The notes beneath the pieces were generated by a model. The model saw only the letters and a program-made list of their open reading frames with translations. It was not told where the DNA came from and searched no databases. DNA of 63,256 nucleotides, the filler included, from Perkinsus chesapeaki ATCC PRA-425 (taxonomy: Eukaryota; Protista; Perkinsozoa), in NCBI GenBank assembly GCA_013115145.1. It is 8 parts of 8 records of this genome, joined end to end, with 100 filler letters (N's around TTAATTAATTAA, not from the genome) between each part and the next. Parts side by side here need not be neighbours in the genome. Positions count along the whole stretch, not along the records: positions 1 to 25,485 come from JAAPAO010000523.1; positions 25,586 to 43,463 come from JAAPAO010000677.1; positions 43,564 to 48,677 come from JAAPAO010001190.1; positions 48,778 to 50,717 come from JAAPAO010001724.1; positions 50,818 to 52,030 come from JAAPAO010002098.1; positions 52,131 to 54,822 come from JAAPAO010001541.1; positions 54,923 to 61,957 come from JAAPAO010001047.1; 1 more part is not named here. The stretch is one strand, 5' to 3'. Shown one piece after another: positions 1 through 63,256 of the stretch (position 1 is the stretch's first letter; the number at the start of each line of letters is the position of its first letter). A program made the translations under genes and the position numbers.

Positions 1-3000
1 CCTGAGGCATTGGACTTGGCGTCCGGGCTTCAGGTTTGGCCTTCTCCCATACTCCCGCGCCTTTGGGATTTCACCCCTCCCATTTAGTGACATTTCCATG
101 GAATTATAGTGACAGCGCCTGTTTGTGCCAGTATGGTCACCAGCATCGTAGAGAAGCGTGCGCCAAGATGATCGATTATATGAGACTGCTTTCCGATGAT
201 GATGCTGTTTCATAGGGTTATACTATATGGGTAACACACAGTGCTGTGAATCTGCCCCTCGTAAACCAACAGGTGACGGAAGTACCTTGCCGGACTCCAA
301 GAAACCAGTTAAATGCTACATTCAAAAAGCCGGACCGTAGGATCGAACCCGGGCGGGATTATTATTAGATCAGAAGGCCGTCTCAGTTACTCCCCGAATT
401 ACAAAGCCTTTACTAACGAAAACTTAGAGTGGATGGAGTTCGTCAAGAATACATCGGGTGCACTAAAGTCACGGTCAAAATCTGGCCAAGGCACAGCAGC
501 CGACGACAGGCTTTTCACCCTGTATGGCATTCGTCCATCTAGTTGTTGAATTTTCCCCTCAGTGAGAAGTTCGTCGATTGCCCTGGTGGCACTCGGGAAA
601 CCTTAGGCAGCATAGAAATAGCCTCACCAGACGTCACAGTGTCAGAGAACGACACTGATTGGACAGCTCTGACCAAAGCGCGCGTTATGGACAAGTCAGG
701 TTCCACCACAGCCAAGGCAAGTCGCTAATGATGAGTTGATCAATACGGCGTTACAGGTCGAAGTGAAATCCAATGGCCATGGAACCGACAGTATCAGCGC
801 GGCCCAACTGAGCGTTAAGGTTAAGTGTGGCAAAGATCAGAAACATGACAGCCTGCGTAAGAATGTTTTTTGCTGAAGAATGTGCAACTGTTCTCATTGC
901 AGAGGTCGTCGATTCCAGTGACGCCAATAAGCGAGCTTACACTGTCACACATCGCTACTTTACTTTTACATGTTCCGAGTTCCAGGAAGGAGTGTCGAGT
1001 GATGATTTCAGAATCGGTATCCCTACTGTTTAATATCGGCTAATTGTATTATCAGATTTGGAAACTTCTCCCGGTCCGGACGCTTACGATGGCAGCGTTA
1101 TCATGTTGGCCTTTATCGTGGCATGTACAGCCAGTAAGACAGCCGAGTTACGAATCATAAGGATATTGCCGGATTAGGGCCGACCGATCAACTTCGCAAA
1201 GCTGTGGCGTCGGCCATCGAATCAATTATAGAGGAGAGTCCTGAATAGTCCTGTTTGATCATGTTCTACCAAGTGTGTTATGCTAAGTGTTCTGCTGCTG
1301 CTGCTCTGTCGCGTTGAGTTATTATGACTTTGACACGCAAGACAACTACGTTATAAATATCACACAGCCATATCCTTTCAATAGACAGCCACTAGGGAAT
1401 AAATATTGCAAACTAGTGAACTTGGGAGTATCCTCTGAAAATGGCATTATCATTGAAGACGAAATTAAATGCCCCAATCACTCACACAAAATAATACTCG
1501 GACAACCGTTGGTGAAGGGCTCGGCGAGCAACATGCCAAAGTTAGCATTTGAATAATGCATATTCTCATAATTATACATCGGATGCAGCTTCGTATTGTC
1601 AGTGGCTCGATAAAGCCCGACCACTAGTTCAATTCGCAGACGCTGCTATGGCCAGCGGGGACGATCTCCGTTTCTTGCTATCTGCTTTATTGACGGACTC
1701 TTCTCGTTTCTTCTTCTCGCGGTCGGCTTGATCCAGCAGGAAGCTCTGCACCTCAGGAACTTGAGCATGCTTCTTGAAGAGCTCATCGTCCGAAATCGGC
1801 ACGAATTTCTCGTCAAGATACTTAACGAATCGAGTCCGATAGTATTCGGGGGGCTCCGTGTCAATCTCATGGAAGCATCTAACCGGCGAAGTATTCCCAA
1901 ATTCACAGCAGAGGCTCCACGGCGGCACCTTACCCTATGGTGTACTTCTTCATTAACCTAGCAGCCCGTTTCTTCAATGTGTATTGCTGCAGTATATCAA
2001 TTATACCAACGTAATAAACCATGCAAACGCCTAACTTCAACACAGTAAGGATTAAAACAGGCAATAAATTGCCGACCTCGGTCATCATCCCAACCAGGAA
2101 CGCCTCCTTGATATAATTCAAACAAGCGACTACGTGGTGCTACTGATGTAGGTGAGGTGGGAGTAGCAGGAGCGGACGATACCTGACAGACTTCTGTAAA
2201 GAGAATATCCTAATAAAAGTCCAGGACTCACCACAATGGCTGCCGCGACCTGGTCGGCGTCTACCAATGCTTTAACGGCAGCAATATCTAAAAGAGCGGC
2301 AATTACCATGCCACCAATCACCGAGGAGGAGGAGGAGATGATGCAACACTTACCTGTGGTTTCATGTATACCTAATATAAGGGAGTAATCCATGATGCGA
2401 TGCTTCATGAGAAATTCAGTATCGTAAACAATGGCAGATTTGATCGCTGCACAGAGGACCTGTTCAAATCAGCATCTGAACCGCGAAGCATCTTAATCGT
2501 CTTACTTCTGGAAGCATAACAGTTTGTCCAGAAAAGTTGAGATCCTTGAGAACCTTGGGTGACGGCGGGCTATTATCCTGGCCACTGTCATGTCCACTAA
2601 GTTGCCCGTTATTCTGTCCAGCCGCTGGCGCGACTAGCTCACTGGAATTCTGAGCGACGTACCTGCGCAGGCGAGTTGAGAACATCCGGCAGTGTTCTAA
2701 CGAACCTGTCTTCGGTGGTTCCTTTCAAATCATATTTCCGTTGACATGACAGGCCTCCGAAAATGTTATTCATAACAACAAACCTAGTACCTTCAATAGC
2801 AGCAAAATGGCAGTCAGTTGTAATAGCGGAGCGAAGCGTAGGCTACTTACTTCGTTTGAAGCCTTGCAGCTTGATCTTAAACAGGGCAAAAAAGCGACAT
2901 AATATGGAATTGGAATTCCTAAGAGAATTGCCGGATCTCCACGGTAGTTGTCGCTGCTGCTGCTGCTTACTTGATGAAATGTTTAAGATAATCTCCGGCA

Positions 3001-4081
3001 ATATTTTGCAGTAGAATTGACTCCTTCCTGGAGATCGACTTCAGCAAGTATCTAAACCGCGCGTCGCTTAATTCTCTTTCAGCCAGCCAGGCTGCACTAG
3101 GTCTACTTGGAATCGCTGGTGAACCAAAAGATGCTGCCGGACTTGCCAGCATCGCCGGTTCCGGTTTGAGTTCGCAGAGGGTGATCACAGAGGGACGACA
3201 CCAACTCTGCATCAGTCACCCCGAACACTCTGAATAGAATACACTCCCATCCTCGGCAGACTGCCTATCTCACCGTCGGAGCTTCGCGAACGTCTTTCCC
3301 TTGTACGTACTGAAGTCAAATGTAGGCAAAATAGCCTTGGACTCAAACCGGGTTTGGCTCTTCGCTCCAAGAGTAGCAACCTGACATCGCGGCAACTTCC
3401 GTCGGCCACCATTATCACCCTACCGATGCCCTATACTGTTTGGTCACAGTGCCACCAGCTTGATGAACGGCAGTCGCCCCTGGTGACAGCACCCCTCGGA
3501 TACCTAGAGGCCGTCTCTATACCACTACGCCCTAATCGGTACCTTTTTGCACCAGAAACGACAACTCTGCCGTCGATCTCGCCGCTCCCGGCTGGCCACG
3601 GTGTATTCCCGGAGACATATCGCTCGAATCTTCCCTTTCTCGATGCCCAGGCGAGTGCGACCCACTAGTCTTATCCGCCAATTGCACCGAGCCCAGCATG
3701 GGCTCGCCGGTAGAGCCCATCACAGCTGACGAAGCTGGGTCCACTTGGCTCAAATTAGCTGACAGACGGGAGTCGCTCATATGAACCTAGGAGCCGAAAC
3801 CAAAATCACCGCCACTTCCATAACTCCGTCACGCGCACCATGAGCATCTTGTGTTGTGGCAAGGAATCTCCTCGACTCAGATTTTTCCCACCCGTCGAAT
3901 ACGACCGTTGGCCCGCCTCGCCCCCATGGGTGCTCGCTCGAGGCCGAGCATTGGACGGCGAAACACTCGGCTGGGCATCCTCAAAGCGAATGTCATTCAA
4001 GTGAACGTCGCCCTCCGAAAAAACGTCTTCCTGCTCGAGCCGCTGCTGCTGCTGTTGCCCTTCTCGTGATGATTCAGTCAT
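1..4081 (-). CDS. Multi-exon hypothetical protein gene (possibly two genes), runs off the window start
   Basis: ATG at 4081 (MTESSREGQQQQQ). Protein-like exons such as AAWLAERELSDARFRYLLKSI, EYYRTRFVKYLDEKFVPISDDELFKK and FPSATRAIDELLTEGKIQQLDGRMPY are separated by GT-AG introns. No family recognised. Confidence 0.55.
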
Positions 4082-4513
4082 TAAAACTACAGGAACTGTC
4101 TTCTCAGTACTGCCATATGGCCTGTCTACTCAGTCCTCCTCTACGGTATTTCACCGAATCATATAAGGAATACACTATTCAACCGACCTTACGGGTCGGC
4201 TCGTGCGACCGAAATGCGGCAGAATTTTCTCGTTCTTGGCAACTTATGGAGTCGGGCACGTGAACCTATCCCTGACGCCGGTTTCCCTTCATCAGTTGTA
4301 CCCCAAAGCTCCCTCACGTCCCCATAGATAATTCACTCTTTAAGTGGAATGTTGAGTGAAAATGAGTGTTTTCCCTTTTCGCTAGATATATCCCCACATC
4401 ACATTCTACCCAAACTCTATACACTTTGCCACTAAGTGAAATGGAATTATAGTGTAGCAACCAGAAACGTAAGGCGGCGAAAACCACTTACGCCTTACTA
4501 CAGCAACTCAATC

Positions 4514-7307
4514 TCAAGCCTTTTTAACTTCCCCCTTTGTGGTCACCAACACCACAGTAAGCATACAGCCATTCACATCCGACCTCCCCAAAGTGGCCTC
4601 TTCATTCTTCTGCAACATCTCCTTTACACTACGTCCAGGTGGCGGCACCAACTCTTTAAGATCGAACGCAGAAAGGCCGATGCCTTCCCAGTTCGCCACC
4701 AACGCTAGTAGGTCCTGAAAATACCATTGGCACCAATTGGAGATACACTTGACTATCGCCAATTGTTCTCAAAGGAACAGTTTATCTTATAGCCCATCTA
4801 CGGCGACCGTCTAAACCACGGGCGTATGAGTGATGACAGACCGATAATGGCAATGCAATCGAATAAAGACCGATATAAACCTTTCTCAAGAAACCAGTCA
4901 CTACGCCTCCTAACCCCTCAAGTTTTAATCCCGTGAAACAGCTTATGTAGAGAGACCATTCCAAACTACGATATCAAACCGGGTATGCCATACCGCATTC
5001 CCCCCGTATTACCCCAAGCCGCTGTTCTTTGCCCAACACTGCCTTCTTCCTTTCCCCATTACTAGTCCTAATTCCAATTCTAACAACATCTTTAGCTCCT
5101 TCCACAGGCAGACTAGGCATTGCCGGCACCGCCTCCTTTGTCTCCTCGCTGCTAGACTCCATTTCAACACTACTGTCAGACTCAGGGGATGAAGGAGTAG
5201 TCGAAGAGGGCTTCGATGATGACGTCTGTCAACAACAAAGACTCGTAGCCCTCATAGCCCGTGGTTGTTAAACTAAAGGTCCTTCCGAAATTCCGTGACA
5301 ACATTTTAGGATCGATATCTATGCAGTGCATCAGAAGCAACTTCCAAAGAATCTTCTAAACATTGGCCCCGCTATAGGTGGAAATAGTGGCGTTCCCCCA
5401 TTTCGGGCGTCCTGGTTACCGTGGTGCAATTTATTTTTCTGATTTCGGGGTAAAATAATATAAAACATGAGCACTTGTTTTATATATCCGAAACGGATGA
5501 TCGAGCAAGCCGAGCGTCCAACTAGGATTCTCATGTGACAGCCTATCCCCCACCTTACCCCAGAGCTCTGATGATGGTGGCGCCTCCTAGTCGGAGGCTG
5601 CTTGTCAAAATCGTATCGATCAGTGAAGTCAGTCATCTTCTGGAGGGCCTCAACCGCCTGACCAGCCAGCGTACCCCGACGAGCATCCACACCGTTACGA
5701 GGTATTACATCCTTAGCAAACTTACTAACGTCCCACTCTTCACATTTCCTTCCGGTCCTCGGGTCCAATACATGCACAAGAGGCAGCGAAGCCTGAGCCC
5801 ATCGTAGATAATTTCGTGGCGCGCGACAGTCTAGCTTAACCTGGTCTAGCCCCTTGCAGTAGTAGCTAAGATACTGCACTGCTTCAGCTTCCTCTTTTGA
5901 TCTCTGCCAAAGTATGAAACTAGTCTTGAGCAAATCCTGTACCATCGACTGCTTCCAGATATCCCTGAAGAGACCAAACCAGTCCGCAGGATTCTCTATT
6001 ATTTCTCAACAAAGCCACATGCAATCCTCTTATCCAAAGGATTATGGAGGGCAGTGCTGAAGACCCTATAATTTTACAGCCACTCAGATACTGGAAGTTT
6101 CAATAAAATCGACTGGGAAAGCCAGGTAGAACTACAGACCCTTTTTAGGTATCCGTAAGTATGTGTAACTTTTCTAGTAGCAGAAGCCAAAGCCATTATT
6201 ACCTATTTAAACTATGACTGAGGAAGTTCTCATTGTCCTGTATATTCACTATAAGCCATCGCTTCTCAGCTCTCGCCTTTTGAAGCACCTCCGCAAACGG
6301 CAGCGGCGAAGAGAGCCCTTTAGGCAGATTGAATAGATTCATAAATGCTGAACATCACGCACTCCTCCATATCCCAGGCCCAGTAGTACCTTTCTCGCCA
6401 TCGTTCGCAGCCGAGTCAGGCTCACCGTCGCTGCCCTGGTCATCATCATCGTCCTCCTCCTCAAAATAGAACTCCTCATTCTCCGCTTCATCTCCCATAC
6501 GTGTATCTCCATCACCAGTGCTGCCTCTTTGACCATCCGGAGAAGCGACTCTCACATAACTGAACACCACGACACAGTGAGCCGTCACAGCGTGCCATCG
6601 ACTACTACCTGATATTCCCCCCGACCGAGCCCCTGTTGCCCGGCACGGATCCGGTAGGCGAGGACAGCAACGTATCCCGAAATGCAGGTATCGCTGCCCG
6701 AACGTCTAAAGGGAAGTTCTATGGAATTGCAGTTGCCTATGCGGGGAGATATTCCAACGACATAAGGGGTTCCATCCCACCTCACGGGCGCATCCTATTC
6801 GTAATGGAAATGATTAGGGATTTCATCAAGCCCTACGTACGTGTTCTAATCCATCATATCGTACTCCCTTAATCTTAATGTCAGTTTAAACCCCTAAAGC
6901 AAAGAGCACTGCTGCTCCACTTCAAGGATCCTATCATGGCGCATTCTCCACTAAAAACCCCGGTACCACGCGGCACGCACTACTGAAGCAAAGCCTTCAC
7001 GAACACCTTAATTACTGTGCCTCACCCGACGGAAACATCGCTTTATCATAAGCACCTATCATTACTATCTTTACTGCCCTCCGTTGCCAAATGCGTATCC
7101 CTACACACCTAGCCACCCTCTACTACTTTCCTCTGGTACTGCTGCACCTCCAACACCAACATCAAAGTACAACGACGCTGCCCTATCCAAGTTGCCTCCA
7201 GCCATCTCGATATACTGTCTGGCCTCTGATGCCGTTGGGCAGCCGGTAAGACCCATGAACGACGCAACCGAGTCGTCGATCGCATCACTTGACCCTGAGG
7301 CGGACAT
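4514..7307 (-). CDS. UBXN7: UBX domain protein 7-like p97 adaptor (UBA-UAS-UBX), multi-exon
   Basis: N-terminal UBA-like SFMGLTGCPTASEARQYIEMAGGNLDRAASLYF; UAS motifs ARAEKRWLIVNIQDNENFLSHSLNR, SFILWQ and VHVLDPRTGRK; C-terminal UBX RIGIRTSNGERKK...FDLKELVPPPGRSV. Confidence 0.88.
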
Positions 7308-7831
7308 TAGTACAACTAATTTAACTTCGAAGTAGGGAGTGAGCTCAAGAGCAATTGGAGAATAATTATCCAATCAAGTAATTATTCGTAACGAACTACT
7401 CATTGTGTCGCATCGCTGTCCTTGAGGACTCCCTATCAACCAGTAATGCCTGCCTCCTCGGTCCCAGTCGGTGAATGAGACGGCGCACGGTGGTGCTGAA
7501 AATTCAAGTCTCCGATGCTTTCTACTGAACGGATATGAAAGGAGTCGTTCGCAAAAGGAATCAGATTCGTACTCTTTTTCAGTGGTTCACACTACTAATA
7601 TACATATACTATAATATACTATACTATATATGTATAGCTTTTACCGCGGCGTACTACCGCACAGCAGCAGCTTATCATCCATCAGCTACTACCAGATACA
7701 TCCTCCATCCCAGCCAACCAACCCTCTACCCTTAGACCCTATCAACATCAGTCATATCTTCGCTCACAGAAACACGTTATACCCTAACCGCCGCTAAGCG
7801 GAGTAATTAACAACATCATAAAGTACTGTAA

Positions 7832-9494
7832 TCATGCGGTAATCACAACAGATCCAGCGACCGAGGGACCTCTCGGGACCAATGTGTCAGCCATAGACGG
7901 TCCTACTAACTCGGCCATTCGATCATACCTGCGCAATGGCACTCCGTACTGGGCATAGGCCAATTACTACCAAGACTTTATTTTAGTATTCTCCCACATA
8001 AGCCTCTCGGTTGTGAATCCCTCCACAGACCGCAGCACACCATACACATTGAAGTCCGCAGTACACGGAGATGCCCCACCGAGGAAGCTGATCCAGGCAG
8101 GTTCAGCGCGGCGGTGGCGGCGCCCACCAAGCCCAGGCATCACCTGTTGTCTCCCATCTGCTCTACCATCATATCCAAGGCTTCATACAGCGCCTCTCTC
8201 TCCTCTCCTTTTGGTAAATGGTACTTCTTCCTTCTAGCACCCGACACCATCATCATTACGAATGTGCCACTCCAATAGACGGCCATCTTAGAGATGTAAC
8301 CGAATTCCTTATGGGTTAAAAGATAATCAAAAGTCTCCATAGACTCCTTCAGATTCCTGTATATATTGATAACGATCAGCTGCACCTGGACACCAAGCCG
8401 ATGCCATACAACAACCCCACTAATTACCAAACACTGATCTGCCCACCGCACCCACTGCTCTTCGATGCTCATCTCAGCATCGGATTTAACTGCAACGACA
8501 TGCCTTTCACGCCGCCGCCGCTGACATCACTACCTTCCTCGGCCTCGCCTGATTTCTTTTCTGGCACTACTGCCTCCGGCCCTGTCATGTACTTAGTGAC
8601 TGAAAACGGACAGTTAACACATTATCGCTCATGAAGCTACGCTCAGTAGGTATAGGTGCCTTCACCAACGGAACACCCTTCTTGGGTTGAGCAATAGTGC
8701 CCATACCACCAGCCACAGCCGCTACTATATCTAAGCACGAGGTCCTACCAATACCCTTCAGTCGCGCTGCTACCCGAGGAATTCCTCATTTGCACTTTAC
8801 GCCCGTTATACTCGAACGTCACCAATGGGACCTAAATCACAGCTCTCTCCCTCCCTTAGCATCCTCGGCACCTTTTTGTAATCTGGTGCAAAAGCCTTGG
8901 TCTCAGCTTTAGTGAGTGGATGCACTTCGATCAGCTTGTACGGCAGACGATGATAGTCCAGCACTCCTCGGACCTACCCGGCGTGGTATCAAAAGATATG
9001 ACGGAGTTACCAACCTTTCGGCAAAAGGGACAGCTCTCGTACTGATAGAGACAAATCTTGACCGCGCCAGTCTTCAAGTCGAAATCCTTAGGCAACTGCT
9101 CGACCACTGTCACCTTCTCTGAAGCTGCCTCAGACATCTCCTCACAATGGGTTGCCTCGTAAGCTCGAGCGAAAGGCTAATACGGCGAATGATACCGACT
9201 GAGAGCGGGGAAGCGACGTACTTTATCATGCTGCCACTTCCACATGGTAAACGCCACAACGGCGAAGCCAGCCGCCATTGCCATGGTCTTCTGGTCGTCG
9301 GTGAGGCTGCGGGTGATACGATGCTTCCAGGAGTGCTGTCTGATGAATCTATGCAATGTAGGAGTGCAATCGACTTACTTGTCTCCCGCTGGCCCTCCTT
9401 CAGTAGAAGACGACAAAGCACGCCGCGAAAACAGACTAGCTTGGGCCACTTGCACCGTGGGGAGTGCCGAGGAGAAGCGGCGGAGCGACAACAT
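7832..9494 (-). CDS. PTGES2: Prostaglandin E synthase 2-like glutaredoxin/GST with probable mitochondrial presequence
   Basis: LYQYESCPFCRKV, WVRWADQCLV, NIYRNLKESMETFDY, FLGGASPCTADFNVYGVLRSVEG and SWYDRM match the mPGES-2 layout. The N-terminus MLSLRRFSSALP is Arg/Ser-rich. Confidence 0.9.
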
Positions 9495-9598
9495 TCGAGC
9501 TAATTAGTAACCCTGAAAAGTCCGTCCCAGCAATCCAGTGAACTCAACTCCCATCAACCACGACCACATGTTACACACGTATCAACGGCTACCAAGAC

Positions 9599-10090
9599 TT
9601 AGTCTCGGCAGACAGCCCAACGGTGTGCCTTCCTCCTTGGTGCCACTGTTGGCGGGCTCTTGCGTATCAGGGCATCTTCGCTTCCCTTCTGGCTTCTTTT
9701 CCTCCTCCTCGTTACATAGACATATCCAATGGTAGTCCTCACCGCCACCGAGGACCGGTACAATGCCCTGCGTAGAACCTCTACACCAACATCAACGACG
9801 CGGATCTTACCTGCTTCCTTAACGTCTCCGACTCTAACATGTTCAAAGCCCCACCGGCCACACTGCGGAACTGTCATCAGCAACCGCTATACAGGCTTTT
9901 ATCCCAATGGCTTACTTGCGGCGGCATGAACGATACAGCGGCAGATCCCAAAGCCCCAAGCGAAATCCCACCAAGCTCCAACAGAGACTCGAAGAAGCCA
10001 CCATTACCTCCACTCAACCCTAAAACTTACAAGTGTCGAAATTCTTAAAACCGTCGCAGAAACCACTGCAGCACCCACCAGCATTATTTT
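9599..10090 (-). CDS. Small multi-exon hypothetical protein
   Basis: Hydrophobic MLVGAAVVSATVLRISTL exon followed by GTAAG donors and in-frame exons. The frame of the last exon is ambiguous. Confidence 0.3.
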
Positions 10091-12193
10091 CCTTATTTTG
10101 TCGAAGGGCGTTGCTGAGACCAAATGCCCACAGTGGAACGACAACCTTCCACCATCCCACCATACCGATTCAATGGTAATAGCTTCCAATGGTAATTTGT
10201 GAACAACACAACACAACGGAAGAATACAATCAACGAAGCTGCTGAAGTACTATCACTAAGAGTATGATAAAAGTATCTACGATGAAATACAAGACGATCT
10301 CCTTTAATACATCAAGCAAGTCCAGCCCAACCTCGGTTTTCAACCGAACGATGGGCTTAACGGGGGACCTCGACTTCAACGCTGGTACGGCATCATCATC
10401 ACTGGCAGCAGTGGTAGCTCGTTCAGCTCGCGGAGCCTTCAGAGCCGCGAACACGTCAATTCAAGCAAGTATATTGTACACAAGCAGCATCAGCAGCAGC
10501 AACACCTTCCAGCACCTACCGGCGTTGCACCTAGTAAGCACTGGAGGTAGGTGGAGCTTCGCTTGTGAGAGATGATAAAAGAGCCGGTACCAGCCACCCT
10601 GTGGGAGAAGAATCGTCTAGGGTAAATGAGTTAAAAACTTAGCACAGCGCCCCTGGCATTAGTAGTAGCAACAGCAGCAGCAACCTATTACTGTGTAAAA
10701 AGTAGGCGATCAGTACTACCGAAAGAAGAAGAATAGCCCTGTAGCTGCTAGAACCTTACTCCCACCAGTCGGTTCGGGTACGGCGTAGGAAGAATGGTAT
10801 GAATAATAGAAGGCAGAGGTTACGTTTACTAACGAAGGAGGAAAGTGTCAACAAATGTAATAGCGACGATGACTATCTGATCTACCAATACATGTGGAAA
10901 GCAAAGCGTGCATCTTTTAGAAGAGATTGTCGTTGATAACAAGTACAGAAGAAGATAACGACCAAAGGGATCTCAATAGGAAAATTCCAACAATTGAGTA
11001 TATCAGTTATCATTGCAGGGGCTCTGCTGCCGTCATTATCATCTCCTTCATCTCATTAGACTCGGGGCGGATGGTAGAATTAGTAGTAGAAGTATGAGCA
11101 TAGTCACTTGAACTTCCATTGAAATCATCATCGCTCGAGTCAAGTAGTACCTCAATAGACAAAACGATAATATAGTAAGTAGTAGCAGTAAAACAGTCCA
11201 CCAAACATTCGAGATGAAGGGAAAGAACAACAGACGAGAACCCTCTACAAGAACTAAGACAACACGCATCACTAAAGACGCTACTAATAACGAGGACACT
11301 ACCATCATACATTGTACACAATGTCACCAATATAAAGGAAGGACAGTAGCAAGACTAAGAGTAAATACTACTCAGTACGACTGGTGGCGACAAAGGTATA
11401 AAAAATTACCACAACACTTCTGGGTTACTGCTGCAACGACAACAATCAACAAGAATAAGCCTCATACGAGAGCAGATCATGATAGGCAGTAGAACAGCAG
11501 CAGTAACAGAACCACCGAGGCAAGAAGAAGGAAACCAACAACAACAACCAGCCAATGGTCATTGTTATCACCAACAAGAGTACCATAAAGGGCGATGAGC
11601 CAGTGCGTCGACTAAACTTCGCCACCATTATGTCTCTTGTTGTCTATCGAACCACACGAGCTGCTTAAAGGCATCGTGAAGGTAGCTATATATAACAGTA
11701 GGGGTAATAAAGTTCAGAAGTTCAATCCAGCATCCTGCAAGTCCGTCGATAGAACTAGATAACATTGTCGTCTCACGACCAATAGAGATAATGTAGCACT
11801 ACACCAGACAGGCAATGCTGACTTCTTCTCCTACAATCAACAGTAGAGGCGGTACCATCATCATCAACAACATCAACAACAGTAGAAGTACTAATAATGA
11901 ACTATACAAACAAATCCATAGTACATAATAGGCAGCAGCATAATAATAACAACCAGAAGAGAAGCGAGAATGAAAACCCTAACAGGGTTAGTACAGCTCT
12001 AGCTGTTACCTTCCCTGCACTAAAAACTTGTGCTCTATATAATGCAAGTAATAGTAGTAGTTATTGTTATTGTTGTTCATGTAGCTCATTAAGTACGGTT
12101 ATGATGAACATGGTGATGTAGCTGGTCGTAGTATAGTCTCATTAATAGCATAAAAGAACCATTAAGAGACGACAACTTGTCGGTAGGTAATAC

Positions 12194-13309
12194 TTAAGGA
12201 TCAAGTTGGAGATAATCCACACTGCACACAGTCGATTCAGACTCAACGTGATGAACGACATGATGGCCGGGTTTAACATCATCAGCAGCGTCAACATCAG
12301 CACTCGATAGGCGTACCCTCTTATTGCTCTTCTTATCCTTAGGCACACGGTAGATGTACCATATTATCATTTGGGCAGCTCCCAGCACCTAAAAACAGGT
12401 AATGATGGATCGCTTCGCTCCGCCTTGTTATTGGCCTACCACTCCAGCGGCATTAGGTATCATAATGTGCATATCACCAGTGAAGAAGCCGTAACCGAAC
12501 CAGACCATCGCAGCAAGCCAGCCACCGAGCGAATACAATGGTGGCATGCAAGACGAATCCTTAGTCTCTGAAGAGGAGAAAGAACTAACCTAGAAAATAT
12601 CTTCTTGGTGAAGCCTTACGGATGATAGTCTTCAGCACTGCGAGGGGCGATGCGTACATCACAATGTTGACAACAACGCAGAAGGTTCCCAAAGTTGCAC
12701 TAGCATCGTGCGATAGGAACAAAGAGCAGTACATCTGAAAGGATAACAACAACACTTACCACTAAGAGGACAGCATCATATAGCAACCTTACAATAAGAA
12801 GATAGCAAAGGACTAAACCCAGGTAGTAAAGCACTGTAGTTCTCTTCTGTACAGCGTATCTCAAGAATATCTGATATAAGACAATAACGGCATTATAAAA
12901 GGCTACTGTACACTTACGAGCATGTACGTGACAAACACACATGAACTGAGAGCGTTAATGAAGAGAATAGAGTTACGGCCAGGAGTCTGAAAAAATAAAA
13001 CGGCATCTGAGATATCGGTGTTGTTGGTCTTATTACAATAAGAGCGTATGAAACCCACATAACTGATAATAAGGCCGATGCACAGTATGGCAAGGAGGAT
13101 AAGTTCTCTGTGCTGTGCTTCCTGACAATACCCACAAACGTGGGAACTGCCGTGAAGAACTGGCAGAAGGACACGACCGAACCAACCGAGCCGAGGATAG
13201 CTGCTATCGACCCAGCAGATAATAGAGAACTGCCAGCAGTGGCTGATGCTGCTGATAGTGTGGCATTCGCCATTGCGGCTACGGTCGAAGATGTTACGGC
13301 TGCCTCCAT
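12194..13309 (-). CDS. SWEET: SWEET/MtN3 sugar transporter, copy 1
   Basis: PTFVGIVRKHSTENLSSLPY, MYASPLAVLKTII, DSSCMPPLYS, IPNAAG and QMIIWYIY give two MtN3 repeats. Confidence 0.92.
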
Positions 13310-14698
13310 CCAACTAATAAAGACTTTCGACAAGCGAAAAAGACTTAAAACACCTGAAATGCAAATATAAGCCAATCTCACGGAAAATAGGGCCATGAAC
13401 AAAATCTCACTGCTGATTCACGGACTAGCTTAAATACACAAGTCAACCTATAAAAAATCTTCATTTAGCGCGTTGCACAAAATCTGTCTCCTTTCCATCA
13501 AGTCAATGAAAACTGAAATCAGCAGAGGAGATGGAAGTGGCAATCGTATAAAAACAAGTCACTCGCCGCCGGTGTAACATTCCATAAAACATCCCCAAGT
13601 CACGGCAGCTTCGAACAACTTTCTCCCTCGGGAATGTTCTGGTTTGTTCAGAACGTTCCTATCTGCTTCTGTATTCCCATTCATATGGCTGCACACTAGT
13701 CTTCCCTTATCAGTGCTCATAAACCGTATAACCTTCAATTGGCATAACACGACAGTCACTGGCTAACATCGTAGAAAAGAGGCGAACAACGATATTATTA
13801 GAACAACAACAACGGATGCGCCGCCCATCACCCGGGCAGCTGTACCCTGATGACAGACGACCATACCGCCACTTATCCGACTTTGGGGCTAATTAGGCAT
13901 AATAGCTACATAAGAAACAGCACCACAACTAGGAGCAAGCCACGCGGTATCATCAGGAGTGTTACACTCATTGGCAACCGACGGAAGCGAACCCCAGTGG
14001 TAAAAGCAATCTCCATTACCGAATGAACTAGATGTCCGTTTCTAGTAAGATTCAGTTCAAAGGTGAATTGCACAGTTGCCATTCAGCACTGTTACTGTAT
14101 CAAACAGTACTATATGGACTTTCGGTCAGGCTCAGATAGGGCCCGAAACGCCCAAAATGGACGAATGGGAAAACTAGAATTGTGTGAAGGAGCTGCGACG
14201 GTCATGCGGTTCTGTGGATCGACCGCCGCAAGCGATGAGACATTGTTCCGGTCGCTGGGGATCTCGGTGAAGCTCATAAATTACTAGACTTATCGAGAAG
14301 AGCATTCTGTGTAGCTCTCATCCACGATGGAAGTCCCACAGGCACGGAGGTAAATAATAAAGATGATAGAAACGGCAAACATCAGGTAACATATATCCAT
14401 GCTACCTAATCGACGCCAACCAACAGGTGGCGGAAAAACGTGAAACAGTACATAGCAAAGTGGGAATCCTACTTGTTCAAGTAGGGACAATGACCAAGAA
14501 GACAAGAAACAGTGGACGCTGATGCTAACGCTAGTTAGGCGGCACATTAGTAAAGCAAGCTAGAGCCTTATCTTCCATATATGTCGATAACACGCTCTAC
14601 ATTGCCACCAACGACAGGCCAATAGACGGCCCACTAGTACTAGATCCATACAGGGATCACCATACACCGACGGCAATAGCATCTCAAAGAGAGCCAGT

Positions 14699-15981
14699 TT
14701 AGGGTTCGAGAAGCAGATAGTCCAAACTGCAAACGGTGGACTCGGAGTCGCTCAAGTAGTTAGAAGGTTTTATGTCATCTTCAAGGTAACCATATTGATC
14801 AAAGACAGGTTTGGCCGCTGGCACTCTGTAAAGGGCCCAAATAACGAGTTGAACGGCACATAGAACCTGAAAAATACGATCAAGGAAAGCAACACGGTTT
14901 TAGCCAAGAACGTATTATCCAAATTTAATCAGCTTCAAAGGTTCGAGATCAGATTCAGAAATAAACTAACTCCGCCAAACAACAAGAGTAGGAAGGCCTT
15001 CGTCTGGATGCTGCCTCCTGACTACTCAGATTCCACGGAACGCGCAAGGCTGCCAGACAAATCAAAGGCTACCATTCATTCAAGGGGGAGCATATTAGCC
15101 TTTTAGGTGAGACCTATGGAATCACTTAAAGTCCAAAGTGCGATGTAAAGTACAATAATTCCTATGGCTTACTGAGCCGCTTCCATTAGGTATCATCAAG
15201 TGGGCATCACTGGCAGCAAGACCATATCCAAACCACACTAGCGCGCTGATCATACCAGTCAAGGAGTATAGCGGAGGCATGCAGGAGGAATCCTTTGTTT
15301 CTGATTATAAATAATAGTAAGGCAGCAAACTTCCAGCTTACTCATTATTGTCGGGACCACTGCCAGTGGGGCTGCGTACATGCAGATACTGACCACTACA
15401 CAGCAGTTGCCAAGAGTGCTGCTAAGTGAGGGAGTGAGCAATGACAAAAACATCTGAAAAATAATAACCAGACACCAGACTGTGAAGACTCACCGTAGCT
15501 AAATAACAAGCTCCCATCGTGGCACAAAGAGTTGAAGTACGCCTCTTGGCATCCACGAATCTGATGAAGACCTGAAATGCGGGCACGTGACCGGAGCGCC
15601 CAGTTGCATTGGTTGCTCACAGCTAGGTAAACCAACTGGAAAATCAGGGCGATGAAATTGACGACCAAAACGCATGTTCTACCAGGTACCTTAAGAATGG
15701 TAGGTAAGTGAATATTATGTTGGGCGGGCACGACTTACAATGAGGGCGTAGGTAACCCATAGAAGTGACAGAAGGGATGTGGTGCAATAGGGCATAGGAG
15801 ATAGGTTCCCCGTACTCTTACGTTTCGACACTTCAATGAATGTCGGAATGCAAGATATATATTGTATTACGGAGAGAACCGATCCGACCGTGCCGAGTAT
15901 AGGCGCTATTGATGCAAGTGACACACCAGTAGAAGCGGCGGTGGGAACAACAACAACAGCAACGTCGGCAAAGGCCTCCAT
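14699..15981 (-). CDS. SWEET: SWEET/MtN3 sugar transporter, copy 2
   Basis: PTFIEVSKRKSTGNLSPMPY, MYAAPLAVVPTI, KDSSCMPPLYS, IPNGSG, QLVIWALY; ends SESTVCSLDYLLLEP*. Confidence 0.9.
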
Positions 15982-17282
15982 GGATCCCTGTCACCACAAG
16001 GCGACAACCACAATAACAACTGAGCAGCAAACTCAATACCACAGTGCATCTGTTGTTGACAGCGAACCCACAAGCCAATGCCCTAAGCGCTTAGCCATAA
16101 GCCAAAGGAAGAGTACGAAGTTTAAGAGAGAGGTTTTGAATACTACTAAAGCAACTTGCTACGAGGGAGGATATTGAAACCTCCCAATAAGAGACAATAA
16201 AGAATGACGACATACTAACTGAATCTCAGATGAACAACTTGGGAACCAGACAGGAACGCAACACAAAGATCTGTCTCCTGAAGTTTAGTCGATCACAGAG
16301 CGTTAGCTAACTTGTGTTTATATTTTAACAAAGTAAACTAACGATGTCGAATTATTTCAACCAACAGGACTGACGCTACAGCACAGTATATTTTAAAAGG
16401 AGTAGAGCAAGACTAGACCGCCGCCTAAAATACACACGCTACATTATCTGTGTACATCATCATCCCCATAACAGCGGCGGCGGCCTCTAATGGAGATTAA
16501 GAGGAAAACCATCAAACATGAAACAGCACGCGAACTTTAGAAAGTGAGTTACACATTGAATAGTTTATATGTATTATAGTTGCTCAACAAAAGGAGCTAC
16601 GATCCATCATCTTCGGATCGTTTGGCCGCAAACCCTCGGCAGACTAACCCGCGCTAAGGGAAGCTAGCCGGGGCTGCAAACCTGACAGCAGCGGCGTAGG
16701 TTAATTCCCCACAACCACCACATCGTGAAATAATCAATAAAGAAAAGCCTCACCACCAAACGTGGCAGAGGGGAGCCCAAGGAACGTGTCGTTACGATGG
16801 GCTGTGGACAGGTATATAACAGATCAAATGAAAATGAAAGAGGAACAAGAACAAAGGATGCGATTTATACGACTGTATATTAGAACATCGCAAACTTCAG
16901 ATCAATGTATACGACTTGTTGCTCTCTCGATGAGAATACAGAAAATAATTAGGCTTTTAACCGAGACTCACACCGTGGTGCGGAAACTCTTGGTAGATCA
17001 GTTTTTACCAAGGATCAAGACGAACCCAGACTGTGGGATATTATAGCAGTAGTCAACGGCGAGAAGAGCATTGTGGGTAGGTACAGTTGCCGACAACAAC
17101 AGCAACCACCACCACCAACAGAACAACCGATATTCACGTGTTCGATAGACGACCGATATAGTTCTCGTCGAGGGATAAAATACACGAGGAGGTCCAGCTC
17201 AGATGGCGAACCTTACAAAGGTGATAACACCGACAAAATTGAGAGGGCCAAAGAGCTTCGCTCCGCTAAAGACAAAACACGA

Positions 17283-18323
17283 TCAGGGGTCCAGCAACAT
17301 ATAGTCTGCACTGCAAACGGTGGAGTCAGATGCGATGCTATTGTAGTCGGGAACATCCGAATCCGTGACGCTGTAATACACGCTTGCGCCAGGCTTAACG
17401 TCATCGTAATACTCACTCCCCTTCTTGCTGTAAGTAGACGGGGTACGGTAGATGAACCAAATGATTAGCTGGGACAAGCACAGGCCTGAGCCAACTCCAT
17501 TTGGAATCCACACGTGGAAATCTCCGGAGCCAAGACCATAGCCGAACCATACAATGGCAGCTATGAAACCAGTTAAAGAATAAAGCGGTGGCATGCATGA
17601 TGAATCCTTTGTCTCTGAGGAAAGGCGACGAAACTACAACCAAGCTTTCAGAAGCTGGGACGTACTTATAATAGTGGGAACAACTGCGAGAGGCGAAGCA
17701 TACATAGCGATGCTGACAACCATGCAGCAGTTACCAAGGAATCCAGAAGCAGATGTAGCAAAGACAAGAGCTACACCCATCTGAAAAAATACAGTCGCCA
17801 GGGTTCGAACCAGGGACCTATTTACTTACCACTGCGCCGTAACAGAGAAATACATTAATGTATTTCACTAAGGTCGGCTTCTTGCTGGCTGTGTACCACA
17901 AGAAGACCTGAAAGTGATCATAAAGGGAACTCTCCAATATAAGGAAATGCTTACAGCCATATAGACGACCATGAATGCCAGAGCAATAGCATTAACAACA
18001 AGCACCGCCATCCTACCAGGTACCTGAGGAGTACGATAAAACAACTTAGCGAAGAACCGAACACTTACCATGAATCCGTAGGTAACCCATAGAAGTGACA
18101 GAAGGGATGTGGTGCAATAGGGCATAGGAGATAGGTTCCCCGTACTCTTACGTTTCGACACTTCAATGAATGTCGGAATGCAAGATATATATTGTATTAC
18201 GGAGAGAACCGATCCGACCGTGCCGAGTATAGGCGCTATTGATGCCATAGCACCGAGAAGAACAGAACCGGTATAGGCATCAGTAGCCGCGCTAAAGGCA
18301 ACAGCCGCTGTGACGGCCTCCAT
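17283..18323 (-). CDS. SWEET: SWEET/MtN3 sugar transporter, copy 3
   Basis: Same MtN3 motifs (STGNLSPMPY, MYASPLAVVPTI, MPPLYS, IPNG, QLIIWFIY); ends SDSTVCSADYMLLDP*. Confidence 0.92.
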
Positions 18324-18596
18324 TGACAGGAAAGCAAACAAGCCTTAAAAGGGATAATAACCTGTACATAGTGCATAGTATGGAAAACGGTCACTATAGC
18401 CACCGCAGAGCAACAACACGCCACAAAATTCCGACACACTTGCTGTCCCATAGCAGGTCCACATAAAGCAAAGAAAACACAAGAAGCCAAGACGGTGAGA
18501 AGCACTCAACTAATTCACATCAATCGACCCAGCAAAATATAACACTAGCAATGCGATCAACTTATATAGCTACACGCCATTCGGCGAATGTCGATC

Positions 18597-19787
18597 TCAA
18601 ACGCCAAGCCTGGTATAATCGGCACTAAGTTCGGGCCCTGGCCTGTTAGATTCCTTGGCAGGTCCCAAGTTGCGATAGGCTGCCCATATGGATAGTTGAA
18701 TAACACCAAGTATCTAAAGCAGATGATGAATGACCTAACCCAGACCGTCTGGGCCAGGCGCCGAAGTAAGTGGTGCAAGTGTCGCAATCGATTGTGCAAG
18801 CGCCGAGTGGAATCCGAAACGCCGTTATTCATAGTGCGCCGACCGCTTCGCTGCGCATGCGTGCACAGCTAATAACCAAACTAAGGACAATACATCCCTG
18901 TCGACTTGCTTCTCCCCTCACATCGTTAGGAATGCCACGTAACGCGGCATCGACTCAACACACGGGCGCGCAGACTCACCATTCCTGCTGCATTAGGTAT
19001 CATAACATGTGCATCCCCAGATGTGAGTCCATATCCGAACCATACAACTGCGGATACCAGACAGGCCAGCGAATACAACGGAGGCATACAGGAGGAGTCT
19101 TTGGTAGCTGGCAACACACAATGTGCGCGCCACGGTGATCGATAGTGTTTTACTTATAATTGTGCGAAGTACTGCCAGGGGAGCCACGTACATGAGAATG
19201 TTGACGATGACACAAAAGTTACCGAGACTGTCAGTGATGGCGACGGGCAAATTCCACGATACAAAAACCTGACAAGTAAAGCAACCCATCCAGGGATTGA
19301 ACCCACGTCGGATACTCACCATAGCAACATAGCACAGTGCGGTAACCAAGTAGTCTATTATGGTCATCTTTCGTGACGTTGCATGAACGAAGAACCACTG
19401 AAAAAACGACAGCTTACGCCCACATTCAACCCCTCACCACAGCTTACCGTCATATACACTACTTGAAACACGAGGCCTATGCCATTAGTCACTCCCAATG
19501 CGATCCTCCCTGGCGTCTAAAAGCACTAAAATGCCGCAACCGAGGATCGAACCCTAGACTCTTACAATGCATGCATATGTGACCCACAGTATTGACAGCA
19601 GTGCTGTTGAACAATACGGCAAAGGGGATAGATTGCCAGTGGACTTGTCCCTCTGAACTTTGATAAACGTCGGAATCGGTGACATGTACTGTACAAAGGA
19701 GCACACCGATCCCATGGAACCCAGGACAGTCGCCAGAGATGTGGCAGTCGCCGCACTCAACCAGGGCACGGTGGCCGCCGACTCCAT
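18597..19787 (-). CDS. SWEET: SWEET/MtN3 sugar transporter, copy 4
   Basis: SPIPTFIKVQRDKSTGNLSPLPY, MYVAPLAVLRTI, KDSSCMPPLYS, IPNAAG, QLSIWAAY; ends DYTRLGV*. Confidence 0.9.
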
Positions 19788-20202
19788 TAGAATATAAAAC
19801 TGCAAAAAATGCACTTACCGAGGATCGAACCCGCGCAACTCTAAAGCCCCAAAAGGTCGATAGAAACCTTGTGATAGGAGGAGTTTACGTTCTTACATTT
19901 TCATTATTTACGCGCAATACAGGTCGGCAATACCGATCAGAGATCTACTTAAGAAAAGGAGGTATACAGTACTATTACAGGAACAATGTTACTGTCTTGC
20001 TAGGTGGATATACCGGTGGGATACATTATGTTTATTACTACTATTAATTGCATTTAATCATCCTCCTCATCTGAGAATACTATTTCATCATCACCATACC
20101 TGACACACATGCCATCCTACAGTGTAACAGGCCAAATAATATTATGAATAAATGAACCAGAGAGCACTTTGACAAGAATAATACAGAGATGTGTTACATG
20201 CA

Positions 20203-20347
20203 GAAGATATAGTATAGATATTCATAGCTACAACACAGTACGAGAATATATAGTATAGATATTCATAGCTACAACGCACTATGAAGATATAGTATAGATA
20301 TTCATAGCTACAACTCACTATGAAGATATAGTATAGATATTCATAGA
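20203..20347. repeat. Minisatellite, about 39-41 bp unit, about 4 copies
   Basis: GAAGATATAGTATAGATATTCATAGCTACAAC recurs with AGTATAGAT at 20211, 20252, 20291 and 20330. Confidence 0.9.
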
Positions 20348-20713
20348 TAAATATGTCGCCTATATAAAAATAATGATGAATGAGACGGCAAATTAACTTA
20401 ATATCAATGAATTATTTCGGCCAACAAATGACTGCCTAGTTTGGCAATCAATTCCAGAGTCAAGTGAGCATTGATGGACCAATAATTTCTAGTGACTGCC
20501 AACTAGCCTTCACGATAAATGGATCCACTACTTCTGCATAGTTCATCAAACATGCCTCATATCTCAAACATGCAATAACAATACAGCGTATTACATCACA
20601 CTCTCCCACAAAACAGAATGACGATGGGTATTCAATTAGTGAGTACTCCCTATTATTATTAAGCCCACCAATACCAGCAACAACTAGTGTATCTGATATC
20701 TTCCCCAGATATA

Positions 20714-22018
20714 TTACAAGTCCTTAAGTTCCTGTTCTCTCTGTTTAGCCTTCTCAACCTCAGCTGCAACTTGAGCTCGGCGCTCCTCCCTCATCTTGGG
20801 CAAATCAAACTCGCTCAAGTCAATCGACAACGCATCGTTAACCTGCAAAAACACATCATCAAAAGGCAACAATCGCAAAAGCCTACAATCTTCTCAAACA
20901 CTTTGTCCTTCTCTTCGAGTTCGGCTAGTTCCTTAGGCAACTTCCAATCACAGGCAGGGTCCTCCGCCCTCAGTATAGTCATCAGCGAGTGGGTATCCTT
21001 ACACTCCATCAGAATGTTCTCGAATGTCTGAGGAAGATATCTTACAAAAATTTGCTATGCGAAATAGCCTACCTGCATGTACATGAGGGCGAACTTGAAA
21101 AGATACCCCTCAACACCGTGCTCTAGGTAAAGCTCATAGAAGTCCAGAAGGGCCTCGAACGGTAGGACCTGAGTGAACCGTGATGCTACTACCGGAGAGG
21201 AATCTACTACATGAAGACCAAGACCGACAAACCATTTACTGCAGTACATCTCCGGCAAGATACCCTTCGAGCTCAAATGTGCATGTAGCTGAGAAAAGGG
21301 AAATAAAAGCCAGCAAGGTTCCTCCAATGTTTACCTGAGGCATCCTTTTCTGTAGCAGTTCGCCAAAGACGCGGCAATCAGCCAGGAACGCTTGAGGAGC
21401 TCCTTTGAAGTACCCAGCAGAATGCTTCTCAGATCGATGAAGTCCCAACACGATGCCTGCCGCTTCCTCGGGGGAAAGGAATAGGCCAAGGAAGGCCGCA
21501 ACATATCTATCAGTCAGCGTTGCCCTATCGATCGCCCCATGCTGTTGGTGTTATTACCCCATGCCTTGATGGTAATCCTGAGTCTCGACAGCGGCCATAC
21601 GCAAGGTGTCAATATGCCTCCTTTGCCTCTCCTCAATACGCTTCGTGCATGCCTTGTTCTTGGCAACAACTTCAGGATCTTTCGATGAGCTACGATCAGG
21701 AGTTACATACCTAACAAAGATACCTATACACTCGGGGCCTAGTCGGGCGTATCTTACGTTCGCTCAGCATCCCTCTCAAAGATACGAACTAGCTCAGGTT
21801 CATCGCAGAACTTGCCAGCCTCGCAAGCATCGGCGTCAGGTAGATAATCCGCCCAGCCCTTAACTCGTTTGATAACCTCCTCAGCGTTCTTCTCTGACAG
21901 GTAGTTATGAAGGTTACTATAGAGAAAGATTCCAAATAGGTTGATAGAGCTACCAACAGTACCGGGCCATAAGAGGTGATCCCTTCTCATCCTCGAAGAA
22001 ATTCTCAGTACGAATCAT
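20714..22018 (-). CDS. TBC (Rab-GAP) domain protein
   Basis: IFERDAERTF (R finger), DYHQGMG (Q finger), EMYCSKWFVGLG, VLPFEALLDFYELYL; C-terminal coiled coil. Confidence 0.85.
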
Positions 22019-22128
22019 GCTGTACAGGAAAACAGTGAAAGCCACAATACTGCAGTGTGATATAAGCGGAGCGAAGCAACCAAACTCCAACAACCAACAG
22101 AGAAACGTTGCAGTGCCGTTCGAGTAAT

Positions 22129-22622
22129 CTATTCTTGATCGGCATGCTTGCGACGATAACGGTTCATCGCTGAGGTGTACCTGAAGTTAAGATTTGCTGA
22201 GATCCCTGCTAGGTAGGATTACTTCTTTTGAATGGTATTGAACATGACATCCAGTTCCTCTAAGGCCCATATCATAGCATCATCAGCAGTAGTGCCGGGA
22301 TAGGTCTGGACGCGTATCTAAGGTTGAACCTTGCACGAGGGATAAAGCGACGATTAGTACATTCACGAATGGTTCATTAGGATGAGGTACCGAGTATCCT
22401 GCAAAGTCGATCTTAGGACTGAGAGATACGCCGAGCTTAACTTGAGATGCCCCCATTATTCTAGCCCTATCGTTAGCTCGCTAAAGTCCTTTCCCCAACA
22501 CATCCTTTCCCTTCCTACTTTTTCGCTAATATATATCTAACCGAGTTCCCTAATGTATGGTCCTCGTTCTTCAGCTGATATGTACCGCAAAGTTCCTCAC
22601 CCAGTTCAGGCGACGACGACAT
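22129..22622 (-). CDS. POLR1D: RNA polymerase I/III shared subunit AC19 (RPC19/POLR1D), 4 exons
   Basis: Spliced translation GTYQLKNEDHTLGNSVRYILAKSPKIDFAGYSVPHPNEPFVNIRVQT. The RY and GYSxPHP motifs favour AC19 over RPB11. Confidence 0.88.
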
Positions 22623-22816
22623 CTTCTATATAGGCAGTCAAGGTTATCACCACCATCACCACCCGACCATGCCAAATGCCAATCGCGCGCGCCCAGATAA
22701 TCGATTTGCGGAGCATCTTGATCCCGCGTTGTTGTTCAATCTGACCCTCTTTACTCCTAAATTGGTTGTGCTTTGATTGTTAATTTGCCATATTGTCAAG
22801 GTTAATTACCACGTCA

Positions 22817-24320
22817 ATGGCAGAGCCTTCACCGGACCGGACAGATACACCTCCTCCTGAGGCAGCACCACCACGGCCTGCTCCTGTACCGTCATCGCAC
22901 AGTTTTCCTAACCTTAGAGAGGAGCAGGTAGCTCTCATTCAAGGTGCATTGCTATTTTTATTAGATATCGATGGCGATGAAGTTCCTGAGCGATCCTCGT
23001 ACTATAGCATCTACCAGTAGTAGAGCCCAAAAGGAGCAGTTCCTTCGCACTAAAGGCTTGACAGACGCCGAGATAAGTAAGAGAAAGCTCAGTAAATCCG
23101 ATGACAAGAGCTGCCCAGATGCTGCCTTCCAACGTCTTGATGTTTCCGTAAGCCAGACAGTAGTATCGTCTTCTCCCAGTGCCTTTCCTCCAGCTGGCAA
23201 TGTGCAGCTGCAACCAGTGTACTGATTCTCATTGTGGGGAATTTCGGAAGCTCTCCCACAGATACTTTCCTCCACAGCAGCCATTGCCACCTCAAGAGCC
23301 TGCATGGCTTAGTCTCACTAAGGTATACCCAGTCTCCAGAAATCGATCATCATGTCCACTTGTAGGCAGTCATTGGCACTGGTGCTGCACTTATGGCAGG
23401 ATGGTGGCTATTTAACCGATCTCGACAAGATCGCCAACACGTGGCGCGGCATAGACAGGAGCATGTTGGTACTAAAGTGGACGAGGTTGTAGAGGGGATG
23501 CTTCGGTCGTTTTAGAGAACGTAAGTGTTGCTTCGGAGCGGGACAAGTTATTGACTGAGCTGCTGGCCCGTGAACGGCAACGAGGATCTGGCTCGGTGAG
23601 TTTTCGTCAATTCTATCGGCAAAGTTGGTATGGAGAAAGCGTCTCTTCATCAAACATGCCCTCCAATCCTACACTTTTTTCACTTGCTTACCTATGAACG
23701 GGAAATTAGTATGCTCCCAATACCACGACAGACTTGACGAAACGAGGCGCCCATTCAAACTATTTTGTATGTAGGGGGAAGTTAGCGATAAGAGTAAAGA
23801 GGTTGAGCCTAAGCAAGAAGATCGATTGATGAAGATGCTGGAAGAAATGCAGAAACAACAGATGAAACAGCACGCCGATCTCATTATGACGTTGAAGGAG
23901 GTCACCGTTCGTTTGCGATATTTTGCAAGTTGATCTCAGATGACAGCGGCGAGGAACGGAGGTGTGGAGCAGCCTCGGGGGTCCAGGAAGGCTGGAGGGA
24001 TTGTTTTGGATGATGAAGAAGAATACGGTATGAAAATGGTTGGAAATGGGGAGGCGTGGGGAAGCAATGCCTCAGAGAGTATCGCAACACCGGTGGAAGC
24101 GGAGAAATGTGTAGAGCCGCAGGCACAGGCTGACTCGACTGTGGATAAAGCGGTTGATTTGGAGGCGCTTGCTGAAGAGATGGACGATAGAATGAGGGGA
24201 ACTGTAAAGATGCTTCTTGGCAATTTGGTAATACTGACTGGGGAACAGTACTTGTTTTGCCCAAGGTGCAGTGCTAGTATGGGCGATGTGAACGAACGCA
24301 TAAAGAGTGTATCAACGCCC
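22817..24320 (+). CDS. PEX14: Peroxisomal membrane protein Pex14, 3' end uncertain
   Basis: LREEQISMAMKFLSDPRT...KEQFLRTKGLTDAEI (Pex14_N), a hydrophobic AVIGTGAALMAGWWLF segment, then a coiled coil. Confidence 0.8.
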
Positions 24321-24467
24321 TTTCTTATCTTCACGAAGTTCTTTATTTTTTGGAATAAAGTTGTCGTTTACCGTGTATTGGTGGAGTTAGAAGTGTTTTC
24401 CCTTTCGGGACAGCTCCTAAACTTCCATATAGAAACTGCAACGGAGTATCTCGGAATTCGAATTAAG

Positions 24468-25486
24468 TTATTCACCTGATGGTGGTGGCGGGGGGGGTAC
24501 CTGTAATCTCTTAGTAAGGTGTCCCAGCCGTGCTAGTTGCGCAGCGCTGAAAAGAAACGGCCAAACTGTCAATCTGTCCACCTCGTCTTGTGCATTATTG
24601 GTAACTCTTTTATTCTTGTGTCTAATGCTTGCACGATCGAGGGAAGGCTCGCGTGGATATCCTGGCGGGAAAAGATACGGTTTTTTCATAGAACTGAGGT
24701 CGACTTCTGCATCTCCTATCACCAAAAGATCCGATTGGTGGAATGAGTTGGTGAGGAAATCATAGAGCTCTACTTAGGAAGGCCGATACTGTTGTAGAGC
24801 TTTTCGTACACGGTCAGTGAAAAATACTTAGCTTGATGGCAAATTACATTTCACCTCCGCCACCCTACTTAATGCTGGCAGATAAAAAATCCGAAGTCAG
24901 ACAAGTTCCGGCGAGTTAATATTCGGACGCCTCGTTTCCAAGCTCAACTGGAAGAGAGCTCTTTGGCGAGAAAGTTTATGGAGCAGCTTGGATTCAGGGA
25001 GGACGGGTAGCTGATTCCCTCATTTGCATGACCCATCCTGATCACGACAGATCTTACCTTGTATGGAGCCCACTTCTATCGAGTAACGGTGTCGACGAAT
25101 TAGGGGAAGTGAAGAGAGCATTATCGTTGGTCTCGAATGAATCTGTTGCTAACAAGGAGAGCGGCACTGTTGAGGAAAAAAAGTGATATGAGGGTTGGGC
25201 TACTAGATACGTGAGAGAATCGCTAAAAGGAACCGTATCTTGGCAAAAGCGTCTTTCCGATGGTATAATTGCAAGGGATGATTTCCCTCTTACATTGAGA
25301 GCTTCGGTGTTTCAATCTTCGTTTACGTTACGCTATGTTTATGAGGGGTAATCGCAGGTCCCAAGCGAGCGATGACATATCAGCGGAGGAGAGCACAGCC
25401 TCCGATACGTCCAAGAGATCCCCCTTACCCTGGATGTCATCAGCAGTGGCAGCTACTGCGGCTCAGGTGAGGGTCAGCGGAGAGGN
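24468..25486 (-). CDS. 3' exons of an unidentified gene, truncated by a gap
   Basis: Open exon-like frames with a GTAAG donor (e.g. at ~25049) and ORF 24468-24725. No domain recognised. Confidence 0.25.
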
Positions 25487-25529
25487 NNNNNNNNNNNNNN
25501 NNNNNNNNNNNNNNNNNNNNNNNNNNNNN

Positions 25530-25541
25530 TTAATTAATTAA
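25530..25541. other. Artificial contig-join linker TTAATTAATTAA inside an N-gap (also at 43508, 48722, 50762, 52075, 54867, 62002)
   Basis: An identical 12-mer giving stops in all six frames sits centred in seven N-runs. This is an assembly convention. Confidence 0.95.
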
Positions 25542-25585
25542 NNNNNNNNNNNNNNNNNNNNNNNNNNNNNNNNNNNNNNNNNNNN

Positions 25586-25905
25586 TCCTCCGTATCACTA
25601 GTAACATATTTCCTATCAAACTCCTTTCTATTATATCCCCTCCTCCGTNNNNNNNNNNNNNNNNNNNNNNNNNNNNNNNNNNNNNNNNNNNNNNNNNNNN
25701 NNNNNNNNNNNNNNNNNNNNNNNNNNNNNNNNNNNNNNNNNNNNNCGGATCACTAGTAGCATATTTCCTATCAAACTCCTTTCTATTATATCTCCTCCTC
25801 CGTATCACTAGTAGCATATTTTCTATCAAACTCCTTTCTATTATATCTCCTCCTCCGTATCACTAGTAGCATATTTCCTATCAAACTCCTTTATATTATA
25901 TCTCC
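25586..25905. repeat. 55-bp tandem repeat, interrupted by a gap
   Basis: CACTAGTAGC at 25751, 25806 and 25861 (period 55), with another copy at 25586-25648. The array probably caused the assembly gaps. Confidence 0.92.
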
Positions 25906-28900
25906 ACCCCATTCCCCTTTTCACCCCTTTATTACTACCCAGCCACTTATGTGTGCATACCAGCACTGTCGAAAGCCATTTCGGGGGCATTCTTGCCTTA
26001 ATCTCATCCGTCACCGTCATATTAGCCAACTCCTCCGCAACAGATGAAGGTGAAGCATCCCCCACTACCGCACCCGTGGGCTCTCTTTTACGTAGCGGCT
26101 TGCTGAATGGTGCTATCTGAACAAGTTCACAATCGCTACTTCTATTCCACTTCATTTAAAATACGGTAATTGCTATTAGTTGAATATAATACTAACTGTC
26201 ACAATGTCACAATGCACATTAATAATTATAGTAAATGAATACAGAGGATACGACAGTGAATGTGTTCAATCGTAGATACGTAGCATAGCAAACGAAATTT
26301 CTGAGCCAACCCGAAACCTCCTTTTCCGAGCTCCTTTAGCCTCCCTTATAACCTTATATCCATCCACTATAACATCTCTAGGCTCCACATCACCATCCCC
26401 ACCAATCCTTAATAGCCTTATCAACTTATTACCAAATCCATCTACACCCATATCGGTTATCTGCCCTGATACCACTGATGCATTTGCATGTGTCAGACAA
26501 CACAGAACATGTGCCGCAATTCCTAACAAAAAGAACCAATGAGACCAAATCGCCGCTTCGTAGAATAACAAACAGATATATGAACTTATATATATTATAA
26601 CTTGATATATGAATATAACAGAGATATGAAATTTACGGTCATCGGCCTCTACTTGACATCTGTTAAGCACTTAAGCAGGTTCGAACAACTCAACTAGTTC
26701 CCATAATAATAGTACGTAGTTGGAGACTACAACTTGGAGTGTCCCTCAATTGTCTTCTTCACGGGTCCTGTTGCCATATACGTTGAAATTATATTGATTT
26801 TCCAAATATAAATGAATGAGTACTATAATAAATGTTCAATGATACAATATATCAACCAATACTATTCTTTACTCATTACCATAAACTATTCTATAGGAAA
26901 ATGTACCATAATATCACTATTAAATACTATAATGGCAGTACACATGACATCTCATCATTACTATTATATACTTATATTATTATTACGTATTATCCCCTCC
27001 GTTGATTTCTCATCCACAACTGCATTCAAGCAAACTCGAGCTATATGCCGACAGTTATGCTTTCCAAGGTCCTCTCCAGGCACGCCCCCATCCTCAGGCC
27101 CTATCAACATCACTTGATAACAAAAGTCACGCGCCTCAAAATTCCCACCTAATTTAATGAGCTTGTTTCCCGTAAGTCTAACACATACATCTGCAATATG
27201 CGTCTGTGCACTGATTGATTGCGTTCGGCCTTTTTCTCCAAGCACCAATGCTCGGGACATAACATCGCTGGCAACATCCTTACTGCACGCTATTACATCT
27301 TCTTTATCTGAGGTAACCGAAAGGTCCCGGGTTCAAATCCACGACGAGGTGTTCACCGAAAATTAATAATTTAACAGAATTGAAAAATAAATTAATAAAT
27401 GTAGTTAGTATTACATATGTGACACGTATTTAATATACAACTATTCAGTCCAAATGAGGCACAGATTGGGGCACCATCAGAACCCTCTGAACGCTCAGAC
27501 ATCAACACTAAGCAATCACAGTAACGCATTCTATGCTTCACCACCACCACCATCATCACCCAGTAACATAGCTTTCTATTATACTACTATGACTTTTACT
27601 ACAACAACTATGACAATACATATTTCCATCGACTCCTCTATATTATCTTTCTATTATATTAAACTAGTACCCTTTTAGTACCAGCATAAGGCTTCCATTC
27701 ACCACCCTTCTCCTCCAGCGCCCCAGCCATATCTTCTATATATTCATCCGCTCTCCTATTATCCTCCTCCTCAATAGGATTAGGACTTCCCTCATCTCCC
27801 GCCGTTGTTTCCTCGCCCGCCACTCCATCACGAGCCTCCTCCACTGTGCTGCTTTGTTGTTGTGGTGAATTAGTCGATTCTACCTCGCTCAGCTGTGGTG
27901 GTGCAGCTGGCGGCCTTCGAGCAGTCGGTTGATGTGGTGTTGACATGGGAACTGACATCAGCGATATAGTTATCGACTGTTGATTATGCCCACAAGCACT
28001 GCTGCAAGAACGATCTAAGCAGCTGTGCTGATATACGCCTTCCTACTAATGTATCCTTTCTTAATCCACTATCCCATATAGAAACTTAATTTATTAATTA
28101 AGTTCATTAACGGAAATTCAAGGCTAATTGCTCCATAATATGATCCGACATAATCCCACGTATTAAAAACCAACTGACAGCTTCACAACTACCCCATGCA
28201 AGTTCGTCTACATAACACCTCTTTTCATACCAACTCTCCTCCCCCCATCACCTCTGGCCTCCTCGTTTCCTGTACTATTCCTATCCCTACTACTCGCATC
28301 CTCTGGTGAGCTCGGTCTCGAGCCAGCTCTCAACAGAGACCTATCTGGCTCCAATACGTGTGTTAACGCCTTCAATAGCGATGCTGCTGCCTTTGCCGGT
28401 ATGCACTCGATAACCTATTAGCGTTGAGGAAATGCAAGATAGCAATATTTCGCCTTCCTACCGAATCATCCCGCCACTTTGACACAAACGAAGCCGCAAA
28501 CGTATACTGCAGCGATGATACCAACCCGATCGTATCTACCGTAATAATTATTTCACTGCGCCACGAAATTAAACCCCACTGAATTCCAACAGAGGCCTCA
28601 TCTTTGCCTTCTGTTCCTCCTTCACATACGGCCCCAAGCTCTGATTAGGCCGACTAAGCTCCGCAGTGATAGCGGCATTATGAAGCCTTTTGACACTAGT
28701 TGTCCTCTCAAACCACCAAAGGACATGTTGGACTGTTTCCGATAATACCAAGGAGGCACCTAAGAGGATATCATCATAGGTATCCTTATTAGTGGATTGT
28801 TAATAATACGAAACGTCTTCTGCAAGTTGTCAGACTGAAACTATAGCAGACATTACAGTCCATATCCCCTTAATTATTTTCGATACATAATATGCTCAAG

Positions 28901-31900
28901 CATTCACGATGACACCAACGATACAGCTGGATAGTCAAATAACTCATTTTCTGTACTATTATCAATTCCATAACAAATTCCGGAGAAGTTCATCGCACCA
29001 ATCATTCCCGTCAAAAACCCCGACTCGGGAAGTATAACGGAAAGCTACGAGCCAATCACGATCTACTGTATACGCTGTTGTAATATAAAGTACATACTAT
29101 ATATCCGATACTAGAAATATAAACGTCTATCCGAAGGAAACTTTACTGTGAAAAATGCCATGAAGATCCCCTCCTGTCACTACCATCAGCGCTGATGCTG
29201 CTGGTGTTTCCCTCTTGTTGTAACATATTCAATGATGACAATAAAATATCCATTAATAGGTCAGCTCCACCTAGCTTATAGAAGGCATCCAAGCATAAAG
29301 AACGTATCATATGATGACGGTCTTCAACATGCACCTTACCTGAGAAGGCACCACCCCAATTAAAGCTGCTGCAGCAAATATAGGTAACCGAGTGATGATA
29401 GTGGAATATTTATGATACTTTTTATATTACTAGCAAAGTAGTATTCGCCAGTATAATTAGTGATATTAATTACAATTGACTCGTTTTATGTTACAGAACC
29501 TACCGCCACCTAAGGTAGATAGACTACCTGGTAGATTGACTACTAAGTCTATACGGCGGGCAGAGAATACATAGGCATCCGTAATAACGTTAACCATGCT
29601 ACTAACCGTCTCAGAGACCCGAGTTCGATACCCAGTAGAGGCACTTACATAATAGCTCGACTACATCTGCCATAAGATGTATGTTGTGATGCCCCCCAGT
29701 AGGATCCATGGTCACTTTATCGTCCAAATCTGGGTACTGAGGAAAAATCTACTACGGTAATCTGAACGCAGTACAGCCGAAACGAAAGAATTATCAGCTC
29801 AGTTCGTTAAGCATAAAGTCTATCAACCAGAAGACCGTCAGTTCGATCCCTACCGGTAACAAAGCCGTCTCTAACATCTTCCTTCCCATCATGCCCAACA
29901 GCAAGGCACAATGCCGAGACTGTATCGATACCGTTACTCTCATCACACCACTATCACCTAATAATACTAAGATACTAAATACCAGCAGCAGGAGCAGAGC
30001 CCTATGCCTACCTTGAGCTGCCTCTGGTGCCGCTCTCGGTTGACCTCGGCTACGGCTCAAGGTCCGATGGGGATAGTTAACTACTCTACTGATCTGAAGA
30101 GGATAACAACGATCACATAAATGCAGCATGGACCAGATCTCTTTAGCCTCTTCCTTAATGCACAAGCCATCCTTAAAAATAAAAGGCATTTAATAACTAT
30201 TGAAGAACTTGCACTTAAGTAGCTAACGTTATTGTTCATTATTTTTACTGCGTTTCATTATTGACAGCATATCTCAGTGCCTTGATGCGATTCACCTAGT
30301 TTGGCAAATTATTCGGTCGATTTCAACTATCACTGTTGCGCTTTCAGCCCCTTCCAGAATACGTTCGAAACGAGGAAGATTTTCGCGATTAACTTCTGTG
30401 TAATACTACCAACAAAAAACCTATTATCTAATCCAAATGAAAGCCCCAGTCAAGAAGCCAGTTTTGTTCAGACAAGTCGATTGCAGCTGACTATAACCTA
30501 GAGTCTTTCTTGAAGGTAAATGAATGACACTATTATAGTTACTTTGTTCGCAAAAGAAGCAGCAGAGACGACAATTTCGATGTTCTGTAGAGACAGGAGA
30601 AGCGGTACTTACCTGTGACAGCAATACACGTGCTGATAACCAACAAGTCAAAGCCGTATCCAAAGCAATACTGTAGTCCGGTGAGGCCTGATAGAAACAT
30701 ATCTTAGCTTCAAGCGTGCATTAAACATACCAAACGATCCTTCATCTGTTGCATACAAACATTAAACTGAAAATTGAACTGATCTGCTGCGTGTGGTCCT
30801 CCCTGAAGGCCACATTCCATCATAAAGCTAAAGCACTCATTCCTACTGGTGGAAGCGACAGTCTTGTTCGATGCGCCGATAGCTCCGCTGCCAGACTTGC
30901 CATATGCCTTTGCTGTAGGTTCGCTGAGATCATACAGCTGTAATACTAGAGCACGGCTAATAGAACATTCACCCACTTCCCGTTCTAGTTCAGCGAACTT
31001 TCTATACAAGAAAAAGTGGCGGTCTGCTGGTTAAGATAATACAATTGCCACATTTCCGAAAACGATTTCCAATTCCCCGATTTCCCTTCTAATAGCCGTA
31101 ACTGTTTATACTATCGGAAATGGGGCGTTGTTAGTCGAGACACGAGCTGTGTCACAGTAATCTACGTTTCCACTTTCTGACTTTCATCATTCTGAGATTT
31201 CCTGAAGGCTCCTTGGAAATGTCCAAATAACATTTCCGTTGAATTTAAGTGCAACAATTGACAATCCATAAATGCATTGATCTTATTGATCGCTAAATCT
31301 TTCACAGAATTGGAGTGGACCAGGTTTAGATCATGTACGTCACCAGTAAGTAATATCATCCGTTGAATATTAACAATAGTAATTATGAGACTTACAACAA
31401 GATACTATCACAGTCTACATCCATACTAAGACATGTTCCATTGTAAAGTATTGCCGTCACCAGGAATCGAACAGACGTTATTACTGGCAGCCGTTTTAAC
31501 CGCAGCACGATCCTTTTCCCTTTGCGCTTCCCTGTCGCTCCTCTCCGATGGCGATAATTGTGAGTTTACAGCATACTAACACCATGCCTATCTCGAAGCA
31601 CATCAGCAGACCATGGGCTTACCAAAAGGTCAGTAAGGAAGTCGGTTTCCACTACCATTACTCTTAGGAGCTCAGCAAAGCATTCAACTGAGGAAGAGAC
31701 AGACGGATAGGATTTTCTCAAAGTTGATCTCTCATTGATAAATTAACACGCCATCACTGGAACACATGATACACAATAGATTCAATCTTCTACGAGTTCT
31801 ACCCAGGTTAACAATCTCCCCTATTACCAGTCTCTTCGTGCAAGCTAGAGCTGCTATCCCTCAATGCCGTTGCCAACAGCGACATCAATGTCCCCACGTT

Positions 31901-33650
31901 ATGCCATTTATCCTCGCGCGACGCAGTGCTATCCCGCAATATACCAACAGAAATATCAACAAAAGACTGTGGCCATTTGTATCTAATCGATCAGGACGTA
32001 TCCGAATCAACCTCCGAAGAATCTTTTTTACAGTTTGTATCCTCGGACCGAAAGGAGCTCAGCATCACTCGAGGAATCTGCGCTGTAAAACTGAGTGTGT
32101 CGGGCATGATGCTGATGGTTGAAGTGTGCCACTTGTTTGACCAGCGTTAGGATCTAAAATAGTAGAGGAACAATCTGCTGGTATTAAGCTGCCTATCAAA
32201 CTTTCAAAAAACTGCATTGTCTGAGCAATGGGCGGCGCAATATGACCGAGATTGATCTGTCATTACTTCATGATGCAAGACAAAGGCAGCGATGATACAC
32301 TTCATTAACAGTACATGTTCCACAACCGATTCAGAACAAGGCTTACTGGATGTCCGTATGTCATATGCCCCCAACAGACAGGAAGCTTATCGCTGATAGC
32401 CGCCATAGCTATCTGCTCCATGCCACCAGCTTCGACGAAGAGGCAGGAACTATCCAAACCGTCCAGTACTCGGTCCACTATATAGCTGACAAAAGGTATC
32501 TTATAAGATACTTCAGAGGTCGAATTACCGGCATGCATTAGCAAGCTCATCAACATATGCATTCCGGACCAAATCAATATAAACAGGTTCTCCTTGATAG
32601 TTCCTAGGCCCTATAGCCTCCGACGAGGCCATCTCTTTCGCTACCGATCGTATGGTCTCATCAGACCAAGTACGAGCAACATCTACTAATAACAATGTGA
32701 AAGCCCTCTACTACCAGATTTTACCTTCGTTATTATTAAAATATTCATTTATCATTTTAAGCATCTTAACCGAGTTAGATATAGTCCTTCCATGTGACCT
32801 TTCCGACTCTGGTGTCTGGTCTCTGAGCTCTATCATAACTTCCTCAGCCAAAGATACGCCTCTTCGAGCTGCCGCCTGGACTGTGGTAGATGTTATTGGG
32901 CCCATCATGATGGGTAACAACAACACAGGTATCACTAAGAATAGATGACATCAATCCGACCTAAAGATACGCATAAGTAGAGATTGAGGAATCAGTGAAG
33001 ATTCAGAATAGGTTGATTGAACAACTCCTCGTAACTCAACCTATATTAGATCTACAGCTAGTCGTACCATTTAAGATACGTTGAGGTTGAAATACTGACC
33101 CTCGAGTCCTGCTAAGATATTTCTCCCGTCCAACCTCTTCAACCTCCTTAGTTCGTCAACTCAAAACGAAACACAATAGCAATAAGAGAACACGGAATTA
33201 TTCGGACAATTTCAACTTGCACTGTCTAAAAATAAGAATCTTGCAGATCTTGCTTTCTTGAATCTCCTCAGCGCCACCTTAACTGCGCAAGAAGTACTTT
33301 AAAAGATTCTAAAGCAGGTTGACTCGGCTCACTGAATCTTATGCGGCTTTCATGATGTATTTGATCTTTATTATCCCTTTACTTCTTCTATCGTACCCCC
33401 ACAACTAGTGCTGCATGTTGCCTATCAACTTTGAATACGTTTAACCTTGCCGAATCTTAATATTGCATTTTGCTTTTCTACGGACCTTAGTGAATGCTAT
33501 AAATAACCTTATTATTCTGAGTATTATTATCGCTTCCATCATTTGTTTCGTCTATTACTTATTTAACGCTATAATGAAGGGTATTACTGCCATTTTTCGG
33601 TTGACACTGTCTATGGTGCGACCATATTTCGAGCGCTGCCGTAATTCCAT
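25900..33650 (-). CDS. Large multi-exon gene, possibly the ARM-repeat N-terminal region of a HUWE1/UPL1/Tom1-like HECT E3 ligase
   Basis: LFVEAGGMEQIAMAAISDKLP, LCLDAFYKLGGADLLMDIL and MELRQRSKYGRTIDSVNRKMAVI resemble DUF908/913 segments; an acidic low-complexity stretch follows. No HECT domain is visible, so this is inference. Confidence 0.4.
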
Positions 33651-34026
33651 TACTGAATAGCTAGAGGTGTCAGTATAATAATGCCTCACTAGTCTTATTT
33701 ATTCTGGCCCCTTTAATGAGGATTCTTATCTTTTACTTGATAGCTTCAGCGCCTCTGGTCTTCACCACTAAAATCGAGGAAAAGGTAGGCTAATATCGAG
33801 CGCATGTCGTCTTTGTTTAACTAGGCAACTTATAGTAGATGGAATGCACTAGAGTCTGCCGCCGCTAGTTTGAAACCACTCTTACATACGCCTGAGCGAT
33901 TTATATTACCTCTTATCTACATTTATATATCTTTATATCAACTTTTATATACATTTATATATCCTTATATACATTTATATATCTTCATATCAACTTTTAT
34001 ATACATTTATATATGAAATAAAGAAA

Positions 34027-35348
34027 ATGATGGAGTACAAGGTTACAAAAGTCTCCGGATTTATAAATCAAACGGTTTGATTGAGAAGTTCTAAATAATA
34101 ACGTACTAATATATGTTTCGTAACCTTGCCTGTTAGGGTCTATTCGACCACTTCTTCGGTGGGCTTTTCTCCCGCACCAAAAAGACTGTCGATGACTCGG
34201 CTCGTGATGTCATTGCATCCGCCAAGTCCATGAAGGATAATGCAGGCGATGCTGCCATCAGTGTCAAAAATGCTGGCTCCGCAGTGATCAGTAAGTCGTG
34301 AACACATGGTAAGTCGGATTCTTGTCTATAGGTGATGGGCGAGATACTCTTGAAGATACCGCTGAGGTAGGCAGGTAGGAAGTGTGGTTTATTATTAGCA
34401 AATCACAGTGCTGCGTTAAAACATTGAAAACATATCGCCCTTAGAAATAACCATCTTTAGCAAACAACTTTATTACTCTTTGTAGGATGTTCAAAGCCGT
34501 GCTGTGGTTGCAGGGGACAACCTCAGTTCCAGAGCTGGGAGTAAGTCTTTTTATAAATCATCCCATTTGTAGGGTTTTCATTTCAGATCTCTTCAATAGG
34601 GCATCTGATCTAGCTCAAGGTGAGTAGCATCGATCATCGTTCCTAGCTTTATGGCTATTTCATCAGGCCATGCAACTCGCGCAATTGCCACCGGTCGACG
34701 TAGGCAACTGTTCTTCCGTTTGGGTATGTAGTTGCCGTATCAGGTGTGCTTGATAGAGCTGGTGCAGCCTTACAGACGGGATTGACTTTGGCTCAAGATA
34801 GGGCAGGTACGCTCAGCGTCATTCCGATCCTTGGGTAACATTGCTGTGTCCGAGACGTCCGGACTCTCGGAAACGTTCCACCGCGTTACGGAAATTTTCT
34901 GCATTCTTTCCATCGTCGCGGTTTCCTTCGGCGCGAAAGTTACGCTAACTTGCGCTGAAGCAAGTTGTCCAACACCTCCACGATGGGTGCAAAATTTCTG
35001 CTTGTAGGAGCTGCAATCGATCGGGTACAGAGTCGGGCAGATAGCATCAAAGATAACCTCAGCAATCGCTATGTAGGGTCACAGGTTCGATCCCGGGTTG
35101 TGATATTATTTTGCCAGGACGAGTTCATGTTGCCGTCGTACAGGACGGACTTATCGCAAGTTCATGACTTCTTAGGTGTAAGTGAGGCGTGGTCTGAGGT
35201 TAAATCAAGTTGCTCTATCAAAGAGGTTGGAGTTAATCATCATAAGGCATAAGGCTAACTGCATTTTTTAAATTCGCCAAGGCCTTGGAATATTGTGGAG
35301 GAAATAAGCGGAACTTTTCGCGGAATTAGCGAAATACTTCCTTCCTGA
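34027..35348 (+). CDS. Hypothetical LEA-like amphipathic-repeat protein built from many tiny exons
   Basis: In-phase exons MMEYKVTKVSGFINQT/GLFDHFFGGLFSRTKKTVDDSARDVIASAKSMKDNAGDAA, DVQSRAVVAGDNLSSRAG and VLDRAGAALQTGLTLAQDRA, with GT-AG introns. Confidence 0.55.
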
Positions 35349-36493
35349 TTCTGAGAGCACTGCTGAAATCGCTGTTGCTATTTGTATTTTTATTGCAGCT
35401 GTTTGAGCTTTGAGTCTCATCCCTTCTTAGAGTGGCGATGACGATATATGGCAGGATACTTCCTAAGCCGCTGCTCCTCCTCCTGCTGCTGCTCATATCG
35501 CTTTTTGTAATTATGTGACATGTTTGCTCATCCCCATTGCGTGTCTCCTGAATGCAGCCTTGTGTTATTAATTATTGCTCTATTGCTTGACTGAGCCAAT
35601 CGCTGCAGCCGAAGAGAGCTATTATTATTGTTAAGGCGGCACTCGCTTTCTACTTTTCTCTGAGTCATGCCTAGTAGGCCAGATACATCACTATTGCCAG
35701 ACTTCTTAGCCTTGTAGTTGCTACTGTAATTTATCCAAGTGGAGTAACAAGAAGCTCCAGTGCATTATTATGTTGTTGATGATATACTAACCAATCTCCA
35801 ACAGCAGCTTTTCTTATCCAAGCCCCTTCCTATGAGCCCCTTACTATTGCTTAGCTTGTACTTTGTAAGCATGTCATCTAGTATTAAGGTAGGTTGGCCT
35901 ATTGTCAGTCGTCGGTTCAGCTACTGGTGTCAGATGGAGGCGTCGGCCAAACCAAGCCAACAAACAGGAGTAGTCCGATTCAACGGGGACATCCTGGATC
36001 GCGGCGGAGTAGGTCATTGGCATTCGCTGAAAGAGCTCACCTTCAGAGCTTCTGGCCGGGCGATCAGAACTTCGAGATGCTGCTACGTCATGCAGGCAGA
36101 TAAGCGTCACCATGCCGCTCTTCATGTTGATGTTGTTCTTCCCCTCTTGTGACCATTTTTCTGGGTCATTGTTGTGTTGTCCTTTCTGGTAGTACGCTTT
36201 TTCTATTAGTTTGTGCCCCTTTAAAATGGATGCCTATTTTAGGCTTCTATATTACATCATTTTCATATCACTCGTTGATGCCTTAACTGAGTAAGTCTCT
36301 AGTTTACCTGTAACGTGTATTTATTTACGAATGATGGAAAAACTCAATTGTCTGTAAATGTAATGTAAATTATAAAGCAAAAATGTAATTTTTAAATAAT
36401 CTTGTAAGCCACAAGCCATTCCCAGTGTAGTAAATATTATCGATCTTTTAATGCTGCTCACTGTCAGGCTCTCTCGGATATCTCTTCATCCCC

Positions 36494-39400
36494 ATGGCCT
36501 GGATTTCGTAAGTCCTCCTCCTCCTCCTTCATGACTATTGTTGTTGCTCTTCAGAGTCTCCTGGAGATCAGTCTTCATACTAAGCTCAGCGCTGAGGTGA
36601 GAGCTCTAGGGTCTCAGGCAGTTATACAGTGCCACTTGTCAGGGCCTTTTTTCCGGGCTGTTCACCGAGGCTGATGTGGCCAGGATAACAGGACGGTCCT
36701 CATCGGAGGAGATGGCGAATGCTGGAAGGGTAAGCTCGATTGTGGGGTGTGTAGGGGCGCTGTTTTTTTTAGAAAAGGTGTCAGAATGGTACCAAATATG
36801 ACTGAAGTATTATTCCTTAATAGTCGTAAATATCTGGTCGATCTTAATATTGATGTACTTAGGATTTTTATAATTATTTATTTATCCCTTTTCTCAAGGC
36901 TAAGTTGTTTATCTCGACAATTGAGCTATTCTTTATGTTACTCCTCTCTCAGGGCGGTGATGGGTCAGGAATATCCTCGAGCAACCGCCAGCCAGAGCGA
37001 CGCCCTGGGGGCCCGCCGCCCCCGGTGGCTAGTACGGGAGGATCGCCTTCGAATTTAAGGGAGGGAGGAAGCGCCGCGGAGTTCCCGGAGGACATTGATC
37101 CGAATCATGTAGGTGAAAAATGCGGGGTGTGGGATTCGAACCGGGGACCTCTCAGAACGTCAATAACAACAACCTGGACTTCCACGGTTTGGACTACTGG
37201 AAGGAGGGCGAGCCTTATTACCGTGCCACGCTGAAGTGGCCGTTCGACCAGGGACAGATATGCGAATTAGGCGGAGCGAAGCATCGCATCTTAATAAATA
37301 AAAACCAGAATAAGGTCTATTACGACTGTCCTGATGGAACTCGGGGGAGTCGACCAGCGGACGTTGTTGGCGCAGAAGCCTTGAAGAAGTTCACCGATGA
37401 GAACAGCTGCAGTGGAGCTTTCGAGGCGATGGGCCTGCCGAGTGAGACGAAGCCTATCAGAGCAGTCCTCGACTTGTGCATCAAGTTGTTCGGGGCGCAG
37501 GATTCTGGATACAGTGAAAGCATGGAGGATAAGGTGAGACTGAGGATGCGCTGGAGAGGGGAATGCAGTGTCAGGACTACGGTAGAGCCCCTCGGCAGTC
37601 TGAGTAGCTATAAAGGAGAGGATTGCTGCTGCTGCTGTTGGTATTAGATATTGTATGTTTTATTCATGTTCCTTGTTCACCTTTCATGGAGTTGGTTTGT
37701 TAGAATGGGTGCGGGTGGGTGGAAGTGGTTTGGAAATAATTAAGTATTATTCAATCGGTGTTTGGGTTGGTTCGTTGACTGTTGTAAATTTACGTACGGG
37801 AGATGTATTTTCGAAGAAGTTCATGGATCCGGGTTCGGCCGATAACACCTCGGCTAAGATCGATGCCAACTTGGTAAGTTTCAACATATACCGTTTTCAG
37901 ATGTATAGGAGCGTGATAAATATTCTATCTCAGTGATAGGTGTGGAATATATGTCATTCGATAAAAGAACTCATCCAGGGATGGAGTACAACCTTCCCAC
38001 ATCTTAGCCGATACCACACAGGCCCCTTTTAATCGCTTCTCAATGGTATCATCTGCTACCTTGTACGCTTCCCTTCTGAGTGTCTCAGCCGTCGCTCAGA
38101 AATTCGGCACGTAAGTCTCTTGGAGCAGCTCGTTTTGAGCAGCTCGAGTTTCCTATCAGGTCCTGGCTAAACAGCATTAATGCTCTTCGCTGCATGCACA
38201 ACGCCGGTCCGCTGGCCTGGGATGAAGAGCTCGCTCGTCTGTCCTCGGACCATGCCAGGCTGATGGCTGCTGAAAGGATGGGTGTCAATGCCCATCCCCG
38301 TCTGGAGCAAAAGAGCCTTCGCCCTAGAGTAGAGTTGCTGGTATCCTACAGTGGAAAGGCCAGTCCACAGTGCCGTGTGGGTGGAGATGACAGCTTCAAT
38401 GAGCACTGCGCTACTCTGTCGTGGTACGTGCAGTATGACGAGTTCTGGAAGAACGCTGGCAATCGCTTTGGTTGGGCTGACCCGGTGTTTAAGGGCCAGA
38501 TGGGCAACTTCTTCACGCTGGCTTTTAAGGGCTTCGATCGTGTGGGATGCGGCAAGTCTGGCGAGAAGTATGTCTGCCAATTCGGAAACAGCAAATGCAA
38601 CAGACTTGATGATGCCGGATGCAAGGCGAGGAATCCCGGAGCGATGTCTAACTGGTTCCGTACCACTTGTGGGGAGTCTGATCCAGCGGCCTGTGTCGAA
38701 CCTAGAGATGAGAGCAAGAGAGTTCAGTGTGGGATGGAGGCTGATTTGGTAGGATGGCTTTTATTCCTATTAGTGTTGGAAAATGAGACTCGTCGGGCAT
38801 TTGTTTAATCATCTTCGCAGTGTTATTTTCCATTCTCCACCTTCATCTTTTTCGATAAAATCAACTAAGTTCGAAAGTGTCGGATTTGTTATTTCCATTA
38901 TCAATACCAAGCAATTGGTGCTATTCAGGCCCAGCCCTACTCAGCTGCCGAGGGAGCCTTCAGCACTGTAAGTCTGCATAAAGAGGCTGCTCGTCATTTC
39001 TAGGCTACTGCGTGCAGGCCAATCACGGTGGTGGATCTGGTGGAGTCTCGGCATCTGAGAAGGAACCTGCCCGAGGTGGCTCTGAGGTAGATTGTGCAAT
39101 AGTACAGTATTAGCAGCAGTATTGTTTCAGGGATCTGAGCGGAAGAGTGAGGGCAACAGTCCTCCGCCTGCAGCGGCCAGAGGCTCTCCTTTCTCCAGCG
39201 AGCCGAGGAAGGAAGGAGGATCTAGAGAGGAGGTAGGGTTATTAATTAGAGGCATCACTGTGAACGGTGAGGTGGTTGTTCAGGGTAGTGAAGGAGGACC
39301 ATCGGGCTTCAGTGGCAGCACTGAGCTTGAGGTGAGATTGATTATTGAGTAGTTTGGTAGGCAGTAATATATTTAGGGAAGGGGAGCCCCTCCGGCAGAA

Positions 39401-41218
39401 GGTGAAAGCGAGCCCAGTGAGTCTGGCACGTCGTCGGTAGGTTGAGTTTTTGGAACTGGTGAACCTGTATTGGCGTTTCATTAGGGCTCGGTGAGGCAGA
39501 CTTTGGGCGGATATACCGGCATGGATTTCTGGAAGGAAGGCGATCCTTTCTACAGAGCCACGGTCAAGGTGCCATTCGACCAGGGAAAATATTGTCAGCT
39601 TGGAAACGAAGTTCATTACATTTTGCTCGATAAACTAGCCAGCAAGATCGCTTACAAGTGCCCGGATGGCACCTCAGGAGATACGGCATTGACGAGCGAA
39701 TGGGACAAGTTCACGAATGATAACAGTTGCAGTGGAGCGTTTGAGGCGGTGGGCCCAGAATCCGACACAAAGCCCATTCGCGCAGTCCTGGATATCTGCA
39801 TTAAGCTTTTTGGTGCGAGTGACTCTGGATACTCCGCTTCTATGGAGACGGTAGGATGGAAGGCTGGCGGGACATTTGACATGTTGTATTTTCAGAAATA
39901 AGAAAGGCACAATATTGTCATTAAGCGTCACGCGCCACGATAATACATGTTCAAATTGTTCCCTGTAAACTATCGTATCGGTTGCGTTGCTATAATCCAC
40001 CGTCACATTCGAGCAGGCCTCTTTTACCGTCTCTTGATGGTGCCCATCATCTCTATCTTTATCCTCACAGCAGCGCTCACCGAGGCTGATTTCGGAAAGT
40101 GAGTTGATGTTCACAATATTGGCTCCCGTTCCATCGCGGTTGGCAGGTCTTGGTTGAACACGATTAATTACTTCCGTTGCCTTCACGACGCTCCACCACT
40201 TGCTGAGGACTCTGAGTTGAAGCAGCTGGCCACACATTGGGCGCAAACGATGCGCAGCAAATCCCTCGGGGGTGATTCACATTCCGATCTGCAAAGGATC
40301 AGCCCGAGGGTCCGAACGGAGCTGGTTGTATCTTATAAGGGAGAAGGGTCGCCGATTTGCGCGCCTGGTGAGAGCAGCAATTTTAACGAGGACTGTGCGA
40401 CGCTGTCGTGGTATATGCAATATGACGAGTCCTGGAAGGGTGTTGGATCGTGGAAGGGCCGAATGCCGAACATTACCAACTTCTTTACGTTGGTGTTCAA
40501 GCCCTATGACCGTGTTGGCTGCGCTAAGATTGATGACAATTATGTCTGCCAGTTTGGTAGCTCGAGATGTTTGAGAATAGGTAATGCGAAGGGAGAGGGG
40601 AGGGAGATCTCAATTCGAGACGGTAGATCATTGAACCAATAAATGTTCACAGGAATAGCAGGACCTATTCGTATTTGGCTGGAAGTATCTACTACGGATT
40701 TCGCTATATATCACGGAAGCCAAAAAGACTCAACAGTCTGATCTCACTAAGGAATATCATAACAATCGGAAATGGCTTCCACATTATCCCTGACTTGCTG
40801 CATATGTACCCGTGGCTCCTCAGATTCCTCTACTGAGAATGGCCAGCCGGATGAAGCCTGTTTGGCGACTGATCCACCGTCTATGTCAACCTGGTGGGAG
40901 GGGAACTGTGAAGATGAGGTCAAGTGTGTGGCGGCAAGAAACGAGGATAAGTACAAAAATGACAGGTGCGGGAAATCTCCGGGAGATCTGGTGAGATTCC
41001 TTGCACGATGGCTGGCATTGTTGATACCTGAGTTCAGGATGCGCCTTATTCGGCTGGCAAGGGATGGTATAAAACGGTACGAATCGTTTGATGGTAACTC
41101 TCATACCGCTCCTTCCTCAAATCAGGTGGCGAAGGTAGCGGACAGCAGCGGCAGTCCTTCTGCTGGTTCCTTTGCCGTGGGGATCATCACTGCAGCTGCA
41201 ATGTTGATGCTCTATTGA
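36494..41218 (+). CDS. Secreted, probably GPI-anchored protein with two [unknown Cys domain + CAP/SCP] modules
   Basis: Spliced signal peptide MAWISVSWRSVFILSSALSATCQG. Two CAP domains (WLNSINALRCMHNAGPLAWDEELA...DRVGCG; LNTINYFRCLHDAPPLAEDSELK...DRVGCA). C-terminal small-residue plus hydrophobic tail SSGSPSAGSFAVGIITAAAMLMLY*. Confidence 0.8.
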
Positions 41219-41312
41219 GCCCCATCATGGGGCCCCCATGAAAAGCCTATTTGTCCGGCCGATCCATGTCGTTGCGTTGTTACTGTTGCTAAATACCCTA
41301 CTAGACCTTCCA

Positions 41313-43373
41313 ATGTGTCCAGCCCCGGTAGAGACCAGAGATAGTGTTAGGATCGGAGGCTTTTGTGGCTTCTGGGGTGACAGCCTCACTGCAGCACCGC
41401 AGCTGGTGCAGCGCGGGAGAGTGGAGTATCTTGTGGGGGACTACCTGGCCGAGCTGACCATGTCACTGTTGTACGGAGCAAAGCAGAGATCGGGCGGCAA
41501 GCTGGGGTATGCAACCGATCTGGTGGAAGTTATAAAGATGGTGGGAGGAGAGACCAAGGCCAGAGGAATAAAAATCGTAACGAATGCCGGCGGGCTGAAC
41601 CCAAAAGGATGTAAGGAGGTGATCGAGAAGATATATGAAGAGCGCGGTTGGGGGGAAATAAAGGGTAGGCGCGGGGAGAGAGGGTTGAGGAGGGGACGGT
41701 CTCTGTCGTAGTTGGGGTGGTGTACGGTGATGATGTCCTTAAGGAGATCGGTGACATTATTGAGAATGTGCCACATAAGAAGAGCCTCACTACGGCTAAC
41801 GTGTGGGTGATAGGAGGGAGGGGAGGGTGGCATGGTGGTGGTGACGTAGGTACCTCGGAGCTGCGCCTATAGTGGAGTGTTTGGCTTCTGGAGCTGACAT
41901 TGTCATTACTGGTCGAGTTGTGGACTCGGCATTGGTTTTAGCGCCGCTTATCTACGAGTATGACAACGAGCTAGATTGGACTCTACCGGCAGTTTAGGTT
42001 TGGTTGGTCCATGGACGACTTGGATTTGATGGCTTCGGGCACGCTGGTAGGGCACGTGCTAGAGTGTGGTGCGCAGGCCACAGGAGGGCTCATGACAGAC
42101 TGTATTGATGCGGGTGTGGCGGAGGGATGGTACGAGCGGGTGTCTGGCTGTGATGGGATGAGTCGGTCGAATTGGTCAGGTCGAATATGGGGTATCCTGT
42201 GGCTGAGGTGCTGGCCAGTGGGGAGTTTCTGTTGTCTAAACCGCCAGGGACGGGTGGCAGAGTTATGGTAGGAATGGTTGGAGTAAGCACTCAGTTAACT
42301 ATTGCTAATAATTGCACCGGTACCAAATACGCGGATATCCGAGAATAACGGTATGCTAAAACCATGGGGAGGGTCGCACTTATAGCTACACTGTGGTGGC
42401 AAGGGCTTACTGACAGCTTCCATTTATTTTACGCTTTTCACTGGCTCCCTGGAAATGAACTCGCGGCCGATTCAACTTACATCCAATTGATTGTGTAATG
42501 AGAAATGGATGATTAATGCTGATGTTATATGACTGATAAGCGGAACGCGTCACCTAAAACGCGAGCTTTCCGGCAAACTCTTCATTTTTTATTGCAGATA
42601 GCTGTGTGCGTCGGAAGTGCCTATGGAATGCCAAAAGGATTATTTACTACTGTTAAAAGGACTGCGTGATGCATTTTCTACAACTGGGGATATTCGAACT
42701 CCCTATTATATCACGGCACCTGAAAGGGGACTTCTGGCTTGTTTATTCAGGTTGAAGGCGTAAAGGAGCAAATCCTTTATGAGATCGGAGACCCCGGCAA
42801 CTACATAGTAAGATTGGCAGAGCCTTGTCGAGGGGTCGTACGGGCCGTCATTTCTTAAGGTGCCGGATGTCGTGTGCGATTTCACTCAAGTGAAAGTCGA
42901 CCAAGTCGGCAATGATGTCGTGAGGGTGTCCAACGCCAGAGGCAAATGCCCCACGGAGACATACAAAGTTTGTGGTAGGAATGCAACGGATGGGGGCGAC
43001 TCATCGCGGACCGCTGGTGGAAGGTACGTATCTGGACGGCTTCAAGGTCACTACTAGCATAATCGTTCGGGGGCACAACGCCGAGGTTAAAGCACGCAAA
43101 ACGGTGGAAGCCATTATTAAAAGTAAGCCGGCAGACTTGTGGGGATTGTTGACTATGGTTGGTAGGAGTGGAAAGGCATCTTGGTACGAAACTGGACGAG
43201 ACGAGAATTGAAATCATTGCTGGGGACTTTCAGGTGAAGGAATTACGACGGGCCAATTTGGAGAGTGCTTTTATTGCAGGCAATGGCAAGGCTGGCAGCG
43301 AAGCATAGAGATAGAAAAGTGTTGCAGCTATTGGCAAACGAGTTGGTTAGTGCAGGAACGTCGATGGCACCAG
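41313..43373 (+). CDS. atuA: Acyclic terpene utilisation AtuA (DUF1446) family protein, 3' truncated by a gap
   Basis: [85 protein letters not shown]. Confidence 0.9.
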
Positions 43374-43394
43374 GTGAGAAAAATACGAAAAAAA

Positions 43395-43463
43395 CACCCA
43401 CCGTGGGGCTCGAACCCACGACCACAAGGTTAAGAGCCTTGCGCTCTACCGACTGAGCTAGGC
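43395..43463 (-). tRNA. trnK-CTT: tRNA-Lys(CTT), first 4 nt lost in the gap, antisense within an atuA intron
   Basis: GCCTAGCTCAGTCGGTAGAGCGCAAGGCT-CTT-AACCTTGTGGTCGTGGGTTCGAGCCCCACGGTGGGTG folds into a full cloverleaf and is followed by a T7 Pol III terminator (43388-43394). Confidence 0.95.
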
Positions 43464-43563
43464 NNNNNNNNNNNNNNNNNNNNNNNNNNNNNNNNNNNNN
43501 NNNNNNNTTAATTAATTAANNNNNNNNNNNNNNNNNNNNNNNNNNNNNNNNNNNNNNNNNNNN

Positions 43564-46055
43564 GAATGATCTACGGCAGCAGCATTGCTCCGTCGTGCCT
43601 CGAAGGTGGCATGAGCCACGTCGAGCACGGCTTGGTTCCTACTCCCGACAACCTCCCACCTCCTCCGGTTCTCACTGATAATGGTAACCTTGACCTTCTT
43701 CTAGACCAGCTTCTTGACATCGCTGAGCCCGAGCCCGATCAATGCTCCTTCATGGACGACATTCTCGACTTTCGTGCGGATAACACACCTGCTAACGTCT
43801 TGCCCACTAAGTACGACGAGTACGACTTGCCTCTGAAGTCTCAAGCTCTCACTGAAGCTTCTGCTGAGAATCCTATCCCGGTTCTTGGTATCGAGGTTAT
43901 CGATAACGGGGATTCTTTGCGGTATCCTTCTAAACCTATCGACTCCATCGTTAACAAGTCCCTTGACTCGCCGCTCACCTACAGCGATTCACTCGGTCTC
44001 CTTGGCACCCTCTTGCAGGAGCCCGATTTCTTCGACTTCCACATCATTCCGGCGAAGAATTTACTCGTTGGTCTTATTAGCAAAGCTCGTGCAGTCCTTC
44101 ATCACACATGGAGCACTCCTATACCTACTGATGTTCAGGCCCTTATCCGAGCTTGGGTCGACTTCTTACGTGAACACCCACCACAAGCTATCCCGCGTCG
44201 TCTTCACACTGATCACGCTCTTGACGTCTACGTTGACGCCTCCAAAACCATGGTTGCTTATGAAGTCCGTCAGTTCGGCCGCCCCGTTCTTCGTGGTCAA
44301 CTCACTCTCACCAAGTCCCAGCGTAATTTACACATCAATGCCCTTGAGCTCCTTGGTATCTATTACGCCCTTGCTCGAATCCGTTTACTTGAGTTCGACA
44401 CTCGCATGAAGTTCACTGACGTCCGTGTGTACTGTGACTCTCTCACAGCTGTAGCTATCGCTCGCGATAGGCGAGTCCCCGGTGGTCTACATGAGGCTCT
44501 TACTCGCAAGTATCTCGAACTGATCATTGCTATTACAGGTACTCGTCAAGTTACTTACACACATATCAATGGCCACGCCAACTACGCTGACTCTGGTACT
44601 CGATCTACCTTGGTTGATGATATCCTTTCTCTTCGTGACAAGTACGACTCGGTTGACACCAAGCAGTCTACCTCCAGTCTAACTGCTTTTCCTGTTCGTA
44701 AGCGTGCAGATGCTTTTGATGATGATAGCATCGGCCGCCGTGTCCGGCTTCGCCACTCTGGTACTCAGTTGCCTCCTGCTACACCTTCTAATCACCACCC
44801 TCATGGACAAGCTTTGCCCGCTTCACGTTCTACTGACGATCTTCCTCCACAGGTACAGCCCGCTCCTACACCATCACCTGCACCTACCACTTCGAGGACA
44901 ACCGATGATATTCCTTGCACTCGTCTCATTGCCTACGCCTTTAAACGACTTCCCGATGACTTACTTCGCCGTCTTGAAGATCTTCCTTTGATCGATGGTA
45001 TCAAGCAAGTTGTTGATACTGACCTTCAACAAACGTTGGTTGAATTGTATCACTCTACTTACCACGAAGGTATCTATGCAACGTACGCTCGTATTAAGAA
45101 GTTATATTCCTGGTCGAACGTGCTAGATAAAATTTCAGCTACTACTAAGTCATGCCTTTCATGTGCGAAATTGTTAACACATGCTGGTGACCTTTCGTGG
45201 AAACAACGTCCTTCACCACAAGTTCTACCTTCTACCCCGTTCACTCACTTGGCTCTAGGTGTCCACGGTCCTTACTTCAACAAGTACTACGTCCTTACCT
45301 GCACTTGCAAGCTCACTACTTATCTCATATGCCGCGCATTGCCTACTGCACCGTTGGCTAGCGATGTCATCGATCTTCTCAACAACATCACTTGTGTCTA
45401 TGGTATTGTACCTACTGTCATCCGTAGTGACAACGGTAAAATTTTCCACAAGGCTGCTTCACAACTTACTCATGTGACCTGGGAATTTACTCCTACCTAT
45501 GCTTCTGTGTCGAACGGTCAGATTGAACGTAAACATCGTGATTTAGCTCGTTTCCTACGTCTCGGTTTTCTACACGCAACTCCACCTGTCGTCACGTGCC
45601 CTGATCCACACTATTGGACTCATCTTGTTCAAGTGGCCACTATGCGTGTCAACTTACTTGTCATTCCATCTGCCCACGGTCTCTGTGCACGCGATTTGGT
45701 ATACAGCTTCCCCACGCATGATCTCGTCTCTCTGACTTGTTACCCTCATGTCTCTGACAAAGATACTATCTGGCGTCAACATCGTCAACAAGCACTCGAT
45801 CGTTCACTATCACAAATACCACTTACACGTCGACAAGTTCCACTACAACCTGGTATGCTTATTTTACTCAGAGAAAATCAACCTCGTAAAGACCAACCAC
45901 GCTGGAGTGACCCTATCGAGATTAAAGAAGTTCGAGGTGATAACAGACTTCTCCTTACAGATGGTCGACATGTTCACAGCAAGAATATTAAACTTCTACC
46001 ACATAATTATGATGAATTTAATGACGATGACGATATTAGTATTGATGATGACTGA
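43564..46055 (+). mobile_element. LTR retrotransposon pol (C-terminal RT, RNase H, integrase), 5' truncated
   Basis: RT: YGSSIAP...SFMDDIL...VLGIEV. RNase H: YVDAS...HINALEL...YCDS...HINGHANYAD. Integrase: H-H-C-C zinc finger, IRSDNG and SNGQIERKH; the first catalytic Asp appears as Gly (ALGVHGP). Confidence 0.9.
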
Positions 46056-46178
46056 CCCTCTATTCTTTAATTCACATCCCTTGTATTGACTAAAACACAA
46101 AACGTTGTTCATATTTACTGTATATCTGATGAATTTTATCGTGATTATGTGAAACACCCCTGTAGTTTACACTTCATT

Positions 46179-46191
46179 AGGGAGGGGAGGA
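46179..46191 (+). other. Polypurine tract preceding the 3' LTR
   Basis: AGGGAGGGGAGGA lies immediately before TGTTGA, 124 bp after the pol stop. Confidence 0.75.
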
Positions 46192-48658
46192 TGTTGACCA
46201 ATACCTTGGTCACTTACTCTCTTGCATGATTCCCTAATGTCACACGAACATGGAATGTCCATGGAATTACGTGTTGTGTAACTCCTAACCACAATCTATA
46301 CCTTGTTGAGCATCAGTCATGGCACAGTACTCATCTCCGCCCTTCATAGGCCTTGTCAAGTATTGCATACTTGTCTTCCACATAGTCGTCGTATCCTCCT
46401 CATGTCCTCTCCACCATTGAAGAAAACCAGAAGAGGTCTCAGGTCTCCACTCAATTCCATTCGTCGCAAAATCTTGACAGCTCTGCGAATAGCAGGCCTC
46501 AGCCCTCTGCTTGAAGCAGTTCTTGACCATAATATACTAGTCGTTCGTCCTCGTGAAGCAACCACTATACGTTATGGGTATCCTCTTACAAAAAGTTCTC
46601 GTGGAAGCCAGCCTCATGATTATGCGCCTCCTGTGGAAGTGACTACTACACTTCAACACTGTCACTGGGCCTTATCTCAAGAATTCTTCTTGTCCACTGA
46701 CTACGAACTTCCTACTATGCTTCAAGCCACTGTAGCAATCCAGAGTAGGCTGACTCCTGCGGAACTTAACTGGATTAGAGAACACAACACAAAGTCTATT
46801 TCGTCTTGGATTGCTCATAAGCTACCTGCTTCCCATAAGACATCGCCAGCTGCTGCGCATTGGAATGTTAACCACATCTCCGAGCTGGTCAACCTGACTC
46901 ACTATGTCGATACCACTCTCTGCGAGAATCTTGCCGAGGGCTTCCCGCTTCTTGGTCAGATCCCCAGTGGTGGAGTGTTCCCACCTGCCACCAAGCCTCG
47001 GGTTGCAAAATTCGCAGCTGATGACCTTTCTTGTTCTACTGTCAGCTTGAGCAAGGTAGCTTCCTACCTCCTGCGTACGCCGGTGGAACAAAGGCTACAA
47101 GATGCAGTAATTTCGGATGTCTACAACGAAATCAAGCTAGGCAGGGCTACCGGACCCTATGACCTCCACGATCTGCCTGCGAGTATTACCTATGCTTCTC
47201 CATTATTTGCGATTGACCAAACAGACAAAATCAGGCTTATCTCCAATTACTCGTTTGCAGCAGGAGGTAAACGCTTCAACGATGCGGTGACTACGTCACA
47301 CAAAGTCGAAATGCCCAGGCTACCTCATCTGGCGAGGCTGCTATCGTCGATGCCTCAGACCACTGCGGATATGATACACGTGGCCAGACTTGATCATTTG
47401 TCTGCCTACAGGCAACTGCCACTTCTCCCGTGTGACGCCGTCAAAGCCGCTGGTATGTTCGTTGACAAAAATGGTGTTCCGAAGGTCTTCATTCCCTTGG
47501 TATGCCCCTTTGGGGCTGTTGCTAGTGATAGCAATTATCTTAGAGTTGGGGAACTGCATTGTCATCTGATTCGATGCTTGGGTTTCTGTAATTTATTCAG
47601 TTATATGGATGATTATTTCCCAGTAGAATATGCTGCGTGCAGCAACTCTTGCTTAGAATTTTTCTATTTTGTCCATAACCTCTCGGGGGCCATCATCAAA
47701 CATTCGAAGACAATCCCGCCTGCCTGTGAAACTACATTGCTAGGTCTAAGAATAAATTTACGGGATAGGAAGTGTCTAGTAACCTTGACTCCTGAACGGC
47801 AAGATCGTATTCTCTCTCAACTCAGGGATGCTACTCACGATATAACATTAGTTAACTCTAAACTAGCGGGACGGTTAGCTTTCTGTTGCGAGGCTCTGTT
47901 CGGGAGACTGGGTAGAGCTCCCTGTCGTACGCTTATTCGACACTCTATAGGAAAACCGGTGCCTGCAGTTAGTCTACTGGCGGCGTTACGCACCCTTATG
48001 TGCTTGCTCACCACCCATAGGTTCAGCAGAGATTTACTGCTCGAGCTTAGACTTACTTCTTCTACAGCACCTTTCATATGTTATGCGGATGCGTCAACCA
48101 CTTTTGGCTTGGGATTTTATGCACCTCAACAACATAATCTTCCATGTCTGAGTGGTTCTTTGCAGTTCACATCATCAGAAGTGTCTATTAATGTTCTAGA
48201 ATTACTAGCCGCAGCGTCTACCCTTGAGTCGCTTCATGCATGGTTCGAGAATAGACCTGTTATACTTTTCAGCGACAGTTCTACCTGTAGGTCGCTTTTC
48301 CATCACGGCTCTAGTTCGTCGCCTATACTTAACTCGATGGTAGGGCACTTCTGGTCTAGGCTTGTGGACTTACACGTGTATACGGTTTTCATTGCGTATG
48401 TTAAGTCAATTACGAATCCGGCTGACGTACCTTCGAGGGGTGGTGAAGTACTGCACTCCATCACAACTCCTTTCAAGTTACCGCCTTGGTGGCAAGGCTC
48501 GTTGTTGCACCAGTGGTGAGCCGGTATCACGTATTATATTCTCACTTTTCTAATGTTGACTGATTGAGTTAGTCTAACTACCTTAAATATTTTGCAGTAT
48601 CTCATATTTCGTCTTAGCATCATTCCCCATCATTCCCCCTCATGAATGATCTTCAACA
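46192..48658 (+). repeat. 3' LTR termini TGTTGA...TCAACA enclosing an RT ORF
   Basis: 6-bp inverted termini at 46192-46197 and 48653-48658. No second LTR is in the window for comparison. Confidence 0.55.
46303..48519 (+). mobile_element. Intact DIRS/Ngaro-type RT-RNase H ORF (738 aa) without gag or recombinase
   Basis: EGFPLLGQIPSGGVF, KIRLISNYS, LDHLSAYRQLP, CPFGAVAS, FSYMDDYF, LLGLRINL, YADAS, SINVLELLAA, FSDS, NPADVPSRG. Confidence 0.9.
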
Positions 48659-49130
48659 CCGACACTGCAACCAGCTGNNNNNNNNNNNNNNNNNNNNNNN
48701 NNNNNNNNNNNNNNNNNNNNNTTAATTAATTAANNNNNNNNNNNNNNNNNNNNNNNNNNNNNNNNNNNNNNNNNNNNATAATGAAAGTGAAAATGCGCGC
48801 CTCGGACTGGTGCTAGAGGGGAAATTAACAGAATAAAGGGGGAGGAAAAGTCAATCGGAGATGCTGGTCCGCATGGTTTGGAACTCGGCTGAAGTGGCAA
48901 AGGAAGTGCGCGTAATTGGATCAAGTAACGTCAATGTAATACTGGGAAGGGGGGCTAGTAAGTTAGCTTGGAATTAGGCGGAATGCGCAAGTAGTTAGAA
49001 AGTTAGAGGCACTCAAAGTTGGTCGGTGGGGGGTACGTGGAAAATTCGAAATTCGGCCAAGTGCAGGAATTAGATGGCGCGCAAGAATTTAATGCTACCC
49101 TCCCACTGTCTACCTGGACATGTATATGTT

Positions 49131-49212
49131 ACCGTAGCCTATTTGGCTCAAGGTAAATATCAGGTCTGCTCGCTAGGTTGCAGTCGTAAGGCGAATACCA
49201 GTGACGACCTTT
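49131..49212 (+). ncRNA. SL RNA: Spliced-leader (SL) RNA gene with variant 22-nt exon
   Basis: ACCGTAGCCTATTTGGCTCAAG (49131-49152) is followed directly by a GTAAAT donor, a GTCGT/ACGAC stem and T8 at 49210-49217. The ~80-nt length matches published Perkinsus SL RNAs (80-83 nt). Confidence 0.88.
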
Positions 49213-49543
49213 TTTTTGCAAATCAAATTGATTTGCACTCGGTGAAATTGCATTGCAGTTTGAGATAACATCTTTTGAAATTTCATGCAAGTCAATTTCA
49301 CCCCTTGGTCATGAATGAACCCCCGATCCCCCTGGACAATGTTGCTCATCGAACTGCAGAAATACAACATTGTACAAGGGGCGCGGGGATTTCCAACTAT
49401 GCGCTTCAGTGACTTGGCGAGCAAGATAGAGATAGGCAGGGATAAGATGGAGTTGAATGGAATTCGTACAAGTCAAGGAGACTCAGACATATATGGATTT
49501 CAGGATGTATTACAGGAGTATTGTGTAAGTCAATTATTAATAG

Positions 49544-49682
49544 TTGCCTCATGCGAGGCGCCCTAAAAATTGCGATAAGATCCGTTAGAATCTTACGACG
49601 GGAATTGGAGTAGTTTTCAACTAGCAAAAAGCGCATCTCCGCAAGGCGTCATAGATAGCGCTATTGCCCCTCCCGCAAGGAT
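49544..49682 (-). ncRNA. U4: U4 snRNA
   Basis: 5' ATCCTTGCGGGAGGGGCAAT; kink-turn C-TAT-GA-CGC/GCG-GA-G; TTGCTAGTTGAAAAC; Sm site AATTTTTAG; terminal hairpin GCCTC-GCAT-GAGGC. Confidence 0.92.
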
Positions 49683-49833
49683 AGTATGAAATAGCACTGC
49701 AGCCACTTGGCACACTAGGGATATGGCAGAAAGCTGGTAGTATTGAAGGGCATGATAATATAATTTGAAGGGCTTGATAAATTCTTTTGGGGAGATGACT
49801 TTGCTCACACGAGACATTCATTTGACTTGATAG

Positions 49834-49949
49834 TTGGAGCATTGGCTCCGCAAAAATTGTGAAAGTTCACATCAGTGCAGTCATGCCACACGGCAATCTT
49901 TAGTAAAAGGCGAAAGATTGATTCGCTTTGAGATGACCGCTGTGATGCT
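49834..49949 (-). ncRNA. U5: U5 snRNA
   Basis: Invariant loop I region AATCTTTCGCCTTTTACTAAAGATT, long closing stem, Sm site AATTTTTG, 3' hairpin GGAGC-CAAT-GCTCC. Confidence 0.96.
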
Positions 49950-50173
49950 AGTATATGGCGCGGAGAGGAGGACATGTGGATGCCAAGGAGGGGAAGTGCG
50001 GTAATATAAGGGGGGAATTGGCAAATCTTTTGGGACTTTACTTTATGGGCTGGGGTGAAATTTGGGGACTCAGAGGGGAATTATAGGGACTTGGAGGATC
50101 TTTAAAGGTACTTGCATATAATTCAGAGACACCCGTAGGGACTTTTTGGGGCATTATATATATTATTGATTAG

Positions 50174-50348
50174 TTGGTGCCTGCGCTATTTCTTCATTTG
50201 CGCAACGGCACCGCTACCAGAAATTTCGCTGTGGAACCCACACTTGGTGAGCCCTGGAGCTTTACAGTCCTCTGAAGTCGTGCAGTGAGCTGCTCCGCCC
50301 CACGAGAGCGAGCTGCTTGAGCCTCGCCCAACGCCAGCCAGGTAAGTT
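50174..50348 (-). ncRNA. U1: U1 snRNA
   Basis: 5' AACTTACCTGG; loop II CACTGCAC (U1A site); stem III CTCAC-CAA-GTGTGGG; Sm site AAATTTCTGG; stem IV GGTGCC..TGCGC/GCGCA..GGCACC. Confidence 0.94.
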
Positions 50349-50547
50349 ACCCTTAATTATCCCCAGAGGTAACTTCTGGTAGTGTACTTGTATGAAATGT
50401 GGTAAAATATATGAATATAATTGTAAAAATTTACCATTCTTCGGACATCCAGTATTCTCGTGAGGCATTTCTGGGGAACTAGAGGGCACCCAAACCGGTC
50501 CTATTTCCGAGTCGCTGAATGAATGTGATTCATAATTTAATTATCGG

Positions 50548-50717
50548 TTGCCTCAGAGAGGCTTGGGTCCGCCACACTTGACGAAAAGTGCAAGGCCAAG
50601 GCGACAGTTGAGTTGAGGCCCGATCTGGGATCAAGGCCGTCTACTCCCCAGCAAAAAATTGTTGTGACAGTTCTAGCAAGCAGTAGCTTGCATATGAGTT
50701 GTCACACTCATAAGAAC
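50548..50717 (-). ncRNA. U2: U2 snRNA, 5' end (branch-pairing region) lost in the gap
   Basis: GTTCTT then stem IIa ATGAG-TGTGACAA-CTCAT; IIb GCAAGC-TACT-GCTTGC; IIc complement TGTCACA; Sm site AATTTTTTG; loop IV TTGCAC. Confidence 0.88.
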
Positions 50718-50817
50718 NNNNNNNNNNNNNNNNNNNNNNNNNNNNNNNNNNNNNNNNNNNNTTAATTAATTAANNNNNNNNNNNNNNNNNNNNNNNNNNN
50801 NNNNNNNNNNNNNNNNN

Positions 50818-51236
50818 AATTCCGAATAGTCACATTCTTTATATTTCTCCAACCAACCACTCGCTCCTTCTTCCTCAAGGAATCTTTAATAATATTCCTA
50901 ATATAGCTGGGAGGAACCTCAACACGCACTTCTTCACCATAGAAGGCGCCATGCTTAGCGGCCAAGTCTGCCCGCGCGTTACCATAACAACCATTATGTC
51001 CCTTCACCCAAACTAGTCCGAGCTTCTTCTCATTAAGTTCGGCTCTTATCTGACCCAGCAGGCTACACTGTCGATGTCCAGAGATAGCCATTATAACGGA
51101 TTTGGAGTCCACAGCAATTATGCAGTTGCCAGCCAGCTCCAGTGGCACGGCCTTTGAGGCCATGAGTACCGCAACCTCCTCAGCCTGGTCAATACCGCAG
51201 TAACCAGGTAACTTAAAGGATGCCCAACCAATTCTC
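50818..51236 (-). mobile_element. Non-LTR (LINE) retrotransposon RNase H fragment
   Basis: FKLPGYCGIDQAEEVAVLMA...AVDSKSV...WVKGHNGCYGNARADLAAK is the RNase HI pattern of R1/I/Tad-like LINEs. Confidence 0.82.
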
Positions 51237-51239
51237 CGG

Positions 51240-52030
51240 CCGTAGTAGTGGTAGAGACAGAAGCATCAGTTGATGAAACTGTTGTGCTGAACTGAGGTGT
51301 ACTTGAAGAGACAGTCGTTGAAGATGTCGTTTTAGAACCACTCCTTGCTCGAGTTGTCGTAGTGGGAGAGTCGCTGGATGAACTTCTCGTTGAAGTACTC
51401 GTGCTACCGCTCGTAGTGGAGCTACTCGTTACAGGCCTTGTAGTGGTCGATTCACTTGTAGTGGAGCTGCTCGTGACAGGCCTTGTAGTGGTCGATTCGC
51501 TTGTAGTGGAGCTACTCGTCACAGGCCTTGTAGTGGTCGATTCACTTGTAGTGGAGCTGCTAGTTACAGGCCTTGTAGTGGTCGATTTACTTGTAGTAGA
51601 GCTGCTAGTTACAGGCCTTGTAGTGGTCGATTCACTTGTAGTGGAACTGCTCGTAGCTGTACTTGTAGTGGTCGATTCACTTGTAGTTACAGGCCTTGTA
51701 GTGGTCGATTCACTTGTAGTGGAGCTGCTCGTTACGGGCCTTGTAGTGGTCGATTCACTTGTAGTGGAGCTGCTCGTTACAGGCCTTGTAGTGGTCGATT
51801 CACTTGTAGTGGAACTACTTGTCACAGGCCTTGTAGTGGTCGAGATGGGAATAGTTGTAGATGGACGAGTCGTAGCTACATGACCAGAAGTGGTTGTTGA
51901 TGATGAAGTAGTAGTAGATGATAGTGGTGTATTTTGGGTAGTACTTGCAGCAGTCGGTGCAGAACTAGTCATAGTTGTAGTACTTATTCTAGTCGTAGTA
52001 CTCCTTGTTGTTGTATGAGGAGAAAGTGAG
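51240..52030 (-). CDS. Mucin-like Thr/Ser-rich protein fragment
   Basis: Open frame from the contig edge with about 10 copies of TTTRPVTSSSTTSES. Confidence 0.7.
51405..51845. repeat. 45-bp coding tandem repeat
   Basis: ACAGGCCTTGTAGTGGTCGATTC at 51431, 51476 and onward; variation is mostly at third codon positions of the minus frame; one unit is shortened. Confidence 0.93.
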
Positions 52031-52130
52031 NNNNNNNNNNNNNNNNNNNNNNNNNNNNNNNNNNNNNNNNNNNNTTAATTAATTAANNNNNNNNNNNNNN
52101 NNNNNNNNNNNNNNNNNNNNNNNNNNNNNN

Positions 52131-53040
52131 CTCTACGCTATCTACAAGACATAACTGATGACAATTTAGGACGATTCACTATCTTACACTGCACTGGCCC
52201 GAGCAACAGCGCCGATGTCTATACCCGCCATCCTCTACTAGGTCTCCTCACGAACAACGACCACTATAATGATATTAATCTCCCGCTTACACCTACAAAT
52301 ACCACCCTATCATTAATGGCTATCAAACGACCTGCATCAGTAACTACCTTTCCGAGTGCTAAACATCCACGAACTGCCTCAACTACCGCCCCCTATCCTT
52401 ACCAACTACTACTTCCACCTCTTGATACATCACTGCCCGAAATTCTGCGGACAGGTGCTACTGTCAGTAAAAATGAACGACAACAACTACTACATCAACT
52501 ACATCATGACTACGGACATAAAGGTGCTACAACTATCAACAAACGTGTTCGTGCATTCAACATCATGGCCCAACGTTGCCGACGAGATCAACAAGCTCAC
52601 CAAACAATGTCATACATGCCAAGCTACAATCAATTATCCTCAAGACGGCTCACTAAAATCCCCACCATCTACTATACCCCAAGCAACGAGTAGCTCACAA
52701 GCATGGTCCGTTATCTACATGGATGCTATCGGTCCTCATACTTTTGACGACAAACCTGACTATTCTATCACTGTTATGGACAGCTACTCTTCATCGGTCA
52801 TTATCTATCCGACCCTATCAAGACCTACAGCTCAAGACGCTATTGATGCCCTCACTACAATCCAACGCTACTACCATCGTCATCCTGCTGGTCTAAAGAT
52901 ACTAACAGACAGAGGTTCCATCTTTACCTCAACCCTGTTCGATAATCATATAGATTCTATCCAAGCTGAACATCTACTCTCTCCCGTTGATTGTGGTGAA
53001 GCAAACGGACGACTGGAACGACTACACCGTGAAATAGCAC
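52131..53040 (+). pseudogene. Ty3/Gypsy-like RNase H end plus integrase, frameshifted and truncated
   Basis: HCTGPSNSADVYTR; HHDYGHKG / WPNVADEINKLTKQCHTCQ split across frames near 52560; IYMDAIGP, LTDRGSIF, ANGRLERLH. Confidence 0.85.
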
Positions 53041-53883
53041 ATAAGCGGCGGCGGCGATGTTATGATGTTATGATGTTAGATGGTGGCAGCGTTAGAATGT
53101 GGTGTTACTTCACGAAAGGTCGTGGGTTCAACCCTCAGGGAAACTAAATCAAATCATTAAAATTCGAACATCGATTTGTGGTTCAACACGTTACGTAGTT
53201 TGGGCTGTGCTACTCGTTTGCGCCCGGTATGCCGAATCGGCATTGCCATGTCGAATTTCCCTTCCGAGGTAGCATACCTCGAATACTGGTTCATCAAGAA
53301 ATTTTCATGTGCCGCATTTGAGTGTTGAATGCTGGGAGACTCGGCAGATCGACTGTAGTTCTTCTACGTTGCAGATGTAGCGAAGGCGTTAGTTTCCAAG
53401 GCCAGCAACCGTGAGGTCCGGGTTCAATTCCCGCGGGGACTGTGGGTAGCGGCTCATTTGGACAAGAAGCCCACTTGCGGTGCGTGAAAATGTTTAAGGC
53501 GGGTCGCGGAGCCGCTCCGCGACTTGCCTAAAAAGTTTTTGTACGTATGAGATGACGATGTACGGGTCAATAGTCGTTCCGTTGATTCTCGAAACCTTAT
53601 GAATCACTATCGAATCAGTCGGTTGGGTGTAGGGGTGAGGACCAGTGGCTCAGCAGATGTCCCACAGAGCCACGGTCACGGGATGCGCTCCGTAACTTTA
53701 AGCATATAAACTACCATTGGACTATAAACTACCAACAAAGGAGCGTCCCGTCACCCACTCTCACCCTTAAACCCAACCTTGCACCAGTCATAGAAACTAG
53801 CACATTACACTCCCTCACAACCAGGAGCCTAACCTTGATCACACGCAAAACTCGTCTCTTCAACGTGAGACGGCTCAAAAACA

Positions 53884-54822
53884 TCAAGAACCTCCATCGA
53901 GAATCTTACTCGCATTTCCCCTGGTTTTCTTGATCAATGCTCTCTTTGCATAGGCATGCCAAACTGAGCTGGATTGGCTCCAGCCGCCTGAAGTCCTAAC
54001 TGTACTATCATCACAGCCCGACTCCACCAAAATAGAGGCCCCGCTGTGGCGAAAGGAATGGGCCGTTAGGCCCTCAATCGCCCAATCGCAGATATGATGC
54101 GGATACCATATGCCCTCTAAACTGCTCTCCAAACTTGTTCGTATTCATAAGGGACACTCTAGGAAACAATCTGCCTTCATCGCCACATACCCGTTTCTTC
54201 TTCTGAAGCCAGTGAGCCATGCAGAAGTACTTCCTGCAATCATAGGGACGATCGCAGACTGTTTCTCTATTCTCATTAATCTGGGTTTTTGTCGGACCCA
54301 GGCTTACCGTGACTAGCAGACCCGGAGCTTCAACAACACACTCAATGTCTCTCCCTCTCAGTGATTTCACGTCATCGAACCGAAGGACCATGCAGGTTGC
54401 AGGCATCACGAATTTCACAGTCCAACCACCAGAGCCCTCCACCAGAGACATTCTCGCTAGTGCCTTCACCGCCTCGTCACATAAGGTTTCCGCTTTCTTG
54501 GGGGGCCTAGCATTCCGCTGCAATCGAGCCTGCCCTCCTTTCAAAGCTCTTTCTATAAAGCCATTCTCCTCACGACTAAACGCTACACCCAGCTTAATCC
54601 CCCCTATGGTTTTCAAACCCGCGATATACTTCCGTAACGTGCTCGGCAAGATGTTACCTTGCTCCGTCAAGAATACGATCATGTCCATGATCTTTACAAC
54701 GGTCAACGGATTGCTCACGCTTATCTCTCCGTGTAACCTTTCATAATATTTTACAGCCGTTTGGTACGATTGATTAGTCCTCTCTTTTATGGAGTCTGCC
54801 AACAAGGCTTTCCTATCCTCTA
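53884..54822 (-). pseudogene. DIRS/Ngaro-type tyrosine recombinase with a frameshift
   Basis: SAM-like N-terminus (TNQSYQTAVKYY, PSTLRKYIAGLK), catalytic R (VLRFDDV) and K (TKTQ), then in another frame HSFRHSGA, GGWSQ and AY. Confidence 0.88.
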
Positions 54823-54922
54823 NNNNNNNNNNNNNNNNNNNNNNNNNNNNNNNNNNNNNNNNNNNNTTAATTAATTAANNNNNNNNNNNNNNNNNNNNNN
54901 NNNNNNNNNNNNNNNNNNNNNN

Positions 54923-55066
54923 ATTTTTATGCCTCCACTTCCTCATTACATTTATATATTATTTTTATGCCTCCACTTCCTCATTACATTTATATTTTAT
55001 TTTTATGCCTCCACTTCCTCATTACATTTATATATTATTTTTATGCCTCCACTTCCTCATTACATT
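54923..55066. repeat. 38-bp minisatellite, 4 copies
   Basis: GCCTCCACTTCCTCATTACATTT at 54931, 54969, 55007 and 55045. Confidence 0.92.
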
Positions 55067-55613
55067 TTCCTATCTAGATCGTTCTACCTCTCAAGCTCTA
55101 TCCGAGGATCGTCGTAGTGTTGGTGCCGATGGCGATGACCGTAACTTATTCCCACGGTTAGGTCGGCGTCTCTTTGGTGTTGTTAAGCACCGTGAGCACC
55201 ATTGACTGCTCGGCGGTGGTGACAAAACCCCCGGCTACAATTGTACATTGTTTTTTGTTTAGTTGATTTCTCGGAGTTAGTTGTCGTACTTGAGTTTCAG
55301 TGCAGCAATGTTCGATTAGCTTTCGGGTGGTTGGAATTCAGCAGAAACCCGCCACTGCCGAAGTACACGTGATCTGGGGCGCGCGTTTGGTGTTTCCATT
55401 TGACACGGAATTTTGTTGAAACACCCTCATAGTAGAGAAGTAACGAATAGTTCCGAGTCGATACCGGCGAATCTGCAACTGCAGTCTATCTGTTCTGTCT
55501 AGGTTATGGAAATCGTTACACTAGATAGTATTAGATTCAATGCATATAAGATGCTCGGTATGAAGCAGGACCTATCTGTTGGCAGTTTTTGTTTGGTTCT
55601 TCCCCCAGCAGTG

Positions 55614-58600
55614 ATGATGATGATGTCTGGTACGATGTCCTCATCAAACTTCTCGCTGACTGATCTGGCGAGATCTCATGTCATACAAGATATGATAGGA
55701 CAAGTTAGGGCCAAACTGAGTCCAAATAAACGGTCGGAGGGAACGGTAGTAGTTGGGGGAAGTGGGACAGAGGGGCATTGAATTGTGTGCTGGATGTGAC
55801 TTGCATCACCTCACTTTGAAACTGATAAAGTAATCCATTCTTAGATTACCTCATCTTGAATCGGATGTAGTAATTCACCCATTTGTCATCTAGTTTGTAG
55901 CTTAGTTAAAAGTCGATGAATTAAGGTGTTTTTTTCATTTAGGGATCCTCTCCAGCAGTGAGGCCTCTGGCATTGGTAATAGATGCTGTCAGCCCTACCG
56001 GCATATTGAATGTGATTATATATAGATACTTGATTATCATGCCCTAAAGGTTGTATCGGGTTGCTGTAGCACTACTGATTTACTGGAGGAAGGTAGTAGC
56101 TGAGGAGGGAAGGTGTCGTTCAAGCCTCTCCCATCCCATCGGGAGTCGTTTTCGTCATACTGTCTTGAGGAAGCAATGAAAACTTAATTTGATTTGATTC
56201 TTAATCTGTGCGCTGAAAACGAGTTATTTTCCCCCTGAGATTTTCGGTATATTTGCGTATCATCGAGCTGCAGAGTTTCGTCACCGTAGGGGCTGAGGCA
56301 GTTTTCTTGCCGAGTTCTGGGAATCGATTCGACAGTTTGCTTAAGTTTCGTAAAGCAATGTGATTTGCAAATACACCACCACCCATTGACTGATAGCTAG
56401 CAGGGGGGAGCCGGAGAGGCCTCAAGGCTGAGGAAGAAATTGACGGGGGCAACGTAACTATCGTCAATGAGACGATTCATTGGATCGCAACGTGGATCGG
56501 ATCTAATCAACACTCGACCGAAAGCTCAGGGTGTGGAGGAGAACCTTTCGATCGAGCTGCTTGTCGTCGAGGAGCAGATTTCCATTTGAGGAGATTGTCG
56601 TTGATCAGATATCGGAATTATAGATCTGCTTGAGAACGATCGTGAACTGGCGAGTGATTATGATGCAGTTTATCTGATTCAACCTACACCGGTAGTATCT
56701 TGAGGTTAACCGTGCAAGATACGAAAGAGGTTGATTTGTTTTAGAGCTCGATTGATTATATAGTGAGGGATTTCAAGGATGTAGATAGTGATCCTAAAAA
56801 GAAGAAGGAAAAGGTAGTACCGAACTGAATGCGACGTGCAATATTGCTGGAAAACTCCCCTATATAGAGCAAGAAATAATATATTATATATTATTGGTGT
56901 ATCATTAAATAATCATCATTATTATCATTATATTATACTCATTATGACTGCCATAATTGATACCTCGAAATTTGTAAAATAATATTAGAATGCAGACTGG
57001 ATTATTATAGAACTGTAGAATAATATTACTGTAGCACGCATCTGCAGAGCCCACTTCCGGTACCCACACGACACTCCACGAGAGACGACTTGGATTTTGC
57101 TTGGCGTTTCGGTTTCATCATGTGTTCGGAATAGGGCGGTTTATAGGGTTTGAGTCCTCCTCCTACTAGGCAGTGCTGGTCTAAGTCGATGCCTGCCGTC
57201 TTAGAAGTTATTCGTTTTTTCTATCAGTTTCGACCAAAGTATCGCTCAGCATTTGTGTACTGTACGAGCCCGCTACCGAAGAGAGCGATCGATCAGCTGG
57301 CGCCGGTGGCTGATGTAATGAGGAGTATCTTTAGGTTGAGCGAGGTTTGATCGATTTGGTTTTCAGTTTGTAAATCGTTGTGGAGCATTGGTCGACTTCT
57401 TCCAAGATTATGTCTGTTTTGACGAGCGGTCTTATCAGTGTGATGAGCCGTTTGCAATAAAGGCGTAAGTTATTAGAGGATCTTGCAATCTTGATAAATC
57501 TTGCATTTTCCTAAATCCCAGGCTCTCCGCAGAGTGCTCTGATGCTCACTTTGTGAATACCCACTTGAACTCCATTCTATCAGTATGTACTACGCTGAAT
57601 CAGAAGGTAAAATGGTGGTGCCGTACGTTTGATATTTCGTGGCGTGTGACGCTGTGTTGGTATTTGTTTGATTCAGCCGAGCGTTATAAGATATCAAGCA
57701 AACACTCGATCGGGATTCCCGAAAATAATTGCGGAAAAATTGATGCAGAATTTGGATCTGGTAAGGAGGTGGGATTCGAACCAGGGCCGACGGATTGGGA
57801 GGTCGAGGAACTAACGACTACGCTATTATTCAGGTGTATTCCGAGTCTACTGGAAAGCCTCCACAGAGTAACTCTAAAGTCCTGATTGTGGACAGGTGAG
57901 AAGGGGTTGGATTGGGATGAAGTAGGAGTTATCGAGAAATCCAACTTGGTAACCCTGTGTCTGCACAACCAAAACTCTAATTGGATTGCTAAGAAGTCTC
58001 CTGTGGCAGGGAATTCACCCGTTACAGAAGGTAGGAGGATAGTGCCTCCAATCCACCTGTTACAGGAGGTAGGAGGATAGTGCCTCCAATCCACCTGTTA
58101 CAGGAGGTAGGAGGATAGTGCCTCCAATCCACCTGTTACAGGAGGTAGGAGGATAGTGCCTCTAATCCACCTGTTACAGAAGGTAGGAGGATAGTGCCTC
58201 CAATCCACCTGTTACAGGAGGTAGGAGGATAGTGCCTCCTGTAATTGCTAAGGCTGTTGAGTAGGTGGGGTTTCATTCACTGAGGGTCAACCCTTTTATT
58301 GAAAGTGAGCTAGTACTTGAGACTCGTACTATTTAGAAGTCGTCTATGCCATCATAATATGTGGCGGTATAATGTTTGTGCCATCACATGAACCGTGAAC
58401 AGGCTTCACTGTCGTCATGTCACGTTCTACCGTGGTGAATATCTTAGCTCAATGTCCCTCTGTTGATGTGCCTCCCTGTGAGAATTCCACCCAACTGCAC
58501 ACCGGCAATCTGAAAATTTGAGGGTAGCATCAGTTTTAGTTGGTCCGTCTGAATTTAGGGTACACCGGAGGTGGAGCGGTGTACTTAGATGATTACTTAA

Positions 58601-61600
58601 CCGTGGGGGTTGTAATGGAAAAGCCTTGACGGTTACGTGAAGCGCTACTTGACGGCTGCTGCGCATTTGATCAGGTCAATCGATATAGCCTCTCTATTGG
58701 TTCATGACTTCCACTATGAGGATATGGTGTTGGATTGCCTTGATTCAGCTGGTGTGGAGTGGAGCCTTGGGGAGGAAGATGAATTGGCGACTGATGATAA
58801 TGATGGTAGGCACACTCGGGTCAAGGAAATGGGGGAGAAGGGGATTTGATGATTGCGAAGTGGAGAAGTGGATGAATGAGTCGTAGGGAATTGCTACGGC
58901 TTCTGAGTGCGCTTGGAATGATGATGAGTTATTGCTAATGAGCCGGAAGGCAGTTATGCATTGCAGAGTGGTGCAACAGCTTATCGATGTTATGTTATTT
59001 TATATATATTCTATTAACATGTATATTATTGATTATATTTTTTTATATTATTACTTAATGTATACTTATGCTTGTTGTTAGCTGCATCTAAAGTGTCTGT
59101 GGTCCCCAGTTATCTGTATAAGTACGAGGAGAATGGACAAGCCAAACAGGAAAGGGTAAGTGATCCTGATGATCCCCTCAGTGTGTCTTGAAACCTGCTT
59201 CAATAGCCTTTATTATTGTAATATTATGAACTATATACGATTGAATATCATCTGAACTATCAATCATTGAACTATCAGTTCAGTAGCTTCCTTGTCTGTA
59301 CTGAATTATTATCACTACTTAGATGTTGTTGTCGGAGAGGACTGATGAGATGTGGGCTAAATACAGGCATATGCATATAGCAGAAGTATCATCAATTATA
59401 CAGAAGGATATACAGGAATTCAATGATACTAGCAAAATCAGTAAGTGAAACGGCTGGAATCGATCATTGTCGCATATGTGATCCGAGCGTCGGACTTGTT
59501 GTATATTCCATATTCGCTGGATATGCAAATGAGGATTTTTTGGTGAAGGAGTTTGAGGGCAAAACTGTTTGGGCAGAATTCTTCGTCATTTTACTATTTC
59601 TTCCTTCATCATTCTATGTGGTAGGTAAACTACAGAACAGTGATGGCGAAAATGGTGGAGTGAAAGAAGGTGTTGAGGCTGTTAGAGAGCTACCGATATA
59701 CAAAGAGAAACTGAAAAAGTAAGTCTTATGGGAATTGACACGGTCAATAGATGATGAGGTTTGCAGTATGTGCTGAGAGCCCCCGCGTTATGCCCCTTTT
59801 ACCTCGACACTTCACGCGCCACGAAATTACAAGAGCTGCTATTGTTATTGAATCCGTTGTTGTTAGGTATTCTATGCATGTTGATATCATTAATGCTTGT
59901 AACAATTGTATTGAGACTTTGAATTTGGGACAGGTTGCTGAGGTAAGGGCGGCGAGGTTAAAAATCGGTATCATGTATGCTACTGGTACTGTGTTTAACG
60001 TATAGGAAATCATCCGGCTTTGGGAACATAGGTTTCTGGAATATTGATGAGCCGAAATAGGGAATTTGGAAGCTAATATATTTCTGAAGCGATGAGAAAC
60101 GTTGAGCTCACTCCTCGTAGGAACCTTCGATGCCCCTCTAGGGGGGGTCATTAGCCTCGATCGAATGTGTTTCTAGTGCGGAAAAATACAATGGAAATTT
60201 TGGTGGAAAAGACGATCTTGGCGCGGAAAGAAGCATCGAATGCAGTCCTCCTGTGCATGTCTAACGTTTGCTTGTGGCTCCCGGCTACTGCTGCTGGTAT
60301 GGTGTTGTGTATTCAGGTGGAGCAGTGCCTGGCTACCGGAGTCGATGATGATGGTCATGCTATCACCAGTGATGCAGTCCTGTCTAAGATGGATCCATTA
60401 CTGACTAGCAGTACTGTTGGTGAAGAACAGAAGTTGAGGCTTATTGCATTGTAAGATTCTTACTGCGAAAATTGAGCAAGATAATAGACAGCTCATGCGG
60501 ACTACTTGAGATGAAGAACAGATCTAGACCGGGGGAGAGCGAATGATTTGATTAGGCTTTTTACCTAGATGAGAGTCTAGTGATTAACCACGCAACCGGG
60601 TGGGGTTCGGTAATTGTGAAAAAGTGTACTCCACTTTAAGAACTATATTTTGTGGGTCAGTTTGTGAATATAATAGACATCAGAACGTGTTAATGATTTT
60701 GTTACTGTTTTATGTGTGTTAATATGTGATCTTGGCATCATCATTGCCAGCAATGCTCTCGTCAATACTTCCAATTGCTTCTTTTCGCCAGGGGGAATAG
60801 TATGACGCCACGTGTTGCTTCCAATGTACGTCCCCGACTGTATACAAACAACCTGATTATATGTTATGTTATAATATTAAAGCCAGTCTTCCAGATGGAT
60901 ACGGTTATTTCAAGTAGCATCTTGTGTGTTTAGGTACCTTTGTTATATGGATGGGTGTACTGAGCCCTTTGCTGAGTCGTTAATACGGAAAGCTGGTCTA
61001 GCGGATAGTGTTATGGAAGAGGCTATAATGGACTTGCTCAAACTACGATTACATCCAGCACATAATGTTGCAAGTAGGGGACAGTGAGGTCACTTTCACT
61101 GCTGAGAGGGTGTTAATTGTATAACTCTACGAAGGCAAGTTGGCCTATACATTGCTATATTTGACAAGTCTATTATATAATATAAACTTGTATTATGCTT
61201 TTTAGAAGTGAGAAATCCATGTATGAACTATATCTCATATAATTGATATGCATGTTAGATATTATATATAATATGATGAACTTGAGTGAATAGTTATTGG
61301 ATTTCTTGTTTCAGGTGCTACTGCGTCTACTAGTAAACAAACGCATATCTACGCTAAAAATAAGGCTATGCTTAAGAAGAATAAGGATAGGGCAAAGAAG
61401 GCTCCCATACGGATAAGCCGTTTTGTAAGTCCTAAATATGCTGCTTTTCACTAGCTAATGGAAGTACCTCAATTATCCTGGGCTACACTGAACTCCTTCC
61501 GCGTTTTGCATAGAACGTGTCCCGTGGTGTCCCTGATATAACTGGTACACATTTGATTATGTTTATGAATAGGTGCCGAGGCTAGGTGATGTGATGGAAC

Positions 61601-61957
61601 AAATGCAGACTAATATGGTAGACGAAGACGCATTCCCTAATGTTTGCCCGGCAAAGAATAGTGAGGATGAGTTTCGCTTGAGGTGATGGCATTTATCATT
61701 GTTCAGCTGTGGCTGCCTCGGGAAGAACGGCTTACGCATCTGGCGGAGTTCGCGGACCGAGAGCGTAAGTGAATCGACCCTTGTGGTACCTGCACGCGTC
61801 GAGCTAAGATATGTTTCAGGGGAAGTCTATCACCGGGGCGAAGTGCATTCCAAGGATTGGGCAGCGCTGCTAATTGGGGAGGCGAAAGTCCTAGAGGCCG
61901 ATCAGCGCCGTCAGCTGGAGGCAAAGACAAGCTTATAGTGCGTACAGTTTCATGAGT
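55614..61957 (+). CDS. SEC1: Sec1/Munc18 (SM) family protein, many exons, 3' truncated
   Basis: YDAVYLIQPT, SVCTTLNQK/PSVIRYQ, IRSIDIASLLVHDFHYEDMV, EMWAKYRHMHIAE, RELPIYKEKLKKYSMHVDI, VEQCLATGVD, QKLRLIALY, RISRFVPRLGDVME. Confidence 0.92.
57761..57833 (-). pseudogene. Decayed tRNA (Gly-CCC register) occupying a whole Sec1 intron in antisense
   Basis: Reverse complement TAGCGTAGTCGTTAG...CT-CCC-AA...GGTTCGAATCC keeps canonical spacing, but the stems are broken. Confidence 0.65.
58018..58243. repeat. 38-bp intronic minisatellite, about 6 copies
   Basis: GTTACAG at 58021, 58059, 58097, 58135, 58173 and 58211; no spacers. Confidence 0.93.
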
Positions 61958-62057
61958 NNNNNNNNNNNNNNNNNNNNNNNNNNNNNNNNNNNNNNNNNNN
62001 NTTAATTAATTAANNNNNNNNNNNNNNNNNNNNNNNNNNNNNNNNNNNNNNNNNNNN

Positions 62058-63256
62058 GCCATATGTCCTACTGGTTATGGGCGACGGTGTCAAGGGCGCC
62101 AACTCTTCTACAGCCGGTTTCTCTGAAGCCAATGACGTCAAGTTCCTTACCTCTAAAGCCGGTAAACCCTACTGCTTGATGTCGTTTTCCGACAAAAACC
62201 GAGCTGTAACTTGTGTCACCGAGTATTTCAACGACAAGGCCCGATTCGGTGTAGTCAAGGAGTTCGACGTCAACTACAAGCGCAATCTCGTCATGGTTTT
62301 CGTCAGTCAAAAAACGGTGGAGGGAGCGGAGTTCACCAGTAGGAGATCTTCGCGAATCCCTTCCACCAGTTCCTACTGATGATGGCTGCTCTACTGCTTA
62401 CCCGGATTTGCGCGATCTTATCCCTGATCCGCATTCCGATGTAGTAGACGTTGCCGCAGAAACTACCACTCTTGGCTCCGAGGTCGCTCTCTTACTTCGC
62501 CTCTATCAAGGACCTCATTCTCTGTTGGTTCGTGGTATAGTCGATTCTGGAGCAACTTGTTCTTACTTCATTGCTCCAAGCAACTTCAAGCTACCGTTTG
62601 CAATTCAAGATTTGTCTGCCCCACCCAAGGTGCAGCTCGCTGATGGTAGCATTGTTTCTATTTCCAAGTCCGTGTCTCTCCGCTTTGAGATTCGTGACCT
62701 TAACTCTAACGATTGGTTTTTTAACAAGGACCACGATTTCCGGTTCCTTCAAATTAACACAACTGCTTCCGACGATTCGAACTCTCGTTCGTTTCCTTAC
62801 TGTTTGCTTGGCCGTGATCTCATCAGTGCTCTTGGTCTGGTTTGTCATGGTACTGACTCTGCCTACATTTCCGAGCGTCTGGTTCACGATTCCAGCAATC
62901 CGGTACCGCTTTCACCGGCATTGCCTACCGCAGATGCTATCGAGGTCATAATTGATTGTGACACTGCTTATGTCACTACAGATTCATCGGCTTCGGATGA
63001 CCCGCTTCTCATTCGAATTCCCGCTGATGTAGAGTTTTCCCTACTTCAGGCTCTTGATGGTACTGTTGCTGCCGGGTGGAAGCCCATTCCATTGTCTCCA
63101 GGTTATAAGACAAGGATTCGGAAGCTAACCGACAACGATTCCCGTGATTGTCCATCGCAACAGTACGTGGCCGAACTCTCTCTACCACCCCCTCAACTTC
63201 AACGGGTCCCCACCAGAGACTACGCCGCAGCCATGTACGCGAAGCTTCCTGACGAT
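62058..63256 (+). mobile_element. LTR retrotransposon gag end and aspartic protease (pol start), runs off the window
   Basis: A frame open from ~62254 to the window end contains VRGIVDSGATCSYF and LLGRDLISALG. Confidence 0.8.

What the first reader, a model, noticed from the sequence alone, without database searches (positions are those of the whole stretch)
324..57833. Recurrent tRNA relics fill short spliceosomal introns across the window
Seen: tRNA T-arm/B-box segments, often with the GGTC variable loop, an acceptor-like 3' end and a T-run, lie in introns or splice-adjacent segments of unrelated genes, in both orientations. Positions: 324-353, 6737-6785 (degenerate), 17781-17868, 19269-19319, 19517-19565, 19800-19836, 27313-27349, 29602-29648, 35073-35117, 37109-37155, 57761-57833, and probably 53411-53449. 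At least 7 exact GGTTCRANNCC matches occur outside the real tRNA, versus ~1 expected by chance in 63 kb at uniform composition. They differ from each other and T-stem pairing is lost, while the B-box is kept. Inference: either tRNA genes or tRNA-SINEs seed introns (tRNA-derived introners), or intronic TFIIIC sites are retained.
Basis: partly seen in the sequence, partly recalled or inferred. Interest (0 to 1): 0.83.

Follow-up and report, generated by a model that had tools for sequence, protein, structure and literature searches.

The report
tRNA promoter relics in Perkinsus introns
Many short introns of this shellfish parasite hold worn remains of different tRNA genes that have lost their RNA fold but kept the DNA promoter box, so they likely act as protein landing sites on DNA rather than as the source of the introns.

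Summary
Seven exact B boxes lie outside the one real tRNA (8 against 0.63 expected). A profile built from 27 unrelated tRNAs finds 14 relics at one expected false hit. The introner reading is weakened: the four relic introns that could be tested sit at positions shared with relic-free paralogs, there are no junction repeats, and the relics form no family. Decay is uneven. Outer T-stem pairs are at chance (20 of 42; real tRNAs 81 of 81), while the B box, G46 and C48 are kept and canonical 5' halves are missing. Five relics share a variant A box, CGTTA, at tRNA spacing (5 against 0.11). Best reading: tRNA genes parked in old introns die as genes while selection likely keeps their TFIIIC-type DNA site; binding is untested. 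No genome or close RNA data were available. The scan noted such relics before in five other Perkinsus windows; a words search found no note on CGTTA. Nine literature searches found no report.

The parts
324..356 (-). tRNA 3'-half relic (variable loop, B box, acceptor strand, T-run); host intron only predicted
17781..17829 (-). 49-nt intron 3 of SWEET paralog C, almost wholly a sense tRNA 3'-half relic with T-run
19269..19319 (-). 51-nt intron 3 of SWEET paralog D with sense relic; homologous to intron 3 of paralog C
19517..19565 (-). 49-nt intron 1 of SWEET paralog D with sense relic
19804..19838 (-). relic with T-run just upstream of the SWEET D start codon; not a cis intron, likely before the trans-splice acceptor (inferred)
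27323..27351 (+). antisense relic at the 3' end of intron 27308-27681 of the gene annotated as E3 ligase
29588..29643 (+). antisense bipartite relic (CGTTA plus B box) at the 5' end of intron 29340-29648; the diverged second genome copy aligns 34 nt into the intron, to tRNA position 45
35073..35117 (+). candidate 45-nt intron (in frame, no stop, unverified) with sense relic
37109..37155 (+). 47-nt intron filled by an antisense relic whose T-run follows the donor as an A-run; paralogous intron 39437-39484 has no relic
43394..43464 (-). intact tRNA-Lys(CTT) with T-run, 21 nt after a GT donor of an AtuA-family gene, likely intronic; about 80 copies by contig depth
53378..53442 (+). near-full-length bipartite relic, no host gene found
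57761..57833 (+). 73-nt intron of the Sec1/Munc18 gene that is one antisense, full-length decayed tRNA gene (Asp-like, CGTTA plus B box)

Best explanation
The relics are remains of many different tRNA genes lying in and beside introns, and selection likely keeps their DNA promoter face as a binding site for TFIIIC or a similar factor while the RNA fold decays. Shown: descent from whole tRNA genes of several isotypes; loss of stem pairing with retention of positions 46, 48 and 52-62; shared intron positions with relic-free paralogs; a second fixed motif (CGTTA) at A-box distance in five relics. Inferred: Perkinsus tRNA genes are high-copy and turn over quickly, land in existing introns in either orientation (the intact tRNA-Lys is the likely starting state), stop making tRNA, and are trimmed by pressure towards about 50-nt introns until only the bound surface remains. 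The likely role is chromatin-level (extra-TFIIIC-like sites near exon edges), not RNA-level, since both orientations occur. Binding and function are untested.
For: Outer T-stem pairs 20 of 42, equal to partner-permuted values (20.4 +/- 2.5, on a set of 14 that had 6768 in place of 31473; again 20 of 42 on the profile set), against 81 of 81 in real tRNAs. In the 7 exact matches G46 is 7 of 7 and C48 6 of 7, but pairs are 8 of 21; uniform decay rejected, p = 0.004; real tRNAs have G46 in 19 and C48 in 21 of 27. Canonical 5' modules: 0 relics found where 2.3-7.5 plus 1 false hit are expected under equal decay, p = 0.0002-0.036. CGTTA 34-35 nt before position 52 in 5 of 14 relics, 0 of 27 reference tRNAs, unrelated spacers of 3-10 of 20 identical; pattern 5 against 0.11 in shuffles. 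SWEET C and D share a B box in homologous intron 3 although fourfold sites are saturated (5 of 19). A diverged second genome copy aligns 34 nt into intron 29340-29648, ending at tRNA position 45, against 2, 5 and 7 nt at three other piece ends of the same contig. No relic folds better than shuffles (7 tested). P. marinus has 349 tRNA-Leu-CTT and 116 tRNA-Gly-GGA genes (PMC3706591); tRNA-Lys contig depth is 8618 against 104. The B box alone binds TFIIIC with nanomolar affinity (PMC12409998).
Against: No binding data, no Perkinsus TFIIIC subunit checked, no genome-wide test (no genome held). G46, C48 and CGTTA were picked after seeing the alignment. Base-level conservation in the diverged copy was not seen (one search did not lay that contig), so cross-lineage evidence is one alignment end. 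Relics are absent from most paralogous introns, so any function is not tied to a given intron. Stem strands match some real tRNA more often than point decay predicts (16 of 28 against 9.2, p = 0.02), which fits recombination between tRNA genes with no need for selection. The reference tRNAs come from other organisms, not Perkinsus.
Confidence: 0.55

Rival explanations
1. Neutral debris. A genome crowded with tRNA genes leaves many dead copies; recombination or gene conversion at the B box, the part all tRNAs share, makes chimeras with unmatched stems, and the search itself favours intact B boxes.
For: High tRNA copy numbers. Excess of intact-looking but mismatched stem strands. Relics come and go among paralogs. 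Earlier scan note e1-7223098 read them so.
Against: Does not explain CGTTA at fixed spacing in five relics with unrelated spacers, the missing canonical 5' halves, the B box shared by saturated paralogs, or B boxes within 30 nt of a splice site in 5 of 7 long-intron hits where 1.3 are expected (p = 0.002).
Confidence: 0.22
2. tRNA-derived introners. Copies of tRNA genes inserted into exons and became introns by using splice-like sequences at their ends; many ordinary Perkinsus introns would be older copies decayed beyond recognition.
For: Intron 57761-57833 is 73 nt and is one whole antisense tRNA gene, its ends within a few bases of the tRNA ends. Relics abut splice sites, and short introns hold little else.
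Against: 4 of 4 testable relic introns share their position with relic-free paralogs. No junction repeats in 8 relic introns against 50 others. No family likeness and no fixed boundary register. Three of 14 relics are not in introns. An old gain before the paralogs split is not excluded.
Confidence: 0.15
3. Old tRNA-derived SINE families whose masters had already lost the cloverleaf and carried a CGTTA A box, inserted into existing introns.
For: SINE heads keep A and B boxes without stems (recalled). A shared CGTTA could be a family mark.
Against: Spacers of the five CGTTA relics are no more alike than unrelated tRNAs (mean 5.7 against 6.9 of 20). No common tail; the T-run sits at the tRNA terminator position; best parents differ.
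Confidence: 0.08

Closest known systems
Extra-TFIIIC (ETC) sites of yeasts and mammals
   Same: B box kept without a working Pol III gene; orientation-free; conserved between lineages (PMC12409998 and PMC3245943 passages)
   Different: Here they visibly descend from many tRNA genes, sit in 45-73 nt introns or at intron ends, occur about once per 4.5 kb (8 sites in yeast, about 2000 in mammals), and a subset has a variant A box; occupancy not shown
tRNA pseudogenes and intronic tRNA genes (Rfam RF00005)
   Same: Descent from tRNA genes, with discriminator base and T-run terminator in register; an intact gene lies likely in an intron here
   Different: Uneven decay: motif kept, stems at chance, canonical 5' halves missing; only the intact gene scores with Rfam
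Introners and introner-like elements (Micromonas, Aureococcus, Amoebophrya, Polarella)
   Same: Recognisable element filling whole introns
   Different: No family likeness, no direct or inverted repeats at the ends, intron positions shared with relic-free paralogs
tRNA-derived SINEs
   Same: A and B boxes at tRNA spacing without a cloverleaf (recalled)
   Different: No shared body or tail, no target-site repeats, many parent isotypes
Dada transposons of Perkinsus marinus (PMC3706591)
   Same: Known process that breaks Perkinsus tRNA genes
   Different: Dada inserts at TAGCTC in the A box; no transposon end was looked for here and relic 5' ends do not fit one cut site

Membership tests
ETC site | B-box consensus without an intact Pol III gene | tested here: met
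ETC site | TFIIIC bound, TFIIIB and Pol III absent | not testable with these tools
   needs ChIP or footprinting
ETC site | Motif conserved between lineages | tested here: inconclusive
   one alignment end and one paralog pair; one search gave no base-level view
ETC site | Host encodes TFIIIC tauB subunits | not tested
   no genome held
Functional tRNA gene | Cloverleaf with paired stems | tested here: not met
tRNA pseudogene | Homology to tRNA beyond the B box | tested here: met
   flanks 40-73 at p<0.05 in 8 of 15 sites, 5' half at p<0.05 in 4 of 15; T-run in register in 6 of 14
Introner | Family of mutually similar introns | tested here: not met
   identity outside motif 0.25-0.33
Introner | Novel intron position absent from homologs | tested here: not met
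   4 of 4 positions shared with paralogs; orthologous DNA not available
Introner | Target-site duplication or terminal repeats | tested here: not met
   junction repeats 1.75 against 1.64 nt
tRNA-derived SINE | Common master: shared body and tail | tested here: not met
   limited to this window

The most novel reading that the evidence does not exclude
Perkinsus has turned thousands of dead tRNA genes into a genome-wide lattice of TFIIIC-type sites at exon-intron edges, including a class with its own A box (CGTTA) that binds the factor without making RNA, and at least some introns, such as the 73-nt Sec1 intron, were born from whole tRNA genes.
Probability: 0.2. Interest if true: 0.9.

Novelty: new variant of a known kind. 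Interest (0 to 1): 0.7.

Why it matters
At 14 relics per 62.5 kb, a genome of about 44 Mb (contig total of run X1) would hold near 10,000 (extrapolation), several times the extra-TFIIIC sites of mammals in a genome about 70 times smaller. That would make Perkinsus a direct test of where ETC sites come from and what they do, in the sister lineage of dinoflagellates, whose chromatin is unusual. It would also show sequence selection inside 50-nt introns, and the whole-tRNA intron keeps open a route to intron gain that I did not find in print.

Tried and rejected
No genome is held, so no genome-wide test. No RNA holder listed for 28001-38000. Two guessed-RNA runs from a diverged relative joined AtuA exons across 40-60 nt GT-AG gaps but covered no relic intron. 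The narrow lay meant to show base-level conservation returned only the near-identical contigs. Relaxed ARAGORN gave mostly noise, near shuffle level; only 53362-53441 stood out. Rfam found no relic. A word search with SWEET exon 1 found nothing; a profile search found the P. olseni ortholog of paralog A. No relative of the E3 gene in metagenome contigs. No spliced-leader gene near the intergenic relics. CGTTA as an antisense branch point fits only intron 57761-57833, and TAAC occurs near the 3' end in only 4 of 58 introns: rejected as a general cause. An A-box-like stretch overlapping the donor at 17829 showed no 5'-half similarity (p = 0.89): chance. Site 6768 was dropped after the profile scan. 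Two repeat-derived 42-nt Sec1 introns and one 98-nt intron were merged into a single intron before counting. Look-alike searches in scan notes gave nothing.
Full report
Organism and data. No whole genome is held. Two proteins that NCBI names as Perkinsus chesapeaki (an E3 ligase and a Sec1/Munc18 protein) map residue for residue onto the window across 21 and 23 GT-AG introns, so the window is P. chesapeaki or nearly identical to it. P. marinus introns have a median of 49 nt (PMC7789003 Table 1). ARAGORN finds one tRNA, Lys-CTT at 43394-43464; Rfam finds that gene and four snRNAs but no relic.

The observation. The exact B box occurs 8 times against 0.63, and looser forms are also in excess: 35 against 13.4, and 18 against 1.5 with C48. 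To avoid circularity I took tRNAs from 16 unrelated metagenome loci that share the window's tRNA-Lys, kept one per anticodon (27), and built a profile of positions 44-66. At one expected false hit it finds the real gene and 14 relics. Homology reaches beyond the search motif: flanks 40-73 match a reference at p<0.05 in 8 of 15 sites tested, 5' halves in 4 of 15 (29840, 57782, 53421, 53125), and the best parents differ. TTTT follows position 73 in 6 of 14, including antisense 37142, where it cannot be a pyrimidine tract. These are therefore remains of genomic tRNA genes, not chance B boxes.

Where they sit. In six annotated genes (58 introns) 11 distinct GTTCRANNC sites are intronic and 1 exonic, p = 0.007; 8 of the 58 introns hold a profile relic. 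The genes were chosen partly for holding relics, so the share is biased upward. P. olseni proteins are continuous across three relic introns (29340, 29737, 57761). In introns over 100 nt, 5 of 7 hits lie within 30 nt of a splice site against 1.3 expected; later lengthening of short introns would also give this. Three relics are not in cis introns and two are in predicted introns only. The intact tRNA-Lys starts 21 nt after a GTGAGA donor that ends an open AtuA exon, in the same antisense layout as relic 37142; the next exon is lost in a gap, so its intronic place is inferred. Its 68-nt contig has depth 8618 against 104, about 80 copies; Kojima and Jurka count 349 tRNA-Leu-CTT genes in the P. 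marinus assembly.

Do they make introns? Four SWEET paralogs share internal exons of 69, 78 and 112-115 nt with the same phases; relics occupy intron 1 of D and intron 3 of C and D only, and the P. olseni ortholog of A supports the junctions. Intron 37109-37155 has a relic-free counterpart within one codon in its paralog. Junction repeats do not differ between 8 relic introns and 50 others, and relics are no more alike outside the motif than chance. Recent introner activity is therefore unsupported. Against my reading: intron 57761-57833 is a whole antisense tRNA gene, 73 nt, and gain before the paralogs split cannot be excluded without orthologous DNA.

Uneven decay. Outer T-stem pairs are 20 of 42, equal to partner-permuted values, against 81 of 81 in real tRNAs. 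In the seven exact matches G46 and C48 are kept in 13 of 14 cells but pairs in 8 of 21; one uniform rate is rejected, p = 0.004 (columns chosen after inspection). Canonical A-box patterns show no excess (12 against 11.8, 2 against 1.9), and a 5' profile finds only the real gene where 2.3-7.5 relic hits would be expected. None of seven relics folds better than shuffles, though the intact gene also gave only z = -0.84. SWEET C and D are 44% identical with fourfold sites at 5 of 19, yet intron 3 of both has the B box at the same offset and is the best-scoring of 24 intron pairs. A diverged second genome copy in run X2 aligns from the exon 34 nt into intron 29340-29648 and stops at tRNA position 45, while three other piece ends of that contig enter introns by 2, 5 and 7 nt; my attempt to see the bases failed. 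A result for the neutral rival: 16 of 28 stem strands match some real tRNA against 9.2 under point decay, p = 0.02, as recombination at the B box would give.

A variant A box. Five relics (29622, 29840, 53125, 53421, 57782) carry CGTTA 34-35 nt before position 52, where tRNAs have the invariant GG of the D loop; none of 27 references has it, and the spacers are unrelated. The pattern occurs 5 times against 0.11, at most 1 in 100 shuffles. It was found post hoc, but p = 4e-10 leaves room for that. These five lack the T-run that 6 of the other 9 have (p = 0.03). Two fixed motifs at fixed spacing with a free spacer are what selection on a bipartite DNA site gives. Why the same change arose in all five is unexplained; true Perkinsus tRNAs other than Lys could not be checked.

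Mechanism. Most likely (0.55): high-copy tRNA genes land in existing introns, lose tRNA function, are trimmed, and keep the surface read by TFIIIC, whose tauB part binds the B box alone with nanomolar affinity and occupies ETC sites without Pol III. Shown: descent, placement, uneven decay, shared intron positions. Inferred: mobility, selection, binding, chromatin role. Rivals: neutral chimeric debris (0.22), old tRNA-born introns (0.15), decayed SINE families (0.08).

Literature. Nine searches found no report of tRNA relics or B boxes in Perkinsus introns. I read parts 1-2 of 4 of PMC3706591, one section and passages of PMC7789003, and passages only of PMC12409998, PMC3245943, PMC11282704, PMC3101222 and PMC13685798; the rest were search listings, and no supplements were opened. 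The library lacks most subscription papers; Perkinsus genome papers and introner surveys that I recall, and their supplements, could bear on novelty. Five earlier scan notes describe such relics in other Perkinsus windows; they are leads, not support. Two lean towards intron gain, which my paralog test does not support; a words search found none on CGTTA.

Verdict. A real, dense class of intron-resident tRNA relics that I did not find described, and that works most like ETC sites; membership is open until occupancy is shown. New variant of a known kind; interest 0.7.

Noticed in passing
window 49547-50717 (-): Cluster of U2, U1, U5 and U4 snRNA genes in one orientation.
   Followed up: partly
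window 5812, 28568, 57635, 59826: A second recurrent motif, TTTCGTGGCG, 4 against 0.08 in shuffles; three copies lie in annotated introns, and 28551-28571 matches many other contigs of the same genome. Origin unknown.
   Followed up: partly
window 28421-28450: Intronic stretch matched by many other contigs with different flanks: another short multi-locus intron element.
   Followed up: no
run X2 laid on window 26950-43460: The run holds both a near-identical copy and a second copy about 85% alike in exons, whose variants match the two guessed-RNA runs: mixed sample or divergent subgenome.
   Followed up: no
window 12200-19790 (-): Four tandem SWEET (MtN3) paralogs with the same exon sizes; B and C share an apparently identical block in exon 1, suggesting recent conversion. 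Some P. olseni homologs are named RNA polymerase subunit RPAC2 by NCBI although Pfam gives MtN3.
   Followed up: partly
window 43564-48520, 52131-54822, 62057-63256: Retroelement-like reading frames (integrase, reverse transcriptase/RNase H, tyrosine recombinase; named from recall, not scanned), separated by N gaps holding a TTAATTAATTAA spacer, so adjacency across gaps is unreliable.
   Followed up: no
L005, L007, L008, L010, L011, L012: Metagenome contigs with a tandem unit of tRNA-Lys, U4, U2, U3 or SRP, U5 and U1, and a decayed 5' copy of tRNA-Lys directly before the intact gene.
   Followed up: partly
L003, L004, L006, L014: Dense clusters of 8-20 different eukaryotic-type tRNA genes with partly shared order.
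   Followed up: no
window 58021-58240: A 43-nt tandem repeat inside a Sec1 intron that the P. chesapeaki annotation treats as exons; the P. olseni protein lacks these residues.
   Followed up: partly

Follow-up and report, generated by a model that had tools for sequence, protein, structure and literature searches.

A probable small-RNA gene island of Perkinsus chesapeaki in which a U2-U1-U5-U4 snRNA array faces an SL RNA gene

Does a short contig of Perkinsus chesapeaki ATCC PRA-425 encode the RNAs of both cis- and trans-splicing in one compact unit, and are the genes on it intact? The window, that is, the whole stretch of DNA that was analysed, is 63,256 nucleotides long, filler included. 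The piece studied here is its 1.9-kb part at positions 48778-50717, from JAAPAO010001724.1. This piece was scanned with the Rfam covariance models of all families at a permissive threshold. Four Sm-class snRNA genes were found on the minus strand, head-to-tail in the order U2, U1, U5, U4, each with an Sm site and separated by spacers of 212 nt (U2-U1), 226 nt (U1-U5) and 154 nt (U5-U4). The E-values put these matches far above chance level. A plus-strand SL RNA gene is transcribed towards the array, giving a convergent layout, and together with the four snRNA genes it spans ~1.6 kb (Table 1). The original prediction, made from the sequence alone, had named this array, its order and strand, spacers of ~150-225 bp and the SL RNA gene facing it, and all of these were recovered; the SL RNA gene begins at 49131, the first position of the interval that the prediction had marked. 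It had also stated that no ORF explains the contig and that U6 and 5S are not visible. Both statements agree with our results: the longest ORFs (73-83 aa) lie at positions that overlap RNA genes or hairpins and gave no Pfam match, and Rfam scans of positions 48778-50717 gave no match to 5S, U6 or tRNA. As to the tandem repetition that it had suggested as possible, the two contig ends do not overlap each other. The gene identities, order and strands support the proposed reading that the unit is compact and encodes the RNAs of cis- as well as trans-splicing. Judged from the sequence, the identities, the order and the intact structures are established, and the piece is very probably a perkinsid small-RNA gene island, in which U2, U1, U5 and U4 form separate head-to-tail units and an SL RNA gene on the opposite strand is transcribed towards them.

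Table 1. Features of the small-RNA gene island; positions count along the window.
Feature	Position	Strand	Details
SL RNA gene	49131-49217	+	exon, GT donor, intron, T8 tract
SL exon	49131-49152	+	22 nt, ACCGTAGCCTATTTGGCTCAAG
SL GT donor	49153-49154	+	
SL T8 tract	49210-49217	+	starts at nt 80 of the predicted RNA
Structured element	49219-49393	unassigned	175 nt, three consecutive hairpins; fold z -5.07 (+), -6.36 (-)
Hairpins of the structured element	49219-49235, 49241-49302, 49318-49391		
U4 3' flank	49541-49546	-	CAACTATTAAT; CAACTA directly after terminal hairpin
U4 snRNA	49547-49682	-	complete; RF00015, 99.8 bits (gathering score 46), E 6e-23, model 1-138
U4 Sm site	49571-49562	-	AAUUUUUAGG
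U4 candidate promoter element	49757-49763	-	TTATATT, 81-75 nt upstream
U5 3' flank	49831-49836	-	CAACTATCAAG; CAACTA directly after terminal hairpin
U5 snRNA	49837-49947	-	complete; RF00020, 76.6 bits (gathering score 40), E 9e-13, model 1-117
U5 Sm site	49858-49850	-	AAUUUUUGC
U5 candidate promoter element	50003-50009	-	TTATATT, 62-56 nt upstream
U1 3' flank	50171-50176	-	CAACTAATCAA; CAACTA at 3' end
U1 snRNA	50174-50349	-	complete; RF00003, 67.5 bits, E 4e-16, model 1-166
U1 Sm site	50225-50218	-	AAUUUCUG
U1 candidate promoter element	50414-50420	-	TTATATT, 71-65 nt upstream
U2 3' flank	50545-50550	-	CAACCGATAAT; CAACCG past extra small hairpin
Small extra hairpin 3' of U2	50551-50561	-	also in environmental U2 genes, then CAAC
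U2 snRNA	50562-50717	-	5'-truncated; RF00004, 64.4 bits (gathering score 46), E 6e-12, model 42-192
U2 Sm site	50660-50652	-	AAUUUUUUG

A check against the Rfam U1, U2, U4 and U5 models, which the original prediction had proposed, came out in favor of three of the four genes by score and left U1 just short. U4 aligns to the full RF00015 model with a score above the gathering score. It carries GGGAGGGG at the site where the RF00015 consensus reads GC-AGGGG, a change that, from the sequence, would predict a compensating U6 in the organism. The U5 alignment to RF00020 likewise scores above the gathering score and keeps the invariant loop 1 and the Sm site. U2 is represented on the contig by the 3' 151 of 192 model positions, and its score also exceeds the gathering score; model positions 1-41, which hold GUAGUA for branch-point recognition and the 5' region that pairs with U6, lie past the contig edge at 50717. 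U1 falls 2 bits under the RF00003 gathering score (69.5) because its loops bear two insertions, of 4 nt and 11 nt. Its structure is that of a U1 snRNA, with the splice-site recognition sequence ACUUACCUG in a 5' end that reads UAACUUACCUGG, a four-helix fold, a U1A-type loop containing UGCAC and an Sm site. For comparison, metagenome contigs were scanned for an SL exon followed by GTAR, which yielded 120 environmental loci. When the P. chesapeaki U1 was aligned with nine environmental U1 genes from marine metagenome contigs, all four helices were kept and compensatory changes were present in 16 of 46 consensus pairs.

No Rfam model matched the SL gene, and its identity was judged against the literature. 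The exon, ACCGTAGCCTATTTGGCTCAAG, which ends in GCCTATTTGGCTCAAG, is identical to DinoSL at 20 of 22 positions and to PmaSL1 at 19 of 22, and the three differences from PmaSL1 fall inside the putative Sm site. Zhang et al. 2011 (PMC3101222) list primers for the L-type and S-type SL genes of P. marinus in their Table 1. Over 26 nt of the donor region, the gene agrees with the L-type primer PmaSL-LNF3 at 23 positions and with the S-type at 22. Its intron opens with 14 bases, GTAAATATCAGGTC, that the P. marinus S-type shares in full. This exact exon variant found no match in the searchable literature, and by its sequence the gene apparently lies outside the published P. marinus types. SL RNAs of P. 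marinus have been mapped by Northern blot and 3' RACE, with RACE ends at the first three Ts and lengths of 80-83 nt (PMC3101222). The predicted length of the RNA described here is about 80-83 nt, and, like its P. marinus counterparts, it would have its 3' end in the T tract. Its predicted MFE fold (z -3.0) consists of two stem-loops; the exon loop presents the Sm-like UAUUU, and the GU donor is part of a stem. The PmaSLRNA fold as published likewise pairs the donor and has two stem-loops, with the Sm-like site placed in the loop of the exon (PMC3101222). The gene combines the features predicted for a Perkinsus-type SL RNA gene, namely an exon followed by GT, the intron start, 80-83 nt to the T tract and the fold. 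Sequence comparison establishes that it is homologous to the P. marinus SL RNAs mapped by experiment.

All four snRNA genes end in a terminal hairpin followed directly by CAAC in transcription orientation, and this flank common to the four is new. The piece contains 5 copies of CAACTA where 0.91 are expected, a count reached by 2 of 500 dinucleotide shuffles, and three of the five copies lie exactly at snRNA 3' ends. In the environmental genes, GGCAACA is the counterpart of the CAACCG motif after U2. Among 40 distinct environmental U1, U2, U4 and U5 genes, 27 have CAAC within -8 to +22 of the 3' end, compared with 13% of random windows; the nominal p-value for this enrichment is overstated because these genes are kin. 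These observations suggest that Sm-class snRNA genes of this lineage form their 3' ends at a signal made up of the hairpin and CAAC. The SL gene ends differently from the snRNA genes, with its T8 tract in place of a hairpin and CAAC.

The upstream regions share less. Exactly three copies of TTATATT occur in the piece, all on the minus strand and each upstream of an snRNA gene, against 0.45 expected; 7 of 500 shuffles reach this count. Pairwise local alignment of all upstream regions returned nothing significant after multiple testing, the best alignment being a 15-nt match with p about 0.035. TTATATT is the only clean shared upstream element and a weak candidate for a promoter element. The promoter model is weak because the upstream alignments are not significant and a single 7-mer supports it. 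Other apparently shared upstream motifs were CCCAAAAG, AGTCCC, GCCAAGT and ATTTCATAC.

Between the SL gene and U4 lies a strongly structured element of 175 nt, a new feature, in which the inverted repeats I1 and I2 were detected. A permissive Rfam scan of positions 48778-49546 assigned it to no family at E<=10 beyond junk. The matches to Gut-1, mir-103, SNORD27 and mir-19 in that region were sub-threshold junk, and SRP RNA, U3, U6, 5S, MRP and tRNA were rejected for the spacer and the SL upstream region in the same scan. None of three nhmmer queries, namely the element itself, the region upstream of SL and the spacer on the U4 side, found a match in the 120 environmental loci, and inspection of both strands of the element by eye found neither H/ACA nor C/D boxes.

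The element could be a gene in its own right rather than a passive spacer. It would then be a lineage-specific small RNA and the sixth gene of the locus, probably encoded on the minus strand so that the head-to-tail array would count five members; we consider this unlikely. The element folds very strongly, with z -6.4 for the minus strand and -5.1 for the plus strand, and the ~150 nt between it and U4 resemble the other spacers. On the minus strand, the element and U4 each have GCCAAGT at a distance of ~25 nt upstream, and on the plus strand CAACTA follows 3 nt past the last hairpin. These features of a gene are offset by others. The element has no Rfam family and no homologue in the environmental loci, an Sm site and the two kinds of box were not seen in it by eye, TTATATT is absent upstream and CAAC is absent from its minus-strand end, and no RNA run was listed for positions 49131-49410. 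In addition, palindromes fold on either strand, and the element may be a boundary or terminator at the DNA level. A more specific form of the proposal, in which this sixth island gene is a previously undescribed perkinsid small RNA, e.g., a trans-splicing cofactor that would play the role of nematode SmY or trypanosomatid SLA1 without resembling them in sequence, is also improbable. The element may instead be a structured boundary between convergent units.

Sequencing runs bear on whether the island genes themselves are functional. Several RNA-labelled runs from other organisms held 5-9% of the sampled words of the piece. A search restricted to RNA runs, with positions 49131-49410 as the query, listed no run as holder, so the words found in those runs lie elsewhere in the piece, plausibly in conserved snRNA sequence. 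The empty listing for 49131-49410 counts toward a rival reading, a pseudogene cluster made up of silent or decaying copies of a multicopy family whose functional snRNA and SL genes would be located elsewhere. The U1 score just below the gathering score with its two loop insertions, the three SL exon positions that depart from PmaSL1 within the putative Sm site, and the more than 100 unexpressed SL-like sequences of P. marinus (PMC3101222) point the same way. However, stems, Sm sites and recognition sequences are intact, apart from the 41 nt at the 5' end of U2 that lie past the contig edge. The 3' motif is kept at four of four snRNA genes and TTATATT at the three with a visible upstream region, flanks that processed pseudogenes would not have. 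The unexpressed P. marinus copies are without a recognisable intron (PMC3101222), whereas the SL gene described here has an intron that is recognisable and conserved, with a T tract at the expected distance. A silent or decaying cluster is unlikely in our judgment.

An assembly chimera of separately located repeated small-RNA genes is very improbable: the contig is short (1.9 kb) and ends within U2, and the genes are multicopy in P. marinus, but its spacers are unique sequence and the piece has no long internal repeats able to mis-join, DNA runs of the same organism from two samples and two studies contain 0.86 and 0.74 of its sampled words (74-86%), the SL-U4-U2 neighbourhood is published for P. 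marinus (PMC3101222), and equivalent islands occur on independent metagenome contigs.

Under the preferred reading of a small-RNA gene island, each snRNA gene would be driven by its own upstream promoter, located in its 150-230-nt spacer, and would use the CAAC motif in 3'-end formation, while the SL transcript would end in its T tract. The RNAs would assemble with Sm proteins. U1, U2, U4 and U5 would then serve both cis- and trans-splicing, and the SL RNA would donate its 22-nt exon to the 5' ends of mRNAs. By favoring co-amplification and concerted evolution of a multicopy unit, physical clustering may keep the gene set matched in dosage and in sequence. The U6 gene would be located elsewhere. 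With U2 5'-truncated on the contig, the locus represents a complete Sm-class RNA toolkit for perkinsid cis- and trans-splicing in ~1.6 kb. It opens no new mechanism. The four snRNA sequences and the new SL variant are of use in Perkinsus genome annotation and in SL-based transcript capture. The candidate small-RNA promoters and the 3' signals of hairpin and CAAC could be used in expression constructs for a parasite that is turning into a genetic model.

SL RNA repeats in trypanosomatids and nematodes are linked to 5S rRNA and form multicopy units with another small-RNA gene. These units differ from the present locus in that their SL sequences are unrelated and they contain no spliceosomal snRNA genes. 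In kinetoplastids too, the SL RNA ends in a T tract (PMC3101222). Closer to Perkinsus, SL RNA-5S rRNA(-U6) arrays are described for dinoflagellates including Karenia brevis (Lidie and Van Dolah 2007; Zhang et al. 2009), and SL-5S-U6-tRNA associations are known from this group, both according to the summary in PMC12584245. As summarised there, these arrays are multicopy, and they share with our locus T-tract ends and an SL gene set among other small-RNA genes. Their partners are of Pol III type (5S, U6, tRNA), whereas the partners here are Sm-class snRNAs and 5S, U6 and tRNA are absent. In Symbiodinium (Breviolum) minutum, all five snRNAs lie in one cluster (Shoguchi et al. 2013, as summarised in PMC4083563). 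By that summary, it resembles the island in holding several spliceosomal snRNA genes at one locus within the same wider lineage, and it differs in having U6; the P. chesapeaki island is without U6 but has an SL RNA gene.

Among the closest known arrangements is that of P. marinus, in which S-type SL genes are followed downstream by U4 and U2 genes in a cluster (Zhang et al. 2011, PLoS One 6:e19933, PMC3101222, Table 4). Like the genes described here, the P. marinus clusters lie on short contigs, and their U4 and U2 genes are downstream of SL. The SL RNAs also agree in type, with a length of 80-83 nt, a T-tract end and an Sm-like exon site. Three differences stand out when our locus is set against the published description. 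U5 and U1 lie between U4 and U2, and PMC3101222 mentions neither; the snRNA genes are on the strand opposite the SL gene and converge on it; and the exon is CCTATTTGG rather than the P. marinus CCATCTTGG or CCATCTGG, with 3 of 26 donor-region bases unlike the L-type. This type of arrangement is already partly published, in P. marinus and in dinoflagellates, and the present locus extends it. Relative to the P. marinus report, the placement of U5 and U1 between U4 and U2 is new. Overall, the novelty is lower than the original prediction implied, and its own proviso that prior publication would lower the novelty applies in part, because the SL-U4-U2 linkage of P. marinus (PMC3101222) and, by the summary in PMC4083563, the snRNA cluster of Symbiodinium had been published.

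The environmental loci extend the arrangement further. Nearly all of the 120 carry the canonical DinoSL exon, and the P. chesapeaki variant is found in none of them (0/120). U1, U2 or U4 is on the same contig in 12 of the 120 marine DinoSL loci; SL-snRNA islands on these contigs are new. Full islands were seen when Rfam was run on 20 of the 120. As in P. chesapeaki, the SL gene of the environmental islands (e.g., L074, L051, L070 and L111) lies 0.1-1 kb from U1, U2, U4 and U5, and the snRNA genes have the hairpin and CAAC 3' flank. The SL genes of L074, L112 and L114 are also opposite in strand to the snRNAs. The environmental islands differ from our locus in their exon, which is the canonical DinoSL, in the shorter length of the SL RNA, about 55-60 nt, in the additional presence of U3 and SRP RNA, and in gene order. 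In L070 the order is 5S, three SL genes, U2, U5, U3, U4, U1 and three 5S genes, and in L111 it is U6, a tRNA run, U5, U4, SRP, two SL genes, U1, U2 and U3, with part of a second unit copy behind them. Gene order thus varies between lineages, and what recurs is the membership of SL and Sm-class snRNA genes. The P. chesapeaki island is a further instance, from a perkinsid, of a theme found across the perkinsid and dinoflagellate lineage. Since it is joined by the environmental contigs, comparison of these sequences suggests that SL-snRNA gene linkage is old and widespread in this lineage rather than a quirk of one species. Two further features set environmental loci apart from the P. chesapeaki locus: a B-box-like motif follows many environmental SL genes and is absent from our locus, and on three contigs the island lies inside the rDNA intergenic spacer.

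The spacer between the SL RNA gene and U4 opens with a structured element of three consecutive hairpins, with fold z-scores of -5.1 (plus strand) and -6.4 (minus strand). No Rfam family matched this element, and no homologue was found among the 120 environmental loci (L001-L120) located on marine metagenome contigs by a scan for the SL exon followed by GTAR. In five of these loci (L074, L051, L106, L111 and L112), an SRP RNA gene lies directly 3′ of U4 on the same strand, the place taken by the structured element in the window. SRP RNA identity for the element itself was ruled out by Rfam. The element is either a candidate small RNA or a structured boundary.

Three environmental contigs carried small-RNA genes within the rDNA intergenic spacer, which runs from the 3′ end of the LSU to the 5′ end of the SSU. 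This spacer contained U4, SRP RNA, U2, U5, U1 and U3 together with two RNA genes bearing the canonical dinoflagellate spliced leader (DinoSL). No description of an rDNA spacer with snRNA, SRP, U3 and DinoSL genes was found in the literature searched.

Coordinates of features in the window and in environmental loci
Feature	Position	Strand	Remark
Three consecutive hairpins	49219-49393		first 175 nt of SL-U4 spacer
AAGTCAA	48848, 49289, 49470, 49527	+	
AAGTCAA	49822	-	
GCCAAGT	49056-49062	+	-75 of SL gene
GCCAAGT	49705-49711	-	-29 of U4
GCCAAGT	49412-49418	-	~25 nt upstream of structured element, minus strand
GGAATTAG..GG..GCGCAAG	48970-48994, 49066-49090	+	imperfect gapped direct repeat, by eye only
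rDNA spacer with small-RNA genes	L074:1-4139		marine metagenome contig
rDNA spacer with small-RNA genes	L051:1-3586		marine metagenome contig
rDNA spacer with small-RNA genes	L024:1-2069		marine metagenome contig

Short motifs recur across the snRNA-SL contig. The 7-mer AAGTCAA occurs five times against 0.27 expected, a count reached in 0 of 500 shuffles, and one copy directly follows the CAACTA motif of U5. The related AAGTCCC is repeated four times in the U1-U5 spacer (50032-50143). All three copies of GCCAAGT are intergenic, and this motif may be a promoter-proximal element or a chance occurrence. The direct repeat, spotted by eye some 161 and 65 nt upstream of the SL gene, may be an SL promoter element.

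In the U4 5′ region (49660-49682, minus strand), the U6-pairing stretch reads UUGCGGGAGGGGC vs UUGCGC-AGGGGC in the Rfam consensus. Because of this difference, a compensating U6 change is predicted in the same organism; the contig contains no U6 gene.

A B-box-like motif, GRTTCRANTY, is absent from the window. Among 141 distinct SL genes of the environmental loci, 21 carry it just beyond the T tract, at a distance of 61-78 nt from the first SL nucleotide; the background rate is 2% for stretches of 95 nt. This arrangement is similar to that of yeast U6 with its downstream B block, a hint of either Pol III-type control or a 3′ flank derived from a tRNA.

ARAGORN identified 69 tRNA genes in the 10.8 kb of L026:1-10839, nearly all head-to-tail with spacers of ~65 nt, and DinoSL RNA, 5S and U6 genes sit within the array. 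This locus is a near-complete tRNA set in a single dense array from an uncultured marine protist. L013, L037, L060, L119 and L019 were grouped with it.

Follow-up and report, generated by a model that had tools for sequence, protein, structure and literature searches.

The window is a stretch of 63,256 nucleotides of DNA from Perkinsus chesapeaki ATCC PRA-425, joined from eight parts, one of which (positions 48,778 to 50,717, from JAAPAO010001724.1, here called the piece) carries a spliced-leader (SL) RNA gene together with the genes for four spliceosomal snRNAs (Table 1). The snRNA genes form a series on the minus strand in the order U2-U1-U5-U4. The SL RNA gene is on the plus strand and converges on this series, and its 3′ end (49217) faces that of U4 (49547). 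The two facing ends are separated by a stretch of 330 nt, referred to here as the slot, which comes next after U4 in the minus-strand series and harbours a long imperfect hairpin.

The terminal T-run of the SL RNA gene was located at 49210-49217 by reading the sequence, and the gene folds with a z-score of -3.0. Its exon, ACCGTAGCCTATTTGGCTCAAG, differs from the L-type leader of P. marinus at three positions and from the dinoflagellate consensus at two, and this exact variant, ACCGTAGCCTATTTGGCTCAAG, had no match in the searchable literature. The SL RNAs of P. marinus are 80-83 nt long and have poly-T tracts at their ends (PMC3101222), and both the length of the present gene up to its T-run and its poly-T end fit this description. 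Contigs of P. marinus on which SL, U4 and U2 occur side by side, AAXJ01000505 among them, are listed in the same study. A stem with a G-rich and a C-rich side and a loop of about 60 nt (49025-49108 on the plus strand, -34 kcal/mol, z -2.7) surrounds a GCCAAGT box upstream of the SL RNA gene.

Table 1. Genes, hairpins and sequence elements of the SL RNA/snRNA unit in the piece.
Feature	Position	Strand	Basis and remarks
U2 snRNA gene	50562-50717	minus	Rfam; truncated by the end of the piece
U1 snRNA gene	50174-50349	minus	Rfam, 67.5 bits (cut-off 69.5), E 4e-16
U5 snRNA gene	49837-49947	minus	Rfam, 76.6 bits
U4 snRNA gene	49547-49682	minus	Rfam, 99.8 bits, E 6e-23
SL RNA gene	49131-49217	plus	22-nt exon, GT donor, two stem-loops, terminal T8
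Imperfect hairpin, 78 nt	49316-49393	minus	repeat search and RNA folding
Arms of this hairpin	49318-49344 and 49365-49391		loop 49345-49364
Second hairpin	49241-49302		17-nt arms, 88% complementary, 28-nt loop; z -3.8 (minus), -4.8 (plus)
Third hairpin	49217-49237		perfect 10-bp stem; abuts the T-run ending the SL RNA gene
CAACTAT after the imperfect hairpin	49394-49400	plus	same heptamer follows the U4 and U5 terminal stems
U4-like proximal box GCCAAGTcaCTGaAGcGC	49401-49418	minus	14/18 identical to 49694-49711 upstream of U4
Upstream region, apparent paralogue of U4 upstream	49394-49471	minus	local alignment
Predicted first transcribed base, A of ATCC	49390	minus	by analogy with the U4 start, ATCC at 49682
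TTATATT before U4	49757-49763	minus	about -81
TTATATT before U5	50003-50009	minus	about -62
TTATATT before U1	50414-50420	minus	about -71
CAACTA at the U4 3′ end	49541-49546	minus
CAACTA at the U5 3′ end	49831-49836	minus
CAACTA at the U1 3′ end	50171-50176	minus

The hairpin and its U4-like upstream region

The original prediction had placed a hairpin RNA at 49300-49392 on the minus strand, downstream of U4 at the normal spacing of the array. Repeat search and folding do place a hairpin there, at 49316-49393, and the spacing agrees as well: 156 nt from the 3′ end of U4 to position 49390, compared with 154 nt from U5 to U4. In the repeat search, the two arms of 27 nt each are 81% complementary and 20 nt apart. 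As RNA, the minus strand forms 22 Watson-Crick and two G-U pairs, interrupted by one 2x2 and one 1x1 internal loop, with a folding energy of -41.0 kcal/mol (z -6.2) that none of 200 shuffled sequences equalled, and a sliding scan showed it to be the most stable 90-nt window in the piece, above every snRNA gene. The plus strand folds at -32.7 kcal/mol (z -5.3). This difference of 8 kcal/mol goes together with two stem imperfections of the transition type. Read as minus-strand RNA they are G-U pairs, and read as plus-strand RNA they are C-A mismatches, a weak strand signal toward minus. The hairpin also has the shape of a pre-miRNA (60-80 nt with a stem of at least 22 bp), which is a matter of shape and not evidence of processing.

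The remainder of the slot is structured too. The interval from 49217 to 49393 folds as three hairpins, and a 201-nt stretch of the slot gives z-scores of -6.6 (minus strand) and -6.4 (plus strand). The true spacers of the piece (48778-49097, 49394-49537 and 49698-49817) show a plus-strand GC skew of +0.35 to +0.5 and have hardly any structure on the minus strand, with -2 to -10 kcal/mol per 90 nt. The GC skew of 49218-49393, in contrast, is about zero or negative, resembling that of the SL and U4 genes, and the spacer type of skew starts again immediately past the hairpin. Lacking a strong skew and folding strongly, the slot thus appears not to be an ordinary spacer. Spacer GC skew could mask non-gene stretches when genes are sought in arrays of this kind.

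What precedes the hairpin on the minus strand resembles what precedes U4. A U4-like box, identical at 14 of 18 positions and at nearly the same distance as its U4 counterpart, had been noted originally and is borne out: 49401-49418 corresponds to 49694-49711, and the distance from the end of the box to ATCC is 11 nt here and 12 nt at U4. When random 60-nt flanks of spacer composition were generated, a match of 14/18 to the U4 upstream sequence arose in 0.8% of trials at any offset and in 0.05% at a concordant offset (within 3 nt). As judged by alignment, the likeness is stronger than this box had indicated (about 65 nt, p about 0.005): it runs from about -74 to -4 of the hairpin and from about -71 to -6 of U4 and reaches a score of 31, where the null mean is 18.8 (p 0.003-0.005). 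This pair came out on top of 15 pairwise comparisons of upstream regions, with the pairs U4-U5 and U5-U1 at p 0.02-0.03. The alignment places the upstream region of the hairpin in a family of promoter-bearing spacers, with that of U4 as its nearest relative. The likeness consists of conserved blocks between diverged stretches and does not look like even decay.

It does not continue into the hairpin itself. The best local score of the hairpin body against U4 is 21 (p 0.09) and no match to the U4 covariance model was obtained, so that a U4 pseudogene or a decayed U4 copy was rejected as the source of the body; the U4-like upstream region therefore leads into a sequence other than U4. Nor are the upstream elements shared evenly among the genes of the unit. 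The piece has three copies of GCCAAGT, one ahead of U4, one ahead of the hairpin and one 75 nt ahead of the SL RNA gene, and none ahead of U5 or U1; as far as the sequences of these genes tell, the U4-like box is not a general snRNA promoter element. The heptamer TTATATT is present exactly three times in the piece, always on the minus strand upstream of an snRNA gene, and at the position equivalent to that of U4 (-81 to -75, 49465-49471) the hairpin has TTGTACG, which matches it at 4/7 positions. The distances of TTATATT from the snRNA starts differ in steps of about 10 nt, and copies spaced in this way would all face one side of the helix. The idea of a novel RNA driven by an snRNA promoter has accordingly fared in two ways: it is strengthened by the longer alignment with the sequence upstream of U4 (p about 0.005) and weakened by the restricted occurrence of the box and the degenerate TTATATT.

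The explanation that we put forward, a tentative one that falls somewhat short of probable, is that a small RNA gene, X, lies on the minus strand with a diverged U4-type promoter and encodes a non-Sm hairpin RNA. X would be the fifth member of the series U2-U1-U5-U4-X, its promoter being a diverged paralogue of the U4 promoter, and the machinery that starts U4 at ATCC would start X at A49390. The hairpin would then make up either the whole body of a small non-coding RNA or its 5′ domain, and the first 75 nt or so of this RNA would fold into the imperfect stem with the 5′ end buried in the helix. Its transcript might end near 49316, or at about 49217 after two more hairpins, meeting the end of the SL RNA gene. 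The U4-type ATCC lies 1-3 nt from the base of the stem, a coincidence that counts for X, since an unrelated palindrome would not require it. The gene-like spacing after U4, the gene-like base composition of the slot and the greater stability of the minus-strand fold count for X as well. An Sm site (like AAUUUUUGG, A-U-rich and single-stranded before a 3′ stem) was found neither in the sequence nor in the folds of the minus-strand RNA, and X would thus not form an Sm snRNP. It may instead act as a structured hairpin RNA, for example as a protein-binding stem or as a small-RNA precursor.

Strand clues and the convergent junction

The snRNA genes of the piece end in a common manner: the terminal stem is followed directly by CAACTAT (U4 and U5), CAACTAA (U1) or CAACCGA (U2). 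CAACTA is found five times in the piece, where about one is expected: at the 3′ ends of U4, U5 and U1, once antisense inside U4, and once past the hairpin on the plus strand. A terminal stem plus CAAC also ends most of the U1, U2 and U4 genes in eight related marine metagenomic loci, and CAAC(U/A) after a terminal stem is a candidate for a conserved snRNA 3′-end signal of the lineage. Related loci in which CAAC(U/A) was seen after snRNA terminal stems include L074, L051, L106, L081 and L112. On the minus strand, the sequence past the hairpin is CATTCAT, with no CAAC. The two best single clues, the U4-like upstream region and the CAACUA signature, thus favour opposite strands.

How should the plus-strand signature be understood? 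It could mark the end of a plus-strand RNA of about 176 nt (49218-49393 and a short tail), in which the hairpin would be the 3′-terminal stem, followed by CAACUAU. Such an RNA would begin right after the T-run of the SL RNA gene and would possibly be cut from a common SL-X precursor. It would account for one CAACTA site past the hairpin where three of the five abut the terminal stems of U4, U5 and U1, and would accord with the stem plus CAAC that terminates snRNA genes in the eight related loci, with the fold of the 201-nt stretch on this strand, and with the fact that the stretch from the SL RNA gene to the hairpin lacks the skew of spacers; weak U-rich, Sm-like stretches, AUCUUUUGA and AAAUUUCAUG, are also present on the plus strand, inside the loop of the second hairpin. 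Its start would coincide with the SL RNA terminator, however, leaving no room for an upstream promoter, and the only TTATATT or GCCAAGT box that precedes it on the plus strand is the SL gene's own. Its stem would contain the two C-A mismatches and be 8 kcal/mol weaker. The signature itself also departs from the snRNA pattern, as CAAC begins 3-6 nt beyond the last pair of the hairpin, whereas it directly abuts the stem in the snRNAs, and the flank beyond CAACTAT is GC-rich, whereas those of the four snRNAs are AT-rich. We regard a plus-strand RNA as quite improbable.

The location of the slot, bounded by the 3′ end of the SL RNA gene (49217) on one side and that of U4 (49547) on the other, raises another possibility. 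This is the only convergent junction of the unit, and a barrier located there, made up of the three hairpins and acting on DNA or co-transcriptionally, could stop or process read-through from the SL or U4 gene before it enters the other in antisense, without giving rise to a stable RNA. Read in this way, the plus-strand CAACTAT past the hairpin would repeat what is found past the terminal stems of U4 and U5. Related loci show long gaps at the switches of orientation between SL and snRNA genes and are enriched in spacer hairpins, many of them located 80-140 nt before SL genes and several then followed by T-runs. One of these gaps, in L074, contains a U3-like gene and no barrier, however, and at most TTT is found beyond the big hairpin on either strand (against T5 or more); having no T-run on either strand, the big hairpin is not of the relatives' hairpin plus T-run terminator type. 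A barrier also leaves both the U4-like upstream region and the U4-type start at the base of the stem unexplained. It thus appears to be an unlikely explanation, although not a far-fetched one.

Palindromes in related loci

Loci of marine relatives provide the background against which the hairpin is to be judged. The comparison set consists of 120 loci from metagenome contigs, found by the SL exon pattern, and many of them are compact arrays of SL, U1, U2, U4 and U5 genes, often with U3, SRP RNA, 5S or tRNA genes as well. In several relatives the slot after U4 is filled by SRP RNA or U3; in the present slot, both were rejected, as their models gave no match and the slot is too short. When the same SL pattern was applied to bacterial and archaeal genomes, it matched twice (L121, and L122 on the chromosome of a bacterial MAG), L121 being a chance match in a bacterial protein-coding gene and not an SL locus; a viral contig collection gave no match.

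Neither the hairpin nor the slot as a whole had a BLAST match in the 120 related loci, and no significant homologue of the slot was found in them by BLAST, profile or covariance model. A covariance model made from the single hairpin sequence did match L032 (848-933, 29.7 bits) and L102 (1090-1218, 17.9 bits). Both were rejected as homologues: they are spacer palindromes, and what they have in common with the hairpin is one 8-mer, a short word in the loop and arms rich in GC. When a profile was made from the relatives alone, its only match in the piece was the 8-mer (E 0.14 and 0.22), and the arms were not recovered. The L032 match is a near-perfect palindrome between copies of the SL gene and shares AUGUU.UAUUUCUG on the 5′ side of the loop. 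Members of the L102 family (L102, L021, L031 and L044) share an inner 8-bp helix, CAATGTTG/CAACATTG, and C-rich and G-rich outer arms, but their loop of about 62 nt is unrelated to the 20-nt loop of the hairpin. Their arm motif is also present as unpaired direct repeats, and in some copies the second arm is missing, which points to repeated DNA rather than to a conserved RNA stem. Like the hairpin, these elements are long and imperfect and have SL RNA genes no more than a few hundred bases away. On sequence comparison, the L032 and L102-family elements are look-alikes at most.

Such palindromes are common in these loci. Across 353 kb of related loci there are 70 inverted repeats with arms of at least 16 nt, where shuffled sequence gives 1-6, an enrichment of spacer palindromes of about 20-fold, and one cluster of them is centred 80-140 nt upstream of SL genes. 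A T-run follows 8 of 60 spacer hairpins in the relatives. Arms of up to 72 nt, often perfect, were observed (L008:1252-1376, L031:943-1089 and L067:6009-6206). With palindromes about 20 times commoner than chance, a hairpin by itself is weak evidence of a gene. Proximity to a promoter does not settle the matter: in L051, at about 2030 on the minus strand, the U4 promoter fragment is present a second time, and this extra copy, 87 nt upstream of the genuine one, leads into AT-rich sequence without a gene. A spacer hairpin flanked by a promoter-like stretch is thus, in view of this duplicate and of the palindrome base rate, no proof of a gene.

The slot might accordingly be thought of as a relic without function, left by the duplication of a U4 unit or of its promoter spacer, in which the gene body was lost and spacer palindromes now stand in its place; the U4-like box would then reflect common descent only. 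The gene-less promoter duplicate of L051 is a direct parallel, the equivalent of TTATATT before the hairpin is mutated at three of seven positions, and both the abundance of inverted repeats and the fact that the covariance-model matches turned out to be spacer palindromes fit a relic. A relic would be expected to look like the neutral spacer of the piece, yet the slot is structured and lacks the strong skew; the resemblance to the sequence upstream of U4 persists in separate blocks and has not decayed evenly; and the coincidence between start and stem would have to be accidental. We give this explanation little probability.

Several further features of the related loci were observed. Elements specific to each lineage, such as ACGGCTT, GACGGY and TGTAATAT, lie at a constant distance, about -55, from U1, U2, U4, U5 and U3 (L074, L051, L081 and L070), and an extra copy of the element in L074, at 1406 on the minus strand, precedes a U3-like 5′ end outside the listed Rfam hits. 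In L074, L051, L034, L062, L032 and others, SL RNA genes are located within the rDNA intergenic spacer that separates the large-subunit from the small-subunit rRNA gene; the rDNA spacer of L074 and L051 also carries U1, U2, U4, U5 and SRP RNA genes, and that of L051 U3 too. In L026, L037 and L060, dozens of tRNA genes are packed with U6 and 5S genes. In L005, L028, L034 and L089, the rRNA strand carries a conserved word, CAACATTGAAA, whose distance to the 5′ end of the small-subunit rRNA downstream is fixed at about 415 nt; from its position, CAACATTGAAA may be the start or an upstream terminator of rRNA transcription.

Classes of small RNA and known systems

Which class of RNA, if any, does the hairpin represent? 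It had originally been matched to none of U6, U11, U12, U4atac, U6atac, SRP RNA and U3, and covariance searches agree: Rfam cmscan of the piece with E up to 10 yielded no family in the slot and no snRNA model on 49200-49400, and the best match of the hairpin, mir-103, is at chance level (20.5 bits against a cut-off of 59.6, E 0.13). ARAGORN found no tRNA in the piece. As for type-2 signals of RNA polymerase III, no T4 run is present downstream on the minus strand, and the only B-box-like word, GTTCGAT, lies in the loop. For a box C/D snoRNA, the slot offers at most partial, misordered look-alikes of boxes C and D and no Rfam snoRNA match. The hairpin cannot be a guide of the H/ACA type, since its internal loops are 2x2 and 1x1 at most, and reading of the sequence found neither ANANNA nor ACA at the proper positions. 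Three spurious ORFs over the slot and U4 had no match in the protein collection.

Mobile elements were also considered. A MITE or foldback insertion was rejected because there is no direct duplication at the arms (ATGAATGA compared with TCCAACTA) and no second copy in the piece or the 120 loci. Dada elements have no TIRs, produce a duplication of 6-7 bp and target tRNA genes in P. marinus (PMC3706591); an insertion of this kind was rejected for want of a target duplication and of more copies in the piece or the 120 loci.

A function in guiding or partnering the RNAs of the unit was likewise rejected. Complementarity of both strands of the slot to SL RNA, U4, U1, U2 and U5 (the last without 49889-49925, in its conserved loop region) is within the range of shuffled sequences, duplex energies being no better than those of shuffles. 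The suggestion that the hairpin is an SL-associated guide similar to SLA1 or SmY gains no support, given this result and the lack of an Sm site between stems and of an H/ACA pocket or box. Together, the lack of an Rfam or tRNA match, of an Sm site and of a significant homologue in the 120 loci, the sequence TTGTACG in place of TTATATT and the CAACUA on the plus strand argue against a standard snRNA gene.

The original prediction had lacked evidence on both sides: the extended U4 upstream likeness, which speaks for an RNA gene, and the convergent SL gene, the degenerate TTATATT, the 3′ signature on the opposite strand and the background of palindromes, which speak against it. The hairpin is a sound lead rather than a surprise. 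A fuller version of the preferred explanation, in which X is a lineage-specific non-Sm hairpin RNA co-transcribed with the snRNAs from a U4-type promoter and has a role in trans-splicing or snRNP biogenesis, or is a source of small RNA, seems doubtful; it would mean that an alveolate produces a hairpin RNA by way of an snRNA promoter.

In perkinsids and dinoflagellates nearly all mRNAs are trans-spliced, and we know of no accessory RNA of this process besides SL RNA and the canonical snRNAs. Should X exist, a discrete RNA transcribed within the SL/snRNA unit from a promoter of the U4 type, it would be a clear candidate for such an accessory RNA. Even if the hairpin is an element of the junction, the cis-signals of the unit, namely TTATATT, the GCCAAGT box associated with U4, X and SL, and CAAC(U/A) after terminal stems, can help annotation and the design of expression vectors in the lineage.

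The system most similar to the putative X is the U4 gene of the same array. The two are alike upstream over about 65 nt, in which the GCCAAGT...CTG.AG.GC box occupies -29 to -12; they also begin with the same four bases, ATCC, and have an equal length of the spacer to the preceding gene. X differs from U4 in its unrelated body, which has no U4-type 5′ stem-loop and no Sm site, in having no CAACUA past its last minus-strand stem, and in having TTGTACG in place of TTATATT at -81. Among small RNAs tied to SL trans-splicing, SmY of nematodes has an Sm site between two stem-loops, and SLA1 of trypanosomatids has a single-hairpin H/ACA pocket and a terminal box. X resembles them in its genomic company only, beside an SL RNA gene and spliceosomal snRNA genes: it has neither the Sm site between two stem-loops of SmY nor the single-hairpin H/ACA pocket or terminal box of SLA1, and its complementarity to SL RNA is not above that of shuffles. 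A different parallel is provided by the HSUR-miRNA genes of Herpesvirus saimiri, snRNA-type units that deliver pre-miRNA-like hairpins. X is like them in combining an snRNA-like upstream region with an adjacent hairpin of about 75 nt whose stem exceeds 22 bp; in the viral genes the hairpin comes after an Sm-class RNA and its 3′ box, whereas that of X would begin at +1.
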